Source: Candidatus Omnitrophota bacterium | GTDB lineage: Bacteria > Omnitrophota > Gorgyraeia > Zapsychrales > JAKLDJ01 | Direction: 5' to 3' | Assembly (NCBI GenBank): GCA_022703585.1 | Contig: JAKLDJ010000001.1 | Location: 246,891 to 310,890 of the forward strand | DNA: 64,000 nucleotides | Shown here: positions 1 through 64,000 of the stretch, in pieces | Numbering within the stretch: position 1 is the stretch's first letter | Layout: every line of letters starts with the position of its first letter | Program-made: the position numbers and the translations under genes | The notes under the pieces: generated by a model | Databases searched by the model: none | Told to the model about the DNA's origin: nothing | Seen by the model: only the letters and a program-made list of their open reading frames with translations

Positions 1-420
1 AAACCGGCAAGTTCTATGCTATGCCGGTTGGTGATTTCATAAAGTCCCGGCCAGGTCCCGATATTCGAAATAACCGCCGTTTTGCCCTTAAATTCTTTAA
101 TGCGCCGGGCTAAATGTTCAGGAGAAGAAAGATCTTCCTGATGCAAATAATAATCTTTTCCCGGAATGAGGCCGTTAAGCCTGAAATTCTCCTGCGCATG
201 AGACAACAATCTAAAGTCATTATCAATCAGATCAAACCTTGCCGCGCCTAACCGCCATGCCGCCAGCGCCAGGATTCCTTCTGCGCAGCCGGCATCAATA
301 ACGCGTTTACCGGCTAAATCACAATGGAGTATCGCCGCGATAGCGGAAGTCGTATAGACGTGATGGCGGTTTAAGGCAAATATGCATAAGTCGAGATCCT
401 GGATAAGAATAACGTTTCGG
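1..420 (-). CDS. SAM-dependent methyltransferase small domain (RsmC/PrmA-like). It is in the -1 frame relative to the giant ORF, has no in-frame start codon, is partial (runs off the window start), and is probably the C-terminal continuation of the giant ORF through a frame disruption.
   Basis: Translation: RNVILIQDLDLCIFALNRHHVYTTSAIAAILHCDLAGKRVIDAGCAEGILALAAWRLGAARFDLIDNDFRLL...IKEFKGKTAVISNIGTWPG. Motif I is VIDAGCAEG. The frame has an in-frame TGA at 469-471 upstream and no ATG/GTG/TTG start between that TGA and the domain. The giant frame ends TAA 372-374 inside this domain. Confidence 0.55.
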
Positions 421-3400
421 GCAAGTTCTCTTTGAAGTGAAGCGCTCAGCTGTTTGTATTTTTCGGAATCAATGAAAAACAGGCAACCCACTCTTATAAA
501 ATAGTAGCCCTGGTTTCTTTGATAGGGCCTGCCCCAGCCATCGTGCTCTATTCTATGCAATTTTTCCGGCAATAAACCACCCCAACGTTCCCGGACAATA
601 CGACGAGGCCCAAATTGCAACAGGCTGTCAACGGCATCGAGATTATACATCTTCTCGTAACGAACATGTTCAAGGCCCAATTCATCAACAATCTTTTGGC
701 TTAAATTCCGGCAGGTTGATTCTTCAAGATGAACGGCTATTGGAGATTTATTGTCAAATGGAGTTGGGGCATACGCGGATTTCTGCTGAAGAAATTGCCC
801 GGCAGAACAACTTAATGGCCGCTGTGCCGGAGGGCCTCTGCTAACCCAATCAGAAAATGCATTTTCTATTCTAACAAAAACCTTTAATTGCCACGCCAAG
901 GTTAATATCGCCATCCAGGCAAAAATGACTATAAGCGGCAGATACGCGTTTAAATCGTCTTTCTTGTCGCCGAGCTTAGGTTTAAGCGACTCCCTGGTCT
1001 GAGGCTGCGAGGTGGCGGACGGTTTTTCCCAATTCGGAAACAGAGGCCGAATCCGGGTAATCCTTTTTTCCTCCAATGATAAGAAATAGAGCCCAAACAT
1101 TACCTCCACGCTACCCATTAGCCTGGAATCGGCGGACTGGACAACCGCCCTCAAAAACAAGTTCTTGATAGAAGTACCTGTTTGATCAACGATCGTTAAT
1201 GGACTGCCCTCGCTATTAATAAAATCTTCCATCAAGGCTTTTAGAATCTTGCGCAGCTGACGGTTAGGATTAAACCTAAGATCTTGAAGATATCTTTTCT
1301 GGAGGGCTAATTTTTCTTCATGTGTCCATTCTCTGATGTATGGCATAATCACGGAATCTATTTGGTCCGGAGGTGTAAATAAAAGCACAATAAAGTCCGT
1401 CACAACTTCGTGAATTAGAAGTCGACTACTGGCTAAATATCCGGCCCTTAGATAGACAAAACCCGCACCCAGGGCATGAACTGTTTCATGCAATAAAGCT
1501 CCATGCGGATCAAAAGAATGGACATCGACGACAACGACCCCTTTTACGTCTAAAGGAATTCCCAAGAATTCTAATAGTTGTTGCAGTGATATACCAAGGG
1601 CTCGGGCGCTATCCTCAAAATCACCCCTCGATATCCAACGACCATCCCAATCCATTCTCTCGGTAAGATAATCTTTGTCTGCTGGAGTGAACGCTTCTGC
1701 GGAAATAACTTTTCTCAAATAAGAATGCTCCTTGCTTCTGGAGCCGCTTTCATCAGATGCTAATAAGAACGCAAACAACGGATCCCCGAATTTAACATTC
1801 AGGAAATAGGGAATACCTTCCCGCGATAAAAGCGCAGTAATATCTCTTACCGGCGGTAAACCTTTTGTTTCGGGGAAATCGGAGAAATCTTCCCTGTCCA
1901 CGCCTTTCGTCATCCCTGATAAGGCAAACGGCAGCATCATCAGCGGCCATGAAGCAAAGGGCAGCGCGAAGCAGCCGAGGGCATCATCCTTTTCTCCCGA
2001 AGGTATAAAATTAGGTTTCGTTACATTTCGGTCTAAAACTTCTCTTCGAAATTGTTGAATAACAGGCAACTCATTGATCCAGGCAGACGCGTCGGCTAAA
2101 TTATCAAGAACTTCATTCACTTCGCCGACATATCCGTCGGGGATTTGGCTGTAGATTTGCGGCGGCTCTTGACTATCATCTAAGTAAAAATAATCAACGC
2201 CCGGAACAAGAAAATTTTCATCGACGTTAACATCGATGGTGCGAACACCATAACTCATTATTTCCGTAGTTATAGCCTGGGGAGGGATGATCCAAACTTT
2301 GCCGGGAGCAGCGACAAACATATATTGGACTTTGCGATTTTGCGATACAACACGATACCTTCTTACTTTCCTTCCGTATAATTCGGTTAATCCGCTCCTG
2401 TCTGTGCTTATTTCAACGATGCCTCTGCTAAAATCCGGTTCAAAACCATACACAAATTTTCCGGATGCAGGATCATTTTTCCTTGTAAAATAAGCGATTC
2501 TCCGGCCATGGTTAATAAGATTACGCCCGGATGCTCTCGCTTTTTGTCTTGGAGCAACAAAATCTCGATAAGGACCGATGCGATGATAGGGTGCCCTGCG
2601 CACAACCAAGCTAACAGCGGCAGCATCATGCCTGGGTCTTTTAACCTTTAAGTTAATCGCATCAAGGGCCGACTGAATTTCAAGAGGCAAATTCGTTGTC
2701 TCTTCCATCGAGACATACAGCACTTCCCCATTTTCATGAATAATCTTAAGATCTCCTTTGCCAAACCATTCATTATTTCCGTTTGAGCCGTGATGATGGG
2801 AGGCTGATCGCCACGCAAGAGAATAATCTTTGTAAAATAAACGCGGGTAAATAACCTGTTTACCGGTGGCAGGATGCCTCTCTAGAACATAGGCGACAAA
2901 CATTATTTCATCATCATCGAGCAGGGTATTGGTCAGATAATACGTCGTAGTGAAAAGCTGTATTTTATATTTTGGTGTATAGCCCCGCGATAATAAGCTT
3001 AAAGGATCATTTTTAGCTTTTCCAACGGGTTTTATCTCTACGCCGTTTTCAATAAGTTTTCTAAATTCGTATTCCACTTGTCGGGGGGTCATGTTTGAAG
3101 GACGAACCTTGCGTACAATCCGCGCGGCGGGTTGAGCCCTCTTTTTTCCATCAGTCGAATTATCTTTTACCATCCCCCCCACCGACAGGAAAACCGGCAA
3201 CAACATCAGCGGCCCGGCCTCGACGAGGCTCAAAAGGCCTGCGAAGGCCGAGGCGGGCAACAAAACCAAAGACCAAAGACCAAAGACCGCGCTCAAATCC
3301 GCCAGCGACCAGAAGGTAAAGAACAAGATAACGCAACTCATCTCGTCTTGTTGGGTATGCTCAAAGCTGCCGTGTGCCAATTTTATTTTAGCGGCACGCA

Positions 3401-6400
3401 CTTTAAACAGCGTTTGGTCTAAAATCCCGTTGTCCGTGAATGAAAAACAGGGAGTGGCCGTATCGCTATCAACAAAAAGCCTCTTGGCCCTTCCGCCTAA
3501 ACCTAGCTCGACGACCGCATCGGCCCTTAGGGCATCCGATAACCTTACCATTTCGCTTGAATACGCTGGCCTGTTAATTGTATCCAGAATACCTTCAATA
3601 ACATCATGGCTCGTCCTTAGATACCCTGTGTTGTTATTGGATACGATAGGCACCCATGGATCCCGGACTTCAATATTTCGACCGATAAAATCCTTCACGG
3701 CCAGACGTAGGTGGGTCCATTTCCTGGAATGAGAAGAAAATCTATTGTTCCTCAATAATAGCTTGGCCTTGATCCCCATCTCGCCAGAATGGGTAACCAT
3801 AAACTCTTCAAAATCGCCTAAGGTGGCATCGTCGACAAAAACCTTGCATCGGGGTACCGACCCAGCAGAATAAAATTTAAACACCTCAACGGCATCGGAA
3901 AATCTGCGCTCTAAAATACGTACCGCTTCATGGGTTCTCTCGCCATCCAGAACAAAGATATGATTCAGTCCGCGCGCAGCAGGGCTCTTTGCCCCTTCGG
4001 TAAAGATATAGCGTTCCAATCTTACCCCGTCTCCGATAGAAATCGCGCCACTGGCAATGGCCGAAGTTACTGACCCGAGGCTTTCTCCGGCAAATGCCTT
4101 GAATGCAAACGGAATTCCTTCTTTCTTGACAACTGCTTCAAAATAAGCTTTTAACGCCAAATTGATCACCGTAAGAGCTACGCTTAAAAAGCTCGGCCTT
4201 CTGGAATGGTCCGAAGGGATATTCCTGCTATTAATGAATAGTTTGGCCGGGTCAGGTCGGCCCTTATCATCTTTAAACCCTAAGGCCTCGGCAGCCGCTT
4301 TATAGAGAGATTGTATTTCGAGTATTCCCGTGTCATACAAAACACTGCCTACTCTTCCATAGGCGCCCACGCTACGAAAGCTCTGGAAGAGTCCTATTAA
4401 CTGAAGCTGAATATTACTACCTCTGTCTTCCCCGCCTACTATCCCCGCCAACGGCACCAAGGCCAAAGGCCAAAGACTAAAGACCAAACTAAGACCAGCC
4501 AGCGGCACAAACGCACCGAGACGGCCTGCGTCCGAGGCCTCACTCGGATTTGGCGCACGGTAGAGAATCATGCCCTCGCTACGGATTTGCTCAGGGGACG
4601 TATGCGTTAACCCACGATCATCGCTAAAAGCCACATGCGGCTTAACACCGACCGATTCCTCGCGGGCAAAATAAAGAATCTCATTTTTTAACCGCCAGGC
4701 ATCCATATCCGTGCCGGGCGCATCGATAAAGATATCCGCATCGGCGTCAACGGGTGTCGGCGCGCGGGACAAGCTGCCGAAAAGATACAGGTTGAATTTC
4801 CGCACCTTAACCCGGTCAACGGCTCGCCCGACCAGCCAACGGGCATCGGCAATCCTTGCGTCACGTTCCGAGTCCGTAAGTAACGGGCGCGCTTTCTTGC
4901 CGCCCTCCTTATCTTGCATCATTCTTAACGGTTTGTCTCCCTCAATGCGACGCCTGAGCCCTTGTTCAGCTGCCTCACTGCCAAAGAAATAATACGTGCC
5001 TTCAAGGTCGAGCCCGCCCTGCCCTACAGGCTTTTCCGTCAGGTAAGAAAACGGGGTGATCCTGCCGATATCGGAAGAATAGAAATCAATATACATAGCC
5101 GTTGGTTTTTCGCCGGCACGCTCAAGATAAACAAATCCGTTTTTAATAGTTGCAGTTACGCCTGCTTCATTAAGAAACGCCGCGGCCTTTATCATGGCGA
5201 CGTCAAAAATATCCTGCGCCTGTTCCGGGGTCAAGGTATCGTCGAGGTAAACCCTAAAATCAACATCCTTCCTATTCCAAAACGCCCGGCCGTGGGCTTT
5301 AAAAGATTTCGGGAAACTGCCCTCGGCCTTAACCAATACACTTTTACCACCGGAGGCTTCATAAAACGCCCGCGTTACAATATCAACCACATTGGCACCC
5401 TGCCAGGTGCGCGCCACATCAACATGAAAGATGTTTTCCTTAAGCGTGTACGCCGTCTTTTCTATCCCTAAAAGCTTAATAATTTTTAACGGATCAAAAG
5501 CGGCCAACGGCAGAAAAGCGCCCAAGGATTCATCAAGCACAGTTTTCGCCGCAGCAAATACTTCCTCGGGGGTTAAGCGGTACGGATTCCCTTCCGGAGA
5601 TTTAAGAATGATGCTTCGGTCGGTCCAAGGACGGCATTCTGTCTGATTGGTAGAACCGAAAAGCGAAATAATCTTAGGGGCATTGACCGCCGCAGCCACA
5701 TGCGTCAAGCCGCAATCATTGCCGATGACAATATTCGTACGTTCAAGCACCGCCGCCACAACATGGATAGGCTGATTCGAAACCACCGCAACCTTTTCCG
5801 GATTTTTAACCGCTGATAAGAGTTTTTTATCGAGTCCGTCTTGTTGTTCTTCCGGGCCCAGAAATACGGCAAACTTCATTTGCGGAAATTCATCATGCAT
5901 GAGATTAACCAGCTGGGCAAAATGTTCGACGGGCCAGCGCCGGAGCATAAACCATCTGCCGCAGCCTAAATTCAGGCCAATCAAGGCTTCAGACTCGGTG
6001 ATGCCGTTTTGGGATAAAAATTCCCGGGCTGTTGCCTTTGCCGCGTCCGGAATGGTCAGCTTAACCGACATGTCAAATCCATGGCCGGGATTTACGCTTA
6101 ACGCCCCAAGGCTGGTAAGGCGAAATAGGTCCATATTCGTCTCGGCATGATGGCGATGGGAACTAAATCCTACAGCGTTTTCATGATTTAAAAACGACAG
6201 CCTCGCCTTTGAATCCAGCCCAATGCGGTACCGGGCCAAAAGCGCCCCCAGGATACTATCCATGTAACGCCACCGCGAGGTGACAATGCCCAAATCCGCC
6301 TTTTTAAAGATAAAAGGCATCAGCCTCGACACTTCCCGAAGGCTCTCTTGCAACCTATGCATACGGGGTGAAAATCGGATGACCTCATCAATATACGGTT

Positions 6401-9400
6401 CGTGAGTAAGAATTCCGTTTGAAGAGCCGTTGGCAATAACGGTAATCCGCGCCCGAGGCAATCTTTTCCTTAATTCCTTTAGCATCGGAATAAACAGAAC
6501 CGTGTCGCCCATGCCGTCGTGTAAAAAGACAATAACGGTTCGAGCCGAAGAAAAATCCGCCCGCTGCCGGCCCAGGTATATTCTCGTCAGAAACTTAACC
6601 GGATACAGCCCCAAAAGGACTCCTTCTCTTATAAATTTCTTTGCTGTTCTAAGCAAAATTTTTGAGAGTATTTTCACGGCAAGGACAAAGGCGTATCGCG
6701 CCGACCATTGCTGCTCTTCTTTAACAAGCTTCTCGATGCGCCATTCAATAGGAGAAAGATTTCCGTCCGGCATGCGGTATCCGGGCCCCATTAACAAAGT
6801 CAGGATGCTAAAATATCCGGGCAGGCGGCGGGAGTTAATCTTTTCTCGATAGGCTTCAGTTTCTTCATCCGCCGTAATCGGCCTGGGGCCAAAAAACGAC
6901 ATCTCTCCTTTTATAATATTAAAGATTTGCGGCAATTCATCCAGGCCGGTTAAACGTAAAAACTTTCCTATCAGCCCGCTGCGGTTATCTCTCATGGTGC
7001 GTATTTTATAAACCCTAAACATCGTTCCCTGATATCCGACACGTTCCTGGATAAAGAATCCCGGCTTTTTGAAATCGGAAAGCTTAACGGTGGCCCACAA
7101 AATTCCAATCATCGGCAGAATCACGGGCATCGCAATCCACGGAACCACCCTATCAATCAACTTGATATACCAAAGATTATGAATGAGTTTCCCGGCGTCT
7201 CCGCCTTGCGGATTTTTCTGACGATCTTCTGCTATCATCCCCGTCAGGGACAGAAGAACCAATCCCGGCACCAGGCAGCCGAGCCTATCGGATACGGCGG
7301 AATCACCGCGGCCTTCGCCTTCAGTTTCAGTAATCGGTATTAGGCGCAGCCTTCGTTCCAATAACTGCTCAAGCCGGGCTTGTTGTTTTTCGCGCGAATC
7401 GCTGCGGTCATCGCCAAAGCCGCCCCGCACCCGGACAGTAAGATATTCCCACCCGTTCTCAAAATAAAACGGCGTGTAACCATTACGTATTAAGAAATAA
7501 TTGGCCATAAACCAGGCAAGCCGGTGATGGCCGTCGGCGGTATGGGGAGCAAGCGCCCCGCGTTGCTGCCGGCCGCCGGGAGTAACCGTGTCAAATCCGG
7601 CTAACCCGGGAAAAAGCCTGGGGATATAAGTAAAATTGAAATTTAGAAACGCCTGTCCAAACCCGACGGCCTTATAGATACGCGCTGCCACGCGGATAAC
7701 GATTGCGCGATCGGCATACCGCCGATTCGCCCAGTCAACATACGGCATCCCCGCCACCGACTGCAACCGTTGTCCCCGTATCTCAGCGGTATAGGCAGGA
7801 TTTTCTCTGTCGCCTCTGAATAATTCATACATGTCCATGGCATACTCCCATGTCAGCGGCACCCCGGAGGCAATGAGCCGGTTAAAATAATCGATAGCGG
7901 ATTCAAGCCGCGGCATAATATTAGAAGAAGCCAATGCCGCCGCTCGTTCGGGCTCGAGCCGGGCTTGAGCAATCATTCTCGTTGCCGACCCGGCCTCGAT
8001 GAGGCCAAAAAGCCCTAATAAGGCCGAGGCGGGCAGGAAGGCGGCGATCGTATCGTCGTGGCTTGGTTCTTCATCCACAGCTTGCGGCATTACAGATAAC
8101 ACGCTGCCCGAATCAATATCTTGGGTAAACGAGATATACGCATCGAGTGCGGCGCTATAGGCTTCCGCAACAAAACGTTTTTCATCCAAAGACGGATGAT
8201 TCTCTTCTCCGATCGAAAATAGCCGGCTGCGCATGGATTGCGCAACGGCGCTTTTGCCCTGCAGGAATTCTAACAGTGTCAAGGCAGCAGATATTCTCTT
8301 TGCGGCTTTTCTGAAATGCTCATCCTCTGTTTTCTTTTTAATAAAAGTATTGTTCATCCGTTGATGAGATATAATCAACAACCTCGAAATTTCGGCTATA
8401 TTGTTTTGGAATTGGTTTGGCGTACTAACAAATTCTTTACCCCACACAACAAGCTGAGCCTTATTGGTTCGCGTGCGGTGAGAGTTAACAACCCATACCG
8501 GATGGTCTATAATCACACCTTGGGGCACCTCCGGAGTCACATCGCTTTCCAACACTTCCCGGCCTGTTATGATCATACCCATTTTTTGTATTTGCTTTTC
8601 CAGGGTTATATCTTCGGGCAAGGCTAAAACCAGGTGATCTATATCCAAAGCGGTTAAAATTCTCCCCTCAACAACAACCAGAATGTCTAAATCACGAGGG
8701 TGCGCACTATACAGATAGCTTCCGAAAAACGATATATTGACAACTTCGTACCCTAAGGATTGACGAATATATGAGAGTAGGCACGGAACAATCTGCAAGA
8801 GTGATCGAGCCGTTGCAAATACTTTTTCCTGGTGGGGCTTCTTGAGAATTTTAAAAATTCGCATATAATTAAGCTGCTCTAAGAGCAGTTCGTCTGTTGA
8901 TACATCAACATCACGATCGGATAACACCCTCAACGGAAATTCAAATACATAGTCCCGCATCTCGGGAACAGCAAGCTCGGCAATTTTCAATTTATCTGCA
9001 TTAGTCAATTGATTGATTGTGTTACCTTCTGAATAGCTGCGCGGATGATGAAAATCTTCGCTCTCTCCCGCTTGTCGCGGCCCGGCAGCGGACAACTCAC
9101 TCCTTCTTCCATCGCCCTTTTCGTCTCTCGTCATCCCCATGAGTACCATCGGCAGCGCCAGCAGAAAAGCAAACGGCACAAAGGAGCAGGCAAGCTCGCC
9201 GTTGATGTAGGAAGCCACGTCCCGGCCAATCGGCAGGTTAGCACGCACGCGCACCAAATTCCGGAGGTATTCATACGGTACCGGTGCGCTGAAATTATTC
9301 CTAGACCCGATAATACAATCAATGCGCAGGGCTTTCTTATCATACGTTGCTTCGGCTGGGATAATCAGGCCCCTTGGTTCCCGATGGGCAAAAAGCCTGA

Positions 9401-12400
9401 TAAGCCAGGAGAGAGCCGTAGTGTAGTGGCCGTTCGCCCGCGCAAGCACGTCCAGCAATGTTGACGGCCGGCGCAAGACATAACTGCCGTTATGGCTTTG
9501 ATGTTCTAAAATCCATCCCTTAATATTTGCTCCGTCGACAAATACATCGTTGAGGATAACGGCCAGGTGGCTGCCGACGGCACTGCGGGCATCATTCGCC
9601 CAGTTCTTAACACCGAGCACAATCAATCCTCTGATGTCCCGATGGTCCTGGCGCACAACGCGCATCACGCTGCCCCGCGGGTACGCCTGCGAAGAATCGA
9701 TAACGAGCCCCTGATGATTAACAACCACAACATCTGTTAGTCCGGCGTGTAGCGCGCGCAGGAAACGCCGTTCCACTTTTTCACACGCAGGAGACACAAT
9801 CTTGAATAACCCTATATCAACAAGCCACATCTTTTCTGCTTCTGAAAACCGTATGCCATAGATACCTGATTTTCTATATAACGGGATTGGCTGCAGTTGC
9901 ACCGCACCCTGGGCTTTCCCGACGCCATCTCGCACCATCCCCATCATCAGCCCCGTAAAAAAGAACCCGGATCCGAGGAGGCCAAGGGCCGAAACGGACG
10001 TGAACATAAAAGGATTGATAATGCAGCTGACAGATTCGTCGGAGGCAAACGGAACATTTGGCTCAGACAGCCTTTGGACGCCTTTTGAACTATTCAGCTT
10101 GCGAATATGCCTCTTGATTAACAAGACTCTAAGAAAGGTCGGAGAATGAAATAGGTAAGCCCAAAATCCTCTGGATCCTTTGATTATTTTCAGGAATTCG
10201 TACGGATGAGATATATCAAACCCTGCCTCATGCGCAAATTTAATTCCCAAAAAGTCAGCCCTCAACTCAAAATACCATCTGCGTACAACCGAAATAGAAA
10301 CGATGGCGCATCCGATCAAGATCTTATTGACGGAATATTCGTCAAAAAACGTGTTTTCAACAACCGATAAAATCATCAGCTTCATCAGGAAACCGGCAAA
10401 TTCCACGTTCCCCTTTGTGGAAAGCTCGTTTCTCGACTGTCTATCAAGTTTTACTATATGGGCAAAGACCGCGTAAGCCACTCCTTTTGGATCTCGGCTT
10501 TCTAAAGAAACAACATGATGCTTCTCGGTCGTATGGGCAAGTTCGTGCCCCAGGATAAGAGCCCTTGTTGATTGGTGAAGGGTAAAAAATTTATTGTTGA
10601 TAATGATACCCGGCTGACGGAGGAATAATGCCGCGGCATTAACCTTTTTCTGGGAAAATCCTGAAATATTCAACAGGGTGTATTTAAAGCAGTTTAAGCC
10701 CGGATAATGATTGGATGCGGCCCTGATCAGCTCTCCCAACATGTACTTTGTTTCTTGTATTTTGTTCCTCTGCACAGGCACGTAAACAGCTTTGGTGGCG
10801 AATAGATTTCGTGCCCAATATAACCTAATAGCCGCGGAAATAAGACTGATAGCAATCATGGCTTTGGTCAAGTCTCCAAGCCCGGCTGTACTCAACGAGG
10901 TTTTAAAGATGCCAACAACATAGATGAAGAATCCGGCAATCGCCACCGCTCTTATATTGGATATTACGGAAGGCATCACTTTGTTGTGATGAGCCATCCT
11001 GCTGTAAATGATCTTGAATGTTTTCAGGGCCGCCGCTGCCAAGATGACATTTCTCAAGAAGACATCATTCCAAATCAAACCAATCCACGTTCCTCCTGTC
11101 AAAAGCCCGGCCCCTTCGACTGCGCTCAGGGCGAGCCCGATGAGGCCAAAAAGCCCTAATAAGGCCGAGGCGGGCAGGAAGGCGGCGACCGAATCACCGT
11201 CATCACCGGCCGTTGGCGGTAATCGATCTTTACCGGACTTGCCCCCCTGGATAAGGTGCCGTTTGCGCAACTCTGTTAAGGTTTCGCTTCGAGAGCGTTT
11301 AATGAGATAGGTACGAGCAAAAGCCACAACTCCGAGCGTAGCCAAGAAACTCACGAGATATTCAATGACCTGCCGTAATGAACCAGGCGGCTCAACAACG
11401 GCAAGCACCAGGAGGCCGAGGGCAGCCGCAAGAATAACCACGTCACGTTCTGCCCTGATAAGACGCCCTATTTTCACCAGAGACTTGCCCAGGTCAAAAG
11501 TGGCCCATCCCAGGCCGGTAAAAAGAAAGATGAAGATTATTAAATCCGTAAAATCAAGGACTATGCCGCCGCTCCTCATCCAATCGCGCACTCCGCCGAC
11601 AAAGGTAAAATCTAACATACGCGCGAATAAAATACCGCACCCGAGCCCCATCCATAGATGCCATAAACGCTTTTTCACATTGATTAAGTTAGCGAGAAGA
11701 TAGGCAGCCCAAAAGTCTGCCAAAATCGTGCCCAGCTCAAGCATCTGCGCCTTGTCCCCATAGTGAACAAGATTCTCTAACGAGATATTGCCGGTCAGAA
11801 TATCGTAAAAGCGGCCTATGGCTGTTTTTAAATTTGAAACAAGCGAGAAATCCTGCGCACTGGTCATGTCTCCGGGTATCGAATGAAATGTTTTTTCGGG
11901 AATAGTCAGCCAGACATAAATTTTAAAGGTCCAGTCGATCAGGGAAATGGCAATCATGGGAATCATCAGGTGCGGCTTGGGATGCAGGCGGGACAACAAA
12001 CGCTGCGGCGGCCCGTCCGCCAGAAAATCTGTCGAGACAGGTCTCGCCCCGACAGTATGTCGGGGCGGACCGCGACGGGTCATCGCCGCATGGGCCATGC
12101 GATTCTTCGAAACCACTGCCGCCCAGGAAATCCCGACAAGACAAACAATCGTCAGCATAAAAGGCCACAGGATAACGGCCGCAAGCTCAGATTCGTCGAC
12201 GGCCGCGGACCCGGGAGGCGCGAAATACTCCGAGAGATGCACGGCGACCGCGTCATGGAAATTGCGCTGCGCGTTCACGGCACGGGCCCATTTTCTAAAA
12301 CGCTCTGTGTAGTCATCGTATGCCAGAAACATGTCGCGTGCTTCGGGGACAGCGTGAGAAAAAGGCAATCCTTGATGTCCCGTTTCTATACAACTGGAAT

Positions 12401-15400
12401 GTAACTCCAAACGAAAGTGTCGATAATATTCGTAGGAAGGCTCAAAGAAAAACGGCTTTGCAGCGCTGAGCTCAGTCGACACCGTCCCGTAACCGGTAAC
12501 CAAAGACGGCAAGTTGCAGGCGGCAACCAACGCGCTAAAGTCACGAAACGGGATACGATTTAAATTAACCAGTAAAACCCGTCCCATCGGCGTATTCATC
12601 GGCACAATGTAGGGCTTATGTTTGACAAAGCGAAACACAACAATAGGCCTGTCGGCAAGCGGCAACTTCTTAGAATGCGCGGTATTCAAAGCATCGCGTA
12701 CTAAATCAAGGTAGGCAAATACTACGCTCTCATCGTGGGCATGTGGCATCACTAAGCCCCAGCGCGCTTCCCGGATAATATCAACCGCCCCCAAATATTC
12801 ATCGCTCAGCTGCCCCGCAAACATTTCCAGCAATGCCAGCCGTAAGTAAGCGCTGCCGTCGATGGCAATATTATCCATCAAATCTTCGTCAAGAATGGCT
12901 CCGTGTGAACCGCTGGTAACGCCCGGATATAACATGCGAACATTGTCAATCGGTACTGAGTCTGCGTATACAGATAATGACGGCTTTGATATTGCAAAAC
13001 CGTATTCGGGAAACACGATACTCATGGGGGCAACAATACCCTGGCCTGCCAGTTCACGGTAGAGCCTGGCTGTCATTCTATTCCCCGACGCATAGTAAAC
13101 CGTCGGATAGGTGATAACATAATCGCCGATATTTGCAAGGTCAGCGTAGGCTATATACATAATGCCATTCACTTCATTTTCCGGTACCGCCCAATCGATG
13201 TTAGGGAAAAAGCCCGAGAGCAATTGGTAAGAATATTGCTGGATAAATACACGAACTGTCGCGTCAGGGAAACGACGTTTAATGCCGCGCGCCACCATAA
13301 TCGACAGCCCGATATCACCCACGCCATCCGGCAAGACTTCGGGAATAACGTTGACGGCATGATCAAACATCATCCGCTCCAGCCATGCCGGCCAGGCAAG
13401 CGTCTGGGGCGCTTCCAGAACAGAAGCCGACTGCGTCATGCCTGCCAACGGCAGGCAGACTAAAGACCAGAGACTAAAGACAAAATTAAAATCGGCAAAC
13501 GGCAGGAAGGCAGCGAGTGGGGTTCCGTTATCCAACGACTGACCGAAAGGACCAAGCAGTCGTTGTGGAGTGACCGGCGCCTCAGCAAGCTCAACGTATT
13601 CGATGTCCTCATTAAGCCATTTCAAGATCACCTGTGTCATATGTGTATTAATAATAAGATATCCTTTGCGTTTAAGCATCATCAGGCTCTCGCGGTCTTC
13701 GACAGTCACGAATACAGGGGTAAGGATATCGTACATTAGTTGCAAGGATGCAGCCCAGAGTACCCGCTGCAGGACGATTTGTTCCCGCGTCGAGAGCTTG
13801 CCTTCTGCCCAATCGTTAAAAATAGTCTCGCGCAAAGTTTCCTGCGGCGTCACTTCAGCGGCACTCGTGTTATCCAACTCCGAGAGTGAAACGTCAGCGG
13901 GGTTAAACCGTAATACCTCCCCTGCCATTAACCGGCGATACAGCTCCCGAGTGGTATTGTGAATGACGTTCACATCATAAATACTCGACGTACCCATAAC
14001 GCCCTTTCCCCCGTCAATGACCGCCTCATATCCCATGCCGCGCAACACCTCGTCGAGGGCGATACGAGTTAACCAATCGAGCTGTCCGGAATCCAGTTTC
14101 TTGACAAGACCACTGGCGATCTTCGCGGCTTCCATATCATGGCGCTGGCCAATCTTGCCTAAGGCAATAACCAGCGGAATAGTTGCCGGTGAATCAACCG
14201 GCGAGGAACCCAGTGCTTCAAGCAAGGCGCCAATCGCCCTGCGCCCAACCTTGACCAAGGTTTGAATTACGACACGCTGTGAATAATCGGAGACAACGCC
14301 GGTAAGGCTCACCAGACGTGCCAATGCCGACCGTTCTTTGCTAAGGCCAAGCTGACGGATGGCCTTATTACGTATGGAGGGAACAACGTCCGTCAATTGC
14401 TCTTCCAATGTTTCGACCGGGATAACGGCGGTTTCAACATCCATCGTTCGGCGATTATGCACTTTGATAATTTCGATAACCCTGACAAATTCGGGAATAT
14501 CCTCAAAACCGATTGTCTCAATCTTGATAATGTCAACGCGAACACCCAGGCGCTGCGTGATGTGCTCCATCACCTCGAAGGTACCGATCCCCTCGTAGAT
14601 AATCACGTCAATTGTACGATCATAATACGCCTCAAGGATATGTTCACGGGCTTCCGCGTCATGACGTTCAACATCCATATAATCGTAGTTCATGACAAAG
14701 ACGCGGTCAGCCGGAATGCCTAGACCACCACACTGCAATTCTTTCGCGAGATGCGTCTTGCCTGAGGTGCTAGCACCGCCAATAACTAGAATAACCTTGG
14801 TAGGACTGTCAGTAATAATCTGGCGGACCAAACGAATCCCTTCGCGCTGCGTGATGATCTGCTGAACTTCTTGAGTCGAGATTATCGCTTCCTCCGTTTC
14901 CTCGGAAACCCAATTATCCGAAATACAGGTTGAGGATAGCACCAAATGTTTAATGCCCTGATTCTGTTCGTCCATAACAACGTAGCAATCGATAAATTCC
15001 GCTCCCATGGCATCCGCCACTCGACCCCAAAGATTGGCACGCACCGCTTCACTCGAGACCTTGTTGACGGGTTTCAAGGGATCCTTCTGAAGTAAAATTT
15101 CAATAATATCCGCCCGCAGGCGCTCAGCAATCTCGTCACGCACCGCAAAATATTCTCCGTTACCAATAACAAAATTCCTGAGTTGCTCATCATCGAAGAT
15201 ATCGACTATCGCAGCTTTTTTGTCATTGAAGCCCGGAACCATCATGGTAGCAAAATGTTCATATGCCAATAAGTCCTGGCGCAGCCTGCCGATAACATTC
15301 ACCCCTTTTTGGATAAAAAGATCTCCTTGTTCAAATTGCGCCTCGAGTGCTCTGGCAATATAATAAAGGCTTTCGATTTCCGTCATACGAATCTGAACCT

Positions 15401-18400
15401 TAAAAGCCCTCACGGCGTTTGATTTGAACCGTTCGCCTAATAATCGCGCGAACGCGCTAAAGACGCCACGGCCCGAAATCAACAGCAACTGACTATCTAA
15501 AAGATGAATCTTTCCGCGAGGCCCTATGTGCCCGTAGATATAGACGCCTCTGATGCGTCGGCCAGTTGCCTGATCCGCAAAGAAGATTGCCCAGAATAAT
15601 TTCCCTTTATATTCCTGGCGCAACGCCTGCGTGCGGACACTCACCAACTCATCAAACCGGCCGATATCGGTCAAAAGTTCCGCGCACCCGCCTTGTATAA
15701 TCTCAAAATCAAAAACCAGTTCCCGCGCCAAATGAGCAACATCGGTAGAGAATGAAACCACATAACACCTGCCGGCTTTATCTTTGACCTGTTCACCATC
15801 TAGAGAACGCAAGATCCCAAAGGCCTCTTTTTGCTGAGCCGTAAAAAGTAATTCATGCTGCAGCGCTTCAATCCATGAAATCACTTGACGGTAATGGCGG
15901 ACTTGCTGCGCTGACAAAAAGGCATTCTCGCCTAATGGGCCGCCCATGGCCGCCCCCTTGACGTCAATCGCTACGCCACAGACATCGAGCTCTTGATGCC
16001 GCTCAAGCCGGTGTTGGCACTCTTCGAGCACAACCTGCAATTGTTCCTGCAATTCCCTTTCCATCATATCGGGCTCGACCATGCACGTCTTAAGGGTACG
16101 GGCAATGAACTCCAGCTTTCCGAAAGAATACGTATTAGTCAAGAACCAGATTTCTAGTAAATGCGCGATAAGCGACTCCCGTTTCTTCTGAGTGGCATCA
16201 TAGAGCTCAGCCGGTCTTCCTATATAATCGCGCAACAATGCCTTAACCCGTCCGGTTTCGTGGCGTCCGGCATAACGGTCGATATCTGCACGTAATTCCG
16301 CACCCAACTCTCTGGCAAGGTTAAGGCCTTTCATGTAACCAGCCAACATCTCTCTGTTCACGGCAATTTCAAAGGGCATATCTTCACCGGGAATACTGAC
16401 AAGTAGAGCCGGCATTATCGCTAAGATTTTCTCAACGACTGCCACAAACTCTTGTTGTGTTAACGCGCCGTCGTCTAAAAATGCGGATACCGCCGCCTGC
16501 TCGGCAAGGTCAGGCGTTAACATCATGGCGACAATCTCGGAGACATCTTCACCGCTGGTATATAATTCCCGGATTGCCCGGGCACCACTAACGCCATAGT
16601 AGTTTTCTATGAACTCGACCGTTTCCTTGTCTATATTTCTAAAGCGGTACATCCTGCCATCCGCGCTATATGCCTGCTGTGGCATTAATAATTCTTTCAA
16701 CGCACTCTCCAACATACCCAACATCACCGCACGTTCATTATTGGTATCATCCATCCGTCCCAATAACGGCATCAGCGCGAACAGGGAGAGAAACGGAACA
16801 AAGGCGGTGAGGGTGTCCACCTTTTGACCGTCCGGTGTCCGGCGGTAAAAAGGAAGCTCAACGACAAATCGGTATTTATACAAGCCTTCTTCCTGGCTGA
16901 CAAATTCCGTCGATACGCGTAATGGTTTCGGGTGCCAGGCAAGAGGAGTAAAGGTTAAGTTTTTTCCGGCAGCCGAGGCAAGGATTCCTCGCAACCCCGC
17001 CCAATCCTCGTCGGTCACATCGTGTTTAAAGAGAGCGAACCGGATGCGTTTGATTCCGTATTCCAGCATTTTGTTGGAGTCTAGAACCAGTTCTTCCATG
17101 TTCTGCGGTCCCAAGAATTCAAATTTCAAAAGCGCTACCGGGCCCTTGGCGCCGCCGCTAATCGTCAACAAATGTTTCTCGGTATCAAACTGGTCTCTGA
17201 ACATGCTTTCAAAGGCAGTTTTAATAGATACCCCTTGAGGAATAAACGGGCTCACCATAATTGTGCGGCTGGGGAAAATGATTGTCCGCGGGGTTAAGCA
17301 AAAGTCGAGCGTGATAATCCGTCTGTTGCTATCATGAGAAACGATTCCTGTTTCTTGTGTAACAGCCCGATCACTGCGGCGGCCTTCACCGAGTCCGGCA
17401 GGAACTTCAGAAGAACTGCCGGGTTGCGACTTCTCGGCTTTGATAATATCGCCTTGATCCTCGACGCCCAGGCTATTCTCTTCGGGCTGCGCAGACGCTA
17501 CCTCGCGATCGAGATCATCGCCAGCGTGTCCGCACATGGCCTCGATTTCCTCGCGGATACCTTCAACTACATCCTCCATTGCCCCTATTTGAAGCGCCGC
17601 CTTCTTAAACTTCCGGGACACCTTAAACCGGAGATAGAGATCCAAGCCCGCCAGAAACAGACTAATACCGAAGCCGGCCAGGGCAATAAATAACGGGCTC
17701 AAGGCGGCAAGCTCGTCGTCCGACGTATCACTATCGGGGACAGACCCCGCCTCATCTTGGATGTGTCCCCTTTCTACGCCTGGGACTGTCCCAGGTGTGG
17801 CTTGGGGACAGGTCGGAGTTACGGCGGGCCGTCCATCAAAAGATCCATCGGGACGAGCCTCGCCACGAAATTCGGCGGGGTCTGTCCCCGTTTCCACTTC
17901 CATGGCGGACCCGGCAGGAAGAGTTATGTTCTTAATCCCGGCATAATCAAATCCCGTGGCCTCAACAGCGGCCTTCCAAGAACCAAAGTACTTGGCGCCC
18001 GCGGTATACACAGAATTTAGGGAAATATTTATTTTAAAATGATCGTAAAGAATTCTTCTCGCTTGCGGCGGATTACACCTCATTGCAGTAAAAGATAAAT
18101 CAATCCTGCCATAGAGCAGTGTAATCGCTTCAATAATCCTTTCTCTATTCCAGAATCTATCCGGCACCTGCTGCCTTCGCGGCGACTGCACCTTTTTTAA
18201 CGGCCGCAATTTCCCGTTATGGCTCACCGTCAATGTCCCGTTGGATTCCCGCAGAATCCACTTACGCAACCGCTCAATGGCTTTTGCATGAATTTGGCAC
18301 GCGCGAGATTCAGTTACCCCCAAGCTCTCGCCGATTGTCTTTAGCGTCATCCCTTCCAGATAATACCGGCGCACAACATATTGCTCTTTTTTCGGCAACC

Positions 18401-21400
18401 GCGGCAGGTGCTTGGCAACCACATGTGTCAAAAACGCCCTGTTTTCATATTGGATATCAAATCTATACGGCGCAGCGACATCCATCGCTTCCAAAATATC
18501 CCTCTCGCCCTCTCCATCCTCGCCTAGAGATAATTCTTCCAGCGATACCCGATAGGTCGCGCCGGAGAGTATATCTCTAACAATTTCTCTGGACAATCCG
18601 GCGCGCTCGGCAATTTGGGCAATATCAGGATACCGAACACCTTCGGCGGCAAGAGCCGTCTGGGCATTCAGCATCCGGGAGACACAAGACCGGCTTGTAC
18701 GGCTTTCCCACATCTCAAGGCGTGCCTGGTCAATCATGCGGGGCCTTAGTATGCCTATTATCCAGGTCTTGAGACTCGCCCCTCTTGAACTATCAAATTT
18801 TTGAATAGCTTCTAAAACCGCCGCCTGGCCAGCGCTAATGAGTACTTCGAAATCTACTGTGGAATACTGTTCCCGAACAGAAAATGCTGTTTTTCTTATT
18901 ATAGGTAGCCACTCCTCAAGAACTGCACTGTTTTGATCAAATGTTTGTGCGCGCAAGCCGCGACGAAGCCTGGAGCCTTCCGTCCTTTTTACCTTGGGTT
19001 GGCGCGGTTGGCGAAGCTCATACTTACTTCTGCCGATTTTCGGATAGCCTGCCGCGACTAAATCAGCATTCATCTTTTTGCTGTAATAGTGCACGGCACT
19101 TTTATCTATTTTGAGTTCCACCATAATCATTTTGCGAGTCAACGGATTTCTGGGCCAGTCATTGGGGTCGGAAATCCCGTCAAAATGTTGTTTTGCCAAA
19201 GCCAGCAACTGCGGATGAAGCATGTCATATCGGGAACTCCCGGGCTGGCGCGGTTGGCGAGGCTGACCAGGTTCACGCCTGCTTCTGCTAAAGAGAGGAT
19301 AGCCGGCATTAACCAGGTCTTGACCCATCTTGCCCTTATAATATTTATAAATCCATGCCGGAATACTTAAGGCAATCATAATGCTCGCCGGAGTCAACGG
19401 ATTCTTAGGCCAGTCATTGGGGTCGAGAATCGCGTCAAAGTGTTGTTTTGCCAAGGCCAGCAACTGCGGACGAAGCGTGCCATAGCGGGAAGTCCCGGGC
19501 TGACGAGGCCGATAGGGCCCACGCTTGCCTCTGCCGATTTTCGGATAGCCTGCCGCGGCTAAAGCACTATTCATCTTTTTACTGTAGTATTGCACAGAAT
19601 TTCTATTTAATTTGAGCTCCGCCATAATGATTTTCTGAGTCAACGGATTCTTAGGCCAGTCATTGGGATCGGGAATCGCGCCAAAGTGTCGTTTTGCCAA
19701 GGCCATTAATTGAGAACAAAGCGCATCGTATTTTCTTACCCGTGGCTGTCTGGGTTTCGCAAGTTTAACCGGATTCCTTCCAATTTCGGGATAACCTGCC
19801 GATAGTAAATCAATGTTCATCTTTCTTTTATAGTTTCTTATAAAGAATTCATTTACGCTTAAGGAAGACATAATCACTTTCCTGGTCAAGGGGTGATTGG
19901 GCCACTCTGCAGGCAAATGTGAATCAAAATGTTTTCTGGCCAATTCCAAAAGCCGGGGACGAAAGGCATCGTAGACGAGTACCCTGGGCTGGCGCGGTTG
20001 TTGAGGCTGGCGAGACTGGCCGGGCTCACGCCTGCTTGTGCTGATTTTAGGATAGCCTTCTTTCTCTAAAAAGGCCTGTATTTCAGGACGGTGTCCTAAA
20101 TAAATCGATTTGCTGACATTCGGCCAGGACAAAATCATTTTCTTGATTAGAGGATGATTCTCCCGCTCCTGAGGATCAAATTGGTCAAAGTGCTGCCGGA
20201 TACGGTTCTGGATGTCAGGAAAAACAATCATAAAATTTGGCCCTCGAGACCGACCGGTTTTGGGACGGATTTTTCTTGCCGCTGGTTGCTTAGGCTCAGC
20301 GGATCGGTTGCCTCTTTTCCGGGCAATCTCCGGATAATGCTGTTCCGCTAAATAGGCCTGTATCTCCGCTCGATGCCGGACATAAATGCCTGCTCTCATT
20401 TCGGGCCAGGATAAAATCATCATCTTGGTCAGAGGATGATTTTCCCGTTCTTCGGGCGTAAATTGCGCAAAGTATTCGTCAATGCGGCGCTTGATATCAG
20501 GGAAAATAGTACCAAAATGAGGACTGTAGGGACGGCCGGTTTTGGGACGGCTTTTGGACACAACAGAGACTTTTTCTCTCCTGGGCTGAGGTTGTTTTCT
20601 GGGCTGACCGGACTCACGCCTGCTTCTGCCGATTTTCGGATAGCCTGCGTTTTTCAAATCGACGTTCATCCTTTTCTTATAGTTTCGTATGAAAGATTTA
20701 TTTACTCCCAGGGAAGACATAATAATCTTTCCGGTCAAGGGGTGATTAAGCCGCTCTTTTTTATCAGGGATTGCCGCAAAGTGTTTTTGGGCCAACGCCA
20801 GAAGCCGGAGACGGAAGGCATCATAAACGGATATCCTGGACTGGTGTGACCGACGAGTCTGACGCGATTGGCGAAGCTGGGGAAGCTTGCGGTTACTTCT
20901 GCCGACGATGGGGTAACCGGCTGCTATCAAATCAGCGTTCATCTTTCTTTTGTAGTTTCTAATAAAAGATTCGTTTACTCCCAGCAAAGACATGATAATT
21001 TCCTTGGTCAAGGGGTGATTGCGCCATTCCTTTTTATTAGGGATCGCCGCAAAGTATTTCTTAGATAATGCCAGAAGCCGGGGACGGAAGGCATCATAGA
21101 CCAACACTCTGGACTGGCCGGGCCTTGGCTCAGCAACTCCCTTTGACTCAGCGTCTTTCAGGCGGCCCGTCAGAAAGATAGCGGACAGGCAAGATAAGAA
21201 AATAAATGGCGTGAACGGCACGATAAACGCGGCCAGGCTTTCGCTCAGCTGTATCAAGCTTTCTTCGGGCCCGGTCAATGACGATAAAATTTTCTGCCGC
21301 CGCGCGTAAAAATAATTTACGACCCGGCGCTGAACCATCAATGCGGCGACCGGATCAACAATAGAATCATTCAGCCAGAGCGGCTCATCAATATCGCCGA

Positions 21401-24400
21401 TAATAATACCGTCTTCGATAATGAACTCAAACAATCCCTGTTTCGTCCGGTGCAAGGCTTCATAGTGGCCGTGAAAATGGGGTAAAAGCTGGAGTGTTGT
21501 TGCCAATATAAAATTAGCCGTTGGGGGACAGGGTGTTTTCCTGAACACCCGTATTGTCCTCCGGAATAAATGCTCAAGCTTATGCGGGGCAATGTCAAAA
21601 ACCTCAATAACGTTATTGTTCGATCCATCGGCGCGCGAAACCATTTTTAGGTCAATCGCACGATACAGATCGCTATACACCTCTCTGTCAAGCTCTCTCA
21701 TCCCGTAGGCATCGGCGGCAATCTCGGCCAGCATGCAGCGCACCGAGCCCTTGAATCCCGTATCAACGACAAGAACCGGTTTTTCCCGATGGCGAAGAAT
21801 ATCCGAAGCAATGCCAAAACCGTTCAGAAATTCTATTTTCGTTTCTCTGTTCGTATCATGTTTGATATAGCACATCAGGCATCCGCTCGCGGGCAGAAGC
21901 ATAATCTTTTGTTCATTCGGGGTACCGGCAAGCACGGTCTTAAGCGCGTCGTAGAACACTTCCGCGTCGCGCCCGGCAATTAAAATAGTGCTGTAGCGGT
22001 CGATTTCAGAAACAATCTTCGCCACCATAATTTCAAGATATGGCAGAAGATGCTCAAGCTCTTTGAACACAACGCTATCGTGCAGGGATTCGAATGAATT
22101 GTGCTTAAAAACCCGACGCGCGCCCTCTACGATATCCGTTATCCTTAAATTGTGTGCCGCAAGCGGCTCGGGACGCGGATGAGGATAGCGAAGCGCGTTA
22201 CTGATGTGCTCCGCTTGTGTCATTCCCGCCAACGCCATACTTACGGGCAAGACCATAAACGGCATAAACAAACACGCGAGCTCGGAAGTCGAATCTTCCC
22301 CTTTAAATCCGTCAGCGCGTATCCTGGCATCAGCCTCAAAGTAGCACTCAAAATCCCTCGTCCGGGATTCTTCAGCCCCCGAAGACGGCTCCCGGGAAAC
22401 TTTCATAACAAAATATAAATCTTGGTAATCAAGACCGAGAAACGCGACGATGTAACGGAAGCTAAAATCGGGATCTTTCTTGGCAGTTGCCATCAAATGC
22501 CCGCAGGCTTGCTTGTATTCCGTCTGGAACCAGCCGTCGGCATCCGTCATGCGCCAAAACATTTCCGCGATAGGTTCATACGGCTTAAACAAATCCGCGC
22601 CCATATTGCACATGATTCCGTTAAATCTTCCAAAATCTTTTTCAAACCGGTTCAATTGATCGGCATCGCGGTTATCCATCAAAACCGATTGAATGGTAAT
22701 CCGGGCTTCGCTTTTGGCGGCAAAAGATTCGGCGGTCCTCCTGGCCAATTTGAGCTTCTCTTCTGACAGGTTCGAGAGGACAATAATGATTTTACGGCCC
22801 TTGAGGGCTTTAGGATTTTGGAAGGAAATCGCAGAGAAGAATGCGTGAACATCATTTTGCTGGGCGGCGTTAATCCAATAGCGCAGCGTCTGGTCGGTGC
22901 CGTGCAAGGCGATATCGCGGGCGATTAAAGCTTCAAAATAAATCCAGGATTCGATATTAAATGTATCGCAGCAAACTATACAGTCACCTACTCCGGGGGC
23001 GGCTTTAAGATAAGAAATGTCCGGCGGGGCTCTGGAGGTAATAGACAGTTGCGTGGCCCTCTCCAACGGCCCGGCTTCGCTGAGACCTGCGAAGGCCGAA
23101 ACGGGCAGAAACACCAGCGGCATCAAGAACATAAAGGCGCGAAGCGTGTCTTTACCGGCGTCTTGCGTCGGTATCGGACGCTCAAAGGTCTGATCAACCA
23201 TCCGCAAGCTCAACGCCTCGTTAAGGCGTTTCGTGGCCTGGCCGGAAAGTTCTCCGGCGTCAATCTTTAACAGGTTTAACGTCATGATTTTTGTCTGGTC
23301 GACATCGGGCGGGTCTTTTTTGTATTCCTCATCGACGGAGAGAGAAATATCAACCTGAAGTGTAAAGTAAAGTTCGCTCACCATGCGGTAGCCAACAATC
23401 GCGTCCGCATAGTTTTTCTTCGCAAAACATTTTTCGGCATGAGCAAAGACACTTGAAATAGTCTCATATTGTTTTTTATAAGTCCCACCGGCGCGGTGGA
23501 ATTCCGCGCGCAGTGCCGCGTATTGCGCGCGCGCTTCGGGCGAGACATCGGCTGCAGCATCAATTATAGCGATTTGCCGCGCCGAGAGCGGCGGTGGTGG
23601 CAGTTGAGCTGTCCCGGCACAGCCGTTCAACAGAACCGGACAGAGGGCCAACACCACGGCCAGCAGAATCGGCAGCAGGCAATAGGATTCTTCAGCCTCG
23701 CCTTCAGAAAAAGAGAAATTCCTGCCGGCGTATTTCGCCTGCCAGGTTTCCGCGTCGCCGCCCATAATAAACATCCGGCCGCGATGCTGTTTGATGCGCA
23801 ATAATTCTTTAACCAGCCTTATTTCGCTGCCCTCATCCAACAAATCGGTGAAATTATTGGCGATAACCAGATCGGCTTGCCCGAGATATCCGCTCTCAAA
23901 GTCCATAATGTCGCCGCGAACAAGCTGTATCCTTTCACGATAAACGCTTAAATTGCGATTGACCTCCTCCATGACCTCAAGGGCCTGCTGCGCCATGGCC
24001 TGTAGCCCTTCGCCGACAGGGATCCATCTCTCGTCAAGAGCCGCCAAGATATCAAAACCATCTTGCAATTGCTGTTGCGCCTCTTGATGCAGCGTCTGGT
24101 CTTTTTCTATGGCAATAACTCGAAAATCAAAGGTTTCAAAATTCGGGATTTGCCGTTGTGCTTTGTTGTACAGCAACCACATCCAGCTCACGGCTTCCTG
24201 CCCGCGGGCTGAACCGGGGATAAGAATTCGAATTGTCCGCTCTCTGTCCCGCCGCCTGAGGGCAGTAATCTCTTTCACATTTCTGATAAATGTTTCTTCC
24301 TGTTCTGGATACCGCGCAAACCGGCTATACGAATCTGTCTGCCTTGTTAAGGTAAAAGAACGAAGCGCGATGTCCAACATCACATTAAGAAGGGGACTGT

Positions 24401-27400
24401 CGCCGCGCTCGAGTCTTTCGAAGACAACGCTGTAGCGTCCGTGATATGGGGCGCGGGTAAACAGCCGCGTATACCCAAATCGGGTGATGAAAAATTCTAA
24501 CCCCTCAAACAAGCTTAGCGGCTGACTTTGATATCTCCTGCCCAATGCCGTTAAGACGGTTCTAAAGGACTCACGGTCTACTAGCCACCCGGCCGGCGCA
24601 TCAAAACGCCCGAAGGAGAGCCGAACGTCTCTGGCATACCGCCACTGCATCCGGGCTGCCTCGACGGTCTCGGGCTTGCCTTGAATCTGTTCTCGCCAAT
24701 CCATCGCCCCTAATAATGGCGCCAGCGCAAATAGGGTTACAAACGGAACAAACGCAGCCACAGTATCCTCGCCATGAAAACCAGCGCGGCTATCGCTGAT
24801 GGGCAGGCGAATGATAACACGCACCGTATTCGCGAATTCTCTAATTTCGAGTGTTCCGTCGTGAACCTCTACTATTAAACGGCTTAACGGAATTCCAACG
24901 CCTCTCCCATGAGAACCCGTAACAAACCAATCAAAAAGATGCCCCCGCATAAAAGGCGCAATGCGTCCTTTGTTTTCTATTCTTACGGAAACAAAGCGTC
25001 CTTTCCTGCCGGAAATTATTCTGTGCTTAACAGCCACGTCTTCTTTGGAGGCACGCCATGCATTATAGATTATTTCATTAAATACCTTTGAGGGGCCAAG
25101 CCACACTTGCTGTAATCCATCAACACGGGCAGGCCCTTGAAAGGATGTTCGTTCCTTCAGAAATGAGTTAAGGCAAGAAGATAGCACCTCCTGAACATCA
25201 ACGGGATTAACCACTCTTTTTTCAAAACCAAGCAGCCAGCCTATTTGACTGGCGAGTATTGCTAATTCGGCGCTCAATTGTATCCTCTGCGTTGTCAGCT
25301 CTTGAAACTTTCTATCGGTTATCAATGCAAACAGGTCCTTGTTCTCGTCAGAATCAAATCCTTCCGCAACTACTGAACCCCAGCATCCAAACAAACCTTG
25401 GGCGCCTATTCGTATAACTGCCAGATAGTGGCTCATGGATTCTCTGTCTTCCAAAGACGGCCGGGGCCTGTCTAACCGGCCTTCCAGCATCCCGGCATAG
25501 CTATTAAAAAGCGGTGACGAGAAATCGTGGTAAAGCCAGGTATCGGCGATAACCGGCCACAATTTTCTCCAGACATGGACAACTACCTCATCTAAGAGAA
25601 ACTCGGCAAGCGGCCTGTCCATTCTTCCGGCATGTGATTGTGAAATGTCCTGAACGCGCTTAAAGAAAGTAACCGTTAAGCGTTTATCAGCGGAGAGCGA
25701 TCTGAGCATCCCCAGGGCGGTTGATTCCTTTTCGTTTACCATCCCCAAAAGCGGCACAAACATCATTGGTCCCAGGGCAAACGGCACCAGGCAGCCGAGA
25801 TCATCATCCAGCGACGGCTTTTGGGCCACAAAGCCGCTTAAATAGCTGACAAAACCCTCCGTACCGGGAATCGAAACCGCCTGGTCGGCAATAACAGAGA
25901 ATCCGGCATCCAAAAACTCTCCCCTGTAGACTTCAGGGGCTGCATGTACCGTTACCGACAGGATTTTAATTTCTCCTTCCGCAATTTGCCGAATGAGTTC
26001 TTGGGCCGTATAACGGGTTGCGTCAATGCCCTCTCCTTTTACGCCGCGCAATACCATCATCGGATACATTTGATGATCTTCCAGGATTGCCTCAAAATCT
26101 TTAGATACGATAATACCTGTTTCAACCAGCTGCCGGAGAACCTGCCTGTGGAGGGCATAGCTTTTGGTATACCACCGGCCGCGATTCTCCGTCGGCATAA
26201 CACGCCGATAGTCCAGGAATGATACAAGTCCGCCCGGCTTTACGATACGGAATATCTCGCTTAAGATCCGGCGGCGTTTAGAAAGCAAGGGAATCATATT
26301 CAAGGCGCGATGGAACACCGCCGCGTCCAATACGCCTTCCGGCAAATAGGCCTCTTCGGCTAAATCCGCCTGCTGATAAGAAAGGGCCGGCTGAGGTGAA
26401 TTCTTGAGATGCATCAAAGCCACAATCGCGGCCGTCGCCTCCTGATAATTAAGGGATTGTGCTAACGCATTTGAACGGGAGGCGGCCACATACCGGTGTT
26501 CTCTCTCCAGACCAAGAACATTAAATCCTTGCCCATACAACCATTCACTGATTTGACCCGCACCCGAACCGACATCGGCAACAACCATCCTGTCATTTTG
26601 ATTCAGTTCCTGCCGCGCCTGACTTTGAAGTATCCGCGCCAAAACCACGGGATACGTATGCATATAACTGACGTCTTCTCTTCCGCTAAAGTAACCCCAA
26701 TTTGTCAAAATCCGCTGTTGGTTGACGCCCGCTACTAACCTGGCAGCATGCCTTGTTTTCATCAGGCGCGGGTCTCGTATTATTCTTGATTGTGAAATAC
26801 CTTCAAGCCTAGGCATAACATTGACATCGTCTTGTTCATCCTCTACGGCAGCCAGGGAAGTTAAGACCAAAGACCAGAGACCAAAGACTAGGTTTAAATC
26901 GGCGACGAGCATAAACGCGCCGAGTGCTTCAGCTGCCTCCGGAGATGCGGATAAGAGCTTTTCACCATCTGCCCAGTGTGCATTGCGGAGCATTTCTTCC
27001 AAAACAGCCTGCGTTGCTTTGGCTGCCGCCGGGTTTTTGCTGACCCGCATAAACTGCGACTCTTTTCCCGAAAAGGCCCTGAGTATGTCCATAAGAGTCT
27101 GCGAATTGACATCTACCCCTATTCCCAGTGGTGTTTCCCCGGGCTCCCGTTCGAACCCACCAAAAACCAATGCGGCAACGCGCGGTTCTGAGCCCGACTC
27201 AACGATTACCAGAGGCGAACCCGAATCACCGGGAATAGTCTCAACCCGATCGGAGCAAATGCTCCCAGAATCCCTGTGAAGATATCCCGCTGATACCCTG
27301 TTTTCCCCGGTCAATACCCTATTTCTACCGCTTACGAGAATTGCCAATGTGTTATTTCTCCAGGAAAAATCAAAAGGCATAGGCTGAAGGCTGCCAGCCA

Positions 27401-30400
27401 CCTTATCAATGGGTACCGCAAGAAATGCAATATCGTCCTTGGGATCATCTGGCTCAATGTCCGCCCTACGCACCACAACCTCTGCCCTGGCAACAAACCT
27501 GGCTCCATGCCTGCGGCCTCTTAAAACGGCAATCGTTTCCTCGTCACACACAACGTGTGTAGCAGTAGCCAAAATATAATAACCGAACTCTTTGCCGACG
27601 ACAAAAGTGCTTCCCGACCCCTCTCTTCCCGACTTCTGCGCTCCTGGCGCATGCGTTCTCGGTGCCGGCTTTCCGGGCGCATAACCATGTTTTAGCTTGA
27701 ATACACTGTTCGCGAACACACCCTGCCTGCAGCGCTCGCGCAGGAGGTCTTCAGCGCGCGTTTTCACAAGAAGCCTATTCGCTTCTTCTTGTTCAAGTCC
27801 TTTTTTAACCCGGGCGATTTTTTTGTCTGCTATTGTATCCAGCACATACCAATAGAAATGTTTACTCAGAGACGCGACTATAATACCCACGAATACCCAC
27901 GAACACACGGCGTCGAGCCCGAACAGCGCACTCGATTCTTCGGCCGCAAGTTCTCCGGCGGCGGCTGTTTTCTCCCGTTGGGCCGCGTCAAGAGTGGCAA
28001 TCTCAGATTGTTGAGGGCCGAAACGCCGCGCACGATTAAGCATTCGTTTTGAACGGATAATATCCTGAGAGGTCACCCACTGCTGGGCCAAGACATCAAC
28101 CTGCGCAGTCTCAATCGTAAGCAATTCTTTTAATGCGGCTTGCCAATAACCGCCGCTAACTACCGCCGTACTGACGCCAAACCATCGCCCAACCATGGCG
28201 GGCCCGGGAAGCGTGTCCGGATTATTGTCTTGGACAAATTGTACGAGCTCCTCAACGATTGCACTAACCGGGTTACGCGCGAACCGCGCCGCTCTTCTGC
28301 GCCGGATATCAGGCTCTAGGCTTAATAAATCGAGCGCCTCATACCAATGCGGGTTAAATATCTCTTCCGGCCAGCCAAAATGAATCTTAACATCCCGGCG
28401 GCGGGGAAGCTTAACAACCGACGGGTCATCGAGTACCCGGTTAAGATAGCGAACAATCGCGCCGGTTAATTGCGCCTGGGGCACCATAACTCCTTGGGCA
28501 ACAAGAACGGCGCAAACACCGTCCCAGCGTTCCCGTACGTAATTTTCGGTAAAACCAAACCACGCTGGTATCATTTTTATAGACGGAAAAGTGCCATATT
28601 CCGCGGCATACCGAATAATCTCATCGGTGATTGCTTGTGTTTTATCCGTCGCGAGTTCAAACCGGGCAGAACGCTGCAGCGAGGCGTTTCCTTCTTGTTC
28701 GATTGCGCTTAATACACCTCTTCGGTAATATTTGCGGATAATCGTTTCCTCCATCCCGAACCAAGCGCCAACAATGCGCGGATGGGGCACGGTATTTTTC
28801 GCCCGCTCAAGGATAGTTGTCGTAATCGTTTGAATGGGGTCCCGTTTATAGCTGACGGCGCGGCGCATCGTTTCATCGCCCTCCACCAGCAGAATATCAA
28901 GCGCATCCTGATAATCCGAAGCGATAAAGGTGATACCGAAACGTTTGAGGATTTCATTTTCCGAGGCAACATACCGGCGCAGCAAATCATCCTTAAAATC
29001 TTGCATAAGCGCTAATGCAATGGTACGCGGCCGGGTGGCGAAATTTTCGAAGCCTGCCGCCATTTGCACCCTGCCGGTAGCGAGCACAAACAGCATTTCC
29101 ATGGTTGTCGCCCAATAGCGCCCAACCACATGCTTAGAAAGACCGGTTAAGATCGCCACTTCTTTTTGCATAAGCATTCTGATTCTTTCGTCGTCGCGGG
29201 AAAACGCCGCAGAGACAGCATAAAACATGCGCTCAACAATTCTATCGGCATCTGTCAGGCTGTCCTCGCTCATCCGTGAGCTGATAACCGCCCTCTGAAG
29301 TTCGCTCTTGCGCATTTCCGGCAACCAGCACGTGCCCGCCGCATACGCCGCCGGCTCAAAAGGCGCCAAGCGGTTTACGGCAATAAAATAAATGATTTTT
29401 GAAACATGGATTGTCCGGGCAATTGCTTCCGGCACCTGCCCCACGGTATTCTTCCGGGCAGCCGAAAGCAATGTATCTTCATCGTTCTCGAACATAACCC
29501 GCAACCGTTCAATAATCGCCTGACGCAAACGGCACATAACAAATTCGCTGACACCCAGTTCACGCGCAATAGCACGCTGGGTTACCCCGGCGCGCAAACT
29601 CCGGATAATATGTTGCTCCCTCGGTCCCAGCCGGGGCAGATATTTATCAAAAATAAGCGCGACAAACTCGTCCTTGCCAAGCCTTTCTTCAACATCCGGC
29701 ATAGACGAACCGGCAAGCACATCAATTTCTCCGGGCGTCATTTCTTCGCCGTCCGACGCTAAAGAAGAAAACGGCACAATGGTTGCCGGCCCGCGCAAGA
29801 AGGCCTGAACCTGCTCTTCTTTTAATCCTGCCTTGCGGGCGATATCCTCGACACCCGGATAACGATTGCCCTCCATCTCAAGCGCGTGGCGGGCTTTAGC
29901 AATATCACGGCGAATATTATTAACCCAGCGGGATGTCCATCCTTCCCTTCTCGCTTGGTCGAGCATCCGATTGCGCACTTTTGATATAACATGGCTGCGC
30001 AATGACATCCCCCGTGAAGAGTCATAGGTCGTAAGCGCCTGCTGCACCCCTTCCCAGCCGCCGCTGGTCAAGGTTTCCCATTCGCTCGGCATGCCAACCT
30101 TCCAGGCAATCTGATGAGCCATACTGCGGACAACCGATTCCCACTGCGCATACTTTTGCTCTTCCTGCATCCTGCCTATCATCATAAAAGGTAAAATGAA
30201 ACAACCCAAGGCCTCGTCTGCTGCGTCGGCTGCGGGATGAATTACTTCTACAGATGCATCGCTGCTGCCGTTGGATGCGGCTGCCTTCTGAGCGGGAAGA
30301 ATATTTGCACGCGGCCCTGCAGCGCTATCGCGTATCGGTTGAGCGATATGATATGTATCAATCATCGCCATCACTTTCTTCAAATATTTCAAAAATACCG

Positions 30401-33400
30401 CTCGATTAGCGCCAAACAAAGCAGCAAGCTTGGGGCAACTCGGCAGCCCGTCGTACCCTGCCGCCCGACAGATGGGCAATATTGTATCTATGATTGTTTG
30501 TACCGGATCTTGAGAAAATCGCGCAGCCCGTTGTAACCGTTCATTGTCATCCGTAGCGACAATGTCAAGCGCTTCATCCCAATGAGGTTTAAAGACCTTC
30601 CGCACCCCGCCAAAGCGAATGCAGACAATCCGCCATTCCGGTATCTTTAAGGCAGCCGGGTCTTTAAACATATCTCTCAGGTATCCAACAATAGCTTCAG
30701 CAAGATTATCTTCGGAGGGTACCAATCCCCGTTCGGCTAACAGGGTAATAGTGTCAACCCAATATGGCGCAATATTGTTTCTATCAATGCCAAACCAACC
30801 GGAGACGACAGTCTGCCCGGGAACACCCTCATCGGGATGCTCGCGCATCCAGAGTTCTATTTCATCAGCAATCGCCGTGACGGGATTGCCGTGTTCGCGA
30901 TAGGCAAGGTCATACCGCGCCAAACGCCGCAACGCCACCGGACCTTCCGCAATCACGAGCTCCATCGCGCCCGACCAATACAATTGAGAAACCGCTGTCT
31001 GGCTCATGCCTATGCGCTCTGCCATTTCGCGATGCAATGGCAGGGAATCGCGGTATTCCTTCAAGATAATATCGGCAATGAGCCGGGAGGCATTCCCTTC
31101 TTTCGTTGCTAAGGCCATGGCTATTCGCTGTAGCGTTGCCGGATCTCGGGTATACGAACGGCTTTCCTGTGCTACGATAGAAAGCGCTTGTCGATAACGC
31201 GACCAATAATCGCTATTGGGCATCCGCAATCCGAAACGCCGCGCAACCTCTAGGCCAGAGAGTACGCGCGATTGATTACAGTTATGCTGAAATTCATGTA
31301 ATATCTCAAGTGCAATTGCCCGGGCTCGGTAGTCAGAAAGCGTAAACCGGGCAATTTGCTGAACGCGAAAATCAGAGCTAAGAACAATGAGGGCTTCGAC
31401 TGCCTGGGTATAATAGGGGCCTATATGAGACGCTGGCATTCCGAGGTCTCGCGCTATTTTTGACGGCAAGGGAAGGCGTGCATACCTTCGAGAATTCTCC
31501 ACAGCGTCTTGCAATGCATAGTAAATACGAACGGTTGGGGTTCGATGCTCTTCACCTAAAAACAACAAATCAAAATAATAATCAACATCAATTACTGCTT
31601 CGGCTTGATACTCCGGTATCTCAAACGGGCTTTGATACCCTTCACCCGAGTGAAACGGAAAACGTTCATTAACGAACTGGCAGGGCTTAGCGCTTCGCTC
31701 CTGACTTTTTAAGAATACCTCCAGGCTGGTGATACCTAGTGCCCGAAGCTGCGGATGCGAACGCAATAATATAGGATGTATCCTGCTGGTGAACTGGGTA
31801 GAAACTGCTGATTCTGTTACCGCAGGAGTTCGCCGCCCGGCCAATACCTTAAGCGACACACCGTCAAATTTAAATTCCATAAAGTCATTAATCAGTTCCT
31901 CGGGAATCCGGTATCGACGCAATATATCCCGTATAGCACTACGGATACGCGCCAAATCATAGCCAGCCATCTCGATAAATCTATGAGCATTTAAATCTTT
32001 TACATTAACTCGTATTTCGTCCTCTCCGCCGCTTCCGGCTACCGCCGCCTTCTCCGCCAGGCCTTCAAGAGAAACAGTCCGCGAAGCTTTTGAAAGCGTA
32101 ACTATCCCGTTGCGCTTTTTCCCAGTGATTCCTTGCGCCCGCAGATAGTCGATGATAACGGTGTCAATAATATTCCTGAAGGCAAGTGCGTATAATTTCT
32201 TTATTCCTCTCACGCCCGGCACAAAAGGCTCTGTACTGCGGACAGTCGTGTAGCTGATAGCTTCTTGATAAACACGCAATGCCAATTCCTGGTATTCGTC
32301 CGAATCAATGCCATAAAAAGCATACGACAACAATCTATTGGCAATAGCCCCGCGAAGGCGCGGCACCATAATATTGAGGAGGGCCTCATAGGAATATTCT
32401 TCACCTTCATAAATCAGTTCCAATAAGCGCGCCGCCTTCTGGTCTGCATCGTCTATTGCCAGCGCTTGTTCTGCGGCACGACGATCCTGGTGCGTCGGCT
32501 GCCATATACGAGAGGAAGAACAAGGCACAGCGGTTATATTTAAAATTTTCCGCATTTTGTCAATGCCGCCGTAAATCGCAATCGCGCTTGCAAAACGTCC
32601 GCCCATGACCTGGGTATCAAAGCTCTCAAGCGAAATACCTGCTTTGATCAGTTCCAGGCGCATATACGCCGCGGCAATCTCAACGGGAATATAGCGCCAG
32701 GGAATAAATTCGTTATAACGCTCACAGCGCGCGATATAATCCAGCCAAAACTTAAAGAGTGTTGCTGGCCGCGCATCCGGCCGGGATAACGCGCACTGCA
32801 GCCGATATAATGCCTCTATGAGGTATTCGGATTCGGTTTCTTTACATGAAAGCAAGAGACCTTTCAGTGTTTTGTTATTAAACGCCTCAATTGGCTTGTT
32901 AATAAAATCATTAACCGTTAAATCCCATACCGTTTTCTTGCCGGGCTCGGCCAGGAGCATATCGACAAACGCTTTTAGAACAGCAAGTCTCTGCTTACGC
33001 GGCAGCGCGTGAATATCTTGCCAGAAATTCATGTAGCCTTTGGGCGGAGAGGTTTTAAAGCGCTCGATATAATCCTGTGCTGAAACTTCAGCGCGCTGCG
33101 CCGAGACCATCCCGAACAGACAGAATACGCTTAAATCCAAGAAGGGCAGAAATGCGAAAAGCTCATAACCGCCGTCATTAAAATTGACATACGCGTGCGT
33201 GTAGCGCCGGGCCAAATCAACAATAGAACGACGGATTAACGCCTGGAGTTCCTCGGAGGAAATGCTTTGAGAAACCAGCGGCCCGGCCCATTCACTCAAT
33301 AAATCCTGATTAAAAATACAATCTTCGACAAAGCTTTCCATTTGTCGGCGGAAGTCAGCCGGTAAATCCGGAGCCATGGTCGCGACAATCTGCTTGGTGT

Positions 33401-36400
33401 CGATAACGCCGGTATCAAACCACGCTGCAATTTCCTTTCTGCAATCATCACGCGCCGCGCCCAATAACGGTAAAACCGAGAATAAGAACAGCGGCAGCAC
33501 AAAGCAACCAACGCTCTCGGGCCCGCGCTCATCAGCGGCAGACGGTACTGTTTTGTTTAACTCCAAAATAAGAGAATGGATATTCGGGGTTTCACTCGCG
33601 GTCTCAAGACGCAAAACATCCGGCTTTTGCGGCCATGAAAGGGGAACCAATTTCTCGCTATCGCCGACCGCAAGCGCCAGGGTGCGATAAAAAGCAATTT
33701 CACTATCGGCGCTAACACTGCCGGTTACCATTAAATAAGAAATACGTTCAACCAGAGATGATTTGATGATTCTTGACGATGATATCCCGGGGTGGCTGCG
33801 AGGCAGCAAATCTGCCTGCCAGTCAACAACCTGACTGATGATCTTGTTATCTCGTAAGGACATATCGATAGAGGGATTAAACTCTATTTTCATCAGGCAG
33901 GCTATGCCCTCCAATGCCCCGCCGATGGCATACAGCGCCCGGTGGCCTTCTCCGGGGAACAATCGATTAAGTACCTCCCTGTTTTCGGACTTGGCATTGA
34001 GGATAGCACTGACGATAATAACCTGTCTGCCGGCCTCGACATAAGTCTGTTCGCCTAAGGAGAAGATAAATCCGGTCGCCGAATCAGTTGCGGCGCGCGG
34101 TTGTTCTACAACGGGCTCATCAACCTTGGGCTCATCGGCCGCGGATACCGGCGCCGGTGACTCACTATCGTCTTTAGGATCAACATCAAAAATGGCGGGA
34201 AGGCGCAACTCAATCAACACGTGGTCCGACCACGACTGGAATGTGGCGTTTCCGTCGATAAAACTATTCAGCAAAATATCTGTCCCCTGAGCCAAAGTCT
34301 CAAGCCTCAATGTGAATATCTTTCCTTGAGACGATGATAGGTTATAGAAAATCGAAATACCTAATATGCTTTTTGCTGAGCCCGGATAGTTGTCAATGGT
34401 TATGACGGCCTTATATGCATTACGCAGAATTACAGTAGAAACAAATTTCGCGATAATCGCCTGCAGCGCCTTTCGATAGGTATCATCAAGGCATTGAATA
34501 AGCACCGGCCGGTGCCACATAACATCCCAAGAGCATTTGTCGCTTGCGTCACGGCTAATATCCTCGAGCATTTCAATAAGGTCAAAGGCTAACTTTCCAC
34601 TGCTATCCACAACCTGCAATTGTTCTCTATCGGGCTCATCGACTACGTGCGTGACCATAAGCGACTTATCGTTTCGCGGCTTGCCTTCAGAAGCGATAGG
34701 AAGGTAAAATTCAACCATCGCGCCGTCTTTAAGAGGGAATAACACCGCACTGCCGCCAAACGTACGCGTGAGAAATTGATGAGCGTCTTCGGCAAACGAC
34801 GACAATAGGCTCGTCAGAAACTGCCCGTCGGGCGAGGCCAAGTCATAAGAAACAGAGATAGAAACCGGAACACTTTCTATCAGTTCGGTGTCGGTTTTAA
34901 CGGCGACGGTGGCGCGCTCCGCGTAAAATAGCGTCTTTGAAGAAATAAATCCGGCAATATAGGCTTGAAGCTCATCCCAGTACTTTAAATCCCCGCATTC
35001 AATAAACACCGGCTGATCCCAGGCAATATCCCAACGGCATTTGTCGTCCGCGATGCGATGAATATTGCGTAACATCTCAGTAAGATTAAACGCCGACTCC
35101 TCACCATCATCCATCCGGCCGACAAGAAACGGGATGCCGATAAACAGCAGATAACAGCCCAAGGCATTATCTTCTGACCTTGCCGTTTTCTTCCGACGCG
35201 ATTGCGTACCCTTATCTACCCTGCCGCGCTCGGAAACAGGCACGGAGGTACCGGCCGCAGCAGCCATGGATTTGGATGCGACAGCCGGCTCTTCAGCCTC
35301 GACCAATTGTGCCAATGCTCGGTCCGTGCTCAACATACTGAACATCGCGCTTACGGCTTTAATGCTGTAACCACTTTGCACGCTAGCCTCTTTGATGTCA
35401 AAGCCATCAACCAGCAAAGGCAACACGGCACGCGCCACCGCGCGGTGCTCCTTCGGCAAACGGCGAGCAACCTGCTGAATCAACGCCCATGTTTCTTCAA
35501 ATTCGTACGATTGCTCCGGGTCTTCGAAGGAGCTGCGTCCAACGATAATATTAAAGCCTCTCTCTGAGGGTGCTTCAATTCGCTGTTTAGTCATTCCATG
35601 ATGCGCAAAAGATTCATTTTTAGGATAGTGCTTTTTCCTCGGGATGACGGCTATCTGCACGCGCCAATCCGGATGTGCGGATAAAATCGGCAATACTTTT
35701 GGATAATGAAAATCAATACCCTGCCGGGTCACGCCAAAGAGGGCCGCGATTTCGGGTTGCGCCGGGAAGGAATGAACGCGGCTGGGGTCCTGGACATATT
35801 TTTCATTCAAAAGCTCTATCAGGGCATTGGCGATGGTTTGCTCCGGAGACACAAAATAGTCAATGGCACGACGTATCCGCAGATTATCGCCCGCGCGTTG
35901 CCTTAGGGCCGTGACGATCTCTGCCCGGTGACGATGTAATGTTCGCAAACTGATTCCAAAAAGACGGACGCTGGTATTCGATTCCCACGTCTTATGCAAT
36001 GTCCGCGCAACGGGTTTGTCCTGGAGAGCAGTAAAGATAATGTCTACAGTCTTTTCTAAGTCAAATTTCCTCCATGCCTTTATCGGAGAGAGTTTTTCCT
36101 GCTCTGCTGCCGGTTTAACGGCGCCAAGGAGAGAAATAAAGAACAGCCCCGTCCATAGCCCCAGGGTGCAGAGCAAATCTTCTTTGAAATCATCGGGCGC
36201 TATTTGTTTAATATTTAACGACACCTGCGGTTTAAGCGGTACTAAGAATACCGTCACCCTGCCCTCTGTATTTCTCGCAACAACAATATGCGGGGCATGA
36301 TAACCGCCTTCGCGCAAATCATAATAATGCCTGTTCCCTCCCTGATCCTGCCGCGCCCGCAACCAATCAGCATCAGCATCAGCAATCGGCCGGGCACCGA

Positions 36401-39400
36401 ATTTATCACGATAATAAGGAACGCGCGACGGTATTGGATCCAGGGTCAGGTACTCGATGGCATAGGTCTCTTTCAAGGCCTCAATGAGTGCGGTTTGCAT
36501 AATTTCATCGAGATTAATAAGCTTGCCCGCACTGCCACGGTACGCGGGAGCAATATACAGGTCATGAACATCAGTTTCGCGCAAGTCGCCAAACGCCCAA
36601 CCGAAACAAATATCACGGCCCTGCATTGCCTTGATGGCACCAGGAGTAAAATCAACCGGCATAACTACCCGCTGAAGATGCGGCAGCACGTGATCATCCT
36701 GAGGACTTACGACTGCGTCAATAAATCCTATATGCCGCTTGGTATCCAGGTCAAAGATATCTAGCAGAAAACAGTGGCGCTGGATAGACTCCTGATCACG
36801 GCGCAGCGTAAAGAATAGAGAAACCGCTCCTGCGCGGTAGATGGCATAGCCCTTATCCATTAACTCGCGGAAGCTGAATATGCCGATATCGACCGGAGAC
36901 ACTTTCTTCATATCCGATGCGCCCGCATCCACCATCCCTATAATCGGCAGCCAGGCCAAAGGCAGCAAGAACACGCAATGCACATCGGTATCCGTATCAG
37001 ACGTCAGCGGTCCGTCAGCGGCTACGTCCCGCAAAACCTGCGCGCGCAACGCCAGAGCCCGCTCGTAGAGGTCGCGAAAGAGCGCCGTTTCCAGAAAATA
37101 TTGTTTCAGCTGTTCGATGACAACAAATGACTCTCTAAAATACCGATACAAAATTTCTTGGGATTTCGTAAGGTTATTACTGCGACGTTTTGTCTCAATG
37201 ATATCTCTGACAACTTCTTCGACGCTCGGTTGCGACTGATCCCATCGATACGACCGCGTGCAGTCAAACATGGCATCGACCCAATCAAGCACATGAATAA
37301 TATGAAGCGCCATGTTCAGAGCCCGTCGAAGACTGCGCGGCAGCAGCTGATATTCCGGCAATGATGAGACGCGATCAGGCGTGTGGTGATACGAAACGAT
37401 TAATTTAAGAGCCCGCAGCATGTTGATGTATTTCAAAATGGCATCCTGGTCTTGGGCGTCGAGCTTAAAATAGCCGTTATCGAGCAGTATCTGTTGGAGA
37501 TTAAGCAGCCCCGGCGCACGCTCCTCCGCATTAAAAATCTTGATACTGAGCCACCCGAGCTCTTGGGAGAAATCGTCGTTAAAGATCATCTGCAGATACC
37601 GGTAGAGCCGCCGCGGATTAAGGCTAAACAAAAACCACGATTCTTGCGCATGCTGCTGCACAATCACAAGCTCGCTGGCAGTCAACCTGCGCGGCTGGCG
37701 AATTAATTCGGCGATGGTAACCTGCCGCACATCCGTGCCGTCATGAATGGCAAACCGGCGCGGCGAATCCTTGCCTAAATCATGCAGTTCGGCCGCGGAG
37801 CACAAGAGCCGCTGTTCCTCGGGAGAAAACATTTCCTGCGGCATGATAAATCGGCGTATGATTTCGATAGTCTTGCCACGGATAACCTTGCCCGGCCGCA
37901 AATACAAAACATCACGCACGCCTTTTATTTCGCGCTCAATAGCAGTAATATCAGCCAAATGGACGGCATGCGCCAGCTCTTCCTCTAACAATGTAAGCAC
38001 ATCGCGCACAAAAGATTGCTGCCGGTCGGTTAGCGGTGCGCCGTCTGTTAATGACCGTTCAATATCTGTAATGAGATCATTCCAGCCATTGCCTACCAAT
38101 GCCGCTTCCTGGCTTACCCGCCAGGCATGGTGCTGATTGTATACGTCACAATAAAGCGACAAATGCGAGGCAGTGAAAGACCCTCCGATAAACTGCAAAA
38201 GTTGATGTTCCCACGCAAGTTGCTGGAGCACGGCCCTGAAGTACTGGTCATCGCTCAGTGCCTCCGGATATTGAGTCGTCAGCCTCTCAATTGCCTTGAG
38301 GATACTCGCAAACTTCCGCTCTGTTTCCTGAACATCGGGCACCTGCACCATCATTCCGGTTAGCGGCAGGAAGGATGGAGACCACAGACTAAAGACCAGA
38401 GACCAAAGACTAAAAAGATTGGATACATCAGCCAACGGCAGCAGGATGCCGTTAAGCTCATCGCTGTCAGCCCTGGCAACAACACCATAGGCAAAGACGA
38501 CTCCGCTGGAAACAAATCTTAAAATCTGAACCTCTCCAGCCGGAACTAAACCTGCGTCTTTGAAGAATTCTTCAACGGTTTGGTTTTGAAAGAGCCGTTT
38601 TTCTCTATTTAATCTCTCGACGATAAGATCGTTTTCAGGGGAAATATATTTCCCGACTTTAATAACGGGAGAATCCGGATGGTGCATCAGGACAACGCAC
38701 AGGCCACCGGGTTTAAGGACTCTACGAATAGACTTAAGGGCCTTTTGGGGAGCGGCACAGTATTCAATGGTAAATTTCACCACAACAATATCCTGGGACC
38801 GGCTTTCAATCCGAGAAAGCGTTTCGGCGTTATCAACAATGACCTGGATCTTCGGATACGCTCTTATCCCAAGACGAACCACATCAACTAAATCAACCGC
38901 TGTTATCGCCGAGCCTCGGAATTCCCTTAAAAGACGTCTGGACAACTGCAAGGCCCCTGCCCCAACTTCGAGGATATTTAAAGGCTGTGCCCTATCCGAA
39001 GCAGAAGTTTCCTGACGGGTGCGAATGTTGTCGACAACCCAGTCGTTGAGCATATTTTCATTCAACGGACCAAAAGAAGAATAAGAAAGGCCTCCTAACT
39101 TGTTTTCCCAATATTCGCGCCAGGCCTCGGCCATAGCCGCCTCTTCTTCGACGGCGGCCCGGCCAAAAAAGGCTAGAAGGCTGAATAATCCTATAAATAA
39201 ATCAAAAGGCAAGGCAAAGACAAACGAGTGAAATTCGGCAACGGCGGTTTTTTCGGAAAGGAAAGAAAAGATTGCCCCAACTTTTTCTGAATGCATTCCT
39301 GCATATCTCAAGGATAAGTTGGGACTGTTTTGCTTTCCTTGAATAAGCTTTTTAAGAAAAGCAAAAACCGCCATACCGAAGGAGCTATCCCCCACCAGCC

Positions 39401-42400
39401 ACGGAAAGGTAGAATAGCCCTTTTGTGAGAACTTTCGGTATGGCGGTTCTATAAATTCTGCGCCGGCAAAAACAGGTTTGTTCGGCGCGTTTGAGTTCTG
39501 ATTCTTCCTTAACTGTTCCAGTAAGCCTAATTTGACAAAAAGCCACAGAAGCGTCACTGCCCCCGTGGCTACGATAACCGGCAACAGAGAATTAACCGTT
39601 TCTCCGTCTTCTTTGTTTATTTTATCACCGACCGGCTCGGTTACGAAAGTATTTAATAACAAATTTTTACGGTTGACCGCGTTCAAGTCGATAACAAAGA
39701 TTGTCCGGCGGCTTGTCCGTTGTTCTATCAGCGACTCAGCGAGCTCGACATCAACCCAGTTGTATCGATAATTTCCGGCTTTGGTTTTCCCTTTAAAAAT
39801 CCCGACTTGAAGAATCAGCGACCAGGCTGAGTCAGGGATATAGAGCAACAAAATCTTTTGACCGGCATTCTCCAGCAGGGTTTCCAAGGTGTTGCGGCGA
39901 GCGCTGTAGCGCGTCTGGGAATTTAAACCGGTCAAGACAAGGCGCTTTTTCGACGACCCCAGAGAGATGACGCCTTTGGCGCCGACACGAAGGAATGAAT
40001 TCTGATGAAGTTCTTCGTCAATCTGACGAATGGATTCTCTGGTATCCAGGCGCTTTTTTCGCCTGTTTTGATCTGCGCTGATTCTGTAAATCTTGCTCCG
40101 TTTCTGAGCAACCAGCACCAAAAGGTCATCCAGGAAAGGATACCCCGCATATTGGGCCCGCATCTCTTTTTCAAGGCGCGTTAAACTATCTAAGCAAGAC
40201 GGGATATTAGGAAGAAGCCTCAGTCTAAGAGCCTCCGACTGGCACACCGAGCGGGCGACAGCATCCCTCTTGGCGGCTACGGCCGCGGCAATTCTCTCAT
40301 CCGTCGCGATATCCCGATAGCCGGGGATTTTTAACAATCGCTCAACAGTGTCTATCGTTCTTGGCTCATCGGGCCGCCGGCTGATACGCCTGGTCAAAAC
40401 AGAAATCCTTCTTTCTTGCGCCTCTCTCATCTTCGCCTTGAGCAGATCCTCCTCGGCACGGGCTAATTTATTTTGCTCGATCAAATCCTGTATCGAAAGG
40501 TCATTTTCTGCCAGGAAAATAAAGGCCGGATCACTATCTATAAGACGTTTGATCTCCTGCATGCTGGTACCACGGCGCAAACCGCTCTTCAGAAATCTCT
40601 TAAGCGGTTTGGCATAAACCCCGACGATAAACGCAACCTTCTTTCCGGCGGCCTGTCTTACGTTTTCGCGGGCGGCGACAGAACTGTAGCGGCGGCCATT
40701 AAGCCATCGTGATATCTTCATCACCGAGGCCCATTCGCCGGAAAGCCGGTTCATGCGCGTAATAAGCTCAGATGCGAGCGCGTTTTGTTGCTCATCGTCG
40801 GTAGCGGTCATAGCCAAGGATGGGAACACAGACAGGGCCACAATCACGGCATTAAGATCGACCATGAAAAGGCCCAAAAGCCTGCCCTCATCTTCCGCAA
40901 GACCCCGCGATCCATTTGTCCGGTCCGTTGTCCGGGGGGTCAATTTTTGCAGCAAGAGCAGCGGATTGACAACAATACCTTTGGTCGACAACACTAATTT
41001 ATCGGCGTACCGGCAGACCAAGAAAGCCGCTGCGGCCAATAAAAACAGTGTGCCGACCGGGAACTCAAGGCCAAGAAGACTGCGCAAATCGGAAGAACCT
41101 GTTTGCTTGAGTTTCACCCCGAAGGCGCCTTCCCGAACATGGATAACCATGGATTCCCGGTCAGAACACGCCGTATAATACCCCTGGCTGTTTAATGGTT
41201 TTGGAAATCCAGCGGTTGTGCCGTAATGGACTAAAACCCGCTGATCATTTTGTTTAGCATGAACAAGCGCACCAACGGCGAGATTTCCCTCGGCTTCTTT
41301 ATAGAATTCAACAAACGACATCAGCGTTTGATATTCCTTATCGGTCATCGCCCACTCGACCGCAACAGGGTTATAAACAGTCAGGACATCAGCGGGTTTA
41401 TCTGTAAGCGTGCGCATAGTTGCATATTTTATGGCGCCCTGTTTACCAATTTTTACTTCCGTAATGCGCGGCCACAGGTAACTATGTACATATCGGTAAT
41501 AACCGTCGCTCAATAGCTCTTCTTTAAGCGACCAATCCAAATACTTTCGTTCGATCAAGGCGAGAGGCACAAGCACCACCCCCGTATCTTCTCCCGCGTA
41601 AATCTCATTGGCTATATCCAGGACAAACTCTTCACCGGCCAATCTGACAATGATATAGTTAGCTAATTTAATCTCCGTCGTGATTTCAGAATTAAAAGCA
41701 GAGATCATTTTATGCCGGAAACCATGCCGGGATAATACCTGCGAGACTTCCCTGGCTGCCCTATAACTGCATTCAGGGAAACTGGAATCGTGTTCCTTAA
41801 GATTCTCCCGAACGGTTTTAAGCTCTCCTATAAGAGCCTCGAAACGCGCCAGCTGCTCTTGTTCATACGGATTAAGCTCCTTTCTCTTTAACCACTCAAG
41901 GATAACCGTGTACCAAGGAGCAAACCAATTTTTCTCTGCCATCGCTTCGATATTTAAGAATGACTGGACGGAGAATTTGTATTCGCGCATAAAGCTGGTC
42001 GGGATAGCAAAGAATCTATCTTCCGTGCTCAGGAAATCTTCTACCGCAGCCTGTTTGTCCATTTCAGGCGTAAACGCCGCTGCCATCCGCTTTAAGAATT
42101 CACGTGTAACACTTTCCGGAAGACGTGACTTTTCTATAAAATCAGTTAGTGTTTCTTTCTGATAGGAAATCTCCCGGTCAAGCGTACTGAAATGGCGGGG
42201 AGTCAGAATATTGTGGAGACGGTCGGCTGCCTTGACAATATGCAGATATTCGAGTAAAACCTCAACCCCGCCGTATTCTTCCAGGTCAAGGCCAGCTAAA
42301 AGACCGGAGAAATATTCCAGGCCATTGACCAATCTTTCGAGATATTGTTCATTAGACTCATCCTCGCCCTTAGTAAGCATCTGAATCCCGGCGACAATAA

Positions 42401-45400
42401 TCCGGGCGGTTTTTTCAGAACAAACAGCCTCTAATTCTTTCCTGACCCGCTCCAGCAGTTGTTCAGGCGTGCTAAATTGTTTTTTAAGTCTTTCATGCCG
42501 CACCGAATCCTCTCTCATCGTCTTATAGTATTCTTTGAAATATTCTTCAAGGATATCGTGACCCAGCGCCCAGGCGTCAACAATAGCCCTCATCCCGTCC
42601 TTGTTTTTGACCCTGGTATCATTTTTAATAAGCCGGCCGACATCAAACGCATTAAGTAGAATATACAGCACGCTGACCGGATGAAATATATAGGGCTCGC
42701 CGTTATCCCGTTTTAACCCTGAGTGAACGGTACGCGCGATCCTGAACATGGCCCCGGGAACTTTAAGATTAACATGAGGCCAGGTTTTCTTAAGGACATA
42801 GCGATAATGCGCATACTTTTCATTAATAAAACGACGGCTATAGCGTGCCGAATTTTTCTGCCATAAAGAAACCCTGCCAAACACCTGTAAACCCGCGTGG
42901 TACGTCTGCACCCTGGTTTCAACCAAGGGGCCGCTTAAAATGCGGGTCATCAGCCATGAATCAACCCCTTTCTCCGAGGTGCCTTCAAGTATTCCGCCTT
43001 CCTTTAAAAGATCAATGTAAATACCAAAAATGAAGTTGGCAACGAGCGGCCCGTTTGCCCCCGCTTTTAACTCATGCTGATATTCCGATAGGACATAGGT
43101 AATCCAGTCAAATTTATCTTTTTCATTGGTTATTTTCAATTCAGTTAAGGGTGTATCCAGAATATGAATATGCGCTTGTATTTCGGGCTTTAATTGAAGT
43201 TTCCCAGAATCAGTAATATCAAACAAGTTTTTAAGGCGCCTATCACCCTCATCCGTTAACGGCCTATCCTTACCCGTAACCCAATGAGCAGCGTAGGGGT
43301 TTTTAAATCCACGATTGACCGCGTTTTGGTCCGGGGCGGTGACGTACATCTCAAAGGGTAAGCGGGCTTCCCAGAGCAAGGCCGCCAGACGTTGGGCTCC
43401 AAAAATATGGTATCCGTCCAGATAGCGCGCGCCGCTGTCAACGAGAATCTTTAATGTCTTCTGGCCGTTTTTCCTGGTCTCGAGCCATTGTTGCACCATA
43501 GGAATAGTCACCTTACGGCGGTGCTGATAAACACCATCTTTCCGGTTCAAGAAGTACGGTGCCTTGACGGTTTTACGGCTATAGCGGTAAACCTTGAGGC
43601 GGAAAATAAGATTTCTTACCTTTTGTTGATGGTCTAAAATCCGTTCGCGTACCAACTCAGCGTTTCTCATTGTGTTAAACGGATGGGAATCCAGGAGCCT
43701 TACCGCGAACGATTCCATCATAGTCACAACAGCAAGTACCGTCACCACGAACGGAAATACGAACACGTGCACGCCGTCTGTTTCTTCGGGTGACACGGAG
43801 GCAGCTGATGTCGTTTCCTTTGTTATCGCTATCCGTTCGTGATCGAGCTTATTCGGCATAAATGTCGATTCAATAATGACCGGTTTGGGAAGCTCACCTA
43901 TGCCTGCGTCGATCCACATAAGATCAAAGCAGCCTTTGACTTCCAAGTCAACAATGATGCCGGATGCCTGAAGCCTCCTGGCCAGATATCGAAATCCCTC
44001 CGATAATACCCTGTCCACGCCCTCCACAAACTCGTCCGCGCGTTCCGGCGGGACAAGGCCTTGCCAGAAAGGATCAAAGACATGCGGCCACTCTAAAAAT
44101 CCGGAACGATTCCTCCCCGTGATATTGGCAAAAAAGGCGGAGCTGCCGATCTTGGCCTCCCATCTGTTCTTGAGCAGGACGGCATCGCCTGTTAATAAAT
44201 TGCCGGACATGTGATGACGGGTTTCAAGGGCCCTGCCGTTGTACCTTATGGTGCGGACAATCAGCTCTATCATGCCGGGGTTATATAAAGAACGTGGGGT
44301 ACCTGGCGCCACTGAAATCAAAGCGTGCAGCGCATTTAATACACCCGCCACATTCACCTTATCGGCATCGATATTGATTTGAATAATATCTTGTTCCTTG
44401 TTAACCACTATCTTTGATTTATTAACCCCCAGTTTCTTTGCCAATTGCGGCATCGTAAGTCCGCTGAAACTCTCCGGCTGAGGATTAAGCGCCATGGTAA
44501 CCCTCCAGGCGCGGTTTCCTTCTTTTTCTAAGAAAAAGACTCCTCTTCCCATGCCTCCGGTGTTTGGCTTATAGACAATCGCCGACGCCATCCTACCACC
44601 CAGTATCTTTTCGATGGCCTGATCAAAATCAATGACATCGTCGGGATTGATAAACTCTTTCCCGGGAGTCCAGTCTTGGATCTCAAGGCCTAATTCTTGC
44701 AGTTGGCGCAAAACCTGCGGTCTATTCAGGAGGAAAAACGGCTGGGGCTGGCTGATCGGACCGTTTCTTAAAAGATGGCGCATGACATACTTTTGCCCGA
44801 GCATAAGACCCAGCTCGCCTCTGGTTAATAACGTTTGAGAAGTTAACAGCGGAAATGGATTTTCAACCCTCTCATCCGCCACTGACCCGTACGCGATGGA
44901 TACCGCCAGCATCCAGATCAATCCCAACATCTCCATCCCCGGCAAGCCGGCGAAGGCAAAAACCGCTTCTGGCAAGGATTCTTCAACGCGCTTGGAAACG
45001 ATTTGCGCCTTGCCGAAGAGTTCGGCAAATTGAATGCTGGCGTTCACCGGGCCGAACTTCGCCTCTTCGCCAAATAGATCGGTCGGCAGGAATCCTTCCG
45101 CCTTGATCTCCCGGCCTAAGAATAACGAAGCAGGAACCCATTTCATATCGTCGTTTTCTGCGGGATTTAGCTTAAGGCCTTCGACATCCTTTTTAACAAC
45201 AAAAAAGATGATCGGCGAAACGACGCCTTGGCTATCGGCGGTCAAGTATTTCCCCAGGCGTCCAAGCACATGGCCGGCAGTGAGCGATAGGCTTAATTCT
45301 TCGTTCAGGCCGCGCAAAATAGCCTCAAGCGGTTTCTCCAGGGCGTTTTCTTGCCCGTTTTCTTCTCTTGTTTCCGACGGGAAAACCCAGTACGCGCCGT

Positions 45401-48400
45401 AACGGCGGGCATCGCTTCGCCTGCGCACCAGCAGGACCTGCCATTCGCCATGATGACGGTGAAGTAGGATAGCCGAAGAGGCCTTGATGGTCGCGTTTTC
45501 CTCTCCTTCGATCGGCGTAATAACGGGCAGGCTCAAAAGAAGCCTGCGCAATTCCTCTAAGAGCGATTTTTGAATGGCCTCTTCTCTGCTCTGGGCCATC
45601 GCAAGGAACTCTCTGGAACATCGGCTCATTTCCGCGAGGAATCTTTCAAAACCCTGATCCGAAATCCCGAGCTTTAATTTCAATTCCTTAAGCGATTTGA
45701 TTTCTTTAGATTTAAAATTTTTAAAGACTTCTGACTTTTCAGCATCCCATGTCAACCCGGCCGTAGCTAACGCCCTGGCCTGGGTAACGGCAGAGGAATG
45801 TCTCAGCATATCGCTGTCTGCCGCTTCTTGTATCATGGGCAGAGATTCTTCATAACACCTTCGCATCCCTGCGAGGAATCCGGTAAAGTCTTCATCCGAA
45901 AGCCCGGGCTTAACAGACCTGAATATCCGGAGCACTTCTTCGAGCGAGCGAGCATCTTCAAGAGCCTTTGCTATTGCCGGAGTGTTCGGAACCCGGATTG
46001 ATCTCAAATTATGCATCCGGGCCATAATAGTCGAGTTTCTCAGAGCCTTTAATGTCATTTTCTCATCCGCCGCATCGGACGAGGCATCATCGGCCTGGGT
46101 TACCATCCCCAGCCCTGTTAGAAATACAGCCATTGAAAAATGTGACAGCATTTCTAACGGGGCTAGCGCCGCACAGAGTAAAGGCAGCGCTTCCCCGCCC
46201 AGCAAAATAAATAAGGACTCGACCGCCGGCAGGGCAAAGGCAGCTAAATGCTCGCCGATTTCGCTAAATTCGCCATGTTCAATGATTCTTATAAAATCCG
46301 TAAAGCTAACATTCGAGGCAACATCCGGGTTTTCCACCACATAAATCCCCGTGCCCCAACGCTCGACACCGTCAAATTCTCCGTCAACGATGATTTTGAG
46401 ACCAGGCAAGAAAAAGATCCGCTCATGGAACACCGGGAGACCGCGCAGGATCGCATCGACGGGTTCAATGACATAGCGCGTTTGCGGCTTTGCCAAAAGA
46501 CCAAGAATATTTGTCGGCTGCAGATAGGCGCTTAAGACAGCGGAGAAACTATCCGGGCGGAAGAAACGGGATGCTAACTTTGTTCTTAAGATCGCCTGGC
46601 TTAAGATCCCGCGCACAGCCAGGTCCTGGGCATACATGACATACCGGTGTAATATATAATCAGCCTTCCTGCTCTTGCCGATCCCTTTATAGACTTTTCT
46701 TAGTTGGAGCGTATCGAGCGCATTGACCCGTACCGCCGTCATCAAGGCGTCGATGCCCTGTTTTCGATATTGACGGTTGGCATCTTTGAATTTCCTGTTA
46801 GCTGTCTCGACAAAATTATCCATGATATCTATGCCGATCAAGCGGATCTTCCAGTACTCGGATTTTTTCCTGCCTGCGACATCTTTTATGGCCTGAGCGG
46901 CAAAGGCCATCATTTCAATAGCCTCGTTGGGCGAGATCCCGAGGCCGATGGTATAGATCATTAAGCGACGGTTTCCGGCCGCCTCTTTAGTTCGGACAAC
47001 TCTTTCCAGGTCTTCCTTGATAAGAAATGCCTGGCGTTCGAGGTCGCCTCTGAAACCTTCAGCCTGGCCAAAAAGAGAAAGAAGATACGGTGTCTTTTGG
47101 ATGGCATCGACAACATCGGCTTCGGAATATCCCAGCGCCAGCAATTCATCTAATAGGCTCGGGGGGATTCGGATAATATCATTTGTGATTTTCGCATGGC
47201 TGTGACCGACCGGGACGATAACACACATCTCTTCTCCGGCATCTTCTCTAACTGCCGCCATCGTGACAAAGATCCACAACGGTAACAACGGTAGGACAAA
47301 CGCCCCGACATTATCACCCTCCGTCGACGACGCCCTTTGTTCGGGCATCAGACGGACCGTGCCTGACTTAAAGGGCACGGCGGGATTTTCGGAATTAGAA
47401 AATTCTCTTTGCAGAAGAACTTCATAGCCAAGACCGGCCGTTTCAAACAGCTTTTCCCAAATTTGGAATCTGTTAAAATAAACCGCAAACACGGCAAATC
47501 CTGCCGGCGTCAAATGGCCGGGAAGGCTTTTTAAAATCTCCTGCAGGCGGTCAGTATTGATGTGGTACCTTAAGTCAAATAAAGATTTTCTTGCCGGTTC
47601 GGGCGCATTCCAGAGAATGACATCGTATTGCCCCAGGCCTTCTAATCCGTTGTGGATAAAAGTATTGGTTCCTGTTGTAAAATTGTTGAGGTGCAGGTTA
47701 TCACGTGTCAGCCAAACAGCGTCTCCGTTAATATCAATCGCGTCAACGTGATTGGATTTTATCCGCGCGGCGATCACATCAATACCGTTGCCGCATCCGA
47801 TAACAAGCACTTTGTCATCGGATTTGAGCAAATCATACGCCTCTATTGTCCTTGTAATGCGCAGCGACTCGAACCCGCGGGCGGTGTCTTCGTTAGTGAA
47901 CGTCGTATAAACAGTGGGCCGCTGGATTAAAGAATACGGCCTGCCGAAGATAGTGATGGTTACCGCGCCGCCTCTCTTTTCGGACGCACCCGGATACCCG
48001 TCCGATACCAGAGCCAATACTGTCTGCCCGAGCACCAAAAACGCCGCGGAGAAATCCGGAAGGAAGGCGTAGGCGCGGTCGGCCTCTGCCGACGCTAGGA
48101 CGGTCTGTGTTTTTTCATGCGCCAAGACAAGAATCATTAAAAGGGCTGCTGCGGTTATCGTTCCCCCCAGTCCGTCCCACCAAAGGTGGGACGAGATCTC
48201 GCCGGAAAGCAAGGAATTTCCCCCACCAGCCACGGAGAGGTTGAAAATTCCTTGTTGATGCTTTCCGACGGACCACGGAGAGGTTGACGATATAAAGGAC
48301 GTGAGTCCTTCCCGCAGCAGCCCGAAATCTATCGCTAACGGTAATCCCAAGCTTGCCTGCAAAGCGCCATCAGTGTTATTTCCATTTCCCTGACCCATCG

Positions 48401-51400
48401 TCCGCATAGCATTTAAGGTCGTAACCATGCAGGATGCCTGTCTCATTACTTCTTGCAAGGGAGACCAAACATCAGAGTCTTCAAAGTTTTCGATGTAACG
48501 AGAGGCAAAATCGAAAAGCGCCAGGTAATATTTCTCTGCGATGTCAAATTGTCTTTGTTCCAGGGCATTCCGGGCTTCGGCGACAAGGTTTTCACTTATT
48601 TGTTCGGCAAGGATTTCGACTTGGTCGTCCCGAGTCGTCCACAACAAAGACTCAACCTCGTCCATTTTCTCTGTAAAGAGAAAAGCAAAGATCAAGAGCA
48701 TGCGTCTCCTGAGATCCGCCGTAAAGGAGACAGTCTTAGTAACTTCTGCGGCCTCTTCCTCCATCAGGTGAATAACCTCGTCATAATCGCCGTTGAACAA
48801 TAAGACCTCCGCAATATCGTAACGGTTCGAGAGGCTTAATAATTTGGTGCCATCCTTCGCCTCCTTCAAACTGCCATATAATCGTTGGATATCTCTTAAT
48901 AATTCTCTGCTTTCCGGTGAATAGAGCGGCATCTGACCTAGGCGGAGGTAATTAATTAATATCCTTATCTCTTGCACGATGGCGATCGGCGAAGGAACGA
49001 GGGCGTGTAATTTTTCTTCAGGTCCGTCGGGTAAATACCCGGCGACGGAAGGCGCTTGAAGCAGAAGCTTCAATCCTACCTCTTCCCTGGACCAGGTAGA
49101 GTCGTTAGCTCTTTCTGCGCTAAAAGCAAAATCGTCGTAATACTTGTTGAGGCCAACCCCTTCAACCTTTTCCTGGGCAGATCTTCTGTGAAGCATAAGA
49201 TAGAAAGAAACCTTTTGGTCGTTGGTGAATTTAATGGTCACCAGATACACCTGTCTCGGGCGAATCATAATCCGGCTATGCAATTCCTGATGCTGGCGCA
49301 TATTGTGGTACATGGGCCACCAGCTTTTTGGATCAGGGAATTTTTCCATGAATCGTCCAACCGTCATGCCGAAATGCTTGGCCAATATCCCGGGAAGTTT
49401 ATTCTGCGCCGGCATCCAGTAGTTCTTCTTGCCGCGCTCACGGGTTGTCAGCTCAAGGAGGCTAAGGGCAAGGAAGGAATCGTCATTAGAGCCATCGCCC
49501 ACATACTCAGCTCTGAAATAGTCCGTATTCTTAAAATCGGTGGGAAGTTTCCCTTCTTCAATCAATTGCGCGATAAATTCCCTGGCGCGGTTCGGGACAT
49601 TGCCTGCGAACCAGAACCGGACGCTGCGGATCAGCCCATAGAGAATGTACGATTGCTTCTGGTCTAATTGATATTTCTTAATGACCTTTTGGATCGCGTT
49701 TGATTGTTGTGGGCGTGAGAAGGTATCAAAATCAGGATAGATTGAAAGGAGTTTCTGGGTGAGATGCTGGTACTGCCGGGGCAAAACAGCAAGAGCGACA
49801 AGCTCGACCGGAGGCGCGCGCAGGCCGGCATTATTATAGATCTCGTGGAATTTCTTAACCCGCTCCTCGAGCGGAATAAGACGATATTGCTCTCCTAAGC
49901 TTTCCTTCCACAGGCGGTATTGTAAAACGGTTGTTTTGGCGAGATCCTTGAGACGAGACGGGGTAGGCCGCTCTGCGGGTTCAGGGGTCATCACGGCGAC
50001 AACGCGTCTTTCCTGGTCATCTTTAAATCCTAAGACGTCATTGAGGCGCTTTTCTAAAAGCCGTTTGGCGCGACGAAGTTCCGTCAGGGCTTTTCGTATG
50101 CCGGTTTTAGTATTGAGATCAAAGTATTCATCGGCATCTTCAATATGGCCCCTCGCCGTGATTTTCTCCGGTGCTGTGACCCGCCCTAAGGAATCCATGA
50201 GTTCTGTCAATTTCAGCGAGATGGCCCGGTAATCAAAAGAAGCGCCCCCTTGCACTTCTTTAAGGACTTCAATGAGGTCGAGAATGGTTGAGATTTGTTC
50301 CTTCAGAGTTGTTGCTTCCCCTTCCCTGCTTTCCAGGACATGAACAACCTGCCGGTCACGCGCGGGAAGGGCGGCAATCTGCTCGGGAGTAATAAATAAC
50401 GTGCCCTGGATCGTGCGGAGAGGTTTCCGTTTTTCCTGCCTGATAGCGCCCAGCAATGCCGCAAAGACAAATAATTCCATCCCCGGCATAACAGCAGATA
50501 ACCCGCCGTCGTTTCCTTCAGAAGGATTCTGCTGGGCATCTTGCTCTAATGCAGCATCGATCGCAAGGATCAAAGAGGCCGTACCTTTAAGCTCTTTTAC
50601 TTCAATCGGTCGTTCGACGTGTGCGACATGATACCCGTTAGCCTGTATCACTCCTAGCAGGTCGCCGCCAACCAGCTCGGTAAAGAGCACTTCTCTTGCG
50701 TCGGGAGCTGTCTCTGCCCTAATATATACGGGCATCGTGTTTTGCGATATGCCCTGCATCGCCTCTAATCTAAAAATATGATTGAATGTCGCGATCGGCT
50801 GTCGCTCAAAATTAATTGCTCCCAACAACTGCCCCATCGCAAGTTTTTCTATAAATACCAGGCGTCCGGTTACATTATTGTAGAGAACCGTGCCGCCCTT
50901 AATGATAAATTTAGGGTCCTGTTTGCCATATTCGGCAGCGGCAGCAATAGCGCCACTCTCCAGATTAGAATACACAGCAGCGGCGAATTCCGAATGCCAT
51001 GGATCATCGCCCCAAGAACGAAGGTCGCCAATGGTGTTCTGCATGACATATCTGGCGCCACGCATCCGAGCATATTCCAGCGATGACATGGTGAGCTTCT
51101 GAAGAGTCCCATTAGCATTGATCGCATACCCTTTTGAGGGTAAGGAGGCTTCAACCAACGGGACACCGTTACCACCGGCTTTTTCTAAACCTTCTGCGAT
51201 ACCCACCGCGGTGTCTTCGACCGTGAACATCGGATTCTTAACCTGCGGCTGAATGACGAATCCTTCTCTGTCGAAACCAAAGTAATTCTTTTCTCCAAGT
51301 GACGCAGCAATCGCCTCTTTATCATCAGGGCCACAGCATAAAATAAATGTTTGTTTCCCAAGGGCATCCCGCGGCAAGGCGCGTGCTTTTTGAATAAGGA

Positions 51401-54400
51401 TGCGATCAAGAATGGTGCGCTCGGTCAACTGATTTCTGCGATCTCTGAGCCTTAATATTTCCGACATTTGCGCCTCGGTCATCTCGCCTTTTTCCAGGGC
51501 TTTGTCAAATGCACCAACAAGGCTATCGTGTGATTCGGGCGCAAGTAATTCTTTCAAATTAAGAAGCGCCTTGGGCTTACCCAATCCGAGGCGCCTGGCA
51601 TCACCGGCAGCAGGAATCAATACCGCCCATTCGCCGCGTATCAAAGAATGACGGTAAGCGCACCGCGTTTCTTCGGATGCGCGTTGCCGGACAATACGTT
51701 GATCACCATCGGTGCCCTCAAGTGCTACTAAATTGTCAGCCTGTGCATGCGTATTAACAGAATCAAGCACTTCAAAGATTCTTCTTCCATGGCGCCTGAC
51801 AAGAGGTTCTAAGATACGGCGCGTGGCGGCAACCCACATTTCACCGTCGGTGTAATCGTTCGTTGCAATAACCGGGCTATTTAAAGCGTTCGCAAAACTC
51901 TGCTCGCCTCGACCCGCCCTAATCGCCTCCACGACATCTAATCCTTTGCCGTAGGCATTGGCATTAATCCATTTGTTATAAAGGCTTCTTTGTCCGGCCA
52001 CGGTAATGCCTCCGGAAAGCAGGCGCCCAGCCAAAGGTCTTAATATTTTCTGCTCGTCTCCCTTGTAGAACATAAGAACATTCATGATAACAACAACAGA
52101 AATATCCTTAATACGCGCAGGAAGGTTCTTCAAATCGGATTCGACAAATTCCAGATTTTCCTGCTGTAGTTCCTGATAAGGGTCAAGTACTAAGGTTCCT
52201 CTCCCATCTTCATAGTGCTTTTGACCGGCAGCACTTTGCATCAAGGCATTCTTTAACTCATTCATTTCATGAACAAGGGACCTCTCGCGCTCCAGCTCCC
52301 GGTCGCACAATTCAGATTGCCCGGAAGCAATAGCCTCTTCTTCAGGAAGCTGGATAATGACAAGCCGGCCTTGCTGGTCATAGATCCCGCGATAGCCGCT
52401 TCGGCTGCATCTGATGATGGCAGAGGGAACGATGCGGTCTACGCCGATAACCCGAATTCTCGGATTAAGTTCAAAAAGTTTCTTGGCTAACCGGACAGTG
52501 GCGTACGGGAACAGGCCCATGCCAAAATCCAGCACAAGATGCTCGCCTTGCGACAAGTCCACATGTCTTTGCTGCAAAAGATATTGAGCGAGCATATCAT
52601 CATCGGGATCAATATCTCGTAACGGAGAAATCATCCATTCCGTCTTTTCTTCTATCGGCTCTTCAGTAGAGAAGAATTCGGGGAAGGTATTCGCAAACGA
52701 CTGATTGATTTGTTGGGTTTCATCCGGCACGGCGGCAAGGGCTACGGTATGCAGTTTTTCCAAAAGTTCACGCTTCTGGCCTTCCAGGCTTTCATCTTTT
52801 TCCCTCCCGCTGGAAACATCTTTTGTGCCGACTCGAACGTCCTGACCGTATTCAGCGATAGCCTTAAGATAATACCCGTTAACCACATTGCGCCACACGG
52901 AGAGCGCATAGGGATTGCGGATACCCCATCGCACTTCATAACGCCTGAGTTCTTTTAAAATAATCCGTACGAGCTCGCTAACGGAAGATGAGGCGATGAT
53001 CTTTTTCCCTCCAATCAGGGCAGCCGTGCGCCCAAGAACCGTCGGGTCACCGCACATCTTGGTGGCGATCATCACGCCATAGCAATGGGTCTTCTGAAGC
53101 ATCTCTTGCGCATCTTCCGGCGAGAAAACTTCCCCATTGCCGAAAATGGGCACCGACGGATATGCCGCCTGAATATCCTTTAACAAATCCCATTTTGCCC
53201 GGGCCGTACCATCTATAAAACCATCCCGTCTCGTCCGCGTATGCAGGACAATCCAGTCGGCACCGGCATCAATAAGCCGGCCGATAAACTCTTTCGTGCC
53301 GACACTGTCCGGTACCAAAACAATCTTGTCGCCACGCACTTCTTGTTTCTCGGCAATGCGTGTTTTAACACTAACCGGTAGATCCGTGACGCGTTTGACC
53401 GCACGCACAATCTCACAGGCCAACTCAGGCTTGTTGATAAGCGAAGAGCCTCCGCCCTGGTCGGCGAGCGGCCCGGAGCCCATATTAATATCGATAGCCG
53501 AGACGCCTATCTGAGACGCTACGGCGGCGGCCTTTGCGTACAAGAGCGCAATCCCCTCGTCTGTTGAGAAGATACGCTCACGATGCAAGTGCGTGGGCAA
53601 GTCATGCGGCCCGGCAAGCTGCATGACGACATACTGTTCTCTCGAGGAGATATCCATGCGCGGCAATCCGCCTCTGTACTCCGTGTCGATAAAATAAATG
53701 GCATTGGATTCGTGTTCACGCGTAAAGATATTGCCGATACGCACCAAGTCGGAGTAACATAACACATCGTCGCCAAATTCTTCTTCGATCGTCACGCGTT
53801 TGGGATACTGGGTGACGATATCGATGGGGCCCGCCAGCACACGCGGCAACCTCGCAAGGTCGAGCCGTTTGGCTCTCACGTCAAGCTTCGTAACAGTATC
53901 CGCTGCGCTAACCGGATCTGTCTGCAGCTGATAAACCCATCTCTCATCGGTAAAATGAGTGATCTCCGGTCTTCTGGCACTGACGCTAAACACGCGCGTC
54001 AGCTGCATCACAGACGCCGGATTATCGACACTCACAATAATTTCTTTCTCTTTCTTGCGATAAACCGCAGGATAAACGGATTTCACGTCACCCAAACCAT
54101 TATCAAAGCGTTTGATTACTTCCACGAAGAGGTGCCCGGAAGACTTCCGGAGGTTTTGAATAGCTCCTAAGCGAGACCACGTGAGGTAGCCCCTCGGGAT
54201 AATGACATCAACAACATCGTTTCCTTCGGAGAACTCCTGAATATTCCGTTGGCCGAGAACAACTGTTTCCCGCGTAAGCCGTTTTTCCGCCTCGGTGAGA
54301 ATACGGCTCTCCGGGCCTGTACGGATGAGATTACCCAAGTGAGAACGGATAAGATCCGGAATTTTTGTCGCTAAATCAGGCCAACGAGCCGTCTTGTCCG

Positions 54401-57400
54401 CCATGGAGGGAATGCCATAGTCCACTTTAACAGTCACAATTAACTTTTCAGGTGTCACGCGAACCTCAACAAAACGTATGGGTGTACGGTACACATAGGT
54501 AACCTCATTGCCATCACCACTGGGCCCTATTAGTTCGACGGCTGATTCCTTAAGGCCAACATATGCCTTGGAGGCATTAGCGATACCCTGTTCAAATAAT
54601 CCGCGCTGCTCCTTATCAAGCTCTTGGAGTGTCCGGCAATTTTCAATGGTAAATTCAACAGTGGTCGTCTCCCAGTCATACGGTCCGAACAATTGATAGA
54701 CCGGCCATCCTAAGGTGTAATCGGAAGACATAAAGCACCCGACCTCAAAGACTCCTTCGTCGCGTACCGCCAGCTTCTGCCTACGGTTCTTATGGGAGTG
54801 GATGCTAAAGACAACCGTTTCTCTTTCTTTACGCTTGAGAGGCAGGCCGTAGGGCGGGGGATTTAAGTCACGCAAACCAACTGCCTCGCCATACCACATT
54901 TCGCCAATCAAAACTAACGCATCAAACTTTCGGCGCACGCTCGTCTCTAAATCTTGGTACGAGTCGGCTGTTTTGATGGCCAGCTGTTGCTTACGATAAT
55001 AATCACCGAGGGTACGTGCCTTTTCACCGAATTTCTCCTTTATAATGCCGTCGAAATACGGCACCAGGAACTGCACATCCATATCGGTGGCGTCACTGCG
55101 CAGCGTCGGCTCGCTCTTGGCAAAAAGTGTCACCTGAAAACCTAATTCCAAAAGAAGATATGTCTTCCAGAGCACCATCAGAAGTTCGATACCGACATTG
55201 TCGGTCGCAATCGCAACGGCTGCCTGGCCTTTTTGCTGGACGCGCTTTAGAACGGCCAAAAATTCATCGCGATGGTCGACAGCGCTTTCTTCTTTGCCCT
55301 TAATGCCCGCGCCGCGACTGAGATCGTCAGAAATATTTCCGGCGGCAACAGCTTCAAACGAATCGCGATACAGGCTCCAAAGATCCTGGGGCAATGCCGA
55401 CGGCATCGTTTTTATAAATCGCGAGAAAGCCTCTAATCCGTTTTTCAGAAAGGTTCTCTTGTCGCGCGCGTATTGATCACCTCTTAAATACGCCCGGTCA
55501 CGATCTCTCGGGAAATCTTCTATGCCCTTCGTCCCTCCGATAGTTAACGGTCTCTTTTCTTTGAGGGCCTTCCATCCCCAAACGAGATTGCCCAGATGAT
55601 CGAGCATGCGATACAACTCCGTTTGCTCATCTAAGGCAACCCTGCCGAAATTCCAATCGCTCTCGTCGATACGGTCGGGATTATATTTCGCAAGAAACTT
55701 ATCAAGAAAGTCTCTTGTCTCGCCTGATAGATCGACATCTTTGTCAGCCCGCAAATCTCGGGCATAGCTGACAGCATCATACAGGCGATACATATATTGG
55801 GAAAACTTAATCAGATGGTGGTAGGTACGCAAAAGTGCCCCTGACAGCTGATCATCTTCGCGCCGTTCTCTTTTTTGTTTCAAGCTGTCCAATCGATGCC
55901 GAGTCTCTTGCAATTTCTGCTCAAGCCGTATTTCTTCTTTGCGGCGCGCCTCGATCACGTTTGGATCTTCTTCAATGATCTTGCGGCGTTCATATTCAAA
56001 AGGCCAATATTTTTTGAGTACATCAGCCGGATTAATCTTCATCGCAACACCCTGCTCGCGCAAAAATGCAATGGCCACCTCGATCGGAAATCCGACGATG
56101 GTCAGAGGATTACCCTCAACACGATCAACGGTCAAGAAGAAGTCTCTATCCTGAATACCGAATCCACCCGCCTTGCCGTAAAATCTTCCGGCCTGTACAT
56201 AGCGCTGCAACACATCCTGGACAGAAACGCTATCTGCGAGCGTTCGATAAGAGGCAAGGTGTCCGTATCCGTCTTCTCCGGCGAGGCTTTTGAGGATGGC
56301 AAGCTCTTGTTCGCGTAAAAGCTCATCGGCTGCTTTCATGTGCAAGTAGGTCAGCCCGTATCCGAGTCTAACCGTAGCCTCCGCGGTATTGATGATTGCG
56401 ATACCCGTAACGGCCTCGATGCTCTTGCCGCAGAGAGCTTTCAGAATTTCAAGGGGTTTGTTTTTCTGGTGCAGTTTCCCGATAACATTGCCGTCGACGA
56501 GCATTGTCGTATCGCTTGCAATGATGATACCCTGATGCTCGCGGGCAACAGCCCATGCCTTTTGGAGAGCAACGGTCATCATCGCGCTCTTATAGGAGGC
56601 ATCTGTCGGAAGATATTCTTCAATCTCAGCGGGAATAACGCGGTAGTTATCCTTCAATAATAAATCCAGAATCTCTTTTCTGCGCGGCGATTGAGAAGCC
56701 AAAATGACACCGTCACTTTCTGTCTCGCTGACACCGATTCGGCGCAAAATGATACCGAGCGCTTTTTGTGCGCGTTCTCTGTCTTTATCAAGCATCCGGG
56801 CAATCAGGGTCCATGCTTCTTTTTTGTCTTTTGTCAGAGCAGAAAGAACAGTTTCTGCATCAGCCGACGCGTCCTCTTCGGTTGTCATGCCAAGGAAAAT
56901 TGCGAGTACGAAAACAGGCGGCATAAACAGCATAAAGGCCCTCAAAGTACCGTCGGGGCCATTGTCTTCAAGGCTATCCGGACGGTACAGCGCAAATGCC
57001 GCTGCCAAATAATCATCCAGTTCATACAGCGAGGTGTCGCGGCGTTTCACAATGGCCGAAAAGGCTTCAATAATACCAAAGATGTCTGACGGGTAACCAA
57101 AAAGCCTGACATATTCCCGGGTATGGTCGGCAAGCTTGACCGGGCCCAGAGAATAAATCTTCCTTAATAAAGACTCCTGCGGCTTAGGCAAGGACATGAC
57201 TTGTACGATCGCCGTAACCCAGATATTGAGTTTCCCAAAATGTCTTTCCTCTTCGCTGAGGCCCTGGATTTTATCGATTGCCCTGATTTCCGCCAAAATT
57301 TTATTAACCTGGCGGCGCAGTCTTTGGGAGGCCGCTGATTCACCCTCCGCCGTCATGGCGGTGAGAATAGGCAATAGGGAGAATGCGAGCGGCGCGATAA

Positions 57401-60400
57401 AAAGCGTAAAGCTATAAAGGTGTTCGCCGCGGGCATTGAATTCTTCAGCGGTTAATTTACCGTTAAGGTTCAGCCCCTCGACGGATTTCTGCCAGTAGTC
57501 AAATGAATCACCGATGACGGAGCTGTAAACCTTATTGAGTTCGCTCAGGGCGCGGAACAACGCGACAACGTAATTATTGAAACCGACTAAGCGTAAAGAC
57601 CTTAGGATCCTTGAAATCCTTAAGAAATTGTGGTTCGTTTCCGATAACCAGATCTGACGCCGCTCTTCAAATCTCGAAGACGGCTGTATGCGCACCTCAT
57701 CATTTTCAACGCTGTATTCGAACCCGTAGAAATTAAGCATCAGGGCCAGCGACTTGAGCATGTTTTCCCTGAGTAATTCTCCTACGGGCGAGGACTCACG
57801 GAATACCTCTAAAGTTTCTCTCGTAAAGATAGGCCCAACAAACCTGCCTCCCAGACTGACACCATCAAGCCTTATATCCCATTCAAATATTTCAGAACTT
57901 TCTTTGAGAGGAAATAGCAATTGAATGTAGTTATGTTCGGTTTCTAACCGTTCGTCATCGTATCCCATAGCCGAGTCATCACCGTATCCAAAAACCTCAA
58001 AAATATATCTTCCTTTATGGTCAGGCCCGATCCCCTGGTAGAAATCGATCAAGGGTTGATTGATCCCCGTGAAAGGCCATCGCTCTTCCTCCACCGTCAT
58101 GGCGGTTAAGGCCGCAAAAACCATCTGGGCGAAGATGCCGAAGAATATTCCAAGCCCGCTAAATCCATAAATCACTTCAAATTCACCCTTTTGGGCGGTT
58201 TTGCGCACGACCCTACCCTGCAAAGCGGCTTTACCCACGACCCTACCTTGCAAAGTTGTTTTCAAGATAGCGGCCTGTTCGCTACCGGCATTCGCCAGAG
58301 AAAAAGGTTCGCCTGCGGTCACAATCAAGTCCGAGAAAAGATAGGCACCCGGTTTCATCATCGCGATACTTTCACGAAGCTCGTATAATTCTCGGTCGTT
58401 TAGGTAGCGCGTCACATAATTAAGGAAGATCATGTCCGCCTCTTTGATCGCCTCTAATGTTTTCTGCGCCGTAACGTCACCGGTGACGAATTGGACCATC
58501 TGACTGCCGCATATACGCGGCAAGGAGGCTGATAAAAATTCGGCAATCCATGCCTTCATAGCCTGATAGTGCCGACTGACAATGTTATCTTCAATGACTT
58601 CGGGTAAGTGACGATCTTTTCGTTCGTCTAATACATAAATAACATCCTGAGGCTGAATGTCGCTACGGCCAAGAAGCTCTTGGGCCATCGCTACATACCT
58701 GCTATCTTTGTCTATGCCCGTAATACGCACCTGCGGAAGATCTTTTGTCGGGTCATAACGCTCCGGGTAACGTTCAAACTGATGCAAAATAGTGAGGGCA
58801 ATCGATAGGGCTTCATGGCCCTTTGAGCTGCCCAGGGAAAGGACGCGTAACGTTCGTCTGCCTTCTTCGCGGGACTGCTGCACAATTCCCGGCAAACGCT
58901 TTTCCAAAACAATGAACTGGGCCGGCAGCCGGAAAAACGATGTGTGATGTTCTATATCGGGCTTTGCCTCTCCCGTCATCGCCGGCAAGGCCAGAGCCAG
59001 TTGCACAAAAACGCTGAAGAACACACCGAAAATATCAAACCCGCACAAGGTATCAGCTGGAACAGTTTGGGCATCAGTCGCCGAGACCCAAAGAATTTCT
59101 TCGTCAACGTCAAAGCGGTAACCCTTGCCATCCGGCAATGTCAGGCGCGCATCCATATATCGGAGAATACGCGGGATAATACTCTGGCGGCGGTCTTTGT
59201 CCGGCAGAACGGCTGCCACCAAATGAAGCATTTCCTCTCGCGATAGGGTTTCATGAATAAAGCGTATCCGTTGCACCTCCACCGGATAACCCCAGGAGCG
59301 AATCTTGTCTTCGAGATTGGTCGCCCGGCCCTTGGGGACAAAGGAATGCTTTTCCATAAGAGTAGACCGGACAGCGACCTGGTTTCTGGCGGTGGGGATA
59401 TTGCCGTTAAGCACAATCGCCAGGCGCCCGGCTTTATCAATGAGCGGCAATACTTTCTTCTTTAAAAGCAGGTCGCGCTGATCGAAGGGAACAAATAATA
59501 AGGAATGCGACATCACGATCCCGTGCAATTTCTGCCCTCTTAAAACATCAATCTTCTCAAAGAAACTTCCGGTAATAACACTCAGCCCTTCGATCTCTCT
59601 GGTTTTAATCACGGCGGCCCGCCCGGAGTCTTTCTCAATCGCCAGCACTTGATCAAAATGGACAGCAACCCGTTCGGTAATCTCACCGGCACCGGCCCCT
59701 AAATCAAGTAACTTTCGCGGAGACGGCACCCCGGTAAGGAATTTATCAAACCCTTCGGATAGCCGCTGGCCGATACTCCGTTTTTCTACGCTTAATAACC
59801 TCTGGCCTGCCTTGTTCATTTGCTGCCAGTCAAAATATTTAATCGGCTCTTCGCTGCCTTGCGGCTGCCCTATCATCCCCATCATCGCCGGTAACGCCAA
59901 AAGAACAGAGAACGGCAGCACGACCATACCTATTGGCAACAGGGCCGCGAGGCCTGCGTCTCCCGTCTCTTTGATTGGGCCTTGGCTGTTCGTCACACGC
60001 GCCGCAATGCCGCCATTCTGCGCGCGTTGTTCCTGCTGATCGAGCCCAAGAATATAACGGATCGTTGCAATCTGGTCAGGATCGGTAATCCCAACGGTAT
60101 CTTGTGCGTATTGTTCAACCACAAATTCGCGCCCTTGAGGAGCAGTAACCTGCAATTTCTCGGCATGACGATCGATAAATACAAGCACCACCTGAAATCC
60201 GCTGCCATCAATCATCTGCAATGCATCAGCAATCATATAGGCGGCTTTCAGCCGCGCAGCAACCGTTGGCAGGTGCCGATACATGTCGCGCAAGAGGGCA
60301 ATCATGGTAAAATCATGGCTCGGTAGCCGGCTGCGCATAACACGCTCATAATCTTCGCGTTTGACAATCCATGGAATAGAAAGAGTCTCGGCAACCTCCC

Positions 60401-63400
60401 ATGAAACAAAGTTGGCAAGTGCCTCCTTGACTTTCTCGTACAGTCCGGCAATCTCAGTGTATTCATCGTCAGTCAGCCATTGGGAGATTTGCGGAAATTC
60501 CCAAGTATGCGGATAGGCCGGATTTTCACAGAGAAGGTCGCTGAATATTTGCCGTAAGGTAACCCCGCGTGCTTGACGTAATACCTCATCGATCGCGGCA
60601 ACAGCAAACCCATTCTGGTTAATCAAAGCATCCCGGTTGACAAAAATTCCTCGCCATGTCCTCTCCATCAGGTCCCATAATTGTTCGACATATTGATAGG
60701 GAAGTTCCTGTGCCTGTTCTTCTTCCTCAGTCAGCAGCCCTCCGTTTTCTGTTTCTGCGCGGTCAACGGTGATATAGACGCGTTTGTGAATAATCTCAAT
60801 AATGCGCGCAAAAGCGTGAGAGAGCGTTTCACGGTGCGTATGATACGCTTCATTGCGGGCAATGACCGCCTGTGGCGTAAAGAAAACAACACTGCCGATG
60901 CCTTGATCCGGATAGCGGATGAGCATTGAACCCATCGTCTGCCATGTTTCGCGTGGGGCACTTACCTTTGCATCCACACAATTACCGACACTTGAGCGGA
61001 CCATAACCTGCTCACCGGGCGCAAAGAGGCGGCTTTTCTTCTGTGCAATGTCCTCATTAACCGTGCCAAAGCGATATGCCCGGTATATCGTCTCTGCCTT
61101 TATGCGCTCAATAAGATAATCGCCGTGACGGATAACAACAAGCGTATAGTGATTTTGTATGTGAGCCGGCTCAAGGATAGTGACACGCCGACCGGTCAGC
61201 GGCTTGATGCGTTCTCTCATTGAAGTACGGCCACCGTATTGGATATAAGCTTCTTCGCCCTGTTTGAGCGTATAGACAGATTCATCGCGAGTGAACACAG
61301 ACCGCTGATCAATAACAAGCTCAGGCAGTTTAAAGAGGGCAAGCAGGCTGTTGATACGTGCGATCTTCTCAGCGCTAAACTCCTCAAACGATCCATCAAG
61401 TAAGCAACGCAGTTCTCGTGCCGCTGCCTGTTTCCCTCCGTCGTTGGCCACCGCGCCCAGGACACCGGGCAGGGCTAAAATGAGTTGGACGAGAATACTC
61501 ACCAACTCAAGGCCGGGAATGAGAGCGAGCGCGTTACTATTTTCTGCCTCCAGCACTTCCTGTTTAGTCCTGCTCAATTTTCCGTAAACATTTTCGGGAA
61601 TGGATTCAAGCAAGGCAACCACCTCTTCCTGCGGCATGACTTGAGGCGAAGTTAAATTGATATTGACCGTAGCTAACCCTTCGCTTTCAAGCCACTGATT
61701 TATTCTCTCCAGGTGGTCATCGGGCGGTATAAAGGTGCGCATCAGCCTTCTGGCGTCGAGTGTTGCCTGGTTGATTCCCAATCTCTCTAAATCTTCAGAA
61801 TCCTGCGGGTCAACGACCAAACCAAAATCTTCCCAGGCAGTCTGCATTCTCTGCGCCTTGGTTAATGCCTTTTGGCCGTCGGTACCCCAGAACTGCATCA
61901 AAACGGGATTACCGGTAAATGATTCCGGCAAGGATCCGGCCGTATTCTCTGTAAAACCAAACACCCAGGAATCAATGGTTAACCGTTCGGGGTCTAAGCC
62001 GAAACCGTAGGACTTCAACTTCGGCTCGGTACCCGAAGGACGGAAAAGAATAAACCATCTTCTTCCTTCTTTCTCAAAGATAAACATGACACCGTCGCCG
62101 GTAAATTGAATATCGAGAAGAGAATCAATGTCAACTTTAGGGAAGCGCTGGATGAATACGTCTTTTAACTTCTCCTCTCCTGTCTGATTAAGCCTGGCTT
62201 GATATTCCTGATCAAAGATATCCCTTAAAATGACTTTGGCCTCTGCCAGAGTAAGCTGCTTTCTCATATAGGCAATAACAATGGATAAGTAGGCACCGAA
62301 GATGCGCAGCTTCTTGCCATTCCCCTCGATCTCTTTTCGCTTTGCTTCTTCCGAAGTTCCCGGCAAGCTCAAGGCATTATCAAAACGGATATCGATCGGC
62401 GTGTCGATCTCATCACGCGCGTAGATCTCTTCAAGATAAACGGCTAAATCAACATCGCCTTTTTCTCTCTGCAATTTAGAGATCAGGGCCAAGGATAAGA
62501 ATATGGATTCAGTGGCGCTCTTTTCTCTTTCGGCCAGAAAAGAATTGCCCAAAAGATCCTGGAAGCTGTAGGTAATGCCGGTGATGATCCCGCCGCTTTC
62601 TTCCCAGGCAGCTATAATAATAGGGTCGGGCCCGATGTTAACGTCTTTGCCGCTGGCGTCGGTAATCACAACGTCTTCGCCGGGGAATTGCCTCATCACG
62701 CCTTCAGCGCGGTACATCACATTAGCCAATTTGGCAAAGCCAACGGCCGTGTTGATGACCTCTATTCTGTAGCCTTCAGCCTTGCGCTTTTCTGCCCATT
62801 TATCAACGGCCGGCGTGGATGCTAACGTTTTTAAGACAACCATGGTTCTGTCTTTGGATACCTTCCCCTGTTTCATTAAGGTCGTGATCCGCTCGAAATT
62901 CATCTCGTGCAGGAAATGGAAAAACTTATTGGGAATAAAGACCGCGACCAGCTTTTCGTTGCTGACAACATTATAAATAACGCCCAAAGCTTCCAGCAGA
63001 CTCCTAACCTGAGGAGAATTAACCATAACCTGACTAACATAGAGACGGTCATTATCCATGTCGGTATGCAAAACAATATCGCCGACGGGCATGGCCCGGA
63101 AACGCTCGGGGTAATCGGCTGTGCACAATACCGGGAAATATTTCACAACTTGGCCGTTGGATAAAACTCTCTCTTGCACCTGGGTGCCGTCAGCGCCTAA
63201 ATCATACGGTTCCGGCCTGCCGTTTTTGGGATTCTCGGAAAGCTTTCCGATATTGCCAAAATCAGGCCGTTCCTTCGGATGCATCCAGTCAATCCTTCCC
63301 ACCAGCTCATCCAGGCCCATTTCTCTAAAGAATGCGGTTAATGTCCGATAGGCCGAGCCGTGGGCACAATCGATATGAATCTTGGCGGGACCAATGGCCC

Positions 63401-63746
63401 TGACTAAGGCCAAAACCACTTCATCGGCAGCAGTCTGTTCCTGATATTTGCGGTACACGTGCATTCCGTTATGAGTCGAACGATACAGCTGGTCGGTAAT
63501 TCTGGGGTCATCCTCGGCAGAAAGATAGAAATCAACAAAGCCGTCCCGCTGAATCTTCTCAACAATGGCCCTTTGGATGGCAATCATCGCCTCAATGGTA
63601 CTGATCAAGAATTGGCTGCCTTCATAATCCATGATCTTTAAGCCGTCAACATTGCTGGGCGAATGAGACGATGTTCCGCAGAATGACAACACAAAATTGA
63701 AGAACTTGCCCATCGTAGAAGTATTCCAGATGGCGGTTGCCGCATT
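372..63746 (-). CDS. giant multi-modular ORF: one uninterrupted minus-strand reading frame of about 63.4 kb (>21,000 codons); stop TAA at 372-374; frame open upstream to TGA at 63747-63749; first in-frame ATG at 63711-63713; probably continues further 5-prime via a frame disruption
   Basis: Hand reverse-complement translation at about 26 anchors (plus 2628, 3252, 4512, 6921, 8043, 8355, 8724, 10545, 11184, 13512, 14808, 18384, 20229, 23094, 26919, 30000, 35175, 38448, 42696, 47780, 50490, 53496, 59958, 62000, 63000, 63500). All give protein-like sequence with recognisable motifs in the same frame (codons on plus positions 3k..3k+2), with no stop at any sampled site. All ~40 minus-strand ORFs in the supplied track are in the other two frames and no long ORF is listed, which fits one uninterrupted frame. 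The frame terminates at TAA 372-374. Confidence 0.6.
1250..1700 (-). other. module: second HExxH zinc-peptidase-like motif region
   Basis: ALLHETVHALGAGFVYLRA verified at 1441-1500. Confidence 0.35.
3190..3300 (-). other. instance of the recurring linker motif (double hydrophobic segment)
   Basis: MSCVILFFTFWSLADLSAVFGLWSLVLLPASAFAGLLSLVEAGPLMLLPVFLSVGGM verified. Confidence 0.6.
3262..3288. repeat. heptanucleotide tract (CCAAAGA)x3 inside the coding sequence; encodes VFGLWSLV
   Basis: accaaagaccaaagaccaaagacc. Confidence 0.6.
4440..4515 (-). other. instance of the recurring linker motif
   Basis: EASDAGRLGAFVPLAGLSLVFSLWPLALVPLAGI verified. Confidence 0.6.
4461..4498. repeat. imperfect heptanucleotide tract (CCAAAGR / CTAAAGA), ~5 units, inside the coding sequence
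   Basis: ggccaaaggccaaagactaaagaccaaactaagacca. Confidence 0.5.
4520..4900 (-). other. module: second minimal nucleotidyltransferase domain
   Basis: LYLFGSLSRAPTPVDADADIFIDAPGTDMDAW; its coding DNA located at 4693-4790. Confidence 0.45.
5650..6650 (-). other. module: glycosyltransferase family 9 (heptosyltransferase-like)
   Basis: GNDCGLTHVAAAVNAPKIISLFGST; its coding DNA located at 5651-5725. Confidence 0.5.
6880..7300 (-). other. module: bacterial sugar transferase (WbaP/EpsL-type polyprenyl-phosphate glycosyl-1-phosphate transferase C-terminal domain)
   Basis: SGLIGKFLRLTGLDELPQIF(NIIKGEMSFFGPRP) verified at 6921-6990. Confidence 0.55.
7990..8046 (-). other. instance of the recurring linker motif
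   Basis: DDTIAAFLPASALLGLFGLIEAGSATR verified. Confidence 0.6.
8560..8760 (-). other. module: minimal nucleotidyltransferase (Pol-beta superfamily) domain
   Basis: NISFFGSYLYSAHPRDLDILVVVEGRILTALD verified at 8641-8740. Confidence 0.5.
10250..10700 (-). other. module: M48-like zinc metalloprotease (HExxH) embedded in hydrophobic segments
   Basis: LILGHELAHTTEKHHVVSL verified at 10501-10560. Confidence 0.5.
11120..11190 (-). other. instance of the recurring linker motif
   Basis: DGDSVAAFLPASALLGLFGLIGLALSAVEGAGL verified. Confidence 0.6.
11250..12400 (-). other. module: polytopic membrane domain, possibly O-antigen ligase/polymerase-like
   Basis: Multiple long hydrophobic stretches read by eye; assignment weak. 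Confidence 0.2.
13440..13515 (-). other. instance of the recurring linker motif
   Basis: TPLAAFLPFADFNFVFSLWSLVCLPLAGM verified. Confidence 0.6.
13457..13484. repeat. imperfect heptanucleotide tract (AGACYAR)x4 inside the coding sequence
   Basis: agactaa agaccag agactaa agacaaa. Confidence 0.5.
13560..14950 (-). other. module: uridine kinase/phosphoribulokinase-family P-loop kinase domain
   Basis: DSPTKVILVIGGASTSGKTHLAKELQ...FVMNYDYMDVERHDAEAREHILEAYYDRTIDVIIYEGIGT verified at 14580-14810. Confidence 0.55.
18250..19000 (-). other. module: sigma-70 family sigma factor-like domain, copy 1
   Basis: RAFLTHVVAKHLPRLPKKEQYVVRRYYLEGMTLKTIGESLGVTESRACQIHAKAIER verified at ~18270-18440 (region 4 HTH); region 2-like FDSSRGASLKTWIIGILRPRMIDQARL. 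Confidence 0.55.
19030..21110 (-). repeat. in-frame tandem array of 8 divergent copies of an ~83-97 aa HTH-like unit (DNA period 244-292 bp), immediately N-terminal to sigma-like module 1
   Basis: DNA anchors gagtcaacggatt / ggtcaaggggtgatt recur at 19139, 19391, 19640, 19884, 20146, 20436, 20728 and 21010. The unit encodes ...LLALAKQHFDAI.DPNDWPKNPLT..IM.EL.L..NSVQYYSKKMN..L.AAGYPKIGR... Confidence 0.6.
22221..22300 (-). other. instance of the recurring linker motif
   Basis: EDSTSELACLFMPFMVLPVSMALAGMTQAEH verified. Confidence 0.6.
23035..23100 (-). other. instance of the recurring linker motif
   Basis: FLMPLVFLPVSAFAGLSEAGP verified. Confidence 0.6.
24800..25200 (-). other. module: GHKL/HATPase_c-like ATPase domain
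   Basis: G-box-like GSHGRGVGIPLSRLIVEVHDGTLEI read by eye. Confidence 0.3.
26000..26700 (-). other. module: class I SAM-dependent methyltransferase
   Basis: QNDRMVVADVGSGAGQISEWLY verified at ~26555-26620. Confidence 0.5.
26830..26925 (-). other. instance of the recurring linker motif
   Basis: EAAEALGAFMLVADLNLVFGLWSLVLTSLA verified. Confidence 0.6.
26863..26890. repeat. imperfect heptanucleotide tract (AGACCAA)x4 inside the coding sequence
   Basis: aagacca aagacca gagacca aagacta. Confidence 0.5.
27150..27750 (-). other. module: trypsin/chymotrypsin-like (S1) serine protease domain
   Basis: HRDSGSICSDRVETIPGDSGSPLVI verified at ~27200-27270 (GDSGxP Ser motif); upstream TATHVVC His motif read by eye. 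Confidence 0.55.
28250..32350 (-). repeat. divergent tandem ~90-100 aa repeats (RAARF...IVGAWFG...PHW.EALD units) on both sides of sigma-like module 2 (29450-30120)
   Basis: Protein-level repeats read by eye. Example DNA similarity: 30580-30625 against 28333-28380. Confidence 0.35.
29450..30120 (-). other. module: sigma-70 family sigma factor-like domain (regions 2-4), copy 2
   Basis: GWEGVQQALTTYDSSRGMSL verified at 30000-30059; region-4 HTH LGPREQHIIRSLRAGVTQRAIARELGVSEFVMCRLRQAIIERLR verified at ~29500-29640. Confidence 0.55.
35131..35180 (-). other. instance of the recurring linker motif
   Basis: SEDNALGCYLLFIGIP verified. Confidence 0.5.
36100..36190 (-). other. instance of the recurring linker motif
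   Basis: APDDFKEDLLCTLGLWTGLFFISLLGA...VKPAAEQEKLSP verified at 36061-36200. Confidence 0.55.
37300..38000 (-). other. module: HD-domain phosphohydrolase
   Basis: ELHDLGKDSPRRFAIHDGTDV located at 37731-37800. Confidence 0.45.
38348..38450 (-). other. instance of the recurring linker motif, with an embedded heptanucleotide tract
   Basis: GILLPLADVSNLFSLWSLVFSLWSPSFLPLT verified. Confidence 0.6.
38378..38412. repeat. heptanucleotide tract (AGACCAR)x5 inside the coding sequence; encodes the LWSLVFSLW part of the linker motif
   Basis: gagacca cagacta aagacca gagacca aagacta. Confidence 0.6.
38600..38960 (-). other. module: class I SAM-dependent methyltransferase
   Basis: DRAQPLNILEVGAGALQLSRRLLREF verified at ~38880-38960. 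Confidence 0.5.
42250..42700 (-). other. module: RelA/SpoT-type HD domain ((p)ppGpp hydrolase-like)
   Basis: GLKRDNGEPYIFHPVSVLY verified at 42661-42720; downstream ALGHD and VKAADRLHNILT match the SpoT HD and ADRLHN motifs. Confidence 0.5.
45050..45500 (-). other. module: Nudix hydrolase-like
   Basis: Nudix-box-like ETREENGQENALEKPLEAILRGLNEELSL read by eye; not re-verified against DNA. Confidence 0.25.
47350..47950 (-). other. module: methyltransferase small domain (RsmC-like)
   Basis: IGCGNGIDVIAARI verified at ~47775-47815; downstream DVILWNAPEP, a variant of the NPPF/Y-like motif. Confidence 0.45.
50441..50500 (-). other. instance of the recurring linker motif
   Basis: SAVMPGMELFVFAALLGAI verified. 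Confidence 0.55.
50500..51620 (-). other. module: sugar-nucleotide NTP-transferase (nucleotidyltransferase) domain
   Basis: AYRHSLIRGEWAVLIPAAGD(ARRLGLGKPKALL) verified at 51601-51660; Gly-rich NTP-transferase signature. Confidence 0.45.
52000..52700 (-). other. module: class I SAM-dependent methyltransferase
   Basis: HLVLDFGMGLFP motif I; its coding DNA gcccatgccaaaatc located at ~52515-52530. Confidence 0.4.
52900..53700 (-). other. module: tRNA-dihydrouridine synthase (Dus) TIM-barrel domain
   Basis: LYAKAAAVASQIGVSAIDINMGSGPLAD verified at 53461-53550 (DINMGCP-like motif); downstream PVSVKTRI...IPIFGNGEV. Confidence 0.55.
56140..56710 (-). other. module: Maf-like nucleoside triphosphate pyrophosphatase domain
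   Basis: VILASQSPRRKEILD verified at ~56665-56710; downstream IIIASDTTMLVDGNVIGK. Confidence 0.5.
56865..56946 (-). other. instance of the recurring linker motif
   Basis: AFMLFMPPVFVLAIFLGMTT verified at 56881-56940. Confidence 0.6.
58170..58965 (-). other. module: CheR-type methyltransferase-like domain
   Basis: RTLRVLSLGSSKGHEALSIALTILHQF resembles the CheR SAM-binding region RIWSAGCSTGEEPYS. Read by eye, not independently re-verified. Confidence 0.3.
58203..58258. repeat. 30-bp direct tandem duplication inside the coding sequence; encodes ALQGRVVGKA / ALQGRVVRKT
   Basis: cacgaccctaccctgcaaag at 58206-58226 and cacgaccctaccttgcaaag at 58236-58256. Confidence 0.6.
59055..59870 (-). other. 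module: class I SAM-dependent methyltransferase
   Basis: Motif I VPSPRKLLDLGAGAGEI verified at ~59690-59730. Confidence 0.5.
59874..59960 (-). other. instance of the recurring acidic-flanked hydrophobic linker motif
   Basis: TGDAGLAALLPIGMVVLPFSVLLALPAMM verified at 59881-59960. Confidence 0.6.
61440..61545 (-). other. instance of the recurring hydrophobic linker motif
   Basis: EVLEAENSNALALIPGLELVSILVQLILALPGVLGAVAN verified at 61441-61560. Confidence 0.55.
61990..63746 (-). other. module of giant ORF: alpha-D-phosphohexomutase (PGM/PMM/GlmM family)
   Basis: Active-site region FCGTSSHSPSNVDGLK (~63650) and C-terminal signature RPSGTEPKLKSYGFGLDPERL verified at plus 61981-62040. Confidence 0.6.
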
Positions 63747-64000
63747 GTCAGGAACCACATGGCAAACAAATCCCAGGGCAGCAAGGGTCCGGGCGGTAAT
63801 AGCCTGGAAGAGATTGCTGTGATACCGTACCTCATGGCCGTAATTCGTCTGATAAGGGAAGTACGCTCCCTTGTTATAAAGAATCTTCACCATAAGGCCT
63901 AAGGATAACGATGTCAGCAGCCTTTCAAAAGAATTCTTAATAACCCGGGTATCGTGAATATCGGTAATATTCATCGCATGCCTGATACCGGCGATCGCCA
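63638..64000 (-). CDS. 5-prime continuation of the giant ORF in a different frame. It encodes the N-terminal part of the phosphohexomutase (PGM/PMM/GlmM-like) module, ends at TAA 63638-63640, overlaps the main frame, and runs off the window end.
   Basis: Translation in frame +2 reads ...IHDTRVIKNSFERLL...ITARTLAALGFVCHVVPDNAATAIWN. The main-frame sequence TSTMGKFFNFVLSFCGTSSHSPSNVDGLK continues it (SASHNP-like active-site Ser motif). Protein-level continuity across the junction implies a 1-nt frame disruption near 63715-63725. Confidence 0.5.

Follow-up and report, generated by a model that had tools for sequence, protein, structure and literature searches.

This locus raises the question of whether a 64,000-nt stretch of a Candidatus Omnitrophota contig (hereafter the window) is occupied by a single gene and, if so, how a protein of such length is organized. 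Inspection of the minus strand reveals one frame, spanning positions 3-63998 (codons at plus-strand 3k to 3k+2), that contains no TAA, TAG or TGA across the full 64,000 nt. That is to say, one ORF of 21,332 codons is open at both ends of the window, whereas each of the five other frames carries between 648 and 1,401 stops over the same sequence. Base composition gives a probability of ~1e-472 for a stop-free run of this length. An earlier note had proposed that one minus-strand frame is open throughout, and the count confirms this in a stronger form than was claimed. The interval named in that proposal (reverse frame 3, 375 to 63746) contains no TAA, TAG or TGA, and the two stops thought to bound it were misread. 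The TAA at 372-374 lies on the plus strand, where the minus-strand codon is TTA (Leu), and the codon at 63747-63749, taken for an upstream TGA, is GAC (Asp), with a nearby TGA in a different frame. On both outer sides, before 372 and after 63747, the sequence carries on in frame and free of stops rather than frame-disrupted, and the suggestion that the gene extends past both edges stands. The long minus-strand ORF is missing from the ORF list because the lister leaves out any ORF that is still open at an edge of the sequence; at a 120-aa minimum, this list contains only 17 ORFs, all on the plus strand and 120-203 aa long.

The codon-position signal is even across all 500-codon blocks, with G1 of ~0.35, G2 of ~0.17 and purine at position 1 of ~0.6, and since it is uniform in each block the frame is coding throughout. 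GC content is likewise even along the window. These observations support the window as an internal fragment of one giant gene running past both edges, where at least 21,332 codons is a lower bound on gene length as both ends lie outside the window. It is very improbable that this pattern is an artefact, be it of a chimeric or faulty assembly, of a pseudogene region in decay or of a non-biological sequence lacking a real gene. No orthologue and no identical or closely related sequence that would confirm the assembly independently was found in any collection searched. A chimera or decaying pseudogene would, however, gain stops that are absent from all 21,332 codons, and the uniformity of GC content and codon-position signal argues in the same direction. 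Many modules also show significant if divergent homology to genuine families, along with preserved catalytic motifs and an AF2 fold of good confidence, and Omnitrophota relatives exist with an equally fused architecture, such as L007, whose frame stays open for 6,714 aa. The 64-kb window was found to contain neither a marker gene nor an rRNA or tRNA. The encoded protein is globular in amino-acid composition and nearly devoid of internal repetition by self-BLAST, where eight copies of ~90 aa form the sole array; TRF returned two trivial arrays only.

The gene is large, as the earlier note held, but it no longer ranks with the largest known from bacteria. Omnitrophota ORFs of 85,804 aa (bioRxiv 10.1101/2023.11.21.568195) and 147,155 aa (bioRxiv 10.64898/2026.06.07.730766) have been reported, and proteins of ≥10 kAA are catalogued by the thousands. 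Omnitrophota giant ORFs are described by West-Roberts et al. 2023 (bioRxiv 10.1101/2023.11.21.568195) and Seymour et al. 2023 (PMC10066038) as well.

Profile searches of the 21,332-aa translation identify at least 15 distinct, unrelated Pfam families above gathering cut-offs, where the largest groups are ~6-8 divergent SAM-methyltransferase units and two sigma units, and ~80% of the protein is without annotation. The units below are given by residue and then by window position, all on the minus strand and identified by profile match unless stated otherwise. The first unit within the window is a weak PGM/PMM domain I-like match (aa 54-139, 63582-63839; E=0.01, below cut-off; Arch_GlmM 1.7e-5), followed by a DREV/Erm-like SAM methyltransferase core recognized by profile and LLDLGAGAG motif (aa 1426-1467, 59598-59723) and a first CheR-type SAM-binding domain (aa 1685-1776, 58671-58946). 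Next in order are an OGFr_N-like domain (aa 2014-2173, 57480-57959; 1.5e-16), a Maf nucleotide pyrophosphatase-like domain (aa 2431-2554, 56337-56708), an ARMT1-like damage-control phosphatase domain (aa 2889-2981, 55056-55334) and a tRNA dihydrouridine synthase (Dus)-like domain (aa 3487-3738, 52785-53540). An MTS/PrmA-type methyltransferase with a GCGNG motif (aa 5390-5500, 47499-47831) precedes a NUDIX-fold domain (aa 6176-6293, 45120-45473), in which a canonical Nudix box was looked for and not found, and a Methyltransf_11/UbiE-like methyltransferase (aa 8343-8436, 38691-38972).

The second half of the chain contains two full-length FliA/WhiG-type sigma factors. Unit 1 (aa 11286-11504, 29487-30143) covers profile positions 5-223 of 224, and unit 2 (aa 15027-15246, 18261-18920) covers positions 2-221 of 224 and residues 7-244 of the 254 in PDB FliA. 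Between them lie an S1 (Trypsin_2) trypsin-like serine protease with TATHV, DDIAFL and GDSGS motifs (aa 12129-12264, 27207-27614), a Methyltransf_11 methyltransferase with DVGSGAG (aa 12475-12593, 26220-26576), a histidine-kinase-type HATPase_c domain (aa 12971-13067, 24798-25088), a second CheR-like methyltransferase unit supported by profile and alignment (aa 13226-13420, 23739-24323), a module without Pfam match termed RPEP and recognized from free-standing homologues (aa 13926-14245, 21264-22223), and the eight tandem basic repeats of ~90 aa each found by self-comparison (aa 14286-15009, 18972-21143), which appear HTH-like by eye and match no family. Beyond sigma unit 2 are a weak HEAT-repeat match (aa 16529-16602, 14193-14414), an M48 (HtpX/Ste24-type) zinc metalloprotease with HELAH (aa 17781-17936, 10191-10658) that is preceded by a cluster of hydrophobic helices at aa 17272-17702, a PglC-type polyprenyl-phosphate glycosyl-phosphotransferase (Bac_transf; aa 18945-19068, 6795-7166), a GT9 heptosyltransferase-like unit (aa 19163-19470, 5589-6512; TIGR02201 10-306 of 344, PDB 3tov 9-309 of 349) and a PrmA-like methyltransferase (aa 21212-21286, 141-365). 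The catalytic motifs of the S1 and M48 proteases are intact.

This content fits the multi-enzyme class of Omnitrophota giant genes, a kind already known, which Nielsen & Lui 2026 (bioRxiv 10.64898/2026.06.07.730766) define as class 1, the "multi-enzyme metabolic cluster". Shared features include an uninterrupted ORF of >10 kAA (here at least 21,332 codons), many Pfams tiling the chain with none dominant by copy number, highly divergent domains in mostly dark sequence whose nearest module relatives are Omnitrophota, and overlapping families (PF08241 methyltransferase, PF02518 HATPase, PGM/PMM, NUDIX, HEAT and peptidases). TM-like helices occur about once per 370-1000 aa in this class and about once per 580 aa here, where 37 hydrophobic segments in 21,332 aa were called by Kyte-Doolittle only, a crude predictor. 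What sets this gene apart from the published Omnitrophota giants is its pair of full-length FliA-type sigma factors and a repeated, conserved single-helix junction ending in Met; term searches of Nielsen & Lui 2026 and West-Roberts et al. 2023 gave no mention of either feature. The SecA_DEAD, C39/S8, dockerin and CAZyme-type domains of Archaeovorin/Dockerin-type giants (West-Roberts 2023) were not detected in the window, a result that covers an incomplete gene and leaves room for such domains beyond the window. NRPS/PKS megasynthases and repetitive adhesins, such as the large Chlorobium chlorochromatii ORFs cited in PMC10066038, are also single ORFs spanning tens of kilobases. A megasynthase was rejected, as Pfam and NCBIfam gave no condensation, adenylation (AMP-binding), carrier (PP-binding) or KS/AT domains, as was a repetitive giant adhesin, given the lack of Ig, cadherin or RTX-type repeats, the globular composition and the single 8 x 90-aa array.

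The architecture of the chain is that of beads on a string, in which one frame links, end to end, complete proteins that occur elsewhere in free-standing, soluble form. Among them are methyltransferases, glycosyltransferases, proteases, FliA-type sigma factors, Maf, Dus and numerous uncharacterised folds. Where a recurring junction element of ~45 aa joins the units, as it does in 22 strong copies (≥15 bits) and four weak copies in the same frame, it stands where an ordinary operon would have a stop codon, a spacer between genes and a new start codon. Each junction reads as an acidic stretch, [LV][GA][AC]F.P, a Pro-containing hydrophobic core of ~20 aa, L-x-[GA]-M-T and a further acidic stretch. 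Leave-one-out scores range from 5.7 to 29 bits, and reversed, shuffled and block-shuffled controls gave no match at ≥8 bits. Of 16 copies, 14 have the Met taken as +1 and none has Cys in its place; Leu occupies position -3 in 12 of them and Gly or Ala position -1 in 15, and positions +3 to +5 are acidic.

By motif score, the strong copies (all minus strand) open with a series at aa 1327-1388 (59835-60020, 30.5 bits), 1629-1693 (58920-59114, 29.6 bits), 1925-1978 (58065-58226, 28.0 bits), 2177-2230 (57309-57470, 29.8 bits) and 2330-2388 (56835-57011, 39.7 bits). These are followed by aa 5543-5598 (47205-47372, 45.3 bits), a long form at 7684-7749 (40752-40949, 29.4 bits), 10145-10197 (33408-33566, 38.0 bits) and 10274-10313 (33060-33179, 30.8 bits). 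Copies between the sigma units are located at aa 12342-12399 (long form; 26802-26975, 20.0 bits), 12731-12768 (25695-25808, 28.4 bits), 13055-13113 (24660-24836, 45.5 bits), 13599-13654 (23037-23204, 33.0 bits), 13886-13937 (22188-22343, 40.2 bits) and 14252-14289 (21132-21245, 17.0 bits). The remainder lie at aa 15714-15764 (16707-16859, 42.9 bits), 16812-16863 (long form; 13410-13565, 32.1 bits), 17587-17623 (11130-11240, 17.1 bits), 18244-18304 (9087-9269, 36.4 bits), 18882-18932 immediately upstream of the Bac_transf unit (7203-7355, 27.9 bits), 19808-19870 (long form; 4389-4577, 29.5 bits) and 20656-20713 (1860-2033, 36.9 bits). Weak copies comprise a junction-like match at aa 4488-4525 (50424-50537, 5.9 bits), a short variant (...DEALGCFILPFMMIGRM) immediately upstream of sigma unit 1 at aa 11255-11273 (30180-30236, 7.3 bits), a match at aa 18646-18666 (8001-8063, 3.5 bits) that near-duplicates the N-terminal half of the copy at aa 17587, and a truncated junction that closes the GT9 unit and retains just the N-terminal half (DESLGAFLPLAAF; aa 19489-19501, 5496-5534). 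Boundaries without a junction also exist, for example from the HTH array to sigma unit 2 and from Bac_transf to GT9.

Pairwise identity among the junction copies is 0.41, 0.52 and 0.30 at codon positions 1, 2 and 3 against a background of 0.26, as measured among paralogous copies inside this one gene, the only comparison available because no orthologue was found. Since positions 1 and 2 are conserved above both position 3 and background, the junction is under selection at the protein level. Searches of relatives and databases for the motif gave no match. Closest relatives are single modules of ≤41% identity, mostly inside long proteins (2-7 kAA); every named long relative is Ca. Omnitrophota, as are five of the six GTDB loci, with the same ≤41% limit applying per module. 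From the sequence itself, the assignment to Omnitrophota is drawn from this similarity of single modules, since both gene ends, the neighbouring genes and any taxonomic marker fall outside the window. In relatives, the corresponding module is bounded by soluble linkers or by a junction of two helices, not by the single-helix junction ending in Met. One relative, P0007, is flanked by N_methyl pilin-like neighbours, which bears on the type II secretion and pilus genes that adjoin Archaeovorin/Dockerin-type giants; the window itself has no flanking genes.

Comparison with free-standing proteins places the junctions at the ends of complete units. The RPEP module (AF2 mean pLDDT 84.6) aligns end to end with ~60 soluble free-standing proteins of 296-375 aa, and these ~60 homologues, which are without hydrophobic termini, each cover exactly one inter-junction unit. 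The junction at aa 14252-14289 begins ~10 aa past the point where the free-standing homologues of RPEP end, and at the other end of the module the Met1 of free-standing P0023, projected onto the chain, falls three residues from Met13926 of the junction at aa 13886-13937. Similarly, the Met1 of free-standing P0036 projects to a point two residues from Met13099 of the junction at aa 13055-13113; the alignment starts from residue 15 of P0036, and CheR unit 2 as a whole begins at ~aa 13099.

The coincidence of the junction Met, itself among the best-conserved positions, with the Met1 of free-standing homologues to within 2-3 residues is what would be expected of a stop-free polycistron, in which translation starts internally at each junction Met, units are made separately and the hydrophobic stretch is a by-product or leader. 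The 60 nt upstream of the junction Met are also U-rich (36% versus 26%). This explanation is nonetheless improbable. None of 16 junction AUGs is preceded by a Shine-Dalgarno-like sequence, and the upstream region is A-poor (10% versus 24%) and not less structured (-11.1 versus -9.3 kcal/mol, p=0.09). The stretch before the Met is conserved at the first two codon positions, though not at the third, and at its Pro, Gly and Phe residues, which indicates that it is translated and selected as protein. Moreover, keeping 21,332 codons free of stops would be purposeless if read-through translation were irrelevant.

We consider it highly probable that this is a real giant multi-enzyme gene built from complete protein units with a conserved junction between them. 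The hydrophobic core of ~20 aa would suit an ordinary TM helix, and the AF2 model of the junction, a single continuous kinked helix of moderate confidence, is equally compatible with one. If the junctions were such helices, the protein would be an uncut polytopic giant whose modules alternate between the cytoplasm and the periplasm or cell surface. This is the reading obtained when published topology predictions are taken at face value. In published DeepTMHMM surveys, 94% of Omnitrophota giants fall into membrane classes, at a helix density similar to that found here, although West-Roberts et al. call some predicted localisations "highly unlikely" (bioRxiv 10.1101/2023.11.21.568195). Inspection of the junctions makes this arrangement unlikely. 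Both flanks are net acidic (-1.3 upstream, -1.3 downstream), so that positive-inside asymmetry is absent, and the conserved F, P and L-x-G-M-T are more specific than hydrophobicity alone would demand. Exactly one hydrophobic segment lies between DREV-MT (SAM) and CheR (SAM), between MT11 (SAM) and HATPase (ATP), and between HATPase and CheR (SAM), so that transmembrane segments would put sigma modules or modules that need a cofactor on the outside. Because a single segment separates SAM/ATP-dependent neighbours in these three instances, plain alternating topology in an uncut chain fits poorly.

From the motif and its placement, we infer that the element joins the units of a polyprotein and is a candidate site of tethering or cleavage. 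Translation of the gene probably yields one chain, which the junction helices would tether to the cytoplasmic membrane, and the junctions probably serve for recognition or cleavage, most likely between L-x-G/A and M. The cutter would be one of the two proteases within the chain, S1 or M48, or else one supplied by the host, and the products would be complete proteins that start at the ancestral Met and carry a C-terminal hydrophobic tail. Cleavage of the chain at the junctions with release of complete proteins is a tentative proposal, somewhat short of an even chance. It is more doubtful that the junction serves as a signal dedicated to processing and sorting in a cellular polyprotein cut between L-x-[G/A] and Met-Thr at 20 or more sites.

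Comparison with known systems highlights several partial likenesses. Viral polyproteins, such as those of Flaviviridae, Picornavirales and nidovirus pp1ab, similarly join unrelated complete proteins in one frame through short conserved junctions and embed proteases, while cleavage is only proposed here and this gene is an order of magnitude longer. In the flavivirus polyprotein, internal hydrophobic segments adjoin cleavage sites with small residues at -3/-1. A viral polyprotein was itself rejected as the identity of this gene, given no matches in phage or viral collections, no viral hallmark domains and cellular domain content. The junction L-[LATSM]-[GA]-M, with a small residue at -1, an aliphatic one at -3 and Pro 4-6 residues upstream, resembles the end of a signal peptide or the lipobox, L-[AS]-[GA]-C. 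A Sec or lipoprotein signal was rejected for lack of a basic n-region, Met rather than Cys at +1, the internal position and the lack of a match to curated models. An exosortase/sortase sorting signal was likewise set aside, as 10 junction copies searched at E≤10 hit no NCBIfam model, the flank downstream is acidic instead of basic and the element lies inside the protein rather than at its C-terminus. If the chain is cut, each upstream unit would resemble a tail-anchored protein, a cytoplasmic domain with a C-terminal hydrophobic tail.

The junction provides a handle on Omnitrophota giants, namely on whether such proteins work as a single chain or in pieces, where any cuts fall and on which side of the membrane the modules lie. 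Its occurrence 22-26 times between equivalents of complete proteins, ending at the counterpart of the initiator Met, makes the processing question testable: cleavage predicts neo-N-termini at M-T-x-E-E and C-termini at L-x-G/A. The junctions are also rational cutting points for dividing giant proteins into units for structure prediction. The separation of sigma factors and SAM- and ATP-dependent enzymes by single hydrophobic helices is hard to square with topology-based readings of such proteins as extracellular. If processing does occur, the junction would supply the cleavage points that earlier studies called missing, and the gene would be a bacterial counterpart to viral polyprotein expression, releasing tail-anchored enzymes and even sigma factors. 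In that case, an Omnitrophota cell living as an episymbiont or predator would possibly package an entire regulon or set of effectors together.

Inspection of all six reading frames reveals that a single minus-strand frame, with codons at plus-strand positions 3k..3k+2, contains 0 stops across its 21,332 codons (window 3..63998), and that each of the remaining five frames carries 648-1,401 stops over the whole window. At the stop rate of 0.05 per codon expected from base composition, a stop-free run this long has a probability of ~1e-472. The single open frame described in the earlier note is therefore borne out, including between 375 and 63746, where the count of in-frame TAA, TAG and TGA is 0. 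The two stops that it placed at the ends of this frame were misread: the plus-strand TAA at 372-374 corresponds to a minus-strand TTA codon (Leu), and the codon at 63747-63749 is GAC (Asp), where the nearby TGA belongs to another frame. Because neither stop exists, the frame is open through both ends of the window and the gene runs past both edges, as had been anticipated; the segments before 372 and after 63747, which had been described as frame-disrupted, are in-frame continuations. It was also correct that no long minus-strand ORF had been listed, but the cause is that the ORF lister skips any ORF running off the ends. An ORF listing at a 120-aa minimum returns plus-strand ORFs only, none longer than 203 aa.

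Codon-position statistics are uniform in 42 of 42 consecutive 500-codon blocks, with G at ~0.35 in position 1 and ~0.17 in position 2, and GC content is even along the window (0.46-0.52). Stop-codon reassignment was rejected, as all three stop codons are missing from this frame yet frequent in the others. No tRNAs or Rfam families were found in the window, and a scan of window 1-20000 gave no enrichment of promoter-like or terminator-like sites over shuffles. The longest antisense 'shadow' ORFs, at 49056-49667 (+, 203 aa) and 26722-27279 (+, 185 aa), lack Pfam matches; rather than being genes, they probably reflect the scarcity of stops in the complementary frame.

The composition of the predicted product is that of an ordinary globular protein (L 10.6%, A 8.8%, R 7.5%), and the sequence is almost without repeats: Tandem Repeats Finder (TRF) returned two trivial arrays only, and self-BLAST identified one eight-repeat array, one paralogous pair of ~375-aa dark units and two sigma-like units. 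The array comprises eight tandem basic (R/K/P-rich) repeats of ~90 aa each (aa 14286-15009, numbered along the ORF; window 18972-21143, minus strand) with 34-52% mutual identity and an HTH-like core, 'NHPLT.K.IM..L.V..S.I..Y..KMN.DL..AGYPKIGRS'. A single repeat has no Pfam match at E<=1. The array lies directly upstream of a full-length FliA-like sigma unit (sigma unit 2, aa 15027-15246). The dark units (aa 10824-11200 and 11590-11946, window 28161-31529, minus strand; 26-32% identity) flank the other sigma unit (sigma unit 1, aa 11286-11504) on both sides, and in the first of them Pfam detects nothing beyond HTH-type matches below threshold, around residues 148-184 of the unit.

Modules were identified by Pfam, NCBIfam and PDB sequence searches of the ORF product. 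These searches returned a weak PGM/PMM-like match; methyltransferases of DREV/Erm-like, CheR-like (two), MTS/PrmA-like (two) and Methyltransf_11 (three) types; OGFr_N, Maf, ARMT1, Dus, NUDIX and HATPase_c modules; two FliA/WhiG-type sigma factors (profile positions 5-223 and 2-221 of 224; PDB FliA 7-244 of 254); Trypsin_2 and M48 proteases; a PglC-type Bac_transf; and a GT9 heptosyltransferase (positions 10-306 of 344). All NCBIfam matches lie far under the equivalog/subfamily cut-offs, with the sole exception of the broad sigma-70 superfamily model TIGR02937, whose cut-off is reached; the domains are thus very divergent. Only ~19% of residues are annotated. Catalytic signatures are intact in the M48 protease (HELAH) and the S1 protease (TATHV / DDIAFL / GDSGS), and GxGxG is intact in several methyltransferase modules. 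In the NUDIX-fold module at aa 6176-6293 (window 45120-45473, minus strand), no Nudix box (GX5EX7REUXEEXGU) can be recognised, and the module may therefore be divergent or have no catalytic activity.

A Kyte-Doolittle scan of the product yielded 36 hydrophobic segments (37 under a slightly different merging rule), many of which share a common pattern. An iterated HMM of this ~45-aa element, termed the junction, recovered 22 copies at >=15 bits and four weaker or truncated ones, where the reversed sequence, 20 full shuffles and 20 block shuffles gave 0 matches at >=8 bits (control maximum 5.6 bits) and leave-one-out scores of the copies ranged from 5.7 to 29 bits. The consensus begins with an acidic/Gly stretch leading into [LV][GA][AC]F[VLM](L)P[FL], followed by an uncharged core of ~20 residues, usually with two prolines, then L-x-[G/A]-M-[T/V] and a second acidic stretch. 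Simple regular expressions, one written for each half, match 12 and 9 times, versus 0.3 and 0.55 expected from shuffles. Among the 16 of 22 copies anchored on Met, position -3 is Leu in 12/16, -1 is Gly or Ala in 15/16, +1 is Thr in 9/16 and +3 to +5 are mostly Glu/Asp, where selection of these copies by [GA]M makes the anchoring partly circular for positions -1 and 0. Copies are spaced at a median of 486 aa (range 77-2,396).

Pairwise identity between junction copies is 0.41, 0.52 and 0.30 at codon positions 1, 2 and 3, respectively, against a background of 0.26. Because identity is high at positions 1 and 2 and near background at position 3, the junction is translated and kept by protein-level selection. 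The third-position values, and the lack of anything relevant from TRF, led us to reject an origin as a DNA-level repeat or mobile element; the junction is not a recent DNA repeat. Two near-duplicate N-terminal halves, 'VAAFLPASALLGLFGLIGL' (aa 18638-18667 and 17595-17620; window 8001-8063 and 11130-11240, minus strand), share 67% identity over 30 aa, far above other pairs of copies, and their similarity points to a local, comparatively recent duplication in the vicinity of the M48 unit.

Comparison with free-standing homologues addresses where the junctions lie. The unit at aa 13926-14245 (window 21264-22223, minus strand) belongs to a family without Pfam match, 'RPEP...NPVAA.LVQ.R', of ~300-350 aa and with many free-standing members. 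About 60 of these (296-375 aa) have N-termini that project to aa ~13905-13930 and C-termini that project to ~14230-14260, and none has hydrophobic termini. They start 'M...(13 aa)...RPEP'; at the corresponding place the giant ORF has 'LAG-M13926-...(16 aa)...RPEP'. In explicit alignments, Met1 of one such homologue, P0023, falls on aa 13929, three residues off the junction Met13926, and its end falls on ~aa 14244, ten residues ahead of the next junction core; Met1 of P0036, a free-standing homologue of the second CheR-like unit, falls on aa 13101, two residues off the junction Met13099. A junction also directly precedes sigma unit 1 and the Bac_transf unit, and a truncated one follows the GT9 unit. 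Some boundaries lack it, for example HTH array/sigma unit 2 and Bac_transf/GT9. Together, these observations show a single frame that links complete protein units through a junction that is conserved and under selection.

AlphaFold2 (AF2) modeling of the RPEP unit with its two junctions gave a confident α/β fold (pLDDT >90 over most of the unit; mean 84.6). It leaves the junction upstream of the unit unmodelled and renders the one downstream as a long, low-confidence helix directed away from the fold. Invariant residues of the family include R131, D132, G202 and G205 in the numbering of the modelled segment. Foldseek gives no confident PDB match to this fold, its best ones (E ~1e-3, TM ~0.3) being the polysaccharide-synthesis multienzymes 8a0m and 7shg, and a PDB profile search with the module gave no significant hit. 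For the junction with 20 paralogues, AF2 predicts a short helix, an F-x-P kink and a 22-residue helix running through the Met (core pLDDT 77-86). A re-entrant hairpin is unsupported, as the model is one kinked helix.

Most Omnitrophota classes carry giant ORFs (PMC10066038), with sizes reported up to 85,804 aa (10.1101/2023.11.21.568195). A 'multi-enzyme metabolic cluster' class reaches 147,155 aa, includes PF08241, PF02518, PGM/PMM, NUDIX and HEAT, and has a helix every 370-1000 aa (10.64898/2026.06.07.730766). These descriptions match the window closely. Its architecture and the affiliation of all its detectable relatives place the ORF among the Omnitrophota multi-enzyme giants; since the window is filled by this ORF alone, the phylum itself is a probable assignment. 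The ORF is a real, very divergent new example of an already-known kind of giant gene. Readings as an NRPS/PKS megasynthase, a repetitive adhesin or a viral polyprotein were rejected.

The relatives themselves are remote. A word-index search of a 5.8-billion-protein collection with a 1,500-aa query gave 0 matches at E<=1e-5, although the query includes a clear Maf domain; locus searches with single proteins gave no relative from GTDB species genomes, JGI metagenomes or IMG/VR, and Megablast against phage records gave 0 matches. Exhaustive HMMER of aa 13101-14300 against 1.84 billion cluster representatives returned 122 hits, each within single modules and at <=41% identity, where all named long hits (2-7 kAA) are 'Candidatus Omnitrophota bacterium' proteins. 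Locus searches with the best module used a 5-sequence alignment, a 59-sequence alignment being too divergent, and reached five Omnitrophota genomes, one 'Planctomycetia' MAG and four metagenome contigs. Here too the module is embedded in extended frames free of stops, whose lengths run from 2,000 to at least 6,714 aa. The long relative P0007 (7,375 aa; L001 1-32128, JGI Ga0209515_10000063) is immediately preceded on the same strand by an ORF of at least 9,964 aa. N_methyl (pilin-like) genes follow P0007, in line with publications that associate giant genes with pilus/T2SS loci. P0023 (L002 5001-5957; GCA_053533735.1, JAIYMM010000057.1) has archaeal-type contig neighbours (ribosomal L37ae, RPAB4 zinc ribbon, prefoldin, S15/S13_N), and from this single case some giant-gene modules may have archaeal-type counterparts. 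Velamenicoccus reportedly takes archaeal prey, which lends interest to these neighbours.

The junction motif was not found in the 122 related proteins, in six-frame translations of 13 related loci, or in the 5.8-billion-protein collection as far as the word index reaches. No curated sorting-signal model matches it, and the 2026 giant-gene preprint mentions no linker, motif or hairpin (10.64898/2026.06.07.730766); the element is apparently undescribed so far. In P0002, an Omnitrophota relative (aa ~1170-1990; L004, JABMRJ010000121.1), the RPEP module is flanked by its own two-helix hydrophobic junction, '...LLALLIALPSFGFLSSAAGMALGIGIIMALTSGLLWF...', present in three copies. Its first helix likewise ends '...AGM', which may reflect distant kinship with the junction of the window. 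Other relatives have soluble Pro/Ala linkers around the module. With a two-helix version in one relative and soluble linkers in the others, the junction design appears lineage-specific.

We propose that the giant chain would be translated as a polyprotein in which the junction would tether the chain to the membrane, mark a processing site, or do both. Four observations disfavour plain alternating transmembrane helices in an uncut chain. The junction shows no positive-inside bias: its two flanks both carry a net acidic charge (-1.3 each; background ~0). Whichever of two hydrophobicity thresholds is applied, DREV methyltransferase (SAM) and CheR (SAM) are separated by exactly one hydrophobic segment, and the same holds for Methyltransf_11 (SAM) and HATPase (ATP) and for HATPase and CheR (SAM). 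The embedded full-length sigma factors need access to RNA polymerase, and specific junction residues are conserved beyond hydrophobicity. Internal translation initiation at junction AUGs, which would likewise yield units beginning at the junction Met, is disfavoured as well: SD-like sequence precedes 0/16 of these AUGs, the region upstream is A-poor and not less structured, and the peptide upstream of the Met is under protein-level selection.

Returning to the polyprotein, the C-terminal L-x-[G/A]|M of the junction with its upstream Pro resembles in pattern a signal-peptidase or lipobox c-region. If the chain were cut at L-x-[G/A]|M, each released unit would begin at its ancestral Met, and a hydrophobic tail would remain at the C-terminus of the unit upstream. 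The same ORF encodes S1 and M48 proteases with active sites intact by motif. West-Roberts et al. raised autoproteolysis of giant proteins, stating the cleavage points as unknown and giving no defined cleavage site (10.1101/2023.11.21.568195). Cleavage of the chain at the junctions is a tentative reading that we judge somewhat less likely than not. The junction element turns the processing of giant proteins into an experimentally testable question.

Follow-up and report, generated by a model that had tools for sequence, protein, structure and literature searches.

A single giant reading frame and its modules

The window, which is the entire 64,000-nucleotide stretch of DNA analyzed here, lies wholly within one open reading frame (ORF). 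In a six-frame scan, reverse-complement frame 2 (minus strand) carries 0 stop codons among 21,332 codons, compared to 648 to 1,401 stops in each of the other five frames, and Pfam domains are spread over this whole frame. The window is an internal 64-kb fragment of one giant, minus-strand bacterial gene whose total length exceeds 64 kb. Because the ORF extends past both window ends, a standard ORF listing is empty. A preliminary description of this DNA had overlooked the minus-strand frame and the fact that the window is an internal piece of a gene larger than 64 kb. Nothing in the sequence suggests that the modules are separate genes with their own starts and stops: internal stops number 0, and signs of internal starts are lacking (SD-like sequences precede 0 of 15 conserved Met codons).

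The window encodes no fewer than 33 modules, enzymes and regulators, each about the size of a gene. They include several SAM methyltransferases (MTases), DusB, Maf, NUDIX, HATPase, two FliA-type sigma factors, a trypsin-like protease, an M48 protease and glycosyltransferases, along with a weak HEAT match. No SecA_DEAD, C39 or S8 domain was detected within these 64 kb. Two of the modules, the M48 protease and a PglC-like transferase, are true membrane modules of the giant protein itself. Judging from the sequence, the catalytic residues are intact in both protease modules (Trypsin_2 triad, M48 HExxH).

1-64000, minus: internal part of the giant ORF, 21,332 codons, stop-free, both ends open (stop count and Pfam domains along the entire frame)
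29490-30143, minus: FliA/WhiG-type sigma factor module 1, complete (model positions 5-223 of 224)
27206-27614, minus: Trypsin_2 serine-protease module with His (TATHVV), Asp (DDIAFL) and Ser (GDSGS) (Pfam and catalytic residues)
18261-18920, minus: FliA/WhiG-type sigma factor module 2, complete (model positions 2-221 of 224)
10812-11666, minus: cluster of ordinary transmembrane (TM) helices with alternating basic flanks, adjoining the M48 module (hydrophobic segments and flanks)
10190-10658, minus: Peptidase_M48 module with HELAH (Pfam and catalytic motif)

Copies of a recurrent hydrophobic motif mark the borders of these gene-sized modules, and the stretches between copies hold unrelated Pfam domains. 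For example, sigma module 1 begins ~10 aa past a motif copy, CheR begins at residue 5 of its module, and HATPase_c ends ~11 aa ahead of the next copy. Single copies also separate domains that use cytoplasmic cofactors, as in the orders DREV MTase, CheR MTase and Methyltransf_11, HATPase_c, CheR MTase. The earlier proposal that the motif delimits enzyme-sized modules with unrelated domains is upheld. The modules are gene-sized, in that two align from end to end with FliA/WhiG sigma factors and one with DusB.

A family of directional hydrophobic cassettes

About 43 directional copies of the motif occur in the minus-strand ORF, with the order acidic linker, L-x-[A/C]-F-x-P, hydrophobic helix, L-x-G-M-[T/V] and charged residues. 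Upstream lies a flexible linker with abundant D, E, G, S, T and P, followed by an extended L-x-[A/C]-F-x segment and then by a Pro that caps the short hydrophobic helix. After L-x-G-M-[T/V], there is often one basic residue and then acidic residues. The cassette is 25 to 45 aa long and has an uncharged core of variable length (11 to 35 aa, median 21), such that certain cores shrink to 11 to 13 uncharged residues. Each motif helix has two prolines, and its hydrophobicity is marginal, with sums of +1 to +2.8 kcal/mol for most copies on a crude version of the Hessa scale.

The copies are a true sequence family. Alignment of 40 copies shows conserved columns for Pro (35 of 38), Gly/Ala (38 of 40), Phe/Leu (33 of 40), Leu/Val (34 of 39) and Ala/Cys/Ser (32 of 40). 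An iterated HMM built from 26 seed copies detects 30 copies at E<0.01, whereas it detects none in global shuffles, 20-aa local shuffles or the reversed sequence, and 0 to 1 in 10-aa local shuffles. Likewise, a regular expression for an N-box followed by a C-box, with one charged residue at most allowed in the intervening stretch, matches 23 pairs; 0.2 to 1.2 are expected, 200 shuffles never gave more than 5, and the reversed sequence gives 0. The family is heterogeneous, as an HMM from 20 copies regains only 2 to 10 of 20 held-out copies, so that ~13 of the 43 count as weak or degenerate.

Flanking residues are acidic, as had been described: D/E and K/R make up 23% and 8% of the 12 aa upstream and 21% and 15% of the 12 aa downstream, compared to a background of 12% for each. 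Mean net charge around the 43 copies is -1.8 upstream and -0.7 downstream, and 43 of 43 share one direction. The preliminary description had also reported ~40 recurrences that should align as a family, which agrees with the alignment and the HMM. All 37 of the positions it gave fall on hydrophobic segments, but the one near 41050 is a TM-like segment lacking the motif. Seven copies are additional (~21239, 12185, 10034, 7283, 5528, 1982 and 953), two of them outside the range it covered.

The copies are listed below with coordinates, strand, amino acid positions and, in brackets, the basis for each call.

61443-61532, minus, aa 823-852: weak (hydrophobic segment, family alignment)
59853-59957, minus, aa 1348-1382 (HMM)
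58971-59051, minus, aa 1650-1676 (HMM)
58092-58175, minus, aa 1942-1969 (HMM)
57348-57422, minus, aa 2193-2217 (HMM)
56880-56939, minus, aa 2354-2373 (HMM)
50442-50501, minus, aa 4500-4519 (HMM)
48003-48071, minus, aa 5310-5332: N-box only, weak (family alignment)
47250-47312, minus, aa 5563-5583 (HMM)
46095-46250, minus, aa 5917-5968: composite double copy, weak (hydrophobic segment)
44877-44960, minus, aa 6347-6374: weak (hydrophobic segment, family alignment)
43716-43775, minus, aa 6742-6761: weak (hydrophobic segment, family alignment)
40800-40883, minus, aa 7706-7733 (HMM)
39534-39599, minus, aa 8134-8155: N-box, basic C flank, weak (hydrophobic segment, flank charge, alignment)
39162-39227, minus, aa 8258-8279 (HMM)
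38337-38459, minus, aa 8514-8554: Trp-rich insert variant (HMM; DNA repeat D5/D7)
36930-36983, minus, aa 9006-9023 (HMM)
36117-36176, minus, aa 9275-9294: weak (hydrophobic segment, family alignment)
35118-35168, minus, aa 9611-9627: short (HMM)
33453-33515, minus, aa 10162-10182 (HMM)
33096-33161, minus, aa 10280-10301 (HMM)
30174-30212, minus, aa 11263-11275: 13 uncharged residues only, sigma module ~10 aa downstream (HMM)
26844-26930, minus, aa 12357-12385: Trp-rich variant (HMM; DNA repeat D5/D7)
25734-25799, minus, aa 12734-12755 (HMM)
24702-24764, minus, aa 13079-13099: reference for the AF2 model (HMM)
23604-23687, minus, aa 13438-13465: variant, lipobox-like C half (LLNGC, then PPPP) (hydrophobic segment, alignment)
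23079-23138, minus, aa 13621-13640: EAGP at end (HMM)
22212-22280, minus, aa 13907-13929 (HMM)
21165-21239, minus, aa 14254-14278 (HMM)
17643-17711, minus, aa 15430-15452: N-box, basic C flank, weak (flank charge, alignment)
16758-16814, minus, aa 15729-15747: top HMM score (HMM)
13416-13520, minus, aa 16827-16861: Trp-rich variant (HMM; DNA repeat D5/D7)
12108-12185, minus, aa 17272-17297: N-box, basic C flank, weak (flank charge, alignment)
11118-11192, minus, aa 17603-17627: within the M48 membrane region (HMM)
9933-10034, minus, aa 17989-18022: weak (family alignment)
9129-9194, minus, aa 18269-18290 (HMM)
7998-8051, minus, aa 18650-18667: ~50 nt identical to the copy at 11118-11192 (HMM)
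7230-7283, minus, aa 18906-18923 (HMM)
5496-5528, minus, aa 19491-19501: N-box only, no hydrophobic core (HMM)
4431-4520, minus, aa 19827-19856: Trp-rich variant (HMM; DNA repeat D5/D7)
3153-3332, minus, aa 20223-20282: composite multi-helix copy, its part ...VEAGPLMLLP...GGMVKD common to P0001 (hydrophobic segment)
1908-1982, minus, aa 20673-20697 (HMM)
885-953, minus, aa 21016-21038: N-box, basic C flank, weak (family alignment)

Conservation and occurrence of the motif

Conservation of the motif lies at the protein level, because synonymous codons vary freely and neither an RNA structure signal nor an Rfam match is present. Conserved Gly and Pro residues use all four synonymous codons in approximately background proportions, the eight copies tested for RNA structure give z-scores of only -1.8 to +1.9, and an Rfam search yields 0 matches. 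Some DNA repeat families do overlap part of the copies, and five contain a hexamer microsatellite-like run, as might be expected if the motif were a nucleotide-level element (an in-frame selfish repeat comparable to Rickettsia palindromic elements, or an RNA processing site) whose peptide is a by-product. However, the RNA structure is neither stable nor shared, codons differ at conserved residues, and every copy occupies a single frame and orientation. This reading is close to refuted, and we give it almost no credence.

DNA identity is low among most copies. Five Trp-rich copies are 62 to 78% identical, and a 50-nt patch is 100% identical between the copies at 11118-11192 and 7998-8051, whose flanks are unrelated and lose similarity at once. 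Thus, similarity among copies may derive partly from gene conversion rather than selection. These identities, together with related linkers joining unrelated modules and two giant proteins (see below) that have the motif but nearly no modules in common, are consistent with the cassette being a recombination junction for recruiting or shuffling gene-sized modules that is homogenized by gene conversion and that, beyond serving as a tolerated spacer, would lack any specific biochemical role. However, given the low identity and differing codons of most copies, recombination substrates would have to be rare, and a mere spacer would not retain hydrophobicity, the Pro/Gly frame and acidic flanks in two organisms. 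We consider this reading quite improbable.

Among 1.84 billion representative proteins, the motif HMM is significant for only one other giant protein. This second fragment, from another metagenome, carries 7 to 8 copies that are confined to the frame of the giant gene and not found in neighboring genes, and its modules have nearly no homology with those of the window protein. On the basis of these sequences, the motif is lineage-specific and not general to giant proteins.

The architecture is already known, and the conserved linker motif is the sole new element. Giant multi-enzyme genes with many predicted TM helices have been described from Omnitrophota, including those of the “Archaeovorin” type (10.1101/2023.11.21.568195), those of the “multi-enzyme metabolic cluster” class plus Pfam module 1 (10.64898/2026.06.07.730766), and those of Seymour et al. 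2023 (PMC10066038), a body of work that the preliminary description overlooked. The published genes are likewise single ORFs of tens of kb. Common to them and the window are methyltransferases (PF08241), HATPase_c (PF02518), NUDIX, glycosyltransferases, peptidases and HEAT (weak in the window), as well as poor conservation, few database relatives and assemblies that break inside the gene. The density of TM-like segments is comparable to published counts, which range from 42 to 331 predicted TM helices. The window differs in its two FliA-type sigma factors and DusB, in the three domain types not found, and in its conserved motif. As far as the accessible text of these reports goes, TM segments are described as predictions and read as ordinary TM helices with many extracellular modules, and no conserved motif is reported in them. 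The words “motif” and “linker” are absent from 10.64898/2026.06.07.730766, and “motif” appears once in 10.1101/2023.11.21.568195. West-Roberts et al. likewise suspected that giant proteins are cleaved but had no candidate sites. The motif is a testable candidate for how the giant protein is tethered or cut.

Possible roles of the motif

A hydrophobicity scan and an AlphaFold2 (AF2) model indicate that the motif core is hydrophobic and helical. From the 40-copy alignment, AF2 predicts one straight ~17-residue helix starting at the conserved Pro with moderate confidence (pLDDT 71), rather than the membrane-stitching hairpin that the preliminary description had raised. One possibility is that the protein is threaded through the membrane in ~50 alternating spans, as in DeepTMHMM-type readings of giant proteins, and that the motif reflects common descent of duplicated linkers. 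The median core length and hydrophobicity are TM-like, the published giants have many predicted TM helices, and the DNA repeat families indicate duplication or gene conversion. Moreover, basic C flanks at aa 8134, 15430, 17272 and 21016 resemble those of true anchors, and the copy at aa 17603, within the membrane region around M48, is compatible with a span. However, compared to ordinary TM helices elsewhere in the giant protein, motif copies are distinct in direction, acidic flanks, marginal hydrophobicity and short cores. The helices around M48 alternate, with +2/+3 basic flanks that keep the positive-inside rule, whereas motif copies are unidirectional and acidic on both sides. Two prolines per helix, marginal insertion energy, certain cores too short for a bilayer, and specific residues conserved despite free synonymous variation also argue against ordinary helices. 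Alternating topology is not favored because SAM- or ATP-dependent domains, along with the sigma factors, would then face outside the cell. We therefore judge this arrangement unlikely.

Another possibility, also raised in the preliminary description, is that the cassette is mainly a recognition and cleavage site, cut between [A/C] and F and/or between G and M. The enzyme responsible would be one of the two embedded proteases (M48 or trypsin-like) or else a separate protease of the membrane. The precursor would then yield ~40 proteins, and the hydrophobic stretch would only present the site. Consistent with this, helix ends carry a small/aliphatic (-3,-1)-like pattern (L/V in 34 of 39 and A/C/S in 32 of 40 before F; L then G/A in 38 of 40 before M), and they are conserved although the central length is highly variable, with a core of as few as 13 residues. 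The flexible upstream linker, the gene size of the modules, the apparently intact proteases and the cleavage suspected by West-Roberts et al. point the same way, and the two complete sigma-28-type factors could act with RNA polymerase only once released. However, bacteria can co-express proteins without polyproteins, helix N-cap and C-cap roles explain the conserved Pro and Gly equally well, and a motif that reaches significance in just one further giant protein is not general to such proteins. None of the known protease recognition or sorting models match; those for sorting signals in NCBIfam and Pfam fail even at E<=10. We regard cleavage as the main role as somewhat doubtful, though possible.

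Viral polyproteins, such as those of flaviviruses, are membrane-threaded products of one ORF with gene-sized units, hydrophobic segments at junctions and an embedded chymotrypsin-fold serine protease, all of which recall the window. Their cleavage is demonstrated, and the helices at their junctions, which bear signal-peptidase or NS3 sites, have alternating topology. In contrast, the window has one oriented, acid-flanked motif at all junctions, putative cleavage, a cellular genome and ~10-fold larger size. MARTX toxins are giant bacterial proteins that likewise combine several unrelated enzymes with a protease, which cuts between modules. Their linkers are short and non-hydrophobic and their protease is an InsP6-activated cysteine protease domain, whereas the window has hydrophobic linkers and no RTX repeats. 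C-terminal sorting signals (PEP-CTERM/exosortase, LPXTG/sortase, PGF-CTERM/archaeosortase, GlyGly-CTERM/rhombosortase) have a short signature in which an invariant Pro marks where a hydrophobic helix begins on its N-terminal side, as the motif does, and the copies at aa 15430, 17272 and 21016 are followed by a basic cluster. However, the motif is internal, is repeated ~43 times, and mostly ends in G-M-[T/V] and acidic residues instead of a basic tail. A PEP-CTERM signal, already discounted in the preliminary description, is rejected given this internal position and the unmatched models. Finally, some membrane-held sigma factors are released by proteolysis, as in pro-sigma-K/SpoIVFB and anti-sigma RIP cascades. 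By analogy, the sigma modules adjoin hydrophobic segments in a protein that also has membrane and serine proteases, but they have no homology to pro-sigma-K prosequences and their release is putative.

The best explanation, which we favor tentatively, is that the motif tethers successive modules to the same side of the membrane and may additionally be a processing site. Each copy would be a weakly hydrophobic element that associates with the cytoplasmic membrane, inserting in one uniform manner (monotopic or marginal) with no alternating spans. Successive modules would be pinned at the cytoplasmic face, giving a string of enzymes at the membrane beside the true membrane modules (M48 protease and PglC-like transferase). 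Monotopic PglC-type phosphoglycosyl transferases have a re-entrant, Pro-broken helix of ~30 residues (helix-break-helix) with basic flanks, and the Bac_transf module of the giant protein carries one at aa 18947-18974. The motif may be analogous, as a Pro-broken hydrophobic segment that keeps a cytoplasmic enzyme on one membrane face and does not cross the bilayer, but it is shorter, acid-flanked and predicted to form one straight helix. Other observations run counter to a tether: acidic flanks are unusual on the cytoplasmic membrane surface, the AF2 model is of only moderate confidence and cannot position a helix in a membrane, the copy at aa 17603 is simplest as a true span paired with the following helix, and gene conversion may account for some of the similarity noted above. 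We speculate that the cassette would be the likeliest site for any proteolytic release of modules because it has small residues at the helix ends and a flexible acidic linker, and because the protein contains two apparently intact proteases and embedded sigma factors.

The reading frame and its modules

Frame 2 of the reverse complement of the window contains 0 stops in 21,332 codons, compared to 648-1,401 stops in each of the other five frames. The ORF listing gives just five short ORFs because this giant frame overruns both ends, and so what the window contains is an internal part of a minus-strand gene of more than 64 kb. The ORF is at least 64 kb (21,332 aa) and open at both ends, its full length reaching beyond the window. 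Pfam and NCBIfam domains are distributed all along the frame, which establishes that it is genuinely coding. The window produced no match to Rfam and none to phage and plasmid collections by megablast.

Cutting the frame at copies of the motif (an acidic linker, the N-box L-x-[A/C]-F-x-P, a hydrophobic helix, the C-box L-x-G-M-[T/V] and charged residues) yields 33 pieces, about 20 of which have recognisable domains. Seven modules are methyltransferases, comprising one DREV-like, two CheR, two Methyltransf_11 and two PrmA/MTS representatives. Other modules correspond to OGFr_N, Maf, ARMT1-like, Dus, NUDIX, HATPase_c, Bac_transf, glycosyltransferase family 9 (GT9) and two sigma-70-family proteins. 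The giant frame also includes a Trypsin_2 protease module, an M48 protease located in a cluster of TM helices, and a weak HEAT_2 match; the window yielded no glycoside hydrolase. The two sigma factor modules are as follows.

Sigma factor modules of the FliA/WhiG (sigma-28) type
29490-30143, minus strand: complete, divergent sigma factor module
18261-18920, minus strand: complete, divergent sigma factor module

Both align end to end with the FliA/WhiG NCBIfam model (positions 5-223 and 2-221 of 224), and the Dus module aligns with positions 77-312 of 319 of the DusB NCBIfam model. Given these near-full-length alignments, and given that domains end a few residues away from motif copies, the units are gene-sized, which bears out the proposal in the preliminary description that the stretches between copies match single enzymes. 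Internal translation starts at the conserved Met codons of the motif are ruled out, since none of 15 such codons is preceded by an SD-like sequence. Combined with the absence of stops, this indicates that the modules are parts of one ORF rather than separate genes. The term “polyprotein-like” is thus supported as a description of the architecture. Two embedded proteases have the intact catalytic residues looked for in a putative polyprotein: the trypsin-like module keeps His (TATHVV), Asp (DDIAFL) and Ser (GDSGS), and the M48 module keeps HELAH. Three modules that lack a recognised domain had no match in the PDB by phmmer, and a single-sequence AlphaFold2 run on a motif-module-motif construct gave a pLDDT of 50, too low to be informative.

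Several features of individual modules were also observed. The sigma module at 29490-30143 begins about 10 residues past a motif copy, and both sigma modules score under the NCBIfam cut-offs despite their end-to-end coverage. The OGFr_N match (opioid growth factor receptor conserved region; window 57476-57959, E 1.6e-18) occurs here in a bacterial giant protein. A long module upstream of the second sigma module carries 4-6 imperfect direct repeats at window 19027-21118 (aa ~14293-14990), with a period of ~246-273 nt (82-91 aa), 61-87% DNA identity and no Pfam match. The Bac_transf (PglC-like) module opens with its own Pro-containing hydrophobic segment, VVPWIAMPVILPMIGILWATVKLS (window 7076-7160; aa 18947-18974), about 25 aa past a motif copy. 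The corresponding segment in the PglC-like enzyme family is a re-entrant helix, and by analogy this module would sit at the cytoplasmic face.

A heterogeneous motif family conserved at the peptide level

Kyte-Doolittle scans of the giant frame revealed about 55 distinct hydrophobic segments, most of which carry one recognisable, well-aligning pattern. In all, 43 segments are motif copies (30 strong ones and 13 that are weak, partial or composite), and neighbouring copies are separated by 127-2,155 aa. Among 40 aligned copies, the N-side columns begin with D/E two residues ahead of an aliphatic position (26/39) and continue with L/V (34/39), G/A, A/C/S (32/40), F/L (33/40), an aliphatic residue and Pro (35/38). 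A hydrophobic stretch of variable length follows, and then L, G/A (38/40), M/A/R, V/T/M/I and acidic residues.

An HMM built from 26 seeds and iterated three times retrieves 30 copies from the giant frame at E<0.01. The same model finds none in global shuffles, in 20-aa local shuffles or in the reversed sequence, and 0-1 in 10-aa local shuffles. A regular expression pairing the N-box with the C-box matches 23 times versus 0.2-1.2 expected (maximum of 5 in 200 shuffles), and does not match the reversed sequence. In cross-validation, HMMs made from 20 copies recover 2-10 of the 20 held-out copies, versus 0-1 in shuffles. The family is real but heterogeneous, and the recurring hydrophobic linker that the preliminary description had reported is confirmed by alignment and by HMM. 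Every copy located in that description falls on a segment of our motif list, with the sole exception of the one near 41050, which is TM-like and motif-less. The acidic flanks reported there are likewise real, with D/E at 23% upstream and 21% downstream (background 12%); K/R make up 8% and 15%, respectively (background 12%). In the 16 aa upstream of the motif, D, E, G, S, T and P are over-represented and large hydrophobic residues are depleted.

All four synonymous codons are used for the conserved Gly and Pro at roughly background frequencies, and RNA folding of eight copies gave z-scores from -1.8 to +1.9. Conservation therefore acts at the peptide level. An RNA or selfish-DNA element is rejected on these grounds and on the lack of an Rfam match, and the broader notion that the copies constitute any nucleotide-level element is scarcely credible. 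At the module borders of this giant multi-enzyme ORF, the copies form a cassette that is oriented and conserved as a peptide.

Some subfamilies share DNA between copies. The first case comprises the five copies below.

Trp-rich motif copies (families D5 and D7)
3244-3325, minus strand: Trp-rich motif copy
4441-4522, minus strand: Trp-rich motif copy
13438-13519, minus strand: Trp-rich motif copy
26845-26926, minus strand: Trp-rich motif copy
38353-38455, minus strand: Trp-rich motif copy

These copies have in common an insert encoding D-[LF]-N-x-VF[SG]LWSLV, with 62-78% DNA identity. Underlying the insert is a hexamer-repeat run (plus strand, GACCAAAGACCAAAGACC) that could be prone to slippage, which would nevertheless preserve the frame. 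In the second case, the copies at 7998-8051 and 11118-11192 (family D8) are 100% identical over ~50 nt encoding AAFLPASALLGLFGLI, with unrelated flanks on both sides, which suggests a recent event, either gene conversion or recombination, limited to the linker. The DNA shared within these subfamilies points to occasional gene conversion or linker-mediated recombination. That the copies are recombination junctions with no specific biochemistry is a reading that we consider improbable.

Proposed membrane engagement and possible processing

Around the M48 module (aa 17444-17729), the basic flanks of the helices (+2/+3) switch sides from one helix to the next, the classical positive-inside arrangement of helical hairpins, which puts the M48 catalytic domain in the cytoplasm. 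In contrast, all motif copies are oriented alike, N to C, and have a mean net charge of -1.8 upstream and -0.7 downstream, often with K/R right after G-M-x. Thus, the “TM helices” of the giant protein are not all equivalent, but include a class that behaves like ordinary spans and a distinct motif family. Each motif copy has two prolines. A crude Hessa-scale sum is marginal at +1 to +2.8 kcal/mol, and the shortest uncharged cores are 11-13 residues, which is under bilayer-spanning length. AlphaFold2 supplied with the 40-copy alignment predicts one 17-residue helix (pLDDT 71) that runs from the conserved Pro to just beyond Gly-Met, with the L-x-A-A-F-V part non-helical. Based on where the modelled helix starts and stops, the invariant Pro and Gly look like N- and C-caps.

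Single motif copies divide domains whose cofactors or partners are cytoplasmic: DREV methyltransferase from CheR methyltransferase, and Methyltransf_11 from HATPase_c from CheR methyltransferase; a single copy also adjoins a sigma factor. If the copies were ordinary TM helices, strict alternation would expose SAM- and ATP-dependent enzymes outside the cell. It is quite unlikely that the motif copies are alternating spans of this ordinary kind. We tentatively favor, at somewhat less than even confidence, the idea that every cassette associates weakly with the cytoplasmic membrane and would engage it identically each time. Such uniform engagement could keep the modules on one face, beside the integral-membrane modules of the protein itself.

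Several known signals were compared with the motif. Sorting-signal, prepilin and lipoprotein models from NCBIfam and Pfam gave no match to motif peptides at E<=10, and PDB sequences searched with the motif profile gave no relevant match at the same threshold. Signals of the PEP-CTERM type occupy the extreme C-terminus, combine a signature with a TM segment and an Arg/Lys cluster, and match a family HMM. The cassette is internal and mostly without a basic tail, and therefore is not of the PEP-CTERM/LPXTG type; with its repetition, downstream net charge of -0.7 and lack of an HMM match, a PEP-CTERM, LPXTG or PGF-CTERM signal is ruled out. The preliminary description had already separated the motif from PEP-CTERM signals, and this distinction stands for an internal element repeated ~43 times with no NCBIfam or Pfam match at E<=10.

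Class III type IV prepilin signals are N-terminal, with Gly at -1, Phe/Met at +1, Glu at +5 and a match to the N_methyl HMM. This signal is also ruled out, because A/C/S rather than Gly precedes Phe (32/40) and no HMM matches; the Gly of the motif lies one position earlier, and an acidic residue 3-5 positions past the Pro is present in just ~12 copies. In the lipobox recognized by Lgt and LspA, L-[AS]-[GA]-C comes after the hydrophobic region. Motif copies have Cys in 9/40 cases, ahead of the hydrophobic region and with L at -2, and so a lipobox is excluded. The sole lipobox-like exception is at window 23604-23687 (aa 13438-13465), where the C half reads ...LALCPVLLNGC|AGTAQLPPPP and is internal.

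Signal peptidase I substrates have a basic n-region, an h-region, a helix breaker at -4 to -6 and small residues at -3/-1. The motif has an h-region, an L-x-G ending and, ~4 residues ahead of the Gly, a Pro; its n-region is acidic. Rhomboid and other intramembrane proteases cleave TM helices with helix-destabilising residues and a small P1; the motif has Pro/Gly within its helix and small residues bordering it. Domain searches of the window turned up no rhomboid, S2P or CPBP domain.

One possibility is that the cassette also, or mainly, serves as a processing site. This proposal is speculative and on balance rather unlikely. The arguments in its favor are the small or aliphatic residues on either end of the helix, the linker that is flexible and acidic, the conserved ends around a nearly deletable center, the two intact protease modules, and the sigma factors, which would need release for function. 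In its fullest form, the cassette would be the recognition site of programmed proteolysis that converts a precursor of >21,000 aa into ~40 separate enzymes and regulators, two sigma factors among them, that are membrane-tagged or free. Although we regard this form as unlikely, it would represent a cellular polyprotein at a scale unknown in bacteria, possibly cut only after delivery to prey or host.

Distribution and relation to Omnitrophota giant proteins

Omnitrophota are known to encode giant ORFs whose predicted TM helices number from dozens to hundreds (10.1101/2023.11.21.568195; 10.64898/2026.06.07.730766; PMC10066038). The modules of these ORFs include methyltransferases, HATPase_c, NUDIX, glycosyltransferases and peptidases, which is the same mix as in the window. 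West-Roberts et al. 2023 use the name “Archaeovorins” with a size criterion of >90 kb / >30,000 aa, and find a divergent SecA_DEAD domain in most members (10.1101/2023.11.21.568195). For a protein of 147,155 aa, a 2026 complete-genome preprint gives 147 TM helices, and the Pfam module 1 of that preprint is centered on PF08241 and PF02518 (10.64898/2026.06.07.730766); for the 39,678-aa LiM protein, Seymour et al. 2023 give 42 predicted TM helices (PMC10066038). Published topology predictions for giant proteins place modules implausibly, and the authors state that there are no known cleavage points.

Like “Archaeovorins,” the window protein has numerous TM-like segments (~55, by Kyte-Doolittle only) along with 7 methyltransferases, GT9, Bac_transf, Trypsin_2, M48, NUDIX, HATPase_c and weak HEAT_2. 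Unlike most of them, it has no SecA match in the 21,332 aa of the window, although this domain could lie outside. We provisionally file the gene under the Omnitrophota giant proteins on the basis of size, TM-like density and domain content. The consulted portions of the giant-protein texts describe no conserved motif in TM segments: the words “motif” and “linker” are absent from the 2026 preprint (10.64898/2026.06.07.730766), and “motif” occurs once in the 2023 preprint (10.1101/2023.11.21.568195), outside those portions. As far as these portions extend, the architecture is of a known kind and the motif is a new element.

Giant multi-enzyme genes of ultra-small, probably predatory bacteria pose a recognised puzzle, namely whether the product is one chain or is cut, and on which membrane side its parts reside. 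An oriented cassette exactly at the module borders makes both questions experimental. It marks split points for structure prediction and candidate positions at which to search proteomes for neo-termini, and supplies short peptides for assays of membrane insertion and of cutting by the M48 and trypsin-like proteases that the protein itself contains. The motif merits follow-up because it offers concrete sites for topology and processing tests.

One exhaustive scan of 1.84 billion representative proteins, with a profile of 32 window copies and no word filters, gave one real match. This is P0001 (7,465 aa, 6 stretches, E 5e-8), a second giant protein fragment from another metagenome; at this scale a protein needs at least five copies for the short profile to become significant, and relatives present as fragments would escape detection. 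A second match (P0002) was rejected as a low-complexity false match. Well-known giant proteins of public genomes did not score, and the motif is therefore lineage-restricted rather than general to giant proteins: it is a new, lineage-restricted variant feature in a known class of giant genes. Protein-database homologue searches with a two-module region and with the motif alignment returned nothing useful, the sole match for the 2,052-aa region being a distant GT9. Queries with the window, P0001 and the motif alignment identified no close relatives in GTDB representative genomes or JGI metagenome contigs, and no related locus was found in viral contigs.

P0001 lies at the edge of a JGI metagenome contig of 530 kb and represents the C-terminal part of a larger gene. 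Its near-identical counterpart (P0003) in a second sample has the assembly break at the same place, such that two independent JGI assemblies carry this giant gene. P0001 has 7-8 clear motif copies, e.g. ESLGCFLPGLIFLPLVGLPVVGMVRR and DDLYGFLLPFALGPLMLLPVAGMMRG, all confined to the frame of the giant gene, with none in seven neighbouring genes. A composite variant, …VEAGPLM[LF]LP…GMVK, is common to P0001 and window aa 20223-20282, and outside the motif the two proteins have almost nothing in common.

In both loci (L001 and L002, positions 1-32536), the gene fragment begins at the contig edge, and the two starting points, which nearly coincide, are inside a motif copy. Further downstream are two PilZ genes, a GH94 phosphorylase, a PT-HINT/Vint protein and an ABC sugar transporter. 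At aa ~2590-3500, P0001 (locus L001) contains three near-identical segments of the form D/G-G-[RG]-LLSV[AV]P..W[AV].AILGAGA..YLFL, each followed by a basic cluster. They make up a second kind of repeated TM-like segment with a sorting-signal-like layout. One of these segments is near a short BLAST match of 49% identity to window aa 5220-5285.

What the first reader, a model, noticed from the sequence alone, without database searches (positions are those of the whole stretch)
4520..14950. Envelope-glycan toolkit within the same ORF
A uridine kinase-like P-loop domain, a putative polytopic ligase-like membrane domain, the M48 protease, two minimal nucleotidyltransferases, a WbaP-type sugar transferase (DELPQIF...GPRP) and a GT9 heptosyltransferase (GNDCGLTHVAAAVNAPKIISLFGST) follow one another. 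This suggests a contiguous surface-polysaccharide or LPS-core-like pathway encoded as modules of one protein.
Basis: partly seen in the sequence, partly recalled or inferred. Interest (0 to 1): 0.65.

Follow-up and report, generated by a model that had tools for sequence, protein, structure and literature searches.

The report
Sugar-transferase pair inside giant mosaic gene
The flagged stretch is a small part of a single bacterial gene longer than 64,000 bases that strings dozens of unrelated enzymes together; only two of them, fused side by side, build sugar chains, so it is not a complete cell-surface sugar pathway.

Summary
The whole 64-kb window is the interior of one minus-strand ORF: 21,332 codons with no stop, running off both ends. 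Within 4520-14950, HMMs confirm three of the claimed modules: an M48 metalloprotease, a monotopic phosphoglycosyl transferase (Bac_transf) and a GT9 glycosyltransferase. The other calls are weak. The "uridine kinase" is only a Walker-A P-loop. The "ligase-like" membrane block matches no family. The two "minimal nucleotidyltransferases" rest on a short motif. PGT and GT9 share one module, a PglC-like core fused to a GT rather than WbaP-type. They are the only glycan enzymes in 21,332 aa, which otherwise hold sigma-70 factors, Dus, Maf, NUDIX, CheR, many methyltransferases and peptidases. Large relatives share single modules in different company, and the two that carry names are Candidatus Omnitrophota. 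So this is a new member of the known giant multi-enzyme ("Archaeovorin"-like) protein class, carrying a two-step glycan-priming unit, not a pathway. The new feature is a conserved proline-containing hydrophobic junction motif, about 20 copies against none in shuffles, that delimits the modules and gives candidate anchor or cleavage points.

The parts
1..64000 (-). Interior of one giant ORF (>=21,332 codons; first full codon starts at 63998; both ends lie outside the window)
   Evidence: 0 stops in this frame against 648-1,401 in the others. About 20 Pfam families all hit in this frame. No RNA genes, tRNAs or antisense domain hits.
13509..14951 (-). M1 (aa 16350-16830): P-loop NTPase-like segment (Walker A at window 14751-14777) followed by HEAT-like repeats
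   Evidence: Walker A motif. Uridine kinase models score only 14 bits against cut-offs of 180-220. HEAT_2 E 5e-4. AlphaRep E 0.023.
13383..13577 (-). Junction (aa 16808-16872), FSLWSLV variant
   Evidence: Junction HMM 38.0 bits.
12186..13451 (-). M2 (aa 16850-17271): orphan module with a GDxG...PFFFEP pattern reminiscent of EarP/GT-B; unresolved
   Evidence: EarP E 0.014, N-terminal part only. No homologue in the indexed search. AF2 single-sequence pLDDT 33.9.
11190..12185 (-). M3 (aa 17272-17603): polytopic hydrophobic block of 6-7 segments, family unknown
   Evidence: Hydropathy scan. No Pfam or NCBIfam family at E<=1 or 0.1.
11082..11225 (-). Junction (aa 17592-17639); contains a 63-nt DNA repeat copy at 11138-11200
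   Evidence: 94% identical to 7997-8059.
10014..11189 (-). M4 (aa 17604-17995): membrane-embedded M48 zinc metalloprotease (domain at window 10191-10658) with HELAH and ELRAD motifs
   Evidence: Peptidase_M48 34.7 bits above cut-off 20.3. Motifs read.
9195..9941 (-). M5 (aa 18020-18268): orphan module
   Evidence: No hit in Pfam, NCBIfam, PADLOC or PHROGs.
9075..9254 (-). Junction (aa 18249-18308)
   Evidence: 42.1 bits.
8049..9137 (-). M6 (aa 18288-18650): module with the minimal-NTase-like motif FFGSYLYSAHPRDLDI; assignment not established
   Evidence: Motif only. PADLOC PDC-S09 E 0.017. No Pfam or PDB hit.
7947..8108 (-). Junction (aa 18631-18684); contains a 63-nt DNA repeat copy at 7997-8059
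7284..7997 (-). M7 (aa 18668-18905): probable divergent Fic-fold domain with a DGHHRLAW core; family shared with large Omnitrophota proteins
   Evidence: 35-46% identity to modules of P0001, P0002, P0067, P0070, P0112 and P0119. AF2 pLDDT 73.4. The Foldseek top 14 are all Fic proteins but weak. FICD and IbpA profile hits E 0.2-1.
7182..7346 (-). Junction (aa 18885-18939)
   Evidence: 33.0 bits.
6678..7160 (-). Monotopic phosphoglycosyl transferase core (aa 18947-19107): re-entrant helix, DE dyad in LDELPQ, GPRP
   Evidence: Bac_transf 95.8 bits, profile positions 3-166 of 179. PglC 8e37 E 5e-13 and WbaP 8t53 E 2e-13.
5589..6545 (-). GT9 (GT-B) glycosyltransferase (aa ~19152-19470), in the same module as the PGT with no junction between them
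   Evidence: Glyco_transf_9 81.5 bits. Full-length alignment to GT9 structure 3tov, E 6e-19, with GNDCGLTHV aligned to TNDSGPMHV. Heptosyltransferase equivalogs are all below cut-off.
5484..5525 (-). Short junction variant LGAFLPLAAFDPL (aa 19492-19505), 22 aa after the end of GT9
   Evidence: Regex plus hydropathy scan. Boundary table.
4494..5513 (-). M9 (aa 19496-19835): unknown N-terminal part plus the minimal-NTase-like motif LFGSLSRAPTPVDADADI
   Evidence: Polbeta E 0.004, 17.6 bits, below cut-off 26.9. PADLOC PDC-S09 E 0.008.
4389..4571 (-). Junction (aa 19810-19870), FSLW variant

Best explanation
Window 4520-14950 covers nine consecutive modules (aa 16350-19835) of a giant mosaic multi-enzyme protein of at least 21,332 aa. 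It belongs to the kind described in Candidatus Omnitrophota as Archaeovorin-type or multi-enzyme giants. Modules are whole-protein-sized units separated by a conserved junction: an acidic run, then L-[AG]-[AC]-F-[LV]-P, then 9-13 hydrophobic residues, then G-[M/A/L/R]. Only one module is a glycan unit. It is a bifunctional PglC-like phosphoglycosyl transferase fused to a GT9 GT-B glycosyltransferase. [quoted passage not shown] The tethered GT9 then adds a second sugar (heptose or other) from a cytoplasmic nucleotide sugar, giving a lipid-linked disaccharide primer. The neighbouring modules (P-loop/HEAT, polytopic block, M48 protease, NTase-motif modules, Fic-like domain, two orphans) are not steps of that pathway. 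They are unrelated cargo, like the sigma-70, Dus, Maf, NUDIX, CheR and methyltransferase modules elsewhere in the ORF. Nearly all identified modules need cytoplasmic substrates (SAM, NTPs, tRNA, RNA polymerase core, nucleotide sugars), and the junction hydrophobic stretch is too short for a canonical transmembrane helix. The junctions are therefore most likely membrane-dipping anchors that hold the chain on the cytoplasmic face. Shown here: the single ORF, the domain identities, the junction repeat and the lack of conserved neighbourhood. Inferred: catalytic activity, topology and lineage.
For: Single frame with no stops. PGT, GT9 and M48 clear their gathering cut-offs, and their catalytic motifs are intact: LDELPQ/GPRP, GD...GNDCGLTH, HELAH...ELRAD. 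No other glycan family appears in 21,332 aa, which otherwise hold Dus, Maf, CheR, NUDIX, OGFr_N, ARMT1, two sigma-70 modules, Trypsin_2, HATPase_c, PrmA and multiple SAM methyltransferases. Junction HMM: 20 copies at 19-48 bits against 0 in 10 block shuffles. Strict regex: 18 copies against a mean of 0.46 (maximum 4) in 200 shuffles. None of 20 Pfam domains straddles a hydrophobic boundary. GT9 ends 22 aa before a junction and the PGT starts 41 aa after one. The distance from the invariant Pro to the terminal Gly is mostly 9-13 residues. Both flanks are net acidic. There are 60 hydrophobic segments in 21,332 aa, one per 355 aa, against about one TM helix per 370 aa reported for Omnitrophota giants (10.64898/2026.06.07.730766). 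The content matches the 'Archaeovorin' definition of GTs, methyltransferases, peptidases and NUDIX (10.1101/2023.11.21.568195). The only relatives are large mosaic proteins of 3.4-6.5 kaa that share single modules with different neighbours. The two that carry names are Candidatus Omnitrophota. The PGT architecture fits the bifunctional monoPGT class, not the large WbaP class (PMC10312794).
Against: No close relative of this ORF was found anywhere. Conservation of the module order, the lineage and expression are therefore untested. The Omnitrophota assignment rests on two named distant relatives plus architecture. PGT-GT9 adjacency with no junction between them would happen by chance only about 2/45 of the time, so some local functional grouping is real. 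M2 has a weak EarP-like (GT-B) signal (E 0.014) that, if real, would enlarge the glycan theme. The C-terminal part of the PGT is divergent (no PGITG-like motif), so activity is not assured. The topology inference contradicts DeepTMHMM-based readings that place much giant-protein content outside the cytoplasm. The junction HMM does not hit the large relatives.
Confidence: 0.62

Rival explanations
1. One reading: the nine modules together form a contiguous surface-polysaccharide or LPS-core-like assembly line encoded as one protein. In this view the kinase and nucleotidyltransferases activate sugars, the PGT and GT9 build the glycan, the polytopic domain ligates or flips it, and M48 is accessory.
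For: PGT and GT9 are real and adjacent. A polytopic block exists. M2 gives a weak EarP/GT-B hint. Sugar-metabolism modules are a known co-occurrence community in Omnitrophota giants.
Against: There are no Wzx/Wzy/WaaL/ABC or NTP_transferase-type hits. The kinase call is P-loop only. The NTase calls are motif-level with chance P about 0.1, and the fold type is wrong for sugar activation. A Fic-like domain and M48 interrupt the series. Large relatives never keep PGT with GT9 or with any of these neighbours.
Confidence: 0.08
2. Polyprotein reading: the giant ORF is translated once and then cut at the junctions into about 45 separate proteins, including free sigma factors, an M48 protease and a PGT-GT9 enzyme. 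The cut could be made by a signal-peptidase-like enzyme or by the embedded M48 or trypsin-like peptidases. The junction acts as an internal signal-like sequence: a short hydrophobic core with a small residue (G or A) at -1, followed by Met in 9 of 17 copies.
For: The junction has a conserved form, a short hydrophobic core of 9-13 aa after the Pro, and a terminal G[M/A]. Modules correspond to whole-protein units. Peptidase modules are present in the ORF. Cleavage has been proposed for Omnitrophota giants, but no sites are known (10.1101/2023.11.21.568195).
Against: There is no direct evidence of cleavage. The n-region is acidic rather than basic, unlike Sec signal peptides. Some long stretches carry several domains with no junction (aa 2354-4501). 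The motif is absent from other giants examined. Signal-peptidase cleavage would place alternate modules outside the cytoplasm, which does not fit SAM/NTP-dependent enzymes and sigma factors.
Confidence: 0.22
3. Artefact or non-functional reading: the stop-free frame is an assembly chimera, or a decaying or non-translated stretch, rather than a real protein-coding gene.
For: No identical or near-identical sequence exists in any collection searched. Most of the 21,332 aa is Pfam-dark.
Against: A stop-free run of 21,332 codons cannot arise by chance when the other frames carry 648-1,401 stops. About 20 independent domains with intact catalytic motifs all lie in this frame. Codon-position bias is normal. 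A frame-specific repeated peptide motif is present. Such genes are documented and detected by proteomics in Omnitrophota.
Confidence: 0.03

Closest known systems
Omnitrophota giant proteins: 'Archaeovorin'-type (West-Roberts et al. 2023, bioRxiv 10.1101/2023.11.21.568195) and 'class 1 multi-enzyme metabolic clusters' (Nielsen & Lui 2026, bioRxiv 10.64898/2026.06.07.730766)
   Same: A single ORF of tens of kilobases. Many distinct and highly divergent Pfam domains with none dominating (methyltransferases, HATPase_c, NUDIX, peptidases, GTs). About one hydrophobic helix per 350-370 aa. Mostly sequence-unique. The named distant relatives are Omnitrophota.
   Different: The GT types reported there are GT5, GT1 and starch synthase. 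PGT (PF02397), GT9 (PF01075), sigma-70 and Fic are not mentioned in the main texts searched. SecA_DEAD and C39 hallmarks were not found in this window, although the ORF is incomplete. No conserved junction motif has been described, and the one here is not found in the relatives examined.
Bifunctional monotopic phosphoglycosyl transferases (Bi-PGTs) of the PglC/WbaP superfamily (classification summarised in PMC10312794)
   Same: A catalytic core with one re-entrant membrane helix, the Asp-Glu dyad and the PRP motif, with a further enzyme fused to its C-terminus.
   Different: The fusion partner is a GT9. No protein among the 150 best of 48,382 library hits carries both domains, although such a fusion should rank at or near the top. 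The unit is embedded inside a giant ORF rather than being a stand-alone protein of about 600 aa.
WbaP (large monoPGT) and LPS heptosyltransferases WaaC/WaaF/WaaQ
   Same: The same superfamilies and the same catalytic motifs.
   Different: There are no WbaP N-terminal TM bundle and no PF13727 domain. All NCBIfam subfamily and equivalog scores are far below cut-off (93 against 403 for WbaP; 66-82 against 135-185 for heptosyltransferases I-III). The best solved GT9 match is the uncharacterised Veillonella enzyme 3tov, not WaaC or WaaF.
Viral and ubiquitin-type polyproteins (flavivirus internal signal sequences; polyubiquitin ...GG|M...)
   Same: Gene-sized units joined by a short repeated element that ends in a small residue, often followed by Met.
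   Different: No cleavage is shown, the flanks are acidic, and the setting is bacterial. This is an analogy only.

Membership tests
Monotopic phosphoglycosyl transferase superfamily (Pfam Bac_transf PF02397) | Score above the Pfam gathering cut-off over most of the profile | tested here: met
   95.8 bits against 27, profile positions 3-166 of 179.
Monotopic phosphoglycosyl transferase superfamily (Pfam Bac_transf PF02397) | N-terminal re-entrant helix with a proline break, the Asp-Glu catalytic dyad and the PRP motif | tested here: met
   IAMPVILPMIGILWATVKL, LDELPQ and FFGPRP were read and align to WbaP 8t53 and PglC 8e37.
WbaP-type large PGT | N-terminal multi-TM bundle plus PF13727 accessory domain; TIGR03022 subfamily cut-off | tested here: not met
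   Only about 25 aa separate the junction from the re-entrant helix and there is no PF13727 hit. TIGR03022 scores 93 bits against a cut-off of 403.
Glycosyltransferase family 9 (PF01075) | Score above the gathering cut-off, with a full-length GT-B alignment to a solved GT9 | tested here: met
   81.5 bits against 22. 3tov E 5.8e-19 over residues 9-309 of 349. The GNDCGLTHVAAA motif is conserved.
LPS core heptosyltransferases WaaC/WaaF/WaaQ | NCBIfam equivalog cut-offs (TIGR02193/02195/02201) | tested here: not met
   65.6 against 185.3, 66.7 against 134.6 and 82.1 against 170.2 bits.
Peptidase M48 | Gathering cut-off; HExxH plus a downstream Glu (ExxAD) | tested here: met
   34.7 bits against 20.3. 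HELAH is at aa 17818 and FELRAD near aa 17911.
Uridine kinase / PRK family | Equivalog score; match beyond the P-loop | tested here: not met
   14.4 and 13.9 bits against cut-offs of 180 and 220, covering only about 50 N-terminal residues. There is no PRK Pfam hit at E<=1.
Minimal nucleotidyltransferase (Pol-beta superfamily; PF01909/PF18765) | Pfam gathering cut-off; hG[GS]x9-13DxD motif | tested here: inconclusive
   The motif is present twice, with chance P(>=2) of 0.10. M9 Polbeta scores 17.6 bits against 26.9; M6 has no hit. No PDB support.
O-antigen ligase / polymerase (Wzy_C) or other polytopic glycan enzyme | HMM match of the polytopic block | tested here: not met
   M3 has no family hit at E<=1 in Pfam or E<=0.1 in NCBIfam.
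Fic/Doc fold | Canonical HxFx[DE]GNGRxxR motif | tested here: not met
   The core is (H)PADGHHRLAW, one residue shorter, with NG replaced by HH and the first His not invariant.
Fic/Doc fold | Fic-type helical fold | tested here: inconclusive
   AF2 pLDDT 73.4. The Foldseek top 14 are all Fic proteins, but with E 0.5-2, probability <=0.77 and TM 0.40-0.46. FICD and IbpA profile hits have E 0.2-1.
Omnitrophota giant multi-enzyme / Archaeovorin-type proteins | Single ORF >=10 kaa with many distinct Pfams and about one TM segment per 370 aa | tested here: met
   At least 21,332 aa, about 20 families, and 60 hydrophobic segments, one per 355 aa.
Omnitrophota giant multi-enzyme / Archaeovorin-type proteins | Encoded in an Omnitrophota genome; SecA_DEAD or C39 modules | not testable with these tools
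   The window has no marker genes and the ORF ends are missing. SecA_DEAD and C39 were not seen in the window. Indirect support only: the two named module relatives are Candidatus Omnitrophota.
Complete Wzx/Wzy-, ABC- or LPS-core-type glycan pathway | Flippase or transporter, polymerase or ligase, further GTs and sugar-nucleotide synthesis enzymes next to the PGT | tested here: not met
   None was detected in the region or in the remaining 17,800 aa.

The most novel reading that the evidence does not exclude
The conserved proline-containing hydrophobic junction is a dedicated functional element of a 'genome-in-a-gene'. It either marks the processing sites at which a polyprotein of more than 2 MDa is cut into about 45 separate enzymes and regulators, including free sigma-70 factors and a PGT-GT9 enzyme, or it forms a new type of monotopic membrane staple that arrays all modules on the cytoplasmic face. 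Near-identical junction DNA (63 nt, 94%) would also serve as recombination sites that shuffle modules between and within giant genes.
Probability: 0.25. Interest if true: 0.8.

Novelty: new member of a known kind. Interest (0 to 1): 0.5.

Why it matters
Giant bacterial genes are known, but what their products do, and whether they are cut, remains open. West-Roberts et al. state that the lack of information on cleavage points blocked their analysis. This ORF offers two concrete handles. The first is a clean, catalytically intact PGT-GT9 unit, a domain pairing not seen among the best hits in 1.84 billion representative proteins, which can be expressed alone and assayed. The second is a sharply defined junction motif that predicts exact boundaries for about 20 modules. 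That makes the cleavage-versus-anchor question testable by N-terminomics or topology reporters. It also warns annotators that adjacency inside such mosaic ORFs is not evidence of a shared pathway.

Tried and rejected
1. The indexed homology search with the whole 3,477-aa region found nothing. The query was too long and the candidate cap filled with chance word matches, so the result is uninformative.
2. The indexed search with M2 and with the 21-copy junction alignment gave no hits.
3. The genome contigs and metagenome-contig scans returned only generic PGT homologues at 30-50% identity through one shared peptide word. The source and close relatives are absent, so lineage and synteny could not be tested.
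4. I first took P0003-P0007 (about 700 aa, two matched stretches) to be PGT-GT9 fusions. Pfam shows they are GT9-GT9 tandems.
6. Internal translation starts at the junction Met codons: no SD-like motif lies upstream, and promoter and terminator counts are at chance. Rejected.
7. Junction as a lipobox or as a PEP-CTERM/exosortase-type signal: the L-[AG]-C sits at the start rather than the end of the hydrophobic run, Cys is present in only a minority of copies, and the downstream flank is acidic rather than basic.
8. PHROGs and PADLOC scans of the dark modules gave only marginal hits.
9. PDB sequence searches of M1, M2, M6, M7 and M9 and of the trimmed NTase segments found nothing significant.

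Full report
What is there. The finding speaks of modules "within the same ORF". The ORF listing shows only five ORFs of at least 150 aa in 64 kb, because the real ORF runs off both ends of the window. Translating all six frames shows that frame 2 of the minus strand has no stop in 21,332 codons, while the other frames have 648-1,401 stops. Codon-position composition is typical of coding DNA, with 34.6% G at position 1. No RNA family, tRNA or antisense-ORF domain is present. Promoter- and terminator-like sites inside the region are at chance level. The window is therefore the interior of one gene longer than 64 kb. The finding's coordinates 4520-14950 correspond to aa 16350-19827 of the window's translation, read from high to low coordinates.

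Checking each claimed module. I split the region at its hydrophobic boundaries into nine modules, M1 to M9, and scanned them.
- Clear Pfam gathering cut-offs: Peptidase_M48 (34.7 bits against 20.3), Bac_transf (95.8 against 27, profile 3-166 of 179) and Glyco_transf_9 (81.5 against 22).
- PDB sequence search gives a full-length match of the GT9 part to the solved GT9 3tov (E 6e-19). The PGT part matches PglC (8e37) and WbaP (8t53).
- Catalytic motifs are intact: the re-entrant helix IAMPVILPMIGILW, LDELPQ and FFGPRP in the PGT; GD...GNDCGLTHVAAA in the GT9; HELAH...FELRAD in M48.
- All NCBIfam subfamily and equivalog models (WbaP, WcaJ, heptosyltransferases I-III, RfaC/F/Q) score far below their cut-offs, so only superfamily membership is established.
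- Only about 25 aa lie between the preceding junction and the re-entrant helix, and PF13727 is absent. The PGT is therefore a PglC-like core fused to a GT (the "bifunctional" class in PMC10312794), not "WbaP-type".

The remaining claims are weaker.
- The "uridine kinase" is a Walker-A P-loop (GGASTSGKT, aa 16408) that gives 14 bits against uridine-kinase cut-offs of 180-220. It is followed by HEAT-like repeats.
- The "ligase-like" block (M3) has 6-7 hydrophobic segments but matches no family at E<=1.
- The hG[GS]...DxD motif of minimal nucleotidyltransferases occurs exactly twice in the 21,332 aa, both times in this region (aa 18424 and 19739). Composition shuffles give two or more copies in 10% of trials.
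- Only the second copy has a sub-threshold Polbeta hit (E 0.004), and neither finds a PDB relative.
- The second motif lies after the GT9, not before the PGT.

- M2 and M5 are orphans. M2 has no homologue in the indexed search. Its weak EarP-like signal (E 0.014) could not be resolved, because the single-sequence AF2 model is unusable (pLDDT 33.9).
- M7, directly upstream of the PGT, is the best-conserved piece of the region. It is 35-46% identical to modules in six large proteins.
- An alignment-based AF2 model of M7 (pLDDT 73.4, pTM 0.74) retrieves only Fic proteins as its top 14 PDB matches. The scores are weak: E>=0.5, probability <=0.77, TM 0.40-0.46.
- The M7 family profile aligns its DGHHRLAWFxMNYxLIRNGY core to the DGNGRxxRxxxNxxLxxxGY Fic core of FICD and IbpA (E 0.2-1).
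- I call M7 a probable, non-canonical Fic-fold domain. It is not a glycan enzyme.

Context: a mosaic giant. Pfam over the whole frame finds CheR twice, OGFr_N, Maf, ARMT1-like, Dus, NUDIX, at least five SAM methyltransferases, PrmA-like, Trypsin_2, HATPase_c and two sigma-70 modules (one with regions 2, 3 and 4). It finds no further glycosyltransferase, flippase, polymerase, ligase or sugar-nucleotide enzyme. PGT and GT9 are thus the only glycan enzymes detected in 21,332 aa.

They sit in one module with no junction between them. With about 45 modules, random placement would make them adjacent only about 4% of the time (my inference), so the pair is plausibly a functional unit. The surrounding seven modules give no evidence of belonging to it.

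Relatives. The exhaustive HMMER search of 1.84 billion representatives with aa 18641-19840 found no protein resembling the stretch as a whole.
- The top hits are large proteins of 3.4-6.5 kaa that share single modules. Their neighbours differ: HAD, methyltransferase and UPF0489 (P0002); methyltransferase, GGDEF, Ser/Thr kinase and HATPase_c (P0116); inositol monophosphatase (P0141); HATPase_c and TPR (P0008).
- None of the 150 best hits carries both PGT and GT9, although such a fusion should have ranked at or near the top.
- P0002 is a complete 4,446-aa gene in an ordinary MAG neighbourhood.
- Only two of the nine large relatives carry source names, and both are Candidatus Omnitrophota (MDP3142841.1 and MCG3176805.1).
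- Scans of GTDB representative genomes and of JGI metagenomes found neither the source nor any close relative.

Comparison with the literature.
- West-Roberts et al. (10.1101/2023.11.21.568195) define "Archaeovorin"-type Omnitrophota giants by the recurring combination of glycosyltransferases, methyltransferases, peptidases and NUDIX hydrolases with numerous TM helices. They discuss possible cleavage and note that no cleavage points are known.
- This window matches on all of these counts: 60 hydrophobic segments in 21,332 aa, one per 355 aa.
- PGT, GT9, sigma-70 and Fic are not mentioned in the main texts searched.

The junction. The hydrophobic segments are not generic. Many share a motif: an acidic/Gly run, then L-[AG]-[AC]-F-[LV]-P (the Pro is invariant), then 9-13 hydrophobic residues, then G-[M/A/L/R], then an acidic run.
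- An HMM finds 20 copies at 19-48 bits, against none in ten block-shuffled controls. A strict regex finds 18, against a mean of 0.46 in 200 shuffles.
- Six or seven copies lie in the finding's region and delimit M1 to M9.
- No Pfam domain straddles a hydrophobic boundary (20 of 20). Several domains end within 13-25 aa of a boundary. The modules therefore behave as whole-protein units.
- Two junctions, 3.1 kb apart, share a 63-nt stretch that is 94% identical (7997-8059 and 11138-11200). This suggests recombination or gene conversion between junctions.
- No SD-like signal precedes the junction Met codons.
- The motif is absent from the 150 best library hits and from the indexed protein collection.

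How it most likely works. Shown: the single frame, the domain identities, the junction repeat and the non-conserved neighbourhoods. Inferred from family knowledge: the PGT, anchored in the cytoplasmic leaflet by its re-entrant helix, transfers a sugar-1-phosphate to polyprenyl phosphate, and the tethered GT9 adds a second sugar from a cytoplasmic nucleotide sugar.

Almost every identified module needs cytoplasmic substrates (SAM, NTPs, tRNA, RNA polymerase core, nucleotide sugars). The junction's hydrophobic run is shorter than a canonical TM helix and has acidic flanks on both sides. I therefore favour junctions as membrane-dipping anchors that keep the chain on the cytoplasmic face. The main alternative is that they are processing sites of a polyprotein. 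Neither has been tested.

Verdict. The object is a new, sequence-unique member of the known class of giant multi-enzyme proteins, and its conserved junction motif is the most interesting and most testable feature.

Noticed in passing
window 1-64000, minus strand: The entire window is one stop-free reading frame (21,332 codons) that runs off both ends, so the gene is longer than 64 kb. The ORF listing does not show it because it has no ends in the window.
   Followed up: yes
about 20 sites on the minus strand, e.g. 59817-60011, 47199-47369, 33402-33572, 24645-24824, 16701-16874, 13383-13577, 9075-9254, 7182-7346, 1863-2042: A conserved inter-module junction: acidic run, L-[AG]-[AC]-F-[LV]-P, 9-13 hydrophobic residues, G-[M/A/L/R], acidic run. 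There are 20 HMM copies against 0 in shuffles. It is absent from relatives and from the indexed protein collection.
   Followed up: partly
window 7997-8059 and 11138-11200 (also a weak copy at 3221-3283): A 63-nt direct repeat, 94% identical and 3.1 kb apart, encoding two junctions (AAFLPASALLGLFGLI). It brackets modules M4-M6 and may mark recombination or gene conversion between junctions.
   Followed up: partly
window 29499-30146 and 18261-18917, minus strand (aa 11285-11500 and 15028-15246): Two sigma-70 modules inside the giant ORF, about 37% identical to each other. The second has regions 2, 3 and 4, with Sigma70_r4 at E 1.5e-16. Sigma factors fused into a giant membrane-associated protein are unexpected.
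   Followed up: no
window 18969-21191, minus strand (aa ~14270-15010): A tandem array of about eight or nine copies of an 82-90-aa unit (...YDAFRPRLLALxKKHFxAIP...NHPLTxxIIMxxLGVNxSxIxxYKxKMNxDLxxAGYPxIGRS...), 45-64% identical, directly upstream of the second sigma-70 module. It has no Pfam hit. TRF does not detect it at the DNA level; the repeat finder sees 215-nt copies at 19016-19731.
   Followed up: partly
window 28149-29231 and 30399-31529, minus strand (aa 11590-11950 and 10824-11200): An internal duplication of an unannotated segment of about 370 aa (26-38% identity), flanking the first sigma-70 module.
   Followed up: no
window 50499-56882, minus strand (aa 2373-4500): The longest junction-free stretch (2,147 aa). 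It carries Maf, ARMT1-like, Dus and a methyltransferase in series, a nucleotide/RNA-modification-flavoured block, so junctions do not separate every domain.
   Followed up: no
window 57480-57959, minus strand (aa 2014-2173): An OGFr_N domain (opioid growth factor receptor conserved region, mostly known from eukaryotes) hits at E 2.9e-16.
   Followed up: no
window 7284-7997, minus strand (M7); P0001 aa 5604-6027, P0002 aa 3767-3943, P0112 aa 2028-2210: A Pfam-less domain family with invariant FRGD...Y..R..RL, GF and GHHRxAW..N..LI.NG motifs, probably a Fic fold with a non-canonical core. It recurs in large proteins, one of them named Candidatus Omnitrophota (P0112), and is duplicated in tandem in P0001.
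   Followed up: partly
window 12186-13451, minus strand (M2): An orphan 422-aa module whose N-terminal GDIGLS...RRFPDATVRVF and C-terminal GYGTVSTELSAAKPFFFEP strings resemble EarP-type GT-B glycosyltransferases (Pfam EarP E 0.014). No homologues were found and the AF2 model is unusable.
   Followed up: partly
L081 (NCBI GCA_964508905.1, contig CAZDVO010000011.1) 10001-23341: A complete 4,446-aa mosaic gene (HAD, methyltransferase, Bac_transf, UPF0489, M7-like module). It sits between sodB and a Y1 transposase in an otherwise ordinary gene neighbourhood, and is a smaller, tractable relative of the giant.
   Followed up: no

Follow-up and report, generated by a model that had tools for sequence, protein, structure and literature searches.

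The DNA analysed here, a 64,000-nucleotide stretch of a Candidatus Omnitrophota genome (the window), raises the question of whether a HExxH string lying among the hydrophobic segments of a giant open reading frame (ORF) marks a genuine protease, and what such a protease would do within so large a protein. Stop codons were counted in every frame of the window, and the encoded modules were identified with Pfam.

Positions 1-64000, minus strand: single continuous ORF of 21,332 codons with 0 stops; the window translation begins with codon 1 at 63998
Positions 27207-27614, minus strand: protease module of the Trypsin_2 (S1) type, aa 12129-12264, containing His, Asp and GDSGSP

The giant ORF lies in the minus-strand frame of offset 2 and is open at either end of the window; the gene is therefore longer than 64 kb. 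Since the other frames contained 648-1,401 stops each, the giant ORF described in the first-pass annotation was borne out. The GC contents at codon positions 1, 2 and 3 were 0.564, 0.397 and 0.526, as expected for a coding sequence. Strung along the ORF were approximately 20 enzyme-like modules, including Dus, Maf, CheR, NUDIX, glycosyltransferases, HATPase_c, HEAT and methyltransferases, together with two modules resembling sigma-70 (aa 11285-11425 and 15028-15246). Its hydrophobic segments number more than 50, roughly one per 400 aa. Besides the M48 candidate considered below, the Trypsin_2 (S1) module is the other predicted protease module of the ORF. SecA_DEAD, C39 and S8 domains were absent by Pfam from this 64-kb fragment of a gene that continues past both window ends, and no RNA genes were found in the window by Rfam and tRNA scans.

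Three HExxH strings were seen in the giant ORF, against 0.55 expected from its composition; therefore, one bare HExxH is unremarkable. The string under study lies within LILGHELAHTTEKHH, found in the minus-strand translation at window positions 10559-10515. Its surroundings were aligned with four E. coli M48 proteins by MAFFT and compared with the Pfam profile of the family.

Positions 10029-10976, minus strand: complete HtpX-like M48 module, aa ~17675-17990, delimited by the MAFFT alignment with E. coli HtpX, BepA, LoiP and YcaL and by hydropathy
Positions 10629-10640, minus strand: N-A-A-A, aa 17787-17790, from the alignment; it corresponds to the N-A-x-A that is invariant in the family and precedes the active-site helix
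Positions 10518-10547, minus strand: HELAHTTEKH, aa 17818-27, with HELAH (aa 17818-17822) at 10547-10533
Positions 10254-10268, minus strand: E-L-R-A-D, aa 17911-17915, the M48 E-x-x-A-D motif with E17911 as the third zinc ligand, from the alignment and a mutation control
Positions 10128-10148, minus strand: H-S-P-T-F-L-R, aa 17951-17957, corresponding to H-P-x4-R, the 'active-site plug' of M48
Positions 10191-10658, minus strand: match to Pfam Peptidase_M48 (PF01435), aa 17781-17936, profile positions 30-165 (136/186)

The module is about the size of a free-standing HtpX. According to the alignment, HELAHTTEKH supplies two zinc ligands (H17818 and H17822), E17819 as the catalytic residue and, at +9, the His typical of M48. 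H17818-E-L-A-H17822 was aligned with H139/E140/H143 of HtpX, and E17911-L-R-A-D17915 with E222/A225/D226, at 88 residues past HExxH (family range, 60-90). The zinc ligands and plug residues across PF01435, including H-P-x4-R, were defined by Bryant et al. The plug residues H17951 and R17957 were kept with the correct 6-residue spacing, 128 residues past HExxH; the strict pattern HExxH-x(30,140)-H-P-x4-R was unmatched, as the module reads H-S-P-x3-R, with the Pro shifted by one position. All 12 columns that are invariant among HtpX, BepA, LoiP and YcaL were kept in the module, those of NAxA, HExxH, ExxAD and the plug His and Arg among them. The composite signature NAxA...HExxH...ExxAD...H-x5-R, defined post hoc from the alignment of the E. 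coli paralogs, occurred exactly once in the ORF, compared to an expectation of 2.8e-6.

The PF01435 match scored 36.1 bits in a 500-aa piece and 38.2 bits in a 221-aa piece (E 7.6e-9 to 1.8e-9), well over the curated gathering cut-off of 20.3 bits, and it persisted in a 5,000-aa chunk (30.7 bits, E 3.5e-7). When the H, E and H of HExxH were changed to Ala, the score lost 24 bits and a 14-bit M48 match was left, so that the peptidase-family similarity reaches beyond the HExxH string; when ExxAD was mutated in addition, the match was gone. Reversed and shuffled versions of the module gave no PF01435 match. These controls showed that the match rests on HExxH and ExxAD being correctly spaced, and that composition does not account for it. 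They also showed how thin the M48 similarity is beyond the catalytic motifs, with 14 bits in the absence of HExxH and none once ExxAD was removed as well.

This divergence was apparent in the other comparisons. When the four E. coli M48 paralogs alone were used as a profile, the right region was found without significance (hhalign, E 0.0034, probability 9.6%; hmmsearch, -0.3 bits), and BLASTP of the module against an HtpX sequence was insignificant. In NCBIfam, no HtpX model matched the module, and the BepA match around HExxH was weak and sub-threshold (E 0.0018, 17.1 bits against 570). No homolog of the module was found among 5.8 billion clusters or the PDB sequences, an exhaustive phmmer search of 1.84 billion representatives gave nothing at E<=0.001, and its back-translated peptides had no match in GTDB genomes or JGI metagenomes. 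A homolog search with the 2,011-aa region around the module was likewise empty, and no internal paralogs of the module were present in the giant ORF. The single-sequence AlphaFold2 model of the module was of unusably low confidence (pLDDT 36.3, pTM 0.20). The GC content of the module was low (0.433) and its GC3 normal (0.486, z -1.1); since the low GC results from the amino-acid composition, a recent foreign origin was without support.

Judged by its sequence, then, this is a true membrane zinc-protease module of the HtpX type (M48), strongly diverged yet retaining every catalytic residue. Its likeness to HtpX is one of architecture and not of orthology, with only the sub-threshold BepA match and no HtpX model from NCBIfam. 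The M48-like metalloprotease that the first-pass annotation had read at 10250-10700 was thus recovered; that interval covers the Pfam core and misses the N-terminal pair of transmembrane (TM) segments (10812-10955) and the C-terminal plug. The annotation had also pointed to a further HExxH at 1441-1500, and a third string turned up in the string search.

Positions 1476-1490, minus strand: second HExxH string, HETVH, aa 20837-20841, within ALLHETVHALGAG at 1499-1461
Positions 31298-31284, minus strand: third HExxH string, absent from the first-pass annotation

The string HETVH was indeed present. However, it had no Pfam or NCBIfam support and the structure model of the module holding it was of unusably low confidence (pLDDT 37.7), so that it could not be called a protease; it is probably a chance occurrence. 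The second and third strings, both lacking family support, fit chance.

The membrane layout of the M48 module was derived from hydropathy and compared with that of HtpX.

Positions 10905-10955, minus strand: TM1 of the module, aa 17682-17698, aligned with HtpX TM1; hydropathy
Positions 10812-10871, minus strand: TM2 of the module, aa 17710-17729, aligned with HtpX TM2; hydropathy
Positions 10272-10406, minus strand: H3 (aa 17865-17881) and H4 (aa 17889-17909), two hydrophobic segments that separate HExxH from the third zinc ligand; HtpX has the same arrangement

Hydrophobic stretches were located at aa 17477-17566, 17604-17620, 17682-17698, 17710-17729, 17865-17881, 17889-17909 and 17992-18018; the motif is thus flanked by them on both sides, as had been described, and they also lie between HExxH and the downstream Glu. 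The order in the module is a two-helix hairpin, a K/R-rich loop with HExxH, two hydrophobic segments and then ExxAD. The loop carrying HExxH (135 aa) contained 19 K+R and 8 D+E, which fits the positive-inside rule. Judged from hydropathy and this rule only, the catalytic domain probably faces the cytoplasm. This orientation is also favoured by the Bac_transf and GT9 modules downstream, since they need cytoplasmic substrates and an even number (4) of hydrophobic elements lies between them and the M48 domain.

E. coli HtpX (MEROPS M48B), an inner-membrane heat-shock zinc endopeptidase, has its elements in the same order as the module: two N-terminal TM helices, an approximately 85-aa segment with NAxA, HExxH, two hydrophobic segments, ExxAD and the plug His...Arg. 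TM1, TM2 and all catalytic columns align, and the catalytic domain is predicted to be cytoplasmic in both. HtpX is described as spanning the membrane with its N-terminal part and as degrading misfolded membrane proteins by means of a protease domain that faces the cytoplasm (PMC9263693). Unlike HtpX, which is free-standing with approximately 290 aa, the module is internal to an ORF of more than 21,332 aa; it also has approximately 10 extra residues between HExxH and ExxAD, its plug reads H-S-P instead of H-P-P, and its pairwise similarity to HtpX is insignificant. E. coli BepA, LoiP and YcaL have NAxA, the zinc ligands and both plug residues (His and Arg) in common with the module, and the weak NCBIfam match was to BepA. 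However, they are soluble or lipoprotein enzymes of the periplasm or outer membrane without TM helices, whereas the module has four hydrophobic segments, and the TPR domain of BepA is absent from it. Ste24/ZMPSTE24 (M48A) and BlaR1/MecR1 (M56) are, like the module, membrane-embedded gluzincins with HExxH and a downstream Glu. They are precedents in the clan for processing, translocon clearing or self-cleavage. A Ste24/CAAX protease was rejected, as no match to Peptidase_M48_N (five-helix, membrane chamber) was found in the 5,000-aa chunk, which includes the upstream TM cluster. Thus, of the 'HtpX/Ste24-type' label given earlier, the HtpX half holds, with TM1 and TM2 aligned and two segments before ExxAD, and the Ste24 half does not.

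The giant ORF as a whole resembles the Omnitrophota giants ('Archaeovorin', West-Roberts et al. 2023; 'multi-enzyme metabolic cluster', Nielsen & Lui 2026) in being one frame tens of kb long, in its many TM segments and in the methyltransferase, NUDIX, glycosyltransferase, peptidase, HATPase_c and HEAT Pfams tiled over its length. It is without close relatives, as are most published giant proteins by report. Because no sequence relatives were found, it matches the 'Archaeovorin'/multi-enzyme giants by architecture only. SecA_DEAD, C39 and S8, the domains highlighted in those publications, are missing from the fragment. The available parts of the published giant-protein descriptions make no mention of an M48 module, of sigma-70-like modules or of a recurring motif between modules.

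Taken together, positions 10029-10976 of the minus strand probably encode a complete, very divergent member of the HtpX-type M48 family, fused in frame into a giant (more than 21,332 aa) multi-enzyme protein of the Omnitrophota kind with multiple membrane segments. The HtpX-like hairpin would hold the catalytic domain close against the membrane on its cytoplasmic side, where the module would act as a zinc endopeptidase and cut segments that are misfolded or lie near the membrane. Since the module is covalently tethered to a chain with more than 50 hydrophobic segments, the giant polypeptide itself and its neighbours would be the likeliest substrates. Its role could be quality control or 'declogging' during insertion, possibly with cleavage between modules. 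We infer that membrane-proximal proteolysis, as quality control or self-processing of the giant protein, is the most likely function.

Whether such proteolysis could amount to dedicated processing depends in part on a conserved hydrophobic 'punctuation' motif of approximately 40 aa, with at least 24 copies between the modules of the giant ORF. Its consensus is acidic-L-[GA]-[AC]-F-[VL]-P-F-...-L-L-G-[MA]-acidic, and the copies abut the ends of Pfam domains. An example of the motif is GEDTVAAFVPFVTLFALAPLLGAMDWRE.

Positions 11106-11231, minus strand: punctuation copy directly N-terminal of the M48 module, aa 17590-17631, holding one arm of a 63-nt direct repeat (11138-11200)
Positions 9924-10046, minus strand: hydrophobic element with weak likeness to the punctuation motif, directly following the M48 module on its C-terminal side, aa ~17985-18025, SDESVSCIINPF...GMVRD
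Positions 7941-8117, minus strand: punctuation copy, aa 18628-18686, holding the other arm of the 63-nt direct repeat (7997-8059)

The two arms of the direct repeat, 94% identical and 3,141 nt apart, bracket the M48 segment. No consistent match of the motif to Pfam or NCBIfam was obtained, only isolated single-copy matches to unrelated families (best E 0.0024). A motif-profile search for relatives outside the giant ORF was empty. A DNA pattern for D-[DE]-x-L-G-C-F-x-L-P-F had 5 matches in genome contigs and 10 in metagenome contigs, which is roughly the chance level (by our own estimate, approximately 4 expected in genome contigs). Four of these loci, two of them on the same contig, were in an open frame, but the ORFs measured only 202-676 aa and held the motif just once; the remaining matches lay outside any open frame.

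It is possible, though rather unlikely, that the M48 module is a dedicated polyprotein-processing protease, which together with the S1 trypsin-like module would cut at or beside the punctuation motif of a membrane-tethered polyprotein and free its enzymes and the two sigma-70-like modules. The placement of the motif between modules would suit such a role, as would the presence of two protease modules with intact active sites in one ORF. Moreover, some copies (aa 11264, 19492) are too short to span a membrane, so that simple anchoring does not explain the conservation. Separate translation of the modules was without support, as Shine-Dalgarno-like motifs preceded 1% of the in-frame ATGs in the giant ORF and 2.9% of all codons; with no enrichment at internal ATGs, proteolysis would be needed to obtain separate products. 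West-Roberts et al. proposed that giant proteins are cleaved after translation, without information on the cleavage points, and auto-proteolysis is known in M48 enzymes (BepA, Bryant et al.). However, HtpX-type enzymes are not known as sequence-specific processing enzymes, and the motif may be a mere membrane anchor or insertion signal. It was found nowhere outside the giant ORF and, since it matches no known signal model in Pfam or NCBIfam, a known sorting or cleavage signal was rejected.

The divergence of the module could also be taken to mean that the giant ORF once captured an HtpX gene, which now encodes an inactive relic or structural domain serving only as membrane anchor or spacer. 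The empty phmmer search and the shifted plug proline are in line with this, and domains on giant proteins have been reported as highly divergent. Nevertheless, every zinc-binding and catalytic residue was kept despite the divergence, which is unlikely without selection for activity and makes a relic improbable.

Very improbable is a signal-transducing protease of the BlaR1/MecR1 (M56) kind, that is, a regulatory switch and not a housekeeping enzyme, in which a signal would lead to autocleavage and regulator cleavage, e.g., freeing the sigma-70-like modules. A weak Pfam Peptidase_M56 match covers the TM region and HExxH (E 0.03, 13.9 bits), and two sigma-70-like modules and HATPase_c occur in the same ORF. 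However, this score is far under the cut-off of 31, with M48 scoring much better; the surroundings of the module showed neither a sensor domain nor a BlaI-type repressor, and the sigma modules lie 2,500-6,500 aa away from it. BlaR1/MecR1 identity was therefore rejected on the score and the missing sensor domain. Finally, a chance HExxH in a hydrophobic protein, or an M50/site-2-type intramembrane protease, is hardly credible, since the bare string can be expected by chance whereas the PF01435 score and the composite signature cannot, and since there was no M50 match at E<=10 and HExxH lies in a polar K/R-rich loop outside any TM helix, for which reason the earlier term 'intramembrane' protease, in its strict sense, is unsupported.

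The preferred reading thus remains a tethered HtpX-type protease active at the membrane. The M48 domain alone belongs to a common, well-understood family, and peptidase domains in such giants have already been reported; the protease family is ordinary, and what is unusual is the giant gene around it, itself of a kind described before. A more far-reaching picture, which we consider unlikely, is a bacterial membrane-tethered polyprotein of approximately 20 modules delimited by the punctuation element, in which the M48 and S1 modules would cut at or beside the elements and release products including two sigma-70-like factors, and in which the 63-nt copies would also mark recombination points for module shuffling.

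Published work on giant genes leaves open whether their products of 20,000-150,000 aa act as one chain or as cut pieces, and no cleavage points are known. The window offers testable candidates: an intact HtpX-like protease predicted at the cytoplasmic membrane face, a second protease module, of the S1 type, elsewhere in the chain, and a motif recurring between modules from which their boundaries can be predicted. If the M48 module performs only HtpX-style quality control, inserting more than 50 hydrophobic segments of one chain would seem to need a dedicated, covalently attached protease. If instead the polyprotein reading is true, the giant protein would represent a cellular analogue of viral polyprotein processing.

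The minus-strand translation of 10200-10760 contains TRALILGHELAHTTEKHHVVSL, which lies in the giant ORF, a single minus-strand frame filling the window. As the first-pass annotation had observed, the HExxH motif is situated inside this stop-free frame with hydrophobic segments on both sides. The Pfam Peptidase_M48 profile (PF01435; curated cut-off 20.3 bits) matched aa 17781-17936 over profile positions 30-165 of 186, and the score was 36.1 bits (E 7.6e-9) for a 500-aa piece, 38.2 bits (E 1.8e-9) for a 221-aa piece, and 30.7 bits (E 3.5e-7) for a 5,000-aa chunk. When HELAH was changed to AALAA, the score fell to 14.0 bits (E 0.044), and this residual match was lost only when ELRAD was additionally changed to ALRAA. 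Reversed and shuffled sequences of the HtpX-like protease module (M48 module; window 10029-10976, minus strand, aa ~17675-17990) gave no PF01435 match. Therefore, the match rests on HExxH and a second family motif, ExxAD, at the correct distance, and the M48 reading of the first-pass annotation holds beyond the short HExxH string. Outside these two motifs the similarity to PF01435 was weak. Pairwise BLASTP and thin four-sequence profiles of M48 proteins were non-significant against the module, none of the NCBIfam HtpX models matched it, and its single-sequence AlphaFold2 model was unusable (pLDDT 36.3). Among other families, M56 stayed below threshold (13.9 bits vs a cut-off of 31), and neither M50 nor the Ste24 N-domain matched.

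The module was aligned with the four E. coli K-12 M48 paralogs (HtpX, BepA, LoiP, and YcaL), and 12 columns were invariant in all five sequences.

Elements of the M48 module (minus strand), from hydropathy and from the E. coli paralog alignment
aa 17682-17698, TM1 (hydropathy)
aa 17710-17729, TM2 (hydropathy)
aa 17730-17864, HExxH-bearing loop of 135 aa with 19 K+R and 8 D+E (hydropathy)
N17787, A17788, A17790, invariant NAxA columns
H17818, E17819, H17822, invariant HExxH columns
aa 17865-17881, hydrophobic H3 (hydropathy)
aa 17889-17909, hydrophobic H4 (hydropathy)
E17911, A17914, D17915, invariant columns of ExxAD, which directly follows H4
E17934, invariant column
H17951, R17957, invariant columns

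The M48 zinc ligands are BepA H136, H140, and E201, plus H246 of the "active-site plug", and the plug motif H-P-x4-R is conserved through PF01435 (Bryant et al., bioRxiv 10.1101/2020.07.30.230011). The module positions aligned to those BepA residues are among the invariant columns. The module plug reads H-S-P-T-F-L-R, with His and Arg in register, Pro displaced by one residue, and the strict H-P-x4-R unmatched. The composite NAxA-x(20,40)-HExxH-x(60,110)-ExxAD-x(20,60)-H-x5-R, a signature defined post hoc with generous spacing windows, occurred once in the giant ORF against 2.8e-6 expected. The module has the HtpX arrangement of elements, and its TM1 and TM2 line up with TM1 and TM2 of HtpX. 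The HtpX-type layout supports the membrane-protease part of the earlier reading, but the term "intramembrane" was too strong, since the module is of the HtpX type and not S2P. Judged from its sequence, the module is very probably a genuine, highly divergent HtpX-type M48 protease with an intact active site. It adds a very divergent member to a well-known protease family, in a kind of giant gene already described, and its novelty is therefore modest.

HExxH occurred three times in the giant ORF (aa 10901, 17818, and 20837) against 0.55 expected from composition, and a bare HExxH has no significance there by itself. The further HExxH reported at 1441-1500 (HETVH, aa 20837, window 1490-1476) had no peptidase match in Pfam or NCBIfam, and AlphaFold gave an unusable model (pLDDT 37.7) for the module at aa 20705-21000. 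HEFQH (aa 10901-10905, window 31284-31298, minus strand, LHEFQHN), absent from the first-pass listing, had no peptidase match in Pfam or NCBIfam either; its region gave only weak helix-turn-helix Pfam matches (E 0.01-0.05), and the string is probably due to chance. Since 0.55 occurrences are expected, the two extra strings are compatible with chance.

The frame carrying the module (minus strand, offset 2) was stop-free over 21,332 codons and open at both window ends; the other five frames held 648-1,401 stops each, and no plus-strand ORF in the window exceeded 203 aa. The GC at codon positions 1/2/3 was 0.564/0.397/0.526, and the amino-acid composition was ordinary. Because of this single stop-free frame, the codon-position GC, and the ordinary composition, the giant ORF is a real coding frame, and the gene exceeds 64 kb. 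Residue i of the window translation begins at plus-strand 63998-3(i-1). By a Kyte-Doolittle scan, the ORF has 52 hydrophobic segments, and several of them lie on each side of aa 17818. In the C-terminal part of the window, which includes the module with HETVH, GC3 was ~0.38-0.45 (window ~400-3250, minus strand, aa ~20250-21200) vs an ORF mean of 0.527 (sd 0.038); this markedly lower value may mark a compositionally distinct and possibly more recent acquisition. The Pfam scan covered the whole giant ORF, along which about 20 different enzyme-like domains are tiled.

Pfam domains of the giant ORF, in order (minus strand)
aa 1426-1510, methyltransferase (DREV / MT_25)
aa 1685-1887, CheR
aa 2014-2173, OGFr_N
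aa 2431-2554, Maf
aa 2889-2981, ARMT1-like
aa 3487-3688, Dus (121 bits)
several places, further SAM methyltransferases
aa 6176-6293, NUDIX
aa 11285-11425, window 29724-30146, sigma-70 r2/r3
aa 12129-12264, window 27207-27614, Trypsin_2 (S1; E 6.5e-9)
aa 12971-13067, HATPase_c
aa 13225-13419, second CheR
aa 15028-15246, window 18261-18917, sigma-70 r2+r4 (r4 E 4.9e-15)
aa ~16529-16602, HEAT
aa 17781-17936, M48
aa 18947-19068, Bac_transf
aa 19253-19470, GT9
aa 21212-21286, PrmA

The Trypsin_2 module has the His (ATATHVV), the Asp (DDIAFL), and GDSGSP, and is apparently a second intact protease in the same polypeptide. Two sigma-70-like modules are embedded in this membrane-studded ORF, where a sigma factor would need release, or a cytoplasmic chain, to function. 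Just N-terminal of the second one lies a tandem-like repeat block (window 19027-21118, minus strand, aa ~14293-14990) with units of ~243-273 nt (~81-91 aa), 60-87% DNA identity, and no Pfam assignment.

A single ~40-aa element that recurs between modules accounts for many of the hydrophobic segments; it is here called the punctuation motif, and an iterated HMM found at least 24 copies. Its consensus is an acidic run, L-[GA]-[AC]-F-[VL]-P-F-x2-L-x5-(P)-L-L-G-[MA], and then charged residues, and a strict core regular expression gave 17 matches vs 0.7-0.9 in global or local shuffles.

Examples of punctuation copies
window 33396-33581, minus strand, aa 10140-10201
window 24642-24827, minus strand, aa 13058-13119
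window 16695-16877, minus strand, aa 15708-15768
window 1851-2048, minus strand, aa 20651-20716

The copies occupy stretches between Pfam domains, often right next to a domain end (OGFr_N and 2179, 18941 and Bac_transf, GT9 and 19472, and others); those at aa 11264 and 19492 are too short for a membrane crossing. The motif had no consistent match in Pfam and NCBIfam, where isolated single copies matched unrelated families, and the accessible text of the two giant-gene preprints does not mention it. The motif may serve as a module boundary, an anchor, or a cleavage site. Two copies flank the M48 module, one at aa 17590-17631 and a weak one at ~17985-18025. At the DNA level, the strongest repeat with motif sequence is a 63-nt direct repeat formed by the copies at aa 17602 and 18649 (11138-11200 and 7997-8059); its arms are spaced 3,141 nt in frame and bracket the M48-containing segment. 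The arms share 94% identity and do not differ over their first 51 nt, which points to recent gene conversion or recombination between copies of the motif. Another repeat family seen in the DNA (62-78% identity; window 3244-3325, 4441-4522, 13438-13519, 26845-26926, and 38353-38455) appears to encode an extended "...VFSLWSLV..." variant of the hydrophobic element. Some punctuation elements may accordingly have double length and possibly be hairpins.

The domain architecture of the giant ORF matches that of Omnitrophota giant proteins, and the ORF is placed in that class by architecture alone. "Archaeovorins" are defined by glycosyltransferases, methyltransferases, peptidases, NUDIX hydrolases, and numerous TM regions (West-Roberts et al. 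2023), and the "multi-enzyme metabolic cluster" class has a TM helix roughly every few hundred residues (Nielsen & Lui 2026). No relatives of the M48 module, its 2,011-aa surrounding region, or the inter-module motif were found in the collections searched, consistent with the reports that ~80% of such giant proteins are sequence singletons (Nielsen & Lui 2026) and that such ORFs are poorly conserved (Seymour et al. 2023).

An intact M48 catalytic residue set and an HtpX-like membrane layout thus occur within a single giant ORF. HtpX has an N-terminal membrane part and a cytoplasm-facing protease domain, and degrades misfolded membrane proteins (PMC9263693). By analogy with HtpX, the TM1-TM2 hairpin would keep both flanks cytoplasmic and set the zinc site at the membrane surface. 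Bac_transf and GT9 depend on nucleotide-sugar or lipid substrates from the cytoplasm; the number of hydrophobic elements between them and the upstream M48 domain is even (four), which is consistent with a cytoplasmic M48 domain, with sidedness taken from hydropathy alone and ORF-wide segment counts between modules of ambiguous parity. A protease covalently tethered to a polypeptide that has more than 50 hydrophobic segments would most readily act on that same polypeptide. Quality control of failed insertions and putative cleavage between modules are roughly equally probable roles, and the "processing protease" of the first-pass annotation is a hypothesis. Cleavage agrees with the proposal by West-Roberts et al., made without cleavage-site information, of post-translational cutting of giant proteins; it also fits the lack of Shine-Dalgarno-like sequences upstream of internal ATGs (1% vs 2.9% background). 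With the punctuation motif and the two putative protease modules, the question of whether giant bacterial proteins undergo processing can be approached concretely.

Follow-up and report, generated by a model that had tools for sequence, protein, structure and literature searches.

A sigma domain in the interior of a giant gene

What might a transcription factor domain do in the middle of a very long protein? The question is raised by a 64-kb stretch of DNA from a Candidatus Omnitrophota bacterium (the whole stretch analysed, hereafter the window), whose minus strand carries one stop-free frame of 21,332 codons (3..63998, minus strand), open at both ends, while each of the five other frames contains 648–1,401 stops. 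A preliminary description had proposed a giant reading frame here, and with 0 stops in 21,332 codons and both window ends overrun, this frame is real. Many Pfam domains lie in it, all in the same frame: Dus, Maf, OGFr_N, two CheR, ARMT1, NUDIX, several SAM methyltransferases, Trypsin_2 (aa 12129-12264), HATPase_c, Peptidase_M48 (aa 17781-17936), Bac_transf and Glyco_transf_9. At least 20 recognisable domains share one frame over 64 kb without a stop, together with a stereotyped series of 44–47 hydrophobic segments identified from Kyte-Doolittle 19-aa means. The window is the interior of a single giant gene, at least 21,332 codons long and built as a chain of protein-sized modules with stereotyped hydrophobic segments between them. 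When one membrane pass is counted per hydrophobic segment, the SAM-, ATP- and NADPH-dependent enzyme domains end up on both sides, and the membrane topology is unresolved.

Giant proteins of Omnitrophota have been reported (West-Roberts et al., bioRxiv 10.1101/2023.11.21.568195; bioRxiv 10.64898/2026.06.07.730766; Seymour et al. 2023, PMC10066038). In its length, hydrophobic segments and domain content, the giant ORF resembles the Archaeovorin-type or 'multi-enzyme' proteins: an ORF of tens of kilobases, dozens of transmembrane-like hydrophobic segments, a mix of domains of the methyltransferase, NUDIX, HATPase_c, peptidase and glycosyltransferase kinds (bioRxiv 10.1101/2023.11.21.568195), and domains highly divergent from their free-standing homologues. 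Membership has not been shown, as no sequence relative was found; none of three ORF segments tested retrieved a giant relative from a database of 5.8e9 proteins. Archaeovorin-type proteins are also marked by a divergent SecA-DEAD domain and by a sequence relationship to the V. archaeovorus type protein; the window contains no SecA domain, but it cuts the ORF off at either end. No sigma factor is mentioned in bioRxiv 10.1101/2023.11.21.568195, bioRxiv 10.64898/2026.06.07.730766, PMC10066038 or PMC11573180, and no HTH/DNA-binding module in giant proteins is mentioned in the first two of these.

The sigma-70-family domain, of the FliA/WhiG type (hereafter sigma module 1), extends at full length over 18261..18920 (minus strand), with region 2 at 18711-18917 (Pfam Sigma70_r2), region 3 at 18504-18674 (Sigma70_r3) and region 4 at 18261-18407 (Sigma70_r4), all on the minus strand. 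Its best-scoring family is NCBIfam FliA_WhiG (TIGR02479; E=2.5e-36, profile positions 2-221 of 224), although at 125.5 bits it misses NCBI's subfamily cut-off of 189.6. Cut-offs are passed with TIGR02937 (74.4 bits, cut-off 42.9), Sigma70_r4 (PF04545; 65.2 bits, cut-off 24.1) and Sigma70_r2 (PF04542; 32.8 bits, cut-off 24), and the Sigma70_r3 score of 21.1 bits lies slightly below the cut-off of 25.3. The earlier claim of sigma regions 2 and 4 within the giant frame, which the lack of a sigma70 profile hit would have refuted, is upheld by these strong full-length matches, and the region 4 peptide given at the time, LPRLPKKEQYVVRRYYLEGMTLKTIGESLGVTESRACQIHAKAIER, occupies aa 15199-15244 of the ORF (~18267-18404 in window coordinates). 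Module 1 also aligns over its full length to WhiG (6pfv, 1.7e-24) and FliA (9wsf, 6pmi and 1rp3). On this profile and alignment evidence it is assigned to the group-3 (FliA/WhiG, sigma-28-like) sigma domains, complete with regions 2, 3 and 4; RNA polymerase core binding and promoter-specific initiation are inferred.

Free-standing FliA proteins have 50 columns with a conservation of at least 85%; module 1 keeps 31 of these and changes 19, and the changes are concentrated in region 2.3-2.4, the part of a sigma factor responsible for -10 recognition and melting. Because of these changes, classical promoter opening by module 1 is not assured. Of the FliA-conserved columns between the LP motif and the end of region 4, only one is altered (L212R), with LGVTESRxCQIH retained and region 4.2 almost perfectly canonical, and the core-binding surface in region 2.2 (LISAG..A.L.AI.KFD..RG) is mostly kept. 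The likeness to FliA/WhiG (TIGR02479) thus lies in the end-to-end colinearity of regions 2, 3 and 4 and in the motifs of regions 4.2 and 2.2. In contrast, FliA and WhiG are free proteins of ~240-290 aa, whereas module 1 is internal to a >21,332-aa ORF and has a 705-aa basic repeat array in front of it; region 2.3-2.4 reads RGA..DELR..DW.PRS in FliA/WhiG and R.RM[IL]DQAR.E.W.SR in the giant-protein modules. No sigma factor in the database exceeds 35% identity, and the 69 database relatives are all 257-351 aa long. Searches of GTDB genomes, JGI metagenomes and IMG/VR yielded no relative of the sigma module, and no orthologue was found in any collection searched. Matches to sigma-28-type promoters were not in excess across the 64-kb window.

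An array of eight HTH-like units

Upstream of module 1 lies array 1 (19002..21116, minus strand; aa 14295-14999), composed of HTH-like units R1 (20871-21116), R2 (20598-20843), R3 (20295-20534), R4 (20010-20252), R5 (19749-19991), R6 (19503-19748), R7 (19257-19502) and R8 (19002-19247), all on the minus strand and with unit-HMM domain E-values of 1e-35 to 1e-41. The preliminary description had placed eight repeats of 85-97 aa before the sigma domain; there are exactly eight, but the start-to-start spacing is 81-103 aa, around a unit core of 80-82 aa. This spacing varies because the basic Pro/Gln/Arg linkers differ in length. Over all 21,332 aa, the unit HMM finds these eight copies and none elsewhere.

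The units group into the subfamilies (R1, R2, R5), (R3, R4) and (R6, R7, R8), with inter-copy identities of 40-74% for DNA and 16-70% for protein. Pairwise dN/dS is 0.13-0.55 with dS of at least 0.7 and synonymous sites near saturation, which indicates long-term purifying selection on the repeats; the duplications are old. An origin as collapsed or expanded assembly copies, which had been named as a possible refutation, was rejected, the copies being old, divergent and maintained by selection. Tandem Repeats Finder reported no tandem with the repeat's period at array 1, only a trivial 9-bp repeat.

Array 1 has a net charge of +82 and a pI of 10.69, and no 705-aa stretch elsewhere in the ORF is as basic; the array stands ~4.5 sd above the mean. 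The repeat unit is modelled as a three/four-helix fold with helix-turn-helix topology in three dimensions, and its most conserved positions lie in the loops and at the end of the unit (N(H/P)PL and Y68-P69 of GYP). No Pfam family matches it, the only candidate being HTH_29 (E=0.0036; 17.8 bits, below the cut-off of 28.1); hhalign against sigma region 4 gave E=0.063, and an exhaustive profile search of 1.84 billion (1.84e9) representative proteins returned no genuine homologue. The repeat is thus a previously unseen, strongly basic, HTH-like unit. It stands outside any sequence family of tri-helical or winged HTH domains such as the TetR N-terminal domain, Rrf2 and GntR, and while these occur as one copy per polypeptide, array 1 has eight tandem copies with basic linkers. 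DNA binding by the units is plausible, but the support (charge +82, pI 10.7) is indirect and there are no binding data.

Array and sigma domain are enclosed by two hydrophobic segments, FIVPFTPFIFLSCLSAIFL on the N-terminal side (21171..21227, minus strand; aa 14258-14276; Kyte-Doolittle 19-aa mean 2.21), which is one of the series of 44–47, and LFIALAGFGISLFLAGLDL on the C-terminal side (17637..17693, minus strand; aa 15436-15454; hydrophobicity score 2.11). The ~1,160-aa module between them (aa 14277-15435) is a nucleic-acid/transcription module made up of eight HTH-like units, the sigma domain and a short helical tail, for which binding to RNA polymerase and DNA is inferred.

A second sigma module

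A second FliA-like domain, sigma module 2, lies ~3,700 codons upstream of module 1 (29499..30146, minus strand; aa ~11285-11500). It matches TIGR02479 with 1.8e-21 over positions 5-223 of 224, at 77 bits (the cut-off of 189.6 is not reached). Regions 2 and 3 are intact (32.5 and 27.1 bits with the Pfam r2 and r3 profiles) and region 4 is degenerate (only 13.3 bits, cut-off 24.1 not met), canonical residues of region 4.2 having been replaced (SR by FV, Q by R, H by R); 19 of the 50 FliA-conserved columns (>=85%) are kept. The two modules share 35% identity (E=5e-34), and all 200 bootstrap replicates place them as sisters. Common to both are the derived states F77L, A88R, L93A and P100S, at positions where the 24 free-standing FliA used for comparison show 88-100% conservation, and the motif R.RM[IL]DQAR.E.W.SR. 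Shared derived states and sisterhood suggest a maintained lineage-specific design and not decay.

Module 2 is flanked on both sides by HTH-like units of a family distinct from array 1 (family 2). Six lie upstream (30324..31562, minus strand; cores from aa 10841, 10911, 10985, 11058, 11118 and 11184), and four, paralogous to the upstream block, lie downstream (28086..29264, minus strand; cores from aa 11607, 11737, 11863 and 11930), those at aa 11737, 11863 and 11930 having been recovered de novo by the family HMM. The family-2 fold is also predicted by modelling to be HTH-like, and the units are electrically neutral. The pairing of a sigma domain with an HTH array is therefore seen twice in the giant ORF. 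This second module with its own HTH-like arrays had been missed by the preliminary description, as had the minus strand and region 3.

Possible roles of the sigma modules

Our best reading, which is inferred and not shown, is that a sigma/DNA-binding module is built into the giant protein and either stays tethered or is released by proteolysis; the findings suggest a giant membrane-associated bacterial protein that carries its own transcription module. We tentatively hypothesize, with some reservation, that the module is a built-in alternative sigma factor facing the cytoplasm, sequestered in the giant protein and freed by proteolysis, the mechanism itself being inferred. Facing the cytoplasm, it would serve as the giant protein's own alternative sigma factor: regions 2.2 and 4 would dock on the RNA polymerase core, the canonical region 4.2 would recognise a -35 element of the sigma-28 type, region 2.3-2.4 in its divergent form may read a lineage-specific -10 element, and the basic HTH array would add multivalent DNA affinity. 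As long as it remained joined to the membrane-associated giant protein, the sigma domain would be sequestered in the manner of a pro-sigma, until proteolysis freed it, possibly through the ORF's own Trypsin_2 or M48 peptidase modules; such release would link gene expression to what becomes of the giant protein.

It has been proposed that the giant proteins of Omnitrophota are cut into smaller products (bioRxiv 10.1101/2023.11.21.568195). Bacillus pro-sigma-K and pro-sigma-E share the idea of a sigma factor made inside a longer, membrane-associated precursor from which a protease sets it free, and pro-sigma-K offers a precedent for activation by proteolysis at the membrane (PMC6242693). However, both belong to another sigma subfamily, and cleavage has not been demonstrated for the giant-protein sigma. 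Their pro-sequences are ~20-30 aa long, against thousands of residues here. Counting against a built-in sigma factor are the lack of a known cleavage site and of proteomic or expression data, the TIGR02479 score (125.5 < 189.6 bits), the region 2.3-2.4 changes, the degenerate region 4 of module 2, the absence of a sigma-28 promoter excess, the failure to find an orthologue, and the unresolved topology.

If the module were never cut out, it could act in cis, keeping RNA polymerase, chromosomal DNA or both at the envelope, as a transcription-at-the-membrane hub with the eight HTH units as the DNA tether, an arrangement comparable to the membrane-bound regulators ToxR and CadC. The hydrophobic segments on both sides of the module, the ~700-aa array and ~180-aa tail that could be flexible spacers, the extreme positive charge of the array, which fits non-specific DNA tethering, and the lack of a Shine-Dalgarno/start or obvious processing signal near the sigma domain are all compatible with this. 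We nevertheless consider it rather unlikely, given that a sigma must cycle on and off the RNA polymerase core under steric limits that are unknown inside >21,000 aa, that the topology is unresolved, and that we know of no group-3 sigma factor that is tethered to a membrane. Unlikely, too, is the exaptation of the sigma- and HTH-like modules out of transcription, as scaffolds that now bind proteins or nucleic acids (for example the mRNA of the giant protein, its acidic segments or nucleic acids from prey). The departure of region 2.3-2.4 from many columns 88-100% conserved in free-standing FliA would fit such a loss, as would the replaced canonical residues in region 4.2 of module 2, the FliA score below the subfamily cut-off, the neutral charge of the family-2 units and the emphasis of published work on giant-protein domains as often highly divergent. 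Yet the near-perfect region 4.2 and preserved region 2.2 of module 1 are hard to explain without the ancestral partners (beta-flap/-35 DNA and beta' clamp helices), and the derived states shared by the two modules do not look like random decay.

The array might instead be a polyprotein, in which ...AGYP(K/E)IGR and the basic linker form a processing site and cleavage yields eight basic, nucleoid-associated-like HTH proteins of ~10 kDa plus a free sigma factor. This idea, which we regard as very unlikely, draws on the peak of conservation at the unit loops and end (N(H/P)PL, Y68-P69 of GYP), on Arg/Lys-rich linkers alongside a trypsin-like peptidase domain in the same ORF, and on the protein-sized modules across the ORF; but it is purely inferential and without data, folding (helix caps) explains the loop conservation equally well, and to our knowledge there is no precedent for an array cut into small HTH proteins. 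Highly improbable, finally, is independent expression from an internal start, or an in-frame fusion arising as an assembly or sequencing artefact, even though module 1 has the extent of a whole FliA protein (positions 2-221 of the 224 in the profile): the 35 codons upstream of the sigma domain have no ATG, GTG or Shine-Dalgarno-like motif, the sole start candidate is a TTG without a Shine-Dalgarno motif, and promoter-like sites occur only at chance level. Zero stops over 64 kb with at least 20 domains in one frame is beyond chimeric assembly, and the repeats (40-74% DNA identity, near-saturated synonymous sites, dN/dS 0.13-0.55) are too divergent for assembly collapse or expansion, so that the artefact once envisaged for them can be set aside.

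More speculative, and in our view quite unlikely, is an envelope-associated giant protein whose own sigma factors and multivalent DNA-binding arrays make it a membrane hub or a prey effector. As a hub, the membrane-anchored giant protein would have chromosome and RNA polymerase physically wired to it, perhaps driving expression of the giant gene or a predation programme; as an effector, the module would be delivered into bacterial prey and hijack the prey RNA polymerase, by analogy with phage-encoded sigma factors. Both remain open, and either, if true, would be a new mode of sigma-factor deployment.

The helical tail that follows sigma module 1 contains an element at 17943..18152 (minus strand; aa 15283-15352, WNRERIIEAI...FGSWKAAVEATGFDY). 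Its match to PF18780 is below threshold (E=0.015; 16 bits, cut-off 26) and gives only a hint of a homing-endonuclease-associated (HEARO/HNH_repeat)-like helical unit.

A sigma-type domain within a giant reading frame

One reverse-complement frame of the window is free of stops over all of its 21,332 codons, compared to 648–1,401 stops in each of the other five frames. The whole window is thus the interior of one giant open reading frame (ORF), open at both ends, and neither end of the gene lies within it. At least 20 recognisable enzyme domains were found, all in this same frame. They include the Pfam domains Dus, Maf, OGFr_N, CheR (two copies), ARMT1 and NUDIX, at least six SAM methyltransferases, and Trypsin_2, HATPase_c, Peptidase_M48, Bac_transf and Glyco_transf_9; many of the Pfam domains span most of the length of the corresponding free-standing protein.

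The preliminary description had placed a sigma factor region 2/4 inside this frame and proposed an hmmscan check against Sigma70_r2 and Sigma70_r4. Both Pfam models matched above threshold in the domain referred to here as sigma module 1 (18261–18920, minus strand), with 65.2 bits for Sigma70_r4 (cut-off 24.1) and 32.8 bits for Sigma70_r2 (cut-off 24); Sigma70_r3 remained below its cut-off (21.1 bits, cut-off 25.3). The region 4 peptide quoted in that description was also reproduced by translating the minus strand of 18000–21400. The best NCBIfam family was FliA_WhiG (TIGR02479, E = 2.5e-36, profile positions 2–221 of 224), where the score of 125.5 bits falls short of the curated cut-off for the subfamily (189.6), and the sigma-70 superfamily model was passed (74.4 bits, cut-off 42.9). 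The domain aligns end to end with the solved structures of WhiG (6pfv, 1.7e-24) and FliA (9wsf, 6pmi and 1rp3).

Among 24 free-standing FliA proteins used for comparison, 50 columns are conserved at 85% or more, and sigma module 1 retains 31 of them. Region 4 has an essentially canonical sequence (LPxxE..V..YY.EG.TLK.IG..LGVTESR.CQIH..A..RLR), and the motif of region 2.2 is retained; at the level of sequence, both the core-binding and the -35-reading motifs are kept. In region 2.3–2.4 the sequence is rewritten, with the substitutions F→L, Y→W, A→I, G→P, A→R, L→A, D→M and P→S. Separately, the tail that follows the domain (17943–18152, minus strand) resembles the homing-endonuclease-associated unit HEARO/HNH_repeat (PF18780), with a sub-threshold E-value of 0.015.

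The eight-unit repeat array

Upstream of sigma module 1 lies a tandem array of helix-turn-helix (HTH)-like units, array 1. Alignment and a unit HMM both gave exactly eight copies, all on the minus strand: R1 (20871–21116), R2 (20598–20843), R3 (20295–20534), R4 (20010–20252), R5 (19749–19991), R6 (19503–19748), R7 (19257–19502) and R8 (19002–19247). The HMM found no further copy elsewhere in the giant ORF. The eight divergent repeats initially described before the sigma domain therefore stand, with a revision of their size of ~85–97 aa: the unit cores are 80–82 aa long, and basic Pro/Gln/Arg linkers of variable length put their starts 81–103 aa apart. The copies fall into three subfamilies, arranged A A B B A C C C along the array, the main difference being in the second of the putative HTH helices (IRNYKRKM, Y(V/L)xHRxEI and VQYYSKKM). 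No other 705-aa stretch of the giant ORF is as basic as array 1, which has a pI of 10.7 and a net charge of +82 (ORF mean –1.5, s.d. 18.7).

Pairwise DNA identity between copies is 40–74%, synonymous divergence is at least 0.7 and mostly saturated, and dN/dS, for measurable pairs only, is 0.13–0.55. Tandem Repeats Finder detected no tandem of the repeat's period in the array, only a trivial 9-bp repeat. An assembly artefact, which the preliminary description had left as a possible refutation, and a recent tandem expansion are excluded by these observations. From the divergence of its copies, array 1 is inferred to be a set of old duplications maintained under purifying selection. At 18000–22000 both plus-strand skews are shifted from their values in the remaining window (GC skew –0.06 to +0.02, AT skew –0.05 to –0.08), probably owing to the Arg/Lys/Pro-rich make-up of the repeat array.

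No Pfam family matched the array-1 unit above threshold, the only candidate being a sub-threshold HTH_29. When 1.84 billion representative proteins were searched exhaustively with a HMMER profile, no genuine homologue emerged; the two matches were rejected as spurious, being satellite-like repeat proteins. PHROGs gave only weak summed matches to unnamed families of ~70 aa. Profile–profile alignment (hhalign) of the unit with sigma region 4 was in register and not significant (E = 0.063). In the absence of any family-level match, "HTH-like" is reasonable as a fold-level label. By present sequence comparison the unit is an orphan family, and it is predicted to fold confidently.

The second sigma module and its flanking units

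A second FliA-like domain, sigma module 2, is located at 29499–30146 (minus strand) and matches TIGR02479 at 1.8e-21. Pfam regions 2 and 3 pass threshold, and region 4 is degenerate. The two modules are 35% identical, and the unusual, lineage-specific region-2 states of sigma module 1 are common to both. Against free FliA, the modules were sisters in all 200 of 200 neighbour-joining bootstraps, with long-branch attraction not excluded.

Around sigma module 2 are HTH-like units of a different kind (family 2), which are helical, ~65–75 aa long and electrically neutral, with the consensus P..aI......lP...ia..FG.....i..YW..al..l. There are 11 copies, all on the minus strand: six upstream of the module (30324–31562), four downstream (28086–29264) and a lone unit at aa 9412 (35640–35849). 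Seven hand-picked seeds were used to build an HMM, which recovered four of the 11 units de novo and had no matches in shuffled controls. Independent BLAST showed the upstream and downstream blocks to be paralogous (E down to 1e-28). In the AlphaFold2 model, a family-2 unit has three helices in the same topology as an array-1 unit (pLDDT 84); by hhalign, the HTHs of the two families are in register, without significance (E = 0.02, probability 2.4%). Within the 21,332 aa, nearly all internal paralogy at E < 1e-6 involves sigma modules 1 and 2 and the arrays next to them; a sigma domain paired with an HTH-like array is thus a repeated design within the giant protein.

Some weaker features were noted in the same part of the frame. 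A weak match to ECF sigma region 2 (PRK05602) lies at 32247–32492 (minus strand), some 700 codons before sigma module 2. This may be the remnant of a third sigma-like element; the candidate was not retained, as the match is sub-threshold (E = 0.027) and Pfam found nothing there. Farther upstream, inspection by eye of the module at aa 9291–9620 (~35138–36128, minus strand) suggested HTH-like strings (VRLFGISLRTLHRH, and the family-2 unit at aa 9412) as well as one resembling region 4 (LPKEHRAVARAVL...GYSIKAVSAMFS), all without HMM support.

Relatives, proposed function and topology

A search of 5.8e9 proteins with sigma module 1 and two repeats returned only free FliA, at no more than 35% identity. 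The same database held no giant relative of a 1,701-aa multi-domain segment, a poorly chosen query with one weak match. The best-conserved enzyme domain, Dus (52479–53981, minus strand; Pfam 6.5e-35), matched only free DusB there (27–37% identity), with no giant relative and no relative above 37%. In GTDB genomes, JGI metagenomes and IMG/VR, the sole match to the sigma/repeat segment was a Bacteroides sigma factor (25% identity). Every giant-ORF domain tested was at most 37% identical to any known sequence, and the whole ORF seems to derive from a lineage that the searched collections lack, or from a very fast-evolving one. Its architecture matches that of the published "Archaeovorin"/multi-enzyme giant proteins of Omnitrophota, but membership is not shown, no giant relative having been found for the segments searched.

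In the textbook picture, sigma factors are free, diffusible subunits. The sigma-70 superfamily of the domain is known already, as are giant multi-enzyme ORFs, a poorly understood kind. Three features appear to be new: a protein of >21,000 aa contains an entire group-3 sigma domain among its internal modules; such a domain is present two times, in both cases accompanied by HTH-like arrays; and the basic eight-unit repeat lacks any detectable homologue. Such an arrangement would constitute a new way to control or localise sigma, and the repeat adds a new DNA-binding-like family, with DNA binding inferred. The searched literature on Omnitrophota giant proteins does not mention a sigma factor (bioRxiv 10.1101/2023.11.21.568195; bioRxiv 10.64898/2026.06.07.730766; PMC10066038; PMC11573180), and the preprints among it (bioRxiv 10.1101/2023.11.21.568195; bioRxiv 10.64898/2026.06.07.730766) mention no HTH or DNA-binding module.

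We hypothesize, tentatively and without experimental data, that aa 14277–15435 (array 1, sigma module 1 and a short helical tail) is oriented towards the cytoplasm and serves as an alternative sigma factor built into the protein, the basic array being a multivalent extension inferred to bind DNA. The sigma would be sequestered while within the giant protein and might be freed by proteolysis, by analogy with pro-sigma logic, for which pro-sigma-K is a precedent (PMC6242693). Protease domains share the ORF with the sigma modules. We put this inference somewhat short of an even chance. The sigma could instead act in cis while still tethered, which we consider unlikely. Matches to sigma-28-type promoters (TAAA-N14-16-GCCGATAA) and to sigma-70-type promoters in the window are at chance level, without excess, and no Rfam element was matched. 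Exaptation of the sigma and HTH-like modules for a non-transcriptional binding role is rather unlikely too. That the array is processed to give small, basic HTH proteins is quite improbable, and we give least credence to an artefact or to independent internal expression of the sigma domain; an internal start is unsupported, as no Shine-Dalgarno motif with a start codon was found near sigma module 1.

A sigma domain is sensible only where RNA polymerase and DNA are present, which makes it a concrete, testable marker of giant-protein topology and processing. The giant ORF has 44–47 hydrophobic segments; sigma module 1 and array 1 are bounded by those at 21171–21227 and 17637–17693 (minus strand). 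When each segment is counted as one membrane pass, the two sigma modules have the same parity, and enzyme domains that depend on SAM, ATP or NADPH are assigned to both membrane faces. Since these cofactor-dependent enzymes are of cytoplasmic type, segment counting gives no consistent topology and simple alternation cannot be right. Transmembrane predictions are reported to be unreliable for Omnitrophota giant proteins (bioRxiv 10.1101/2023.11.21.568195). About 25 of the segments share a stereotyped form, in which an acidic or Gly-rich run precedes ~20 hydrophobic residues that often start with xAF(L/V/M)(L/P)P, also written xAF(L/V)P, and end with LLG(M/A)(V/T); examples are at 56883–56939, 47253–47309, 33456–33512, 24705–24761 and 9138–9194 (minus strand). 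These stereotyped segments separate the protein-sized modules. Their flanks are acidic and not positive-inside, and instead of ordinary transmembrane helices they could represent anchors, re-entrant segments or processing signals. Elsewhere in the frame, an unannotated segment of ~180 aa is duplicated in tandem at 34050–35114 (minus strand; aa 9629–9809 and 9797–9983, 34% identity, E = 2e-23).
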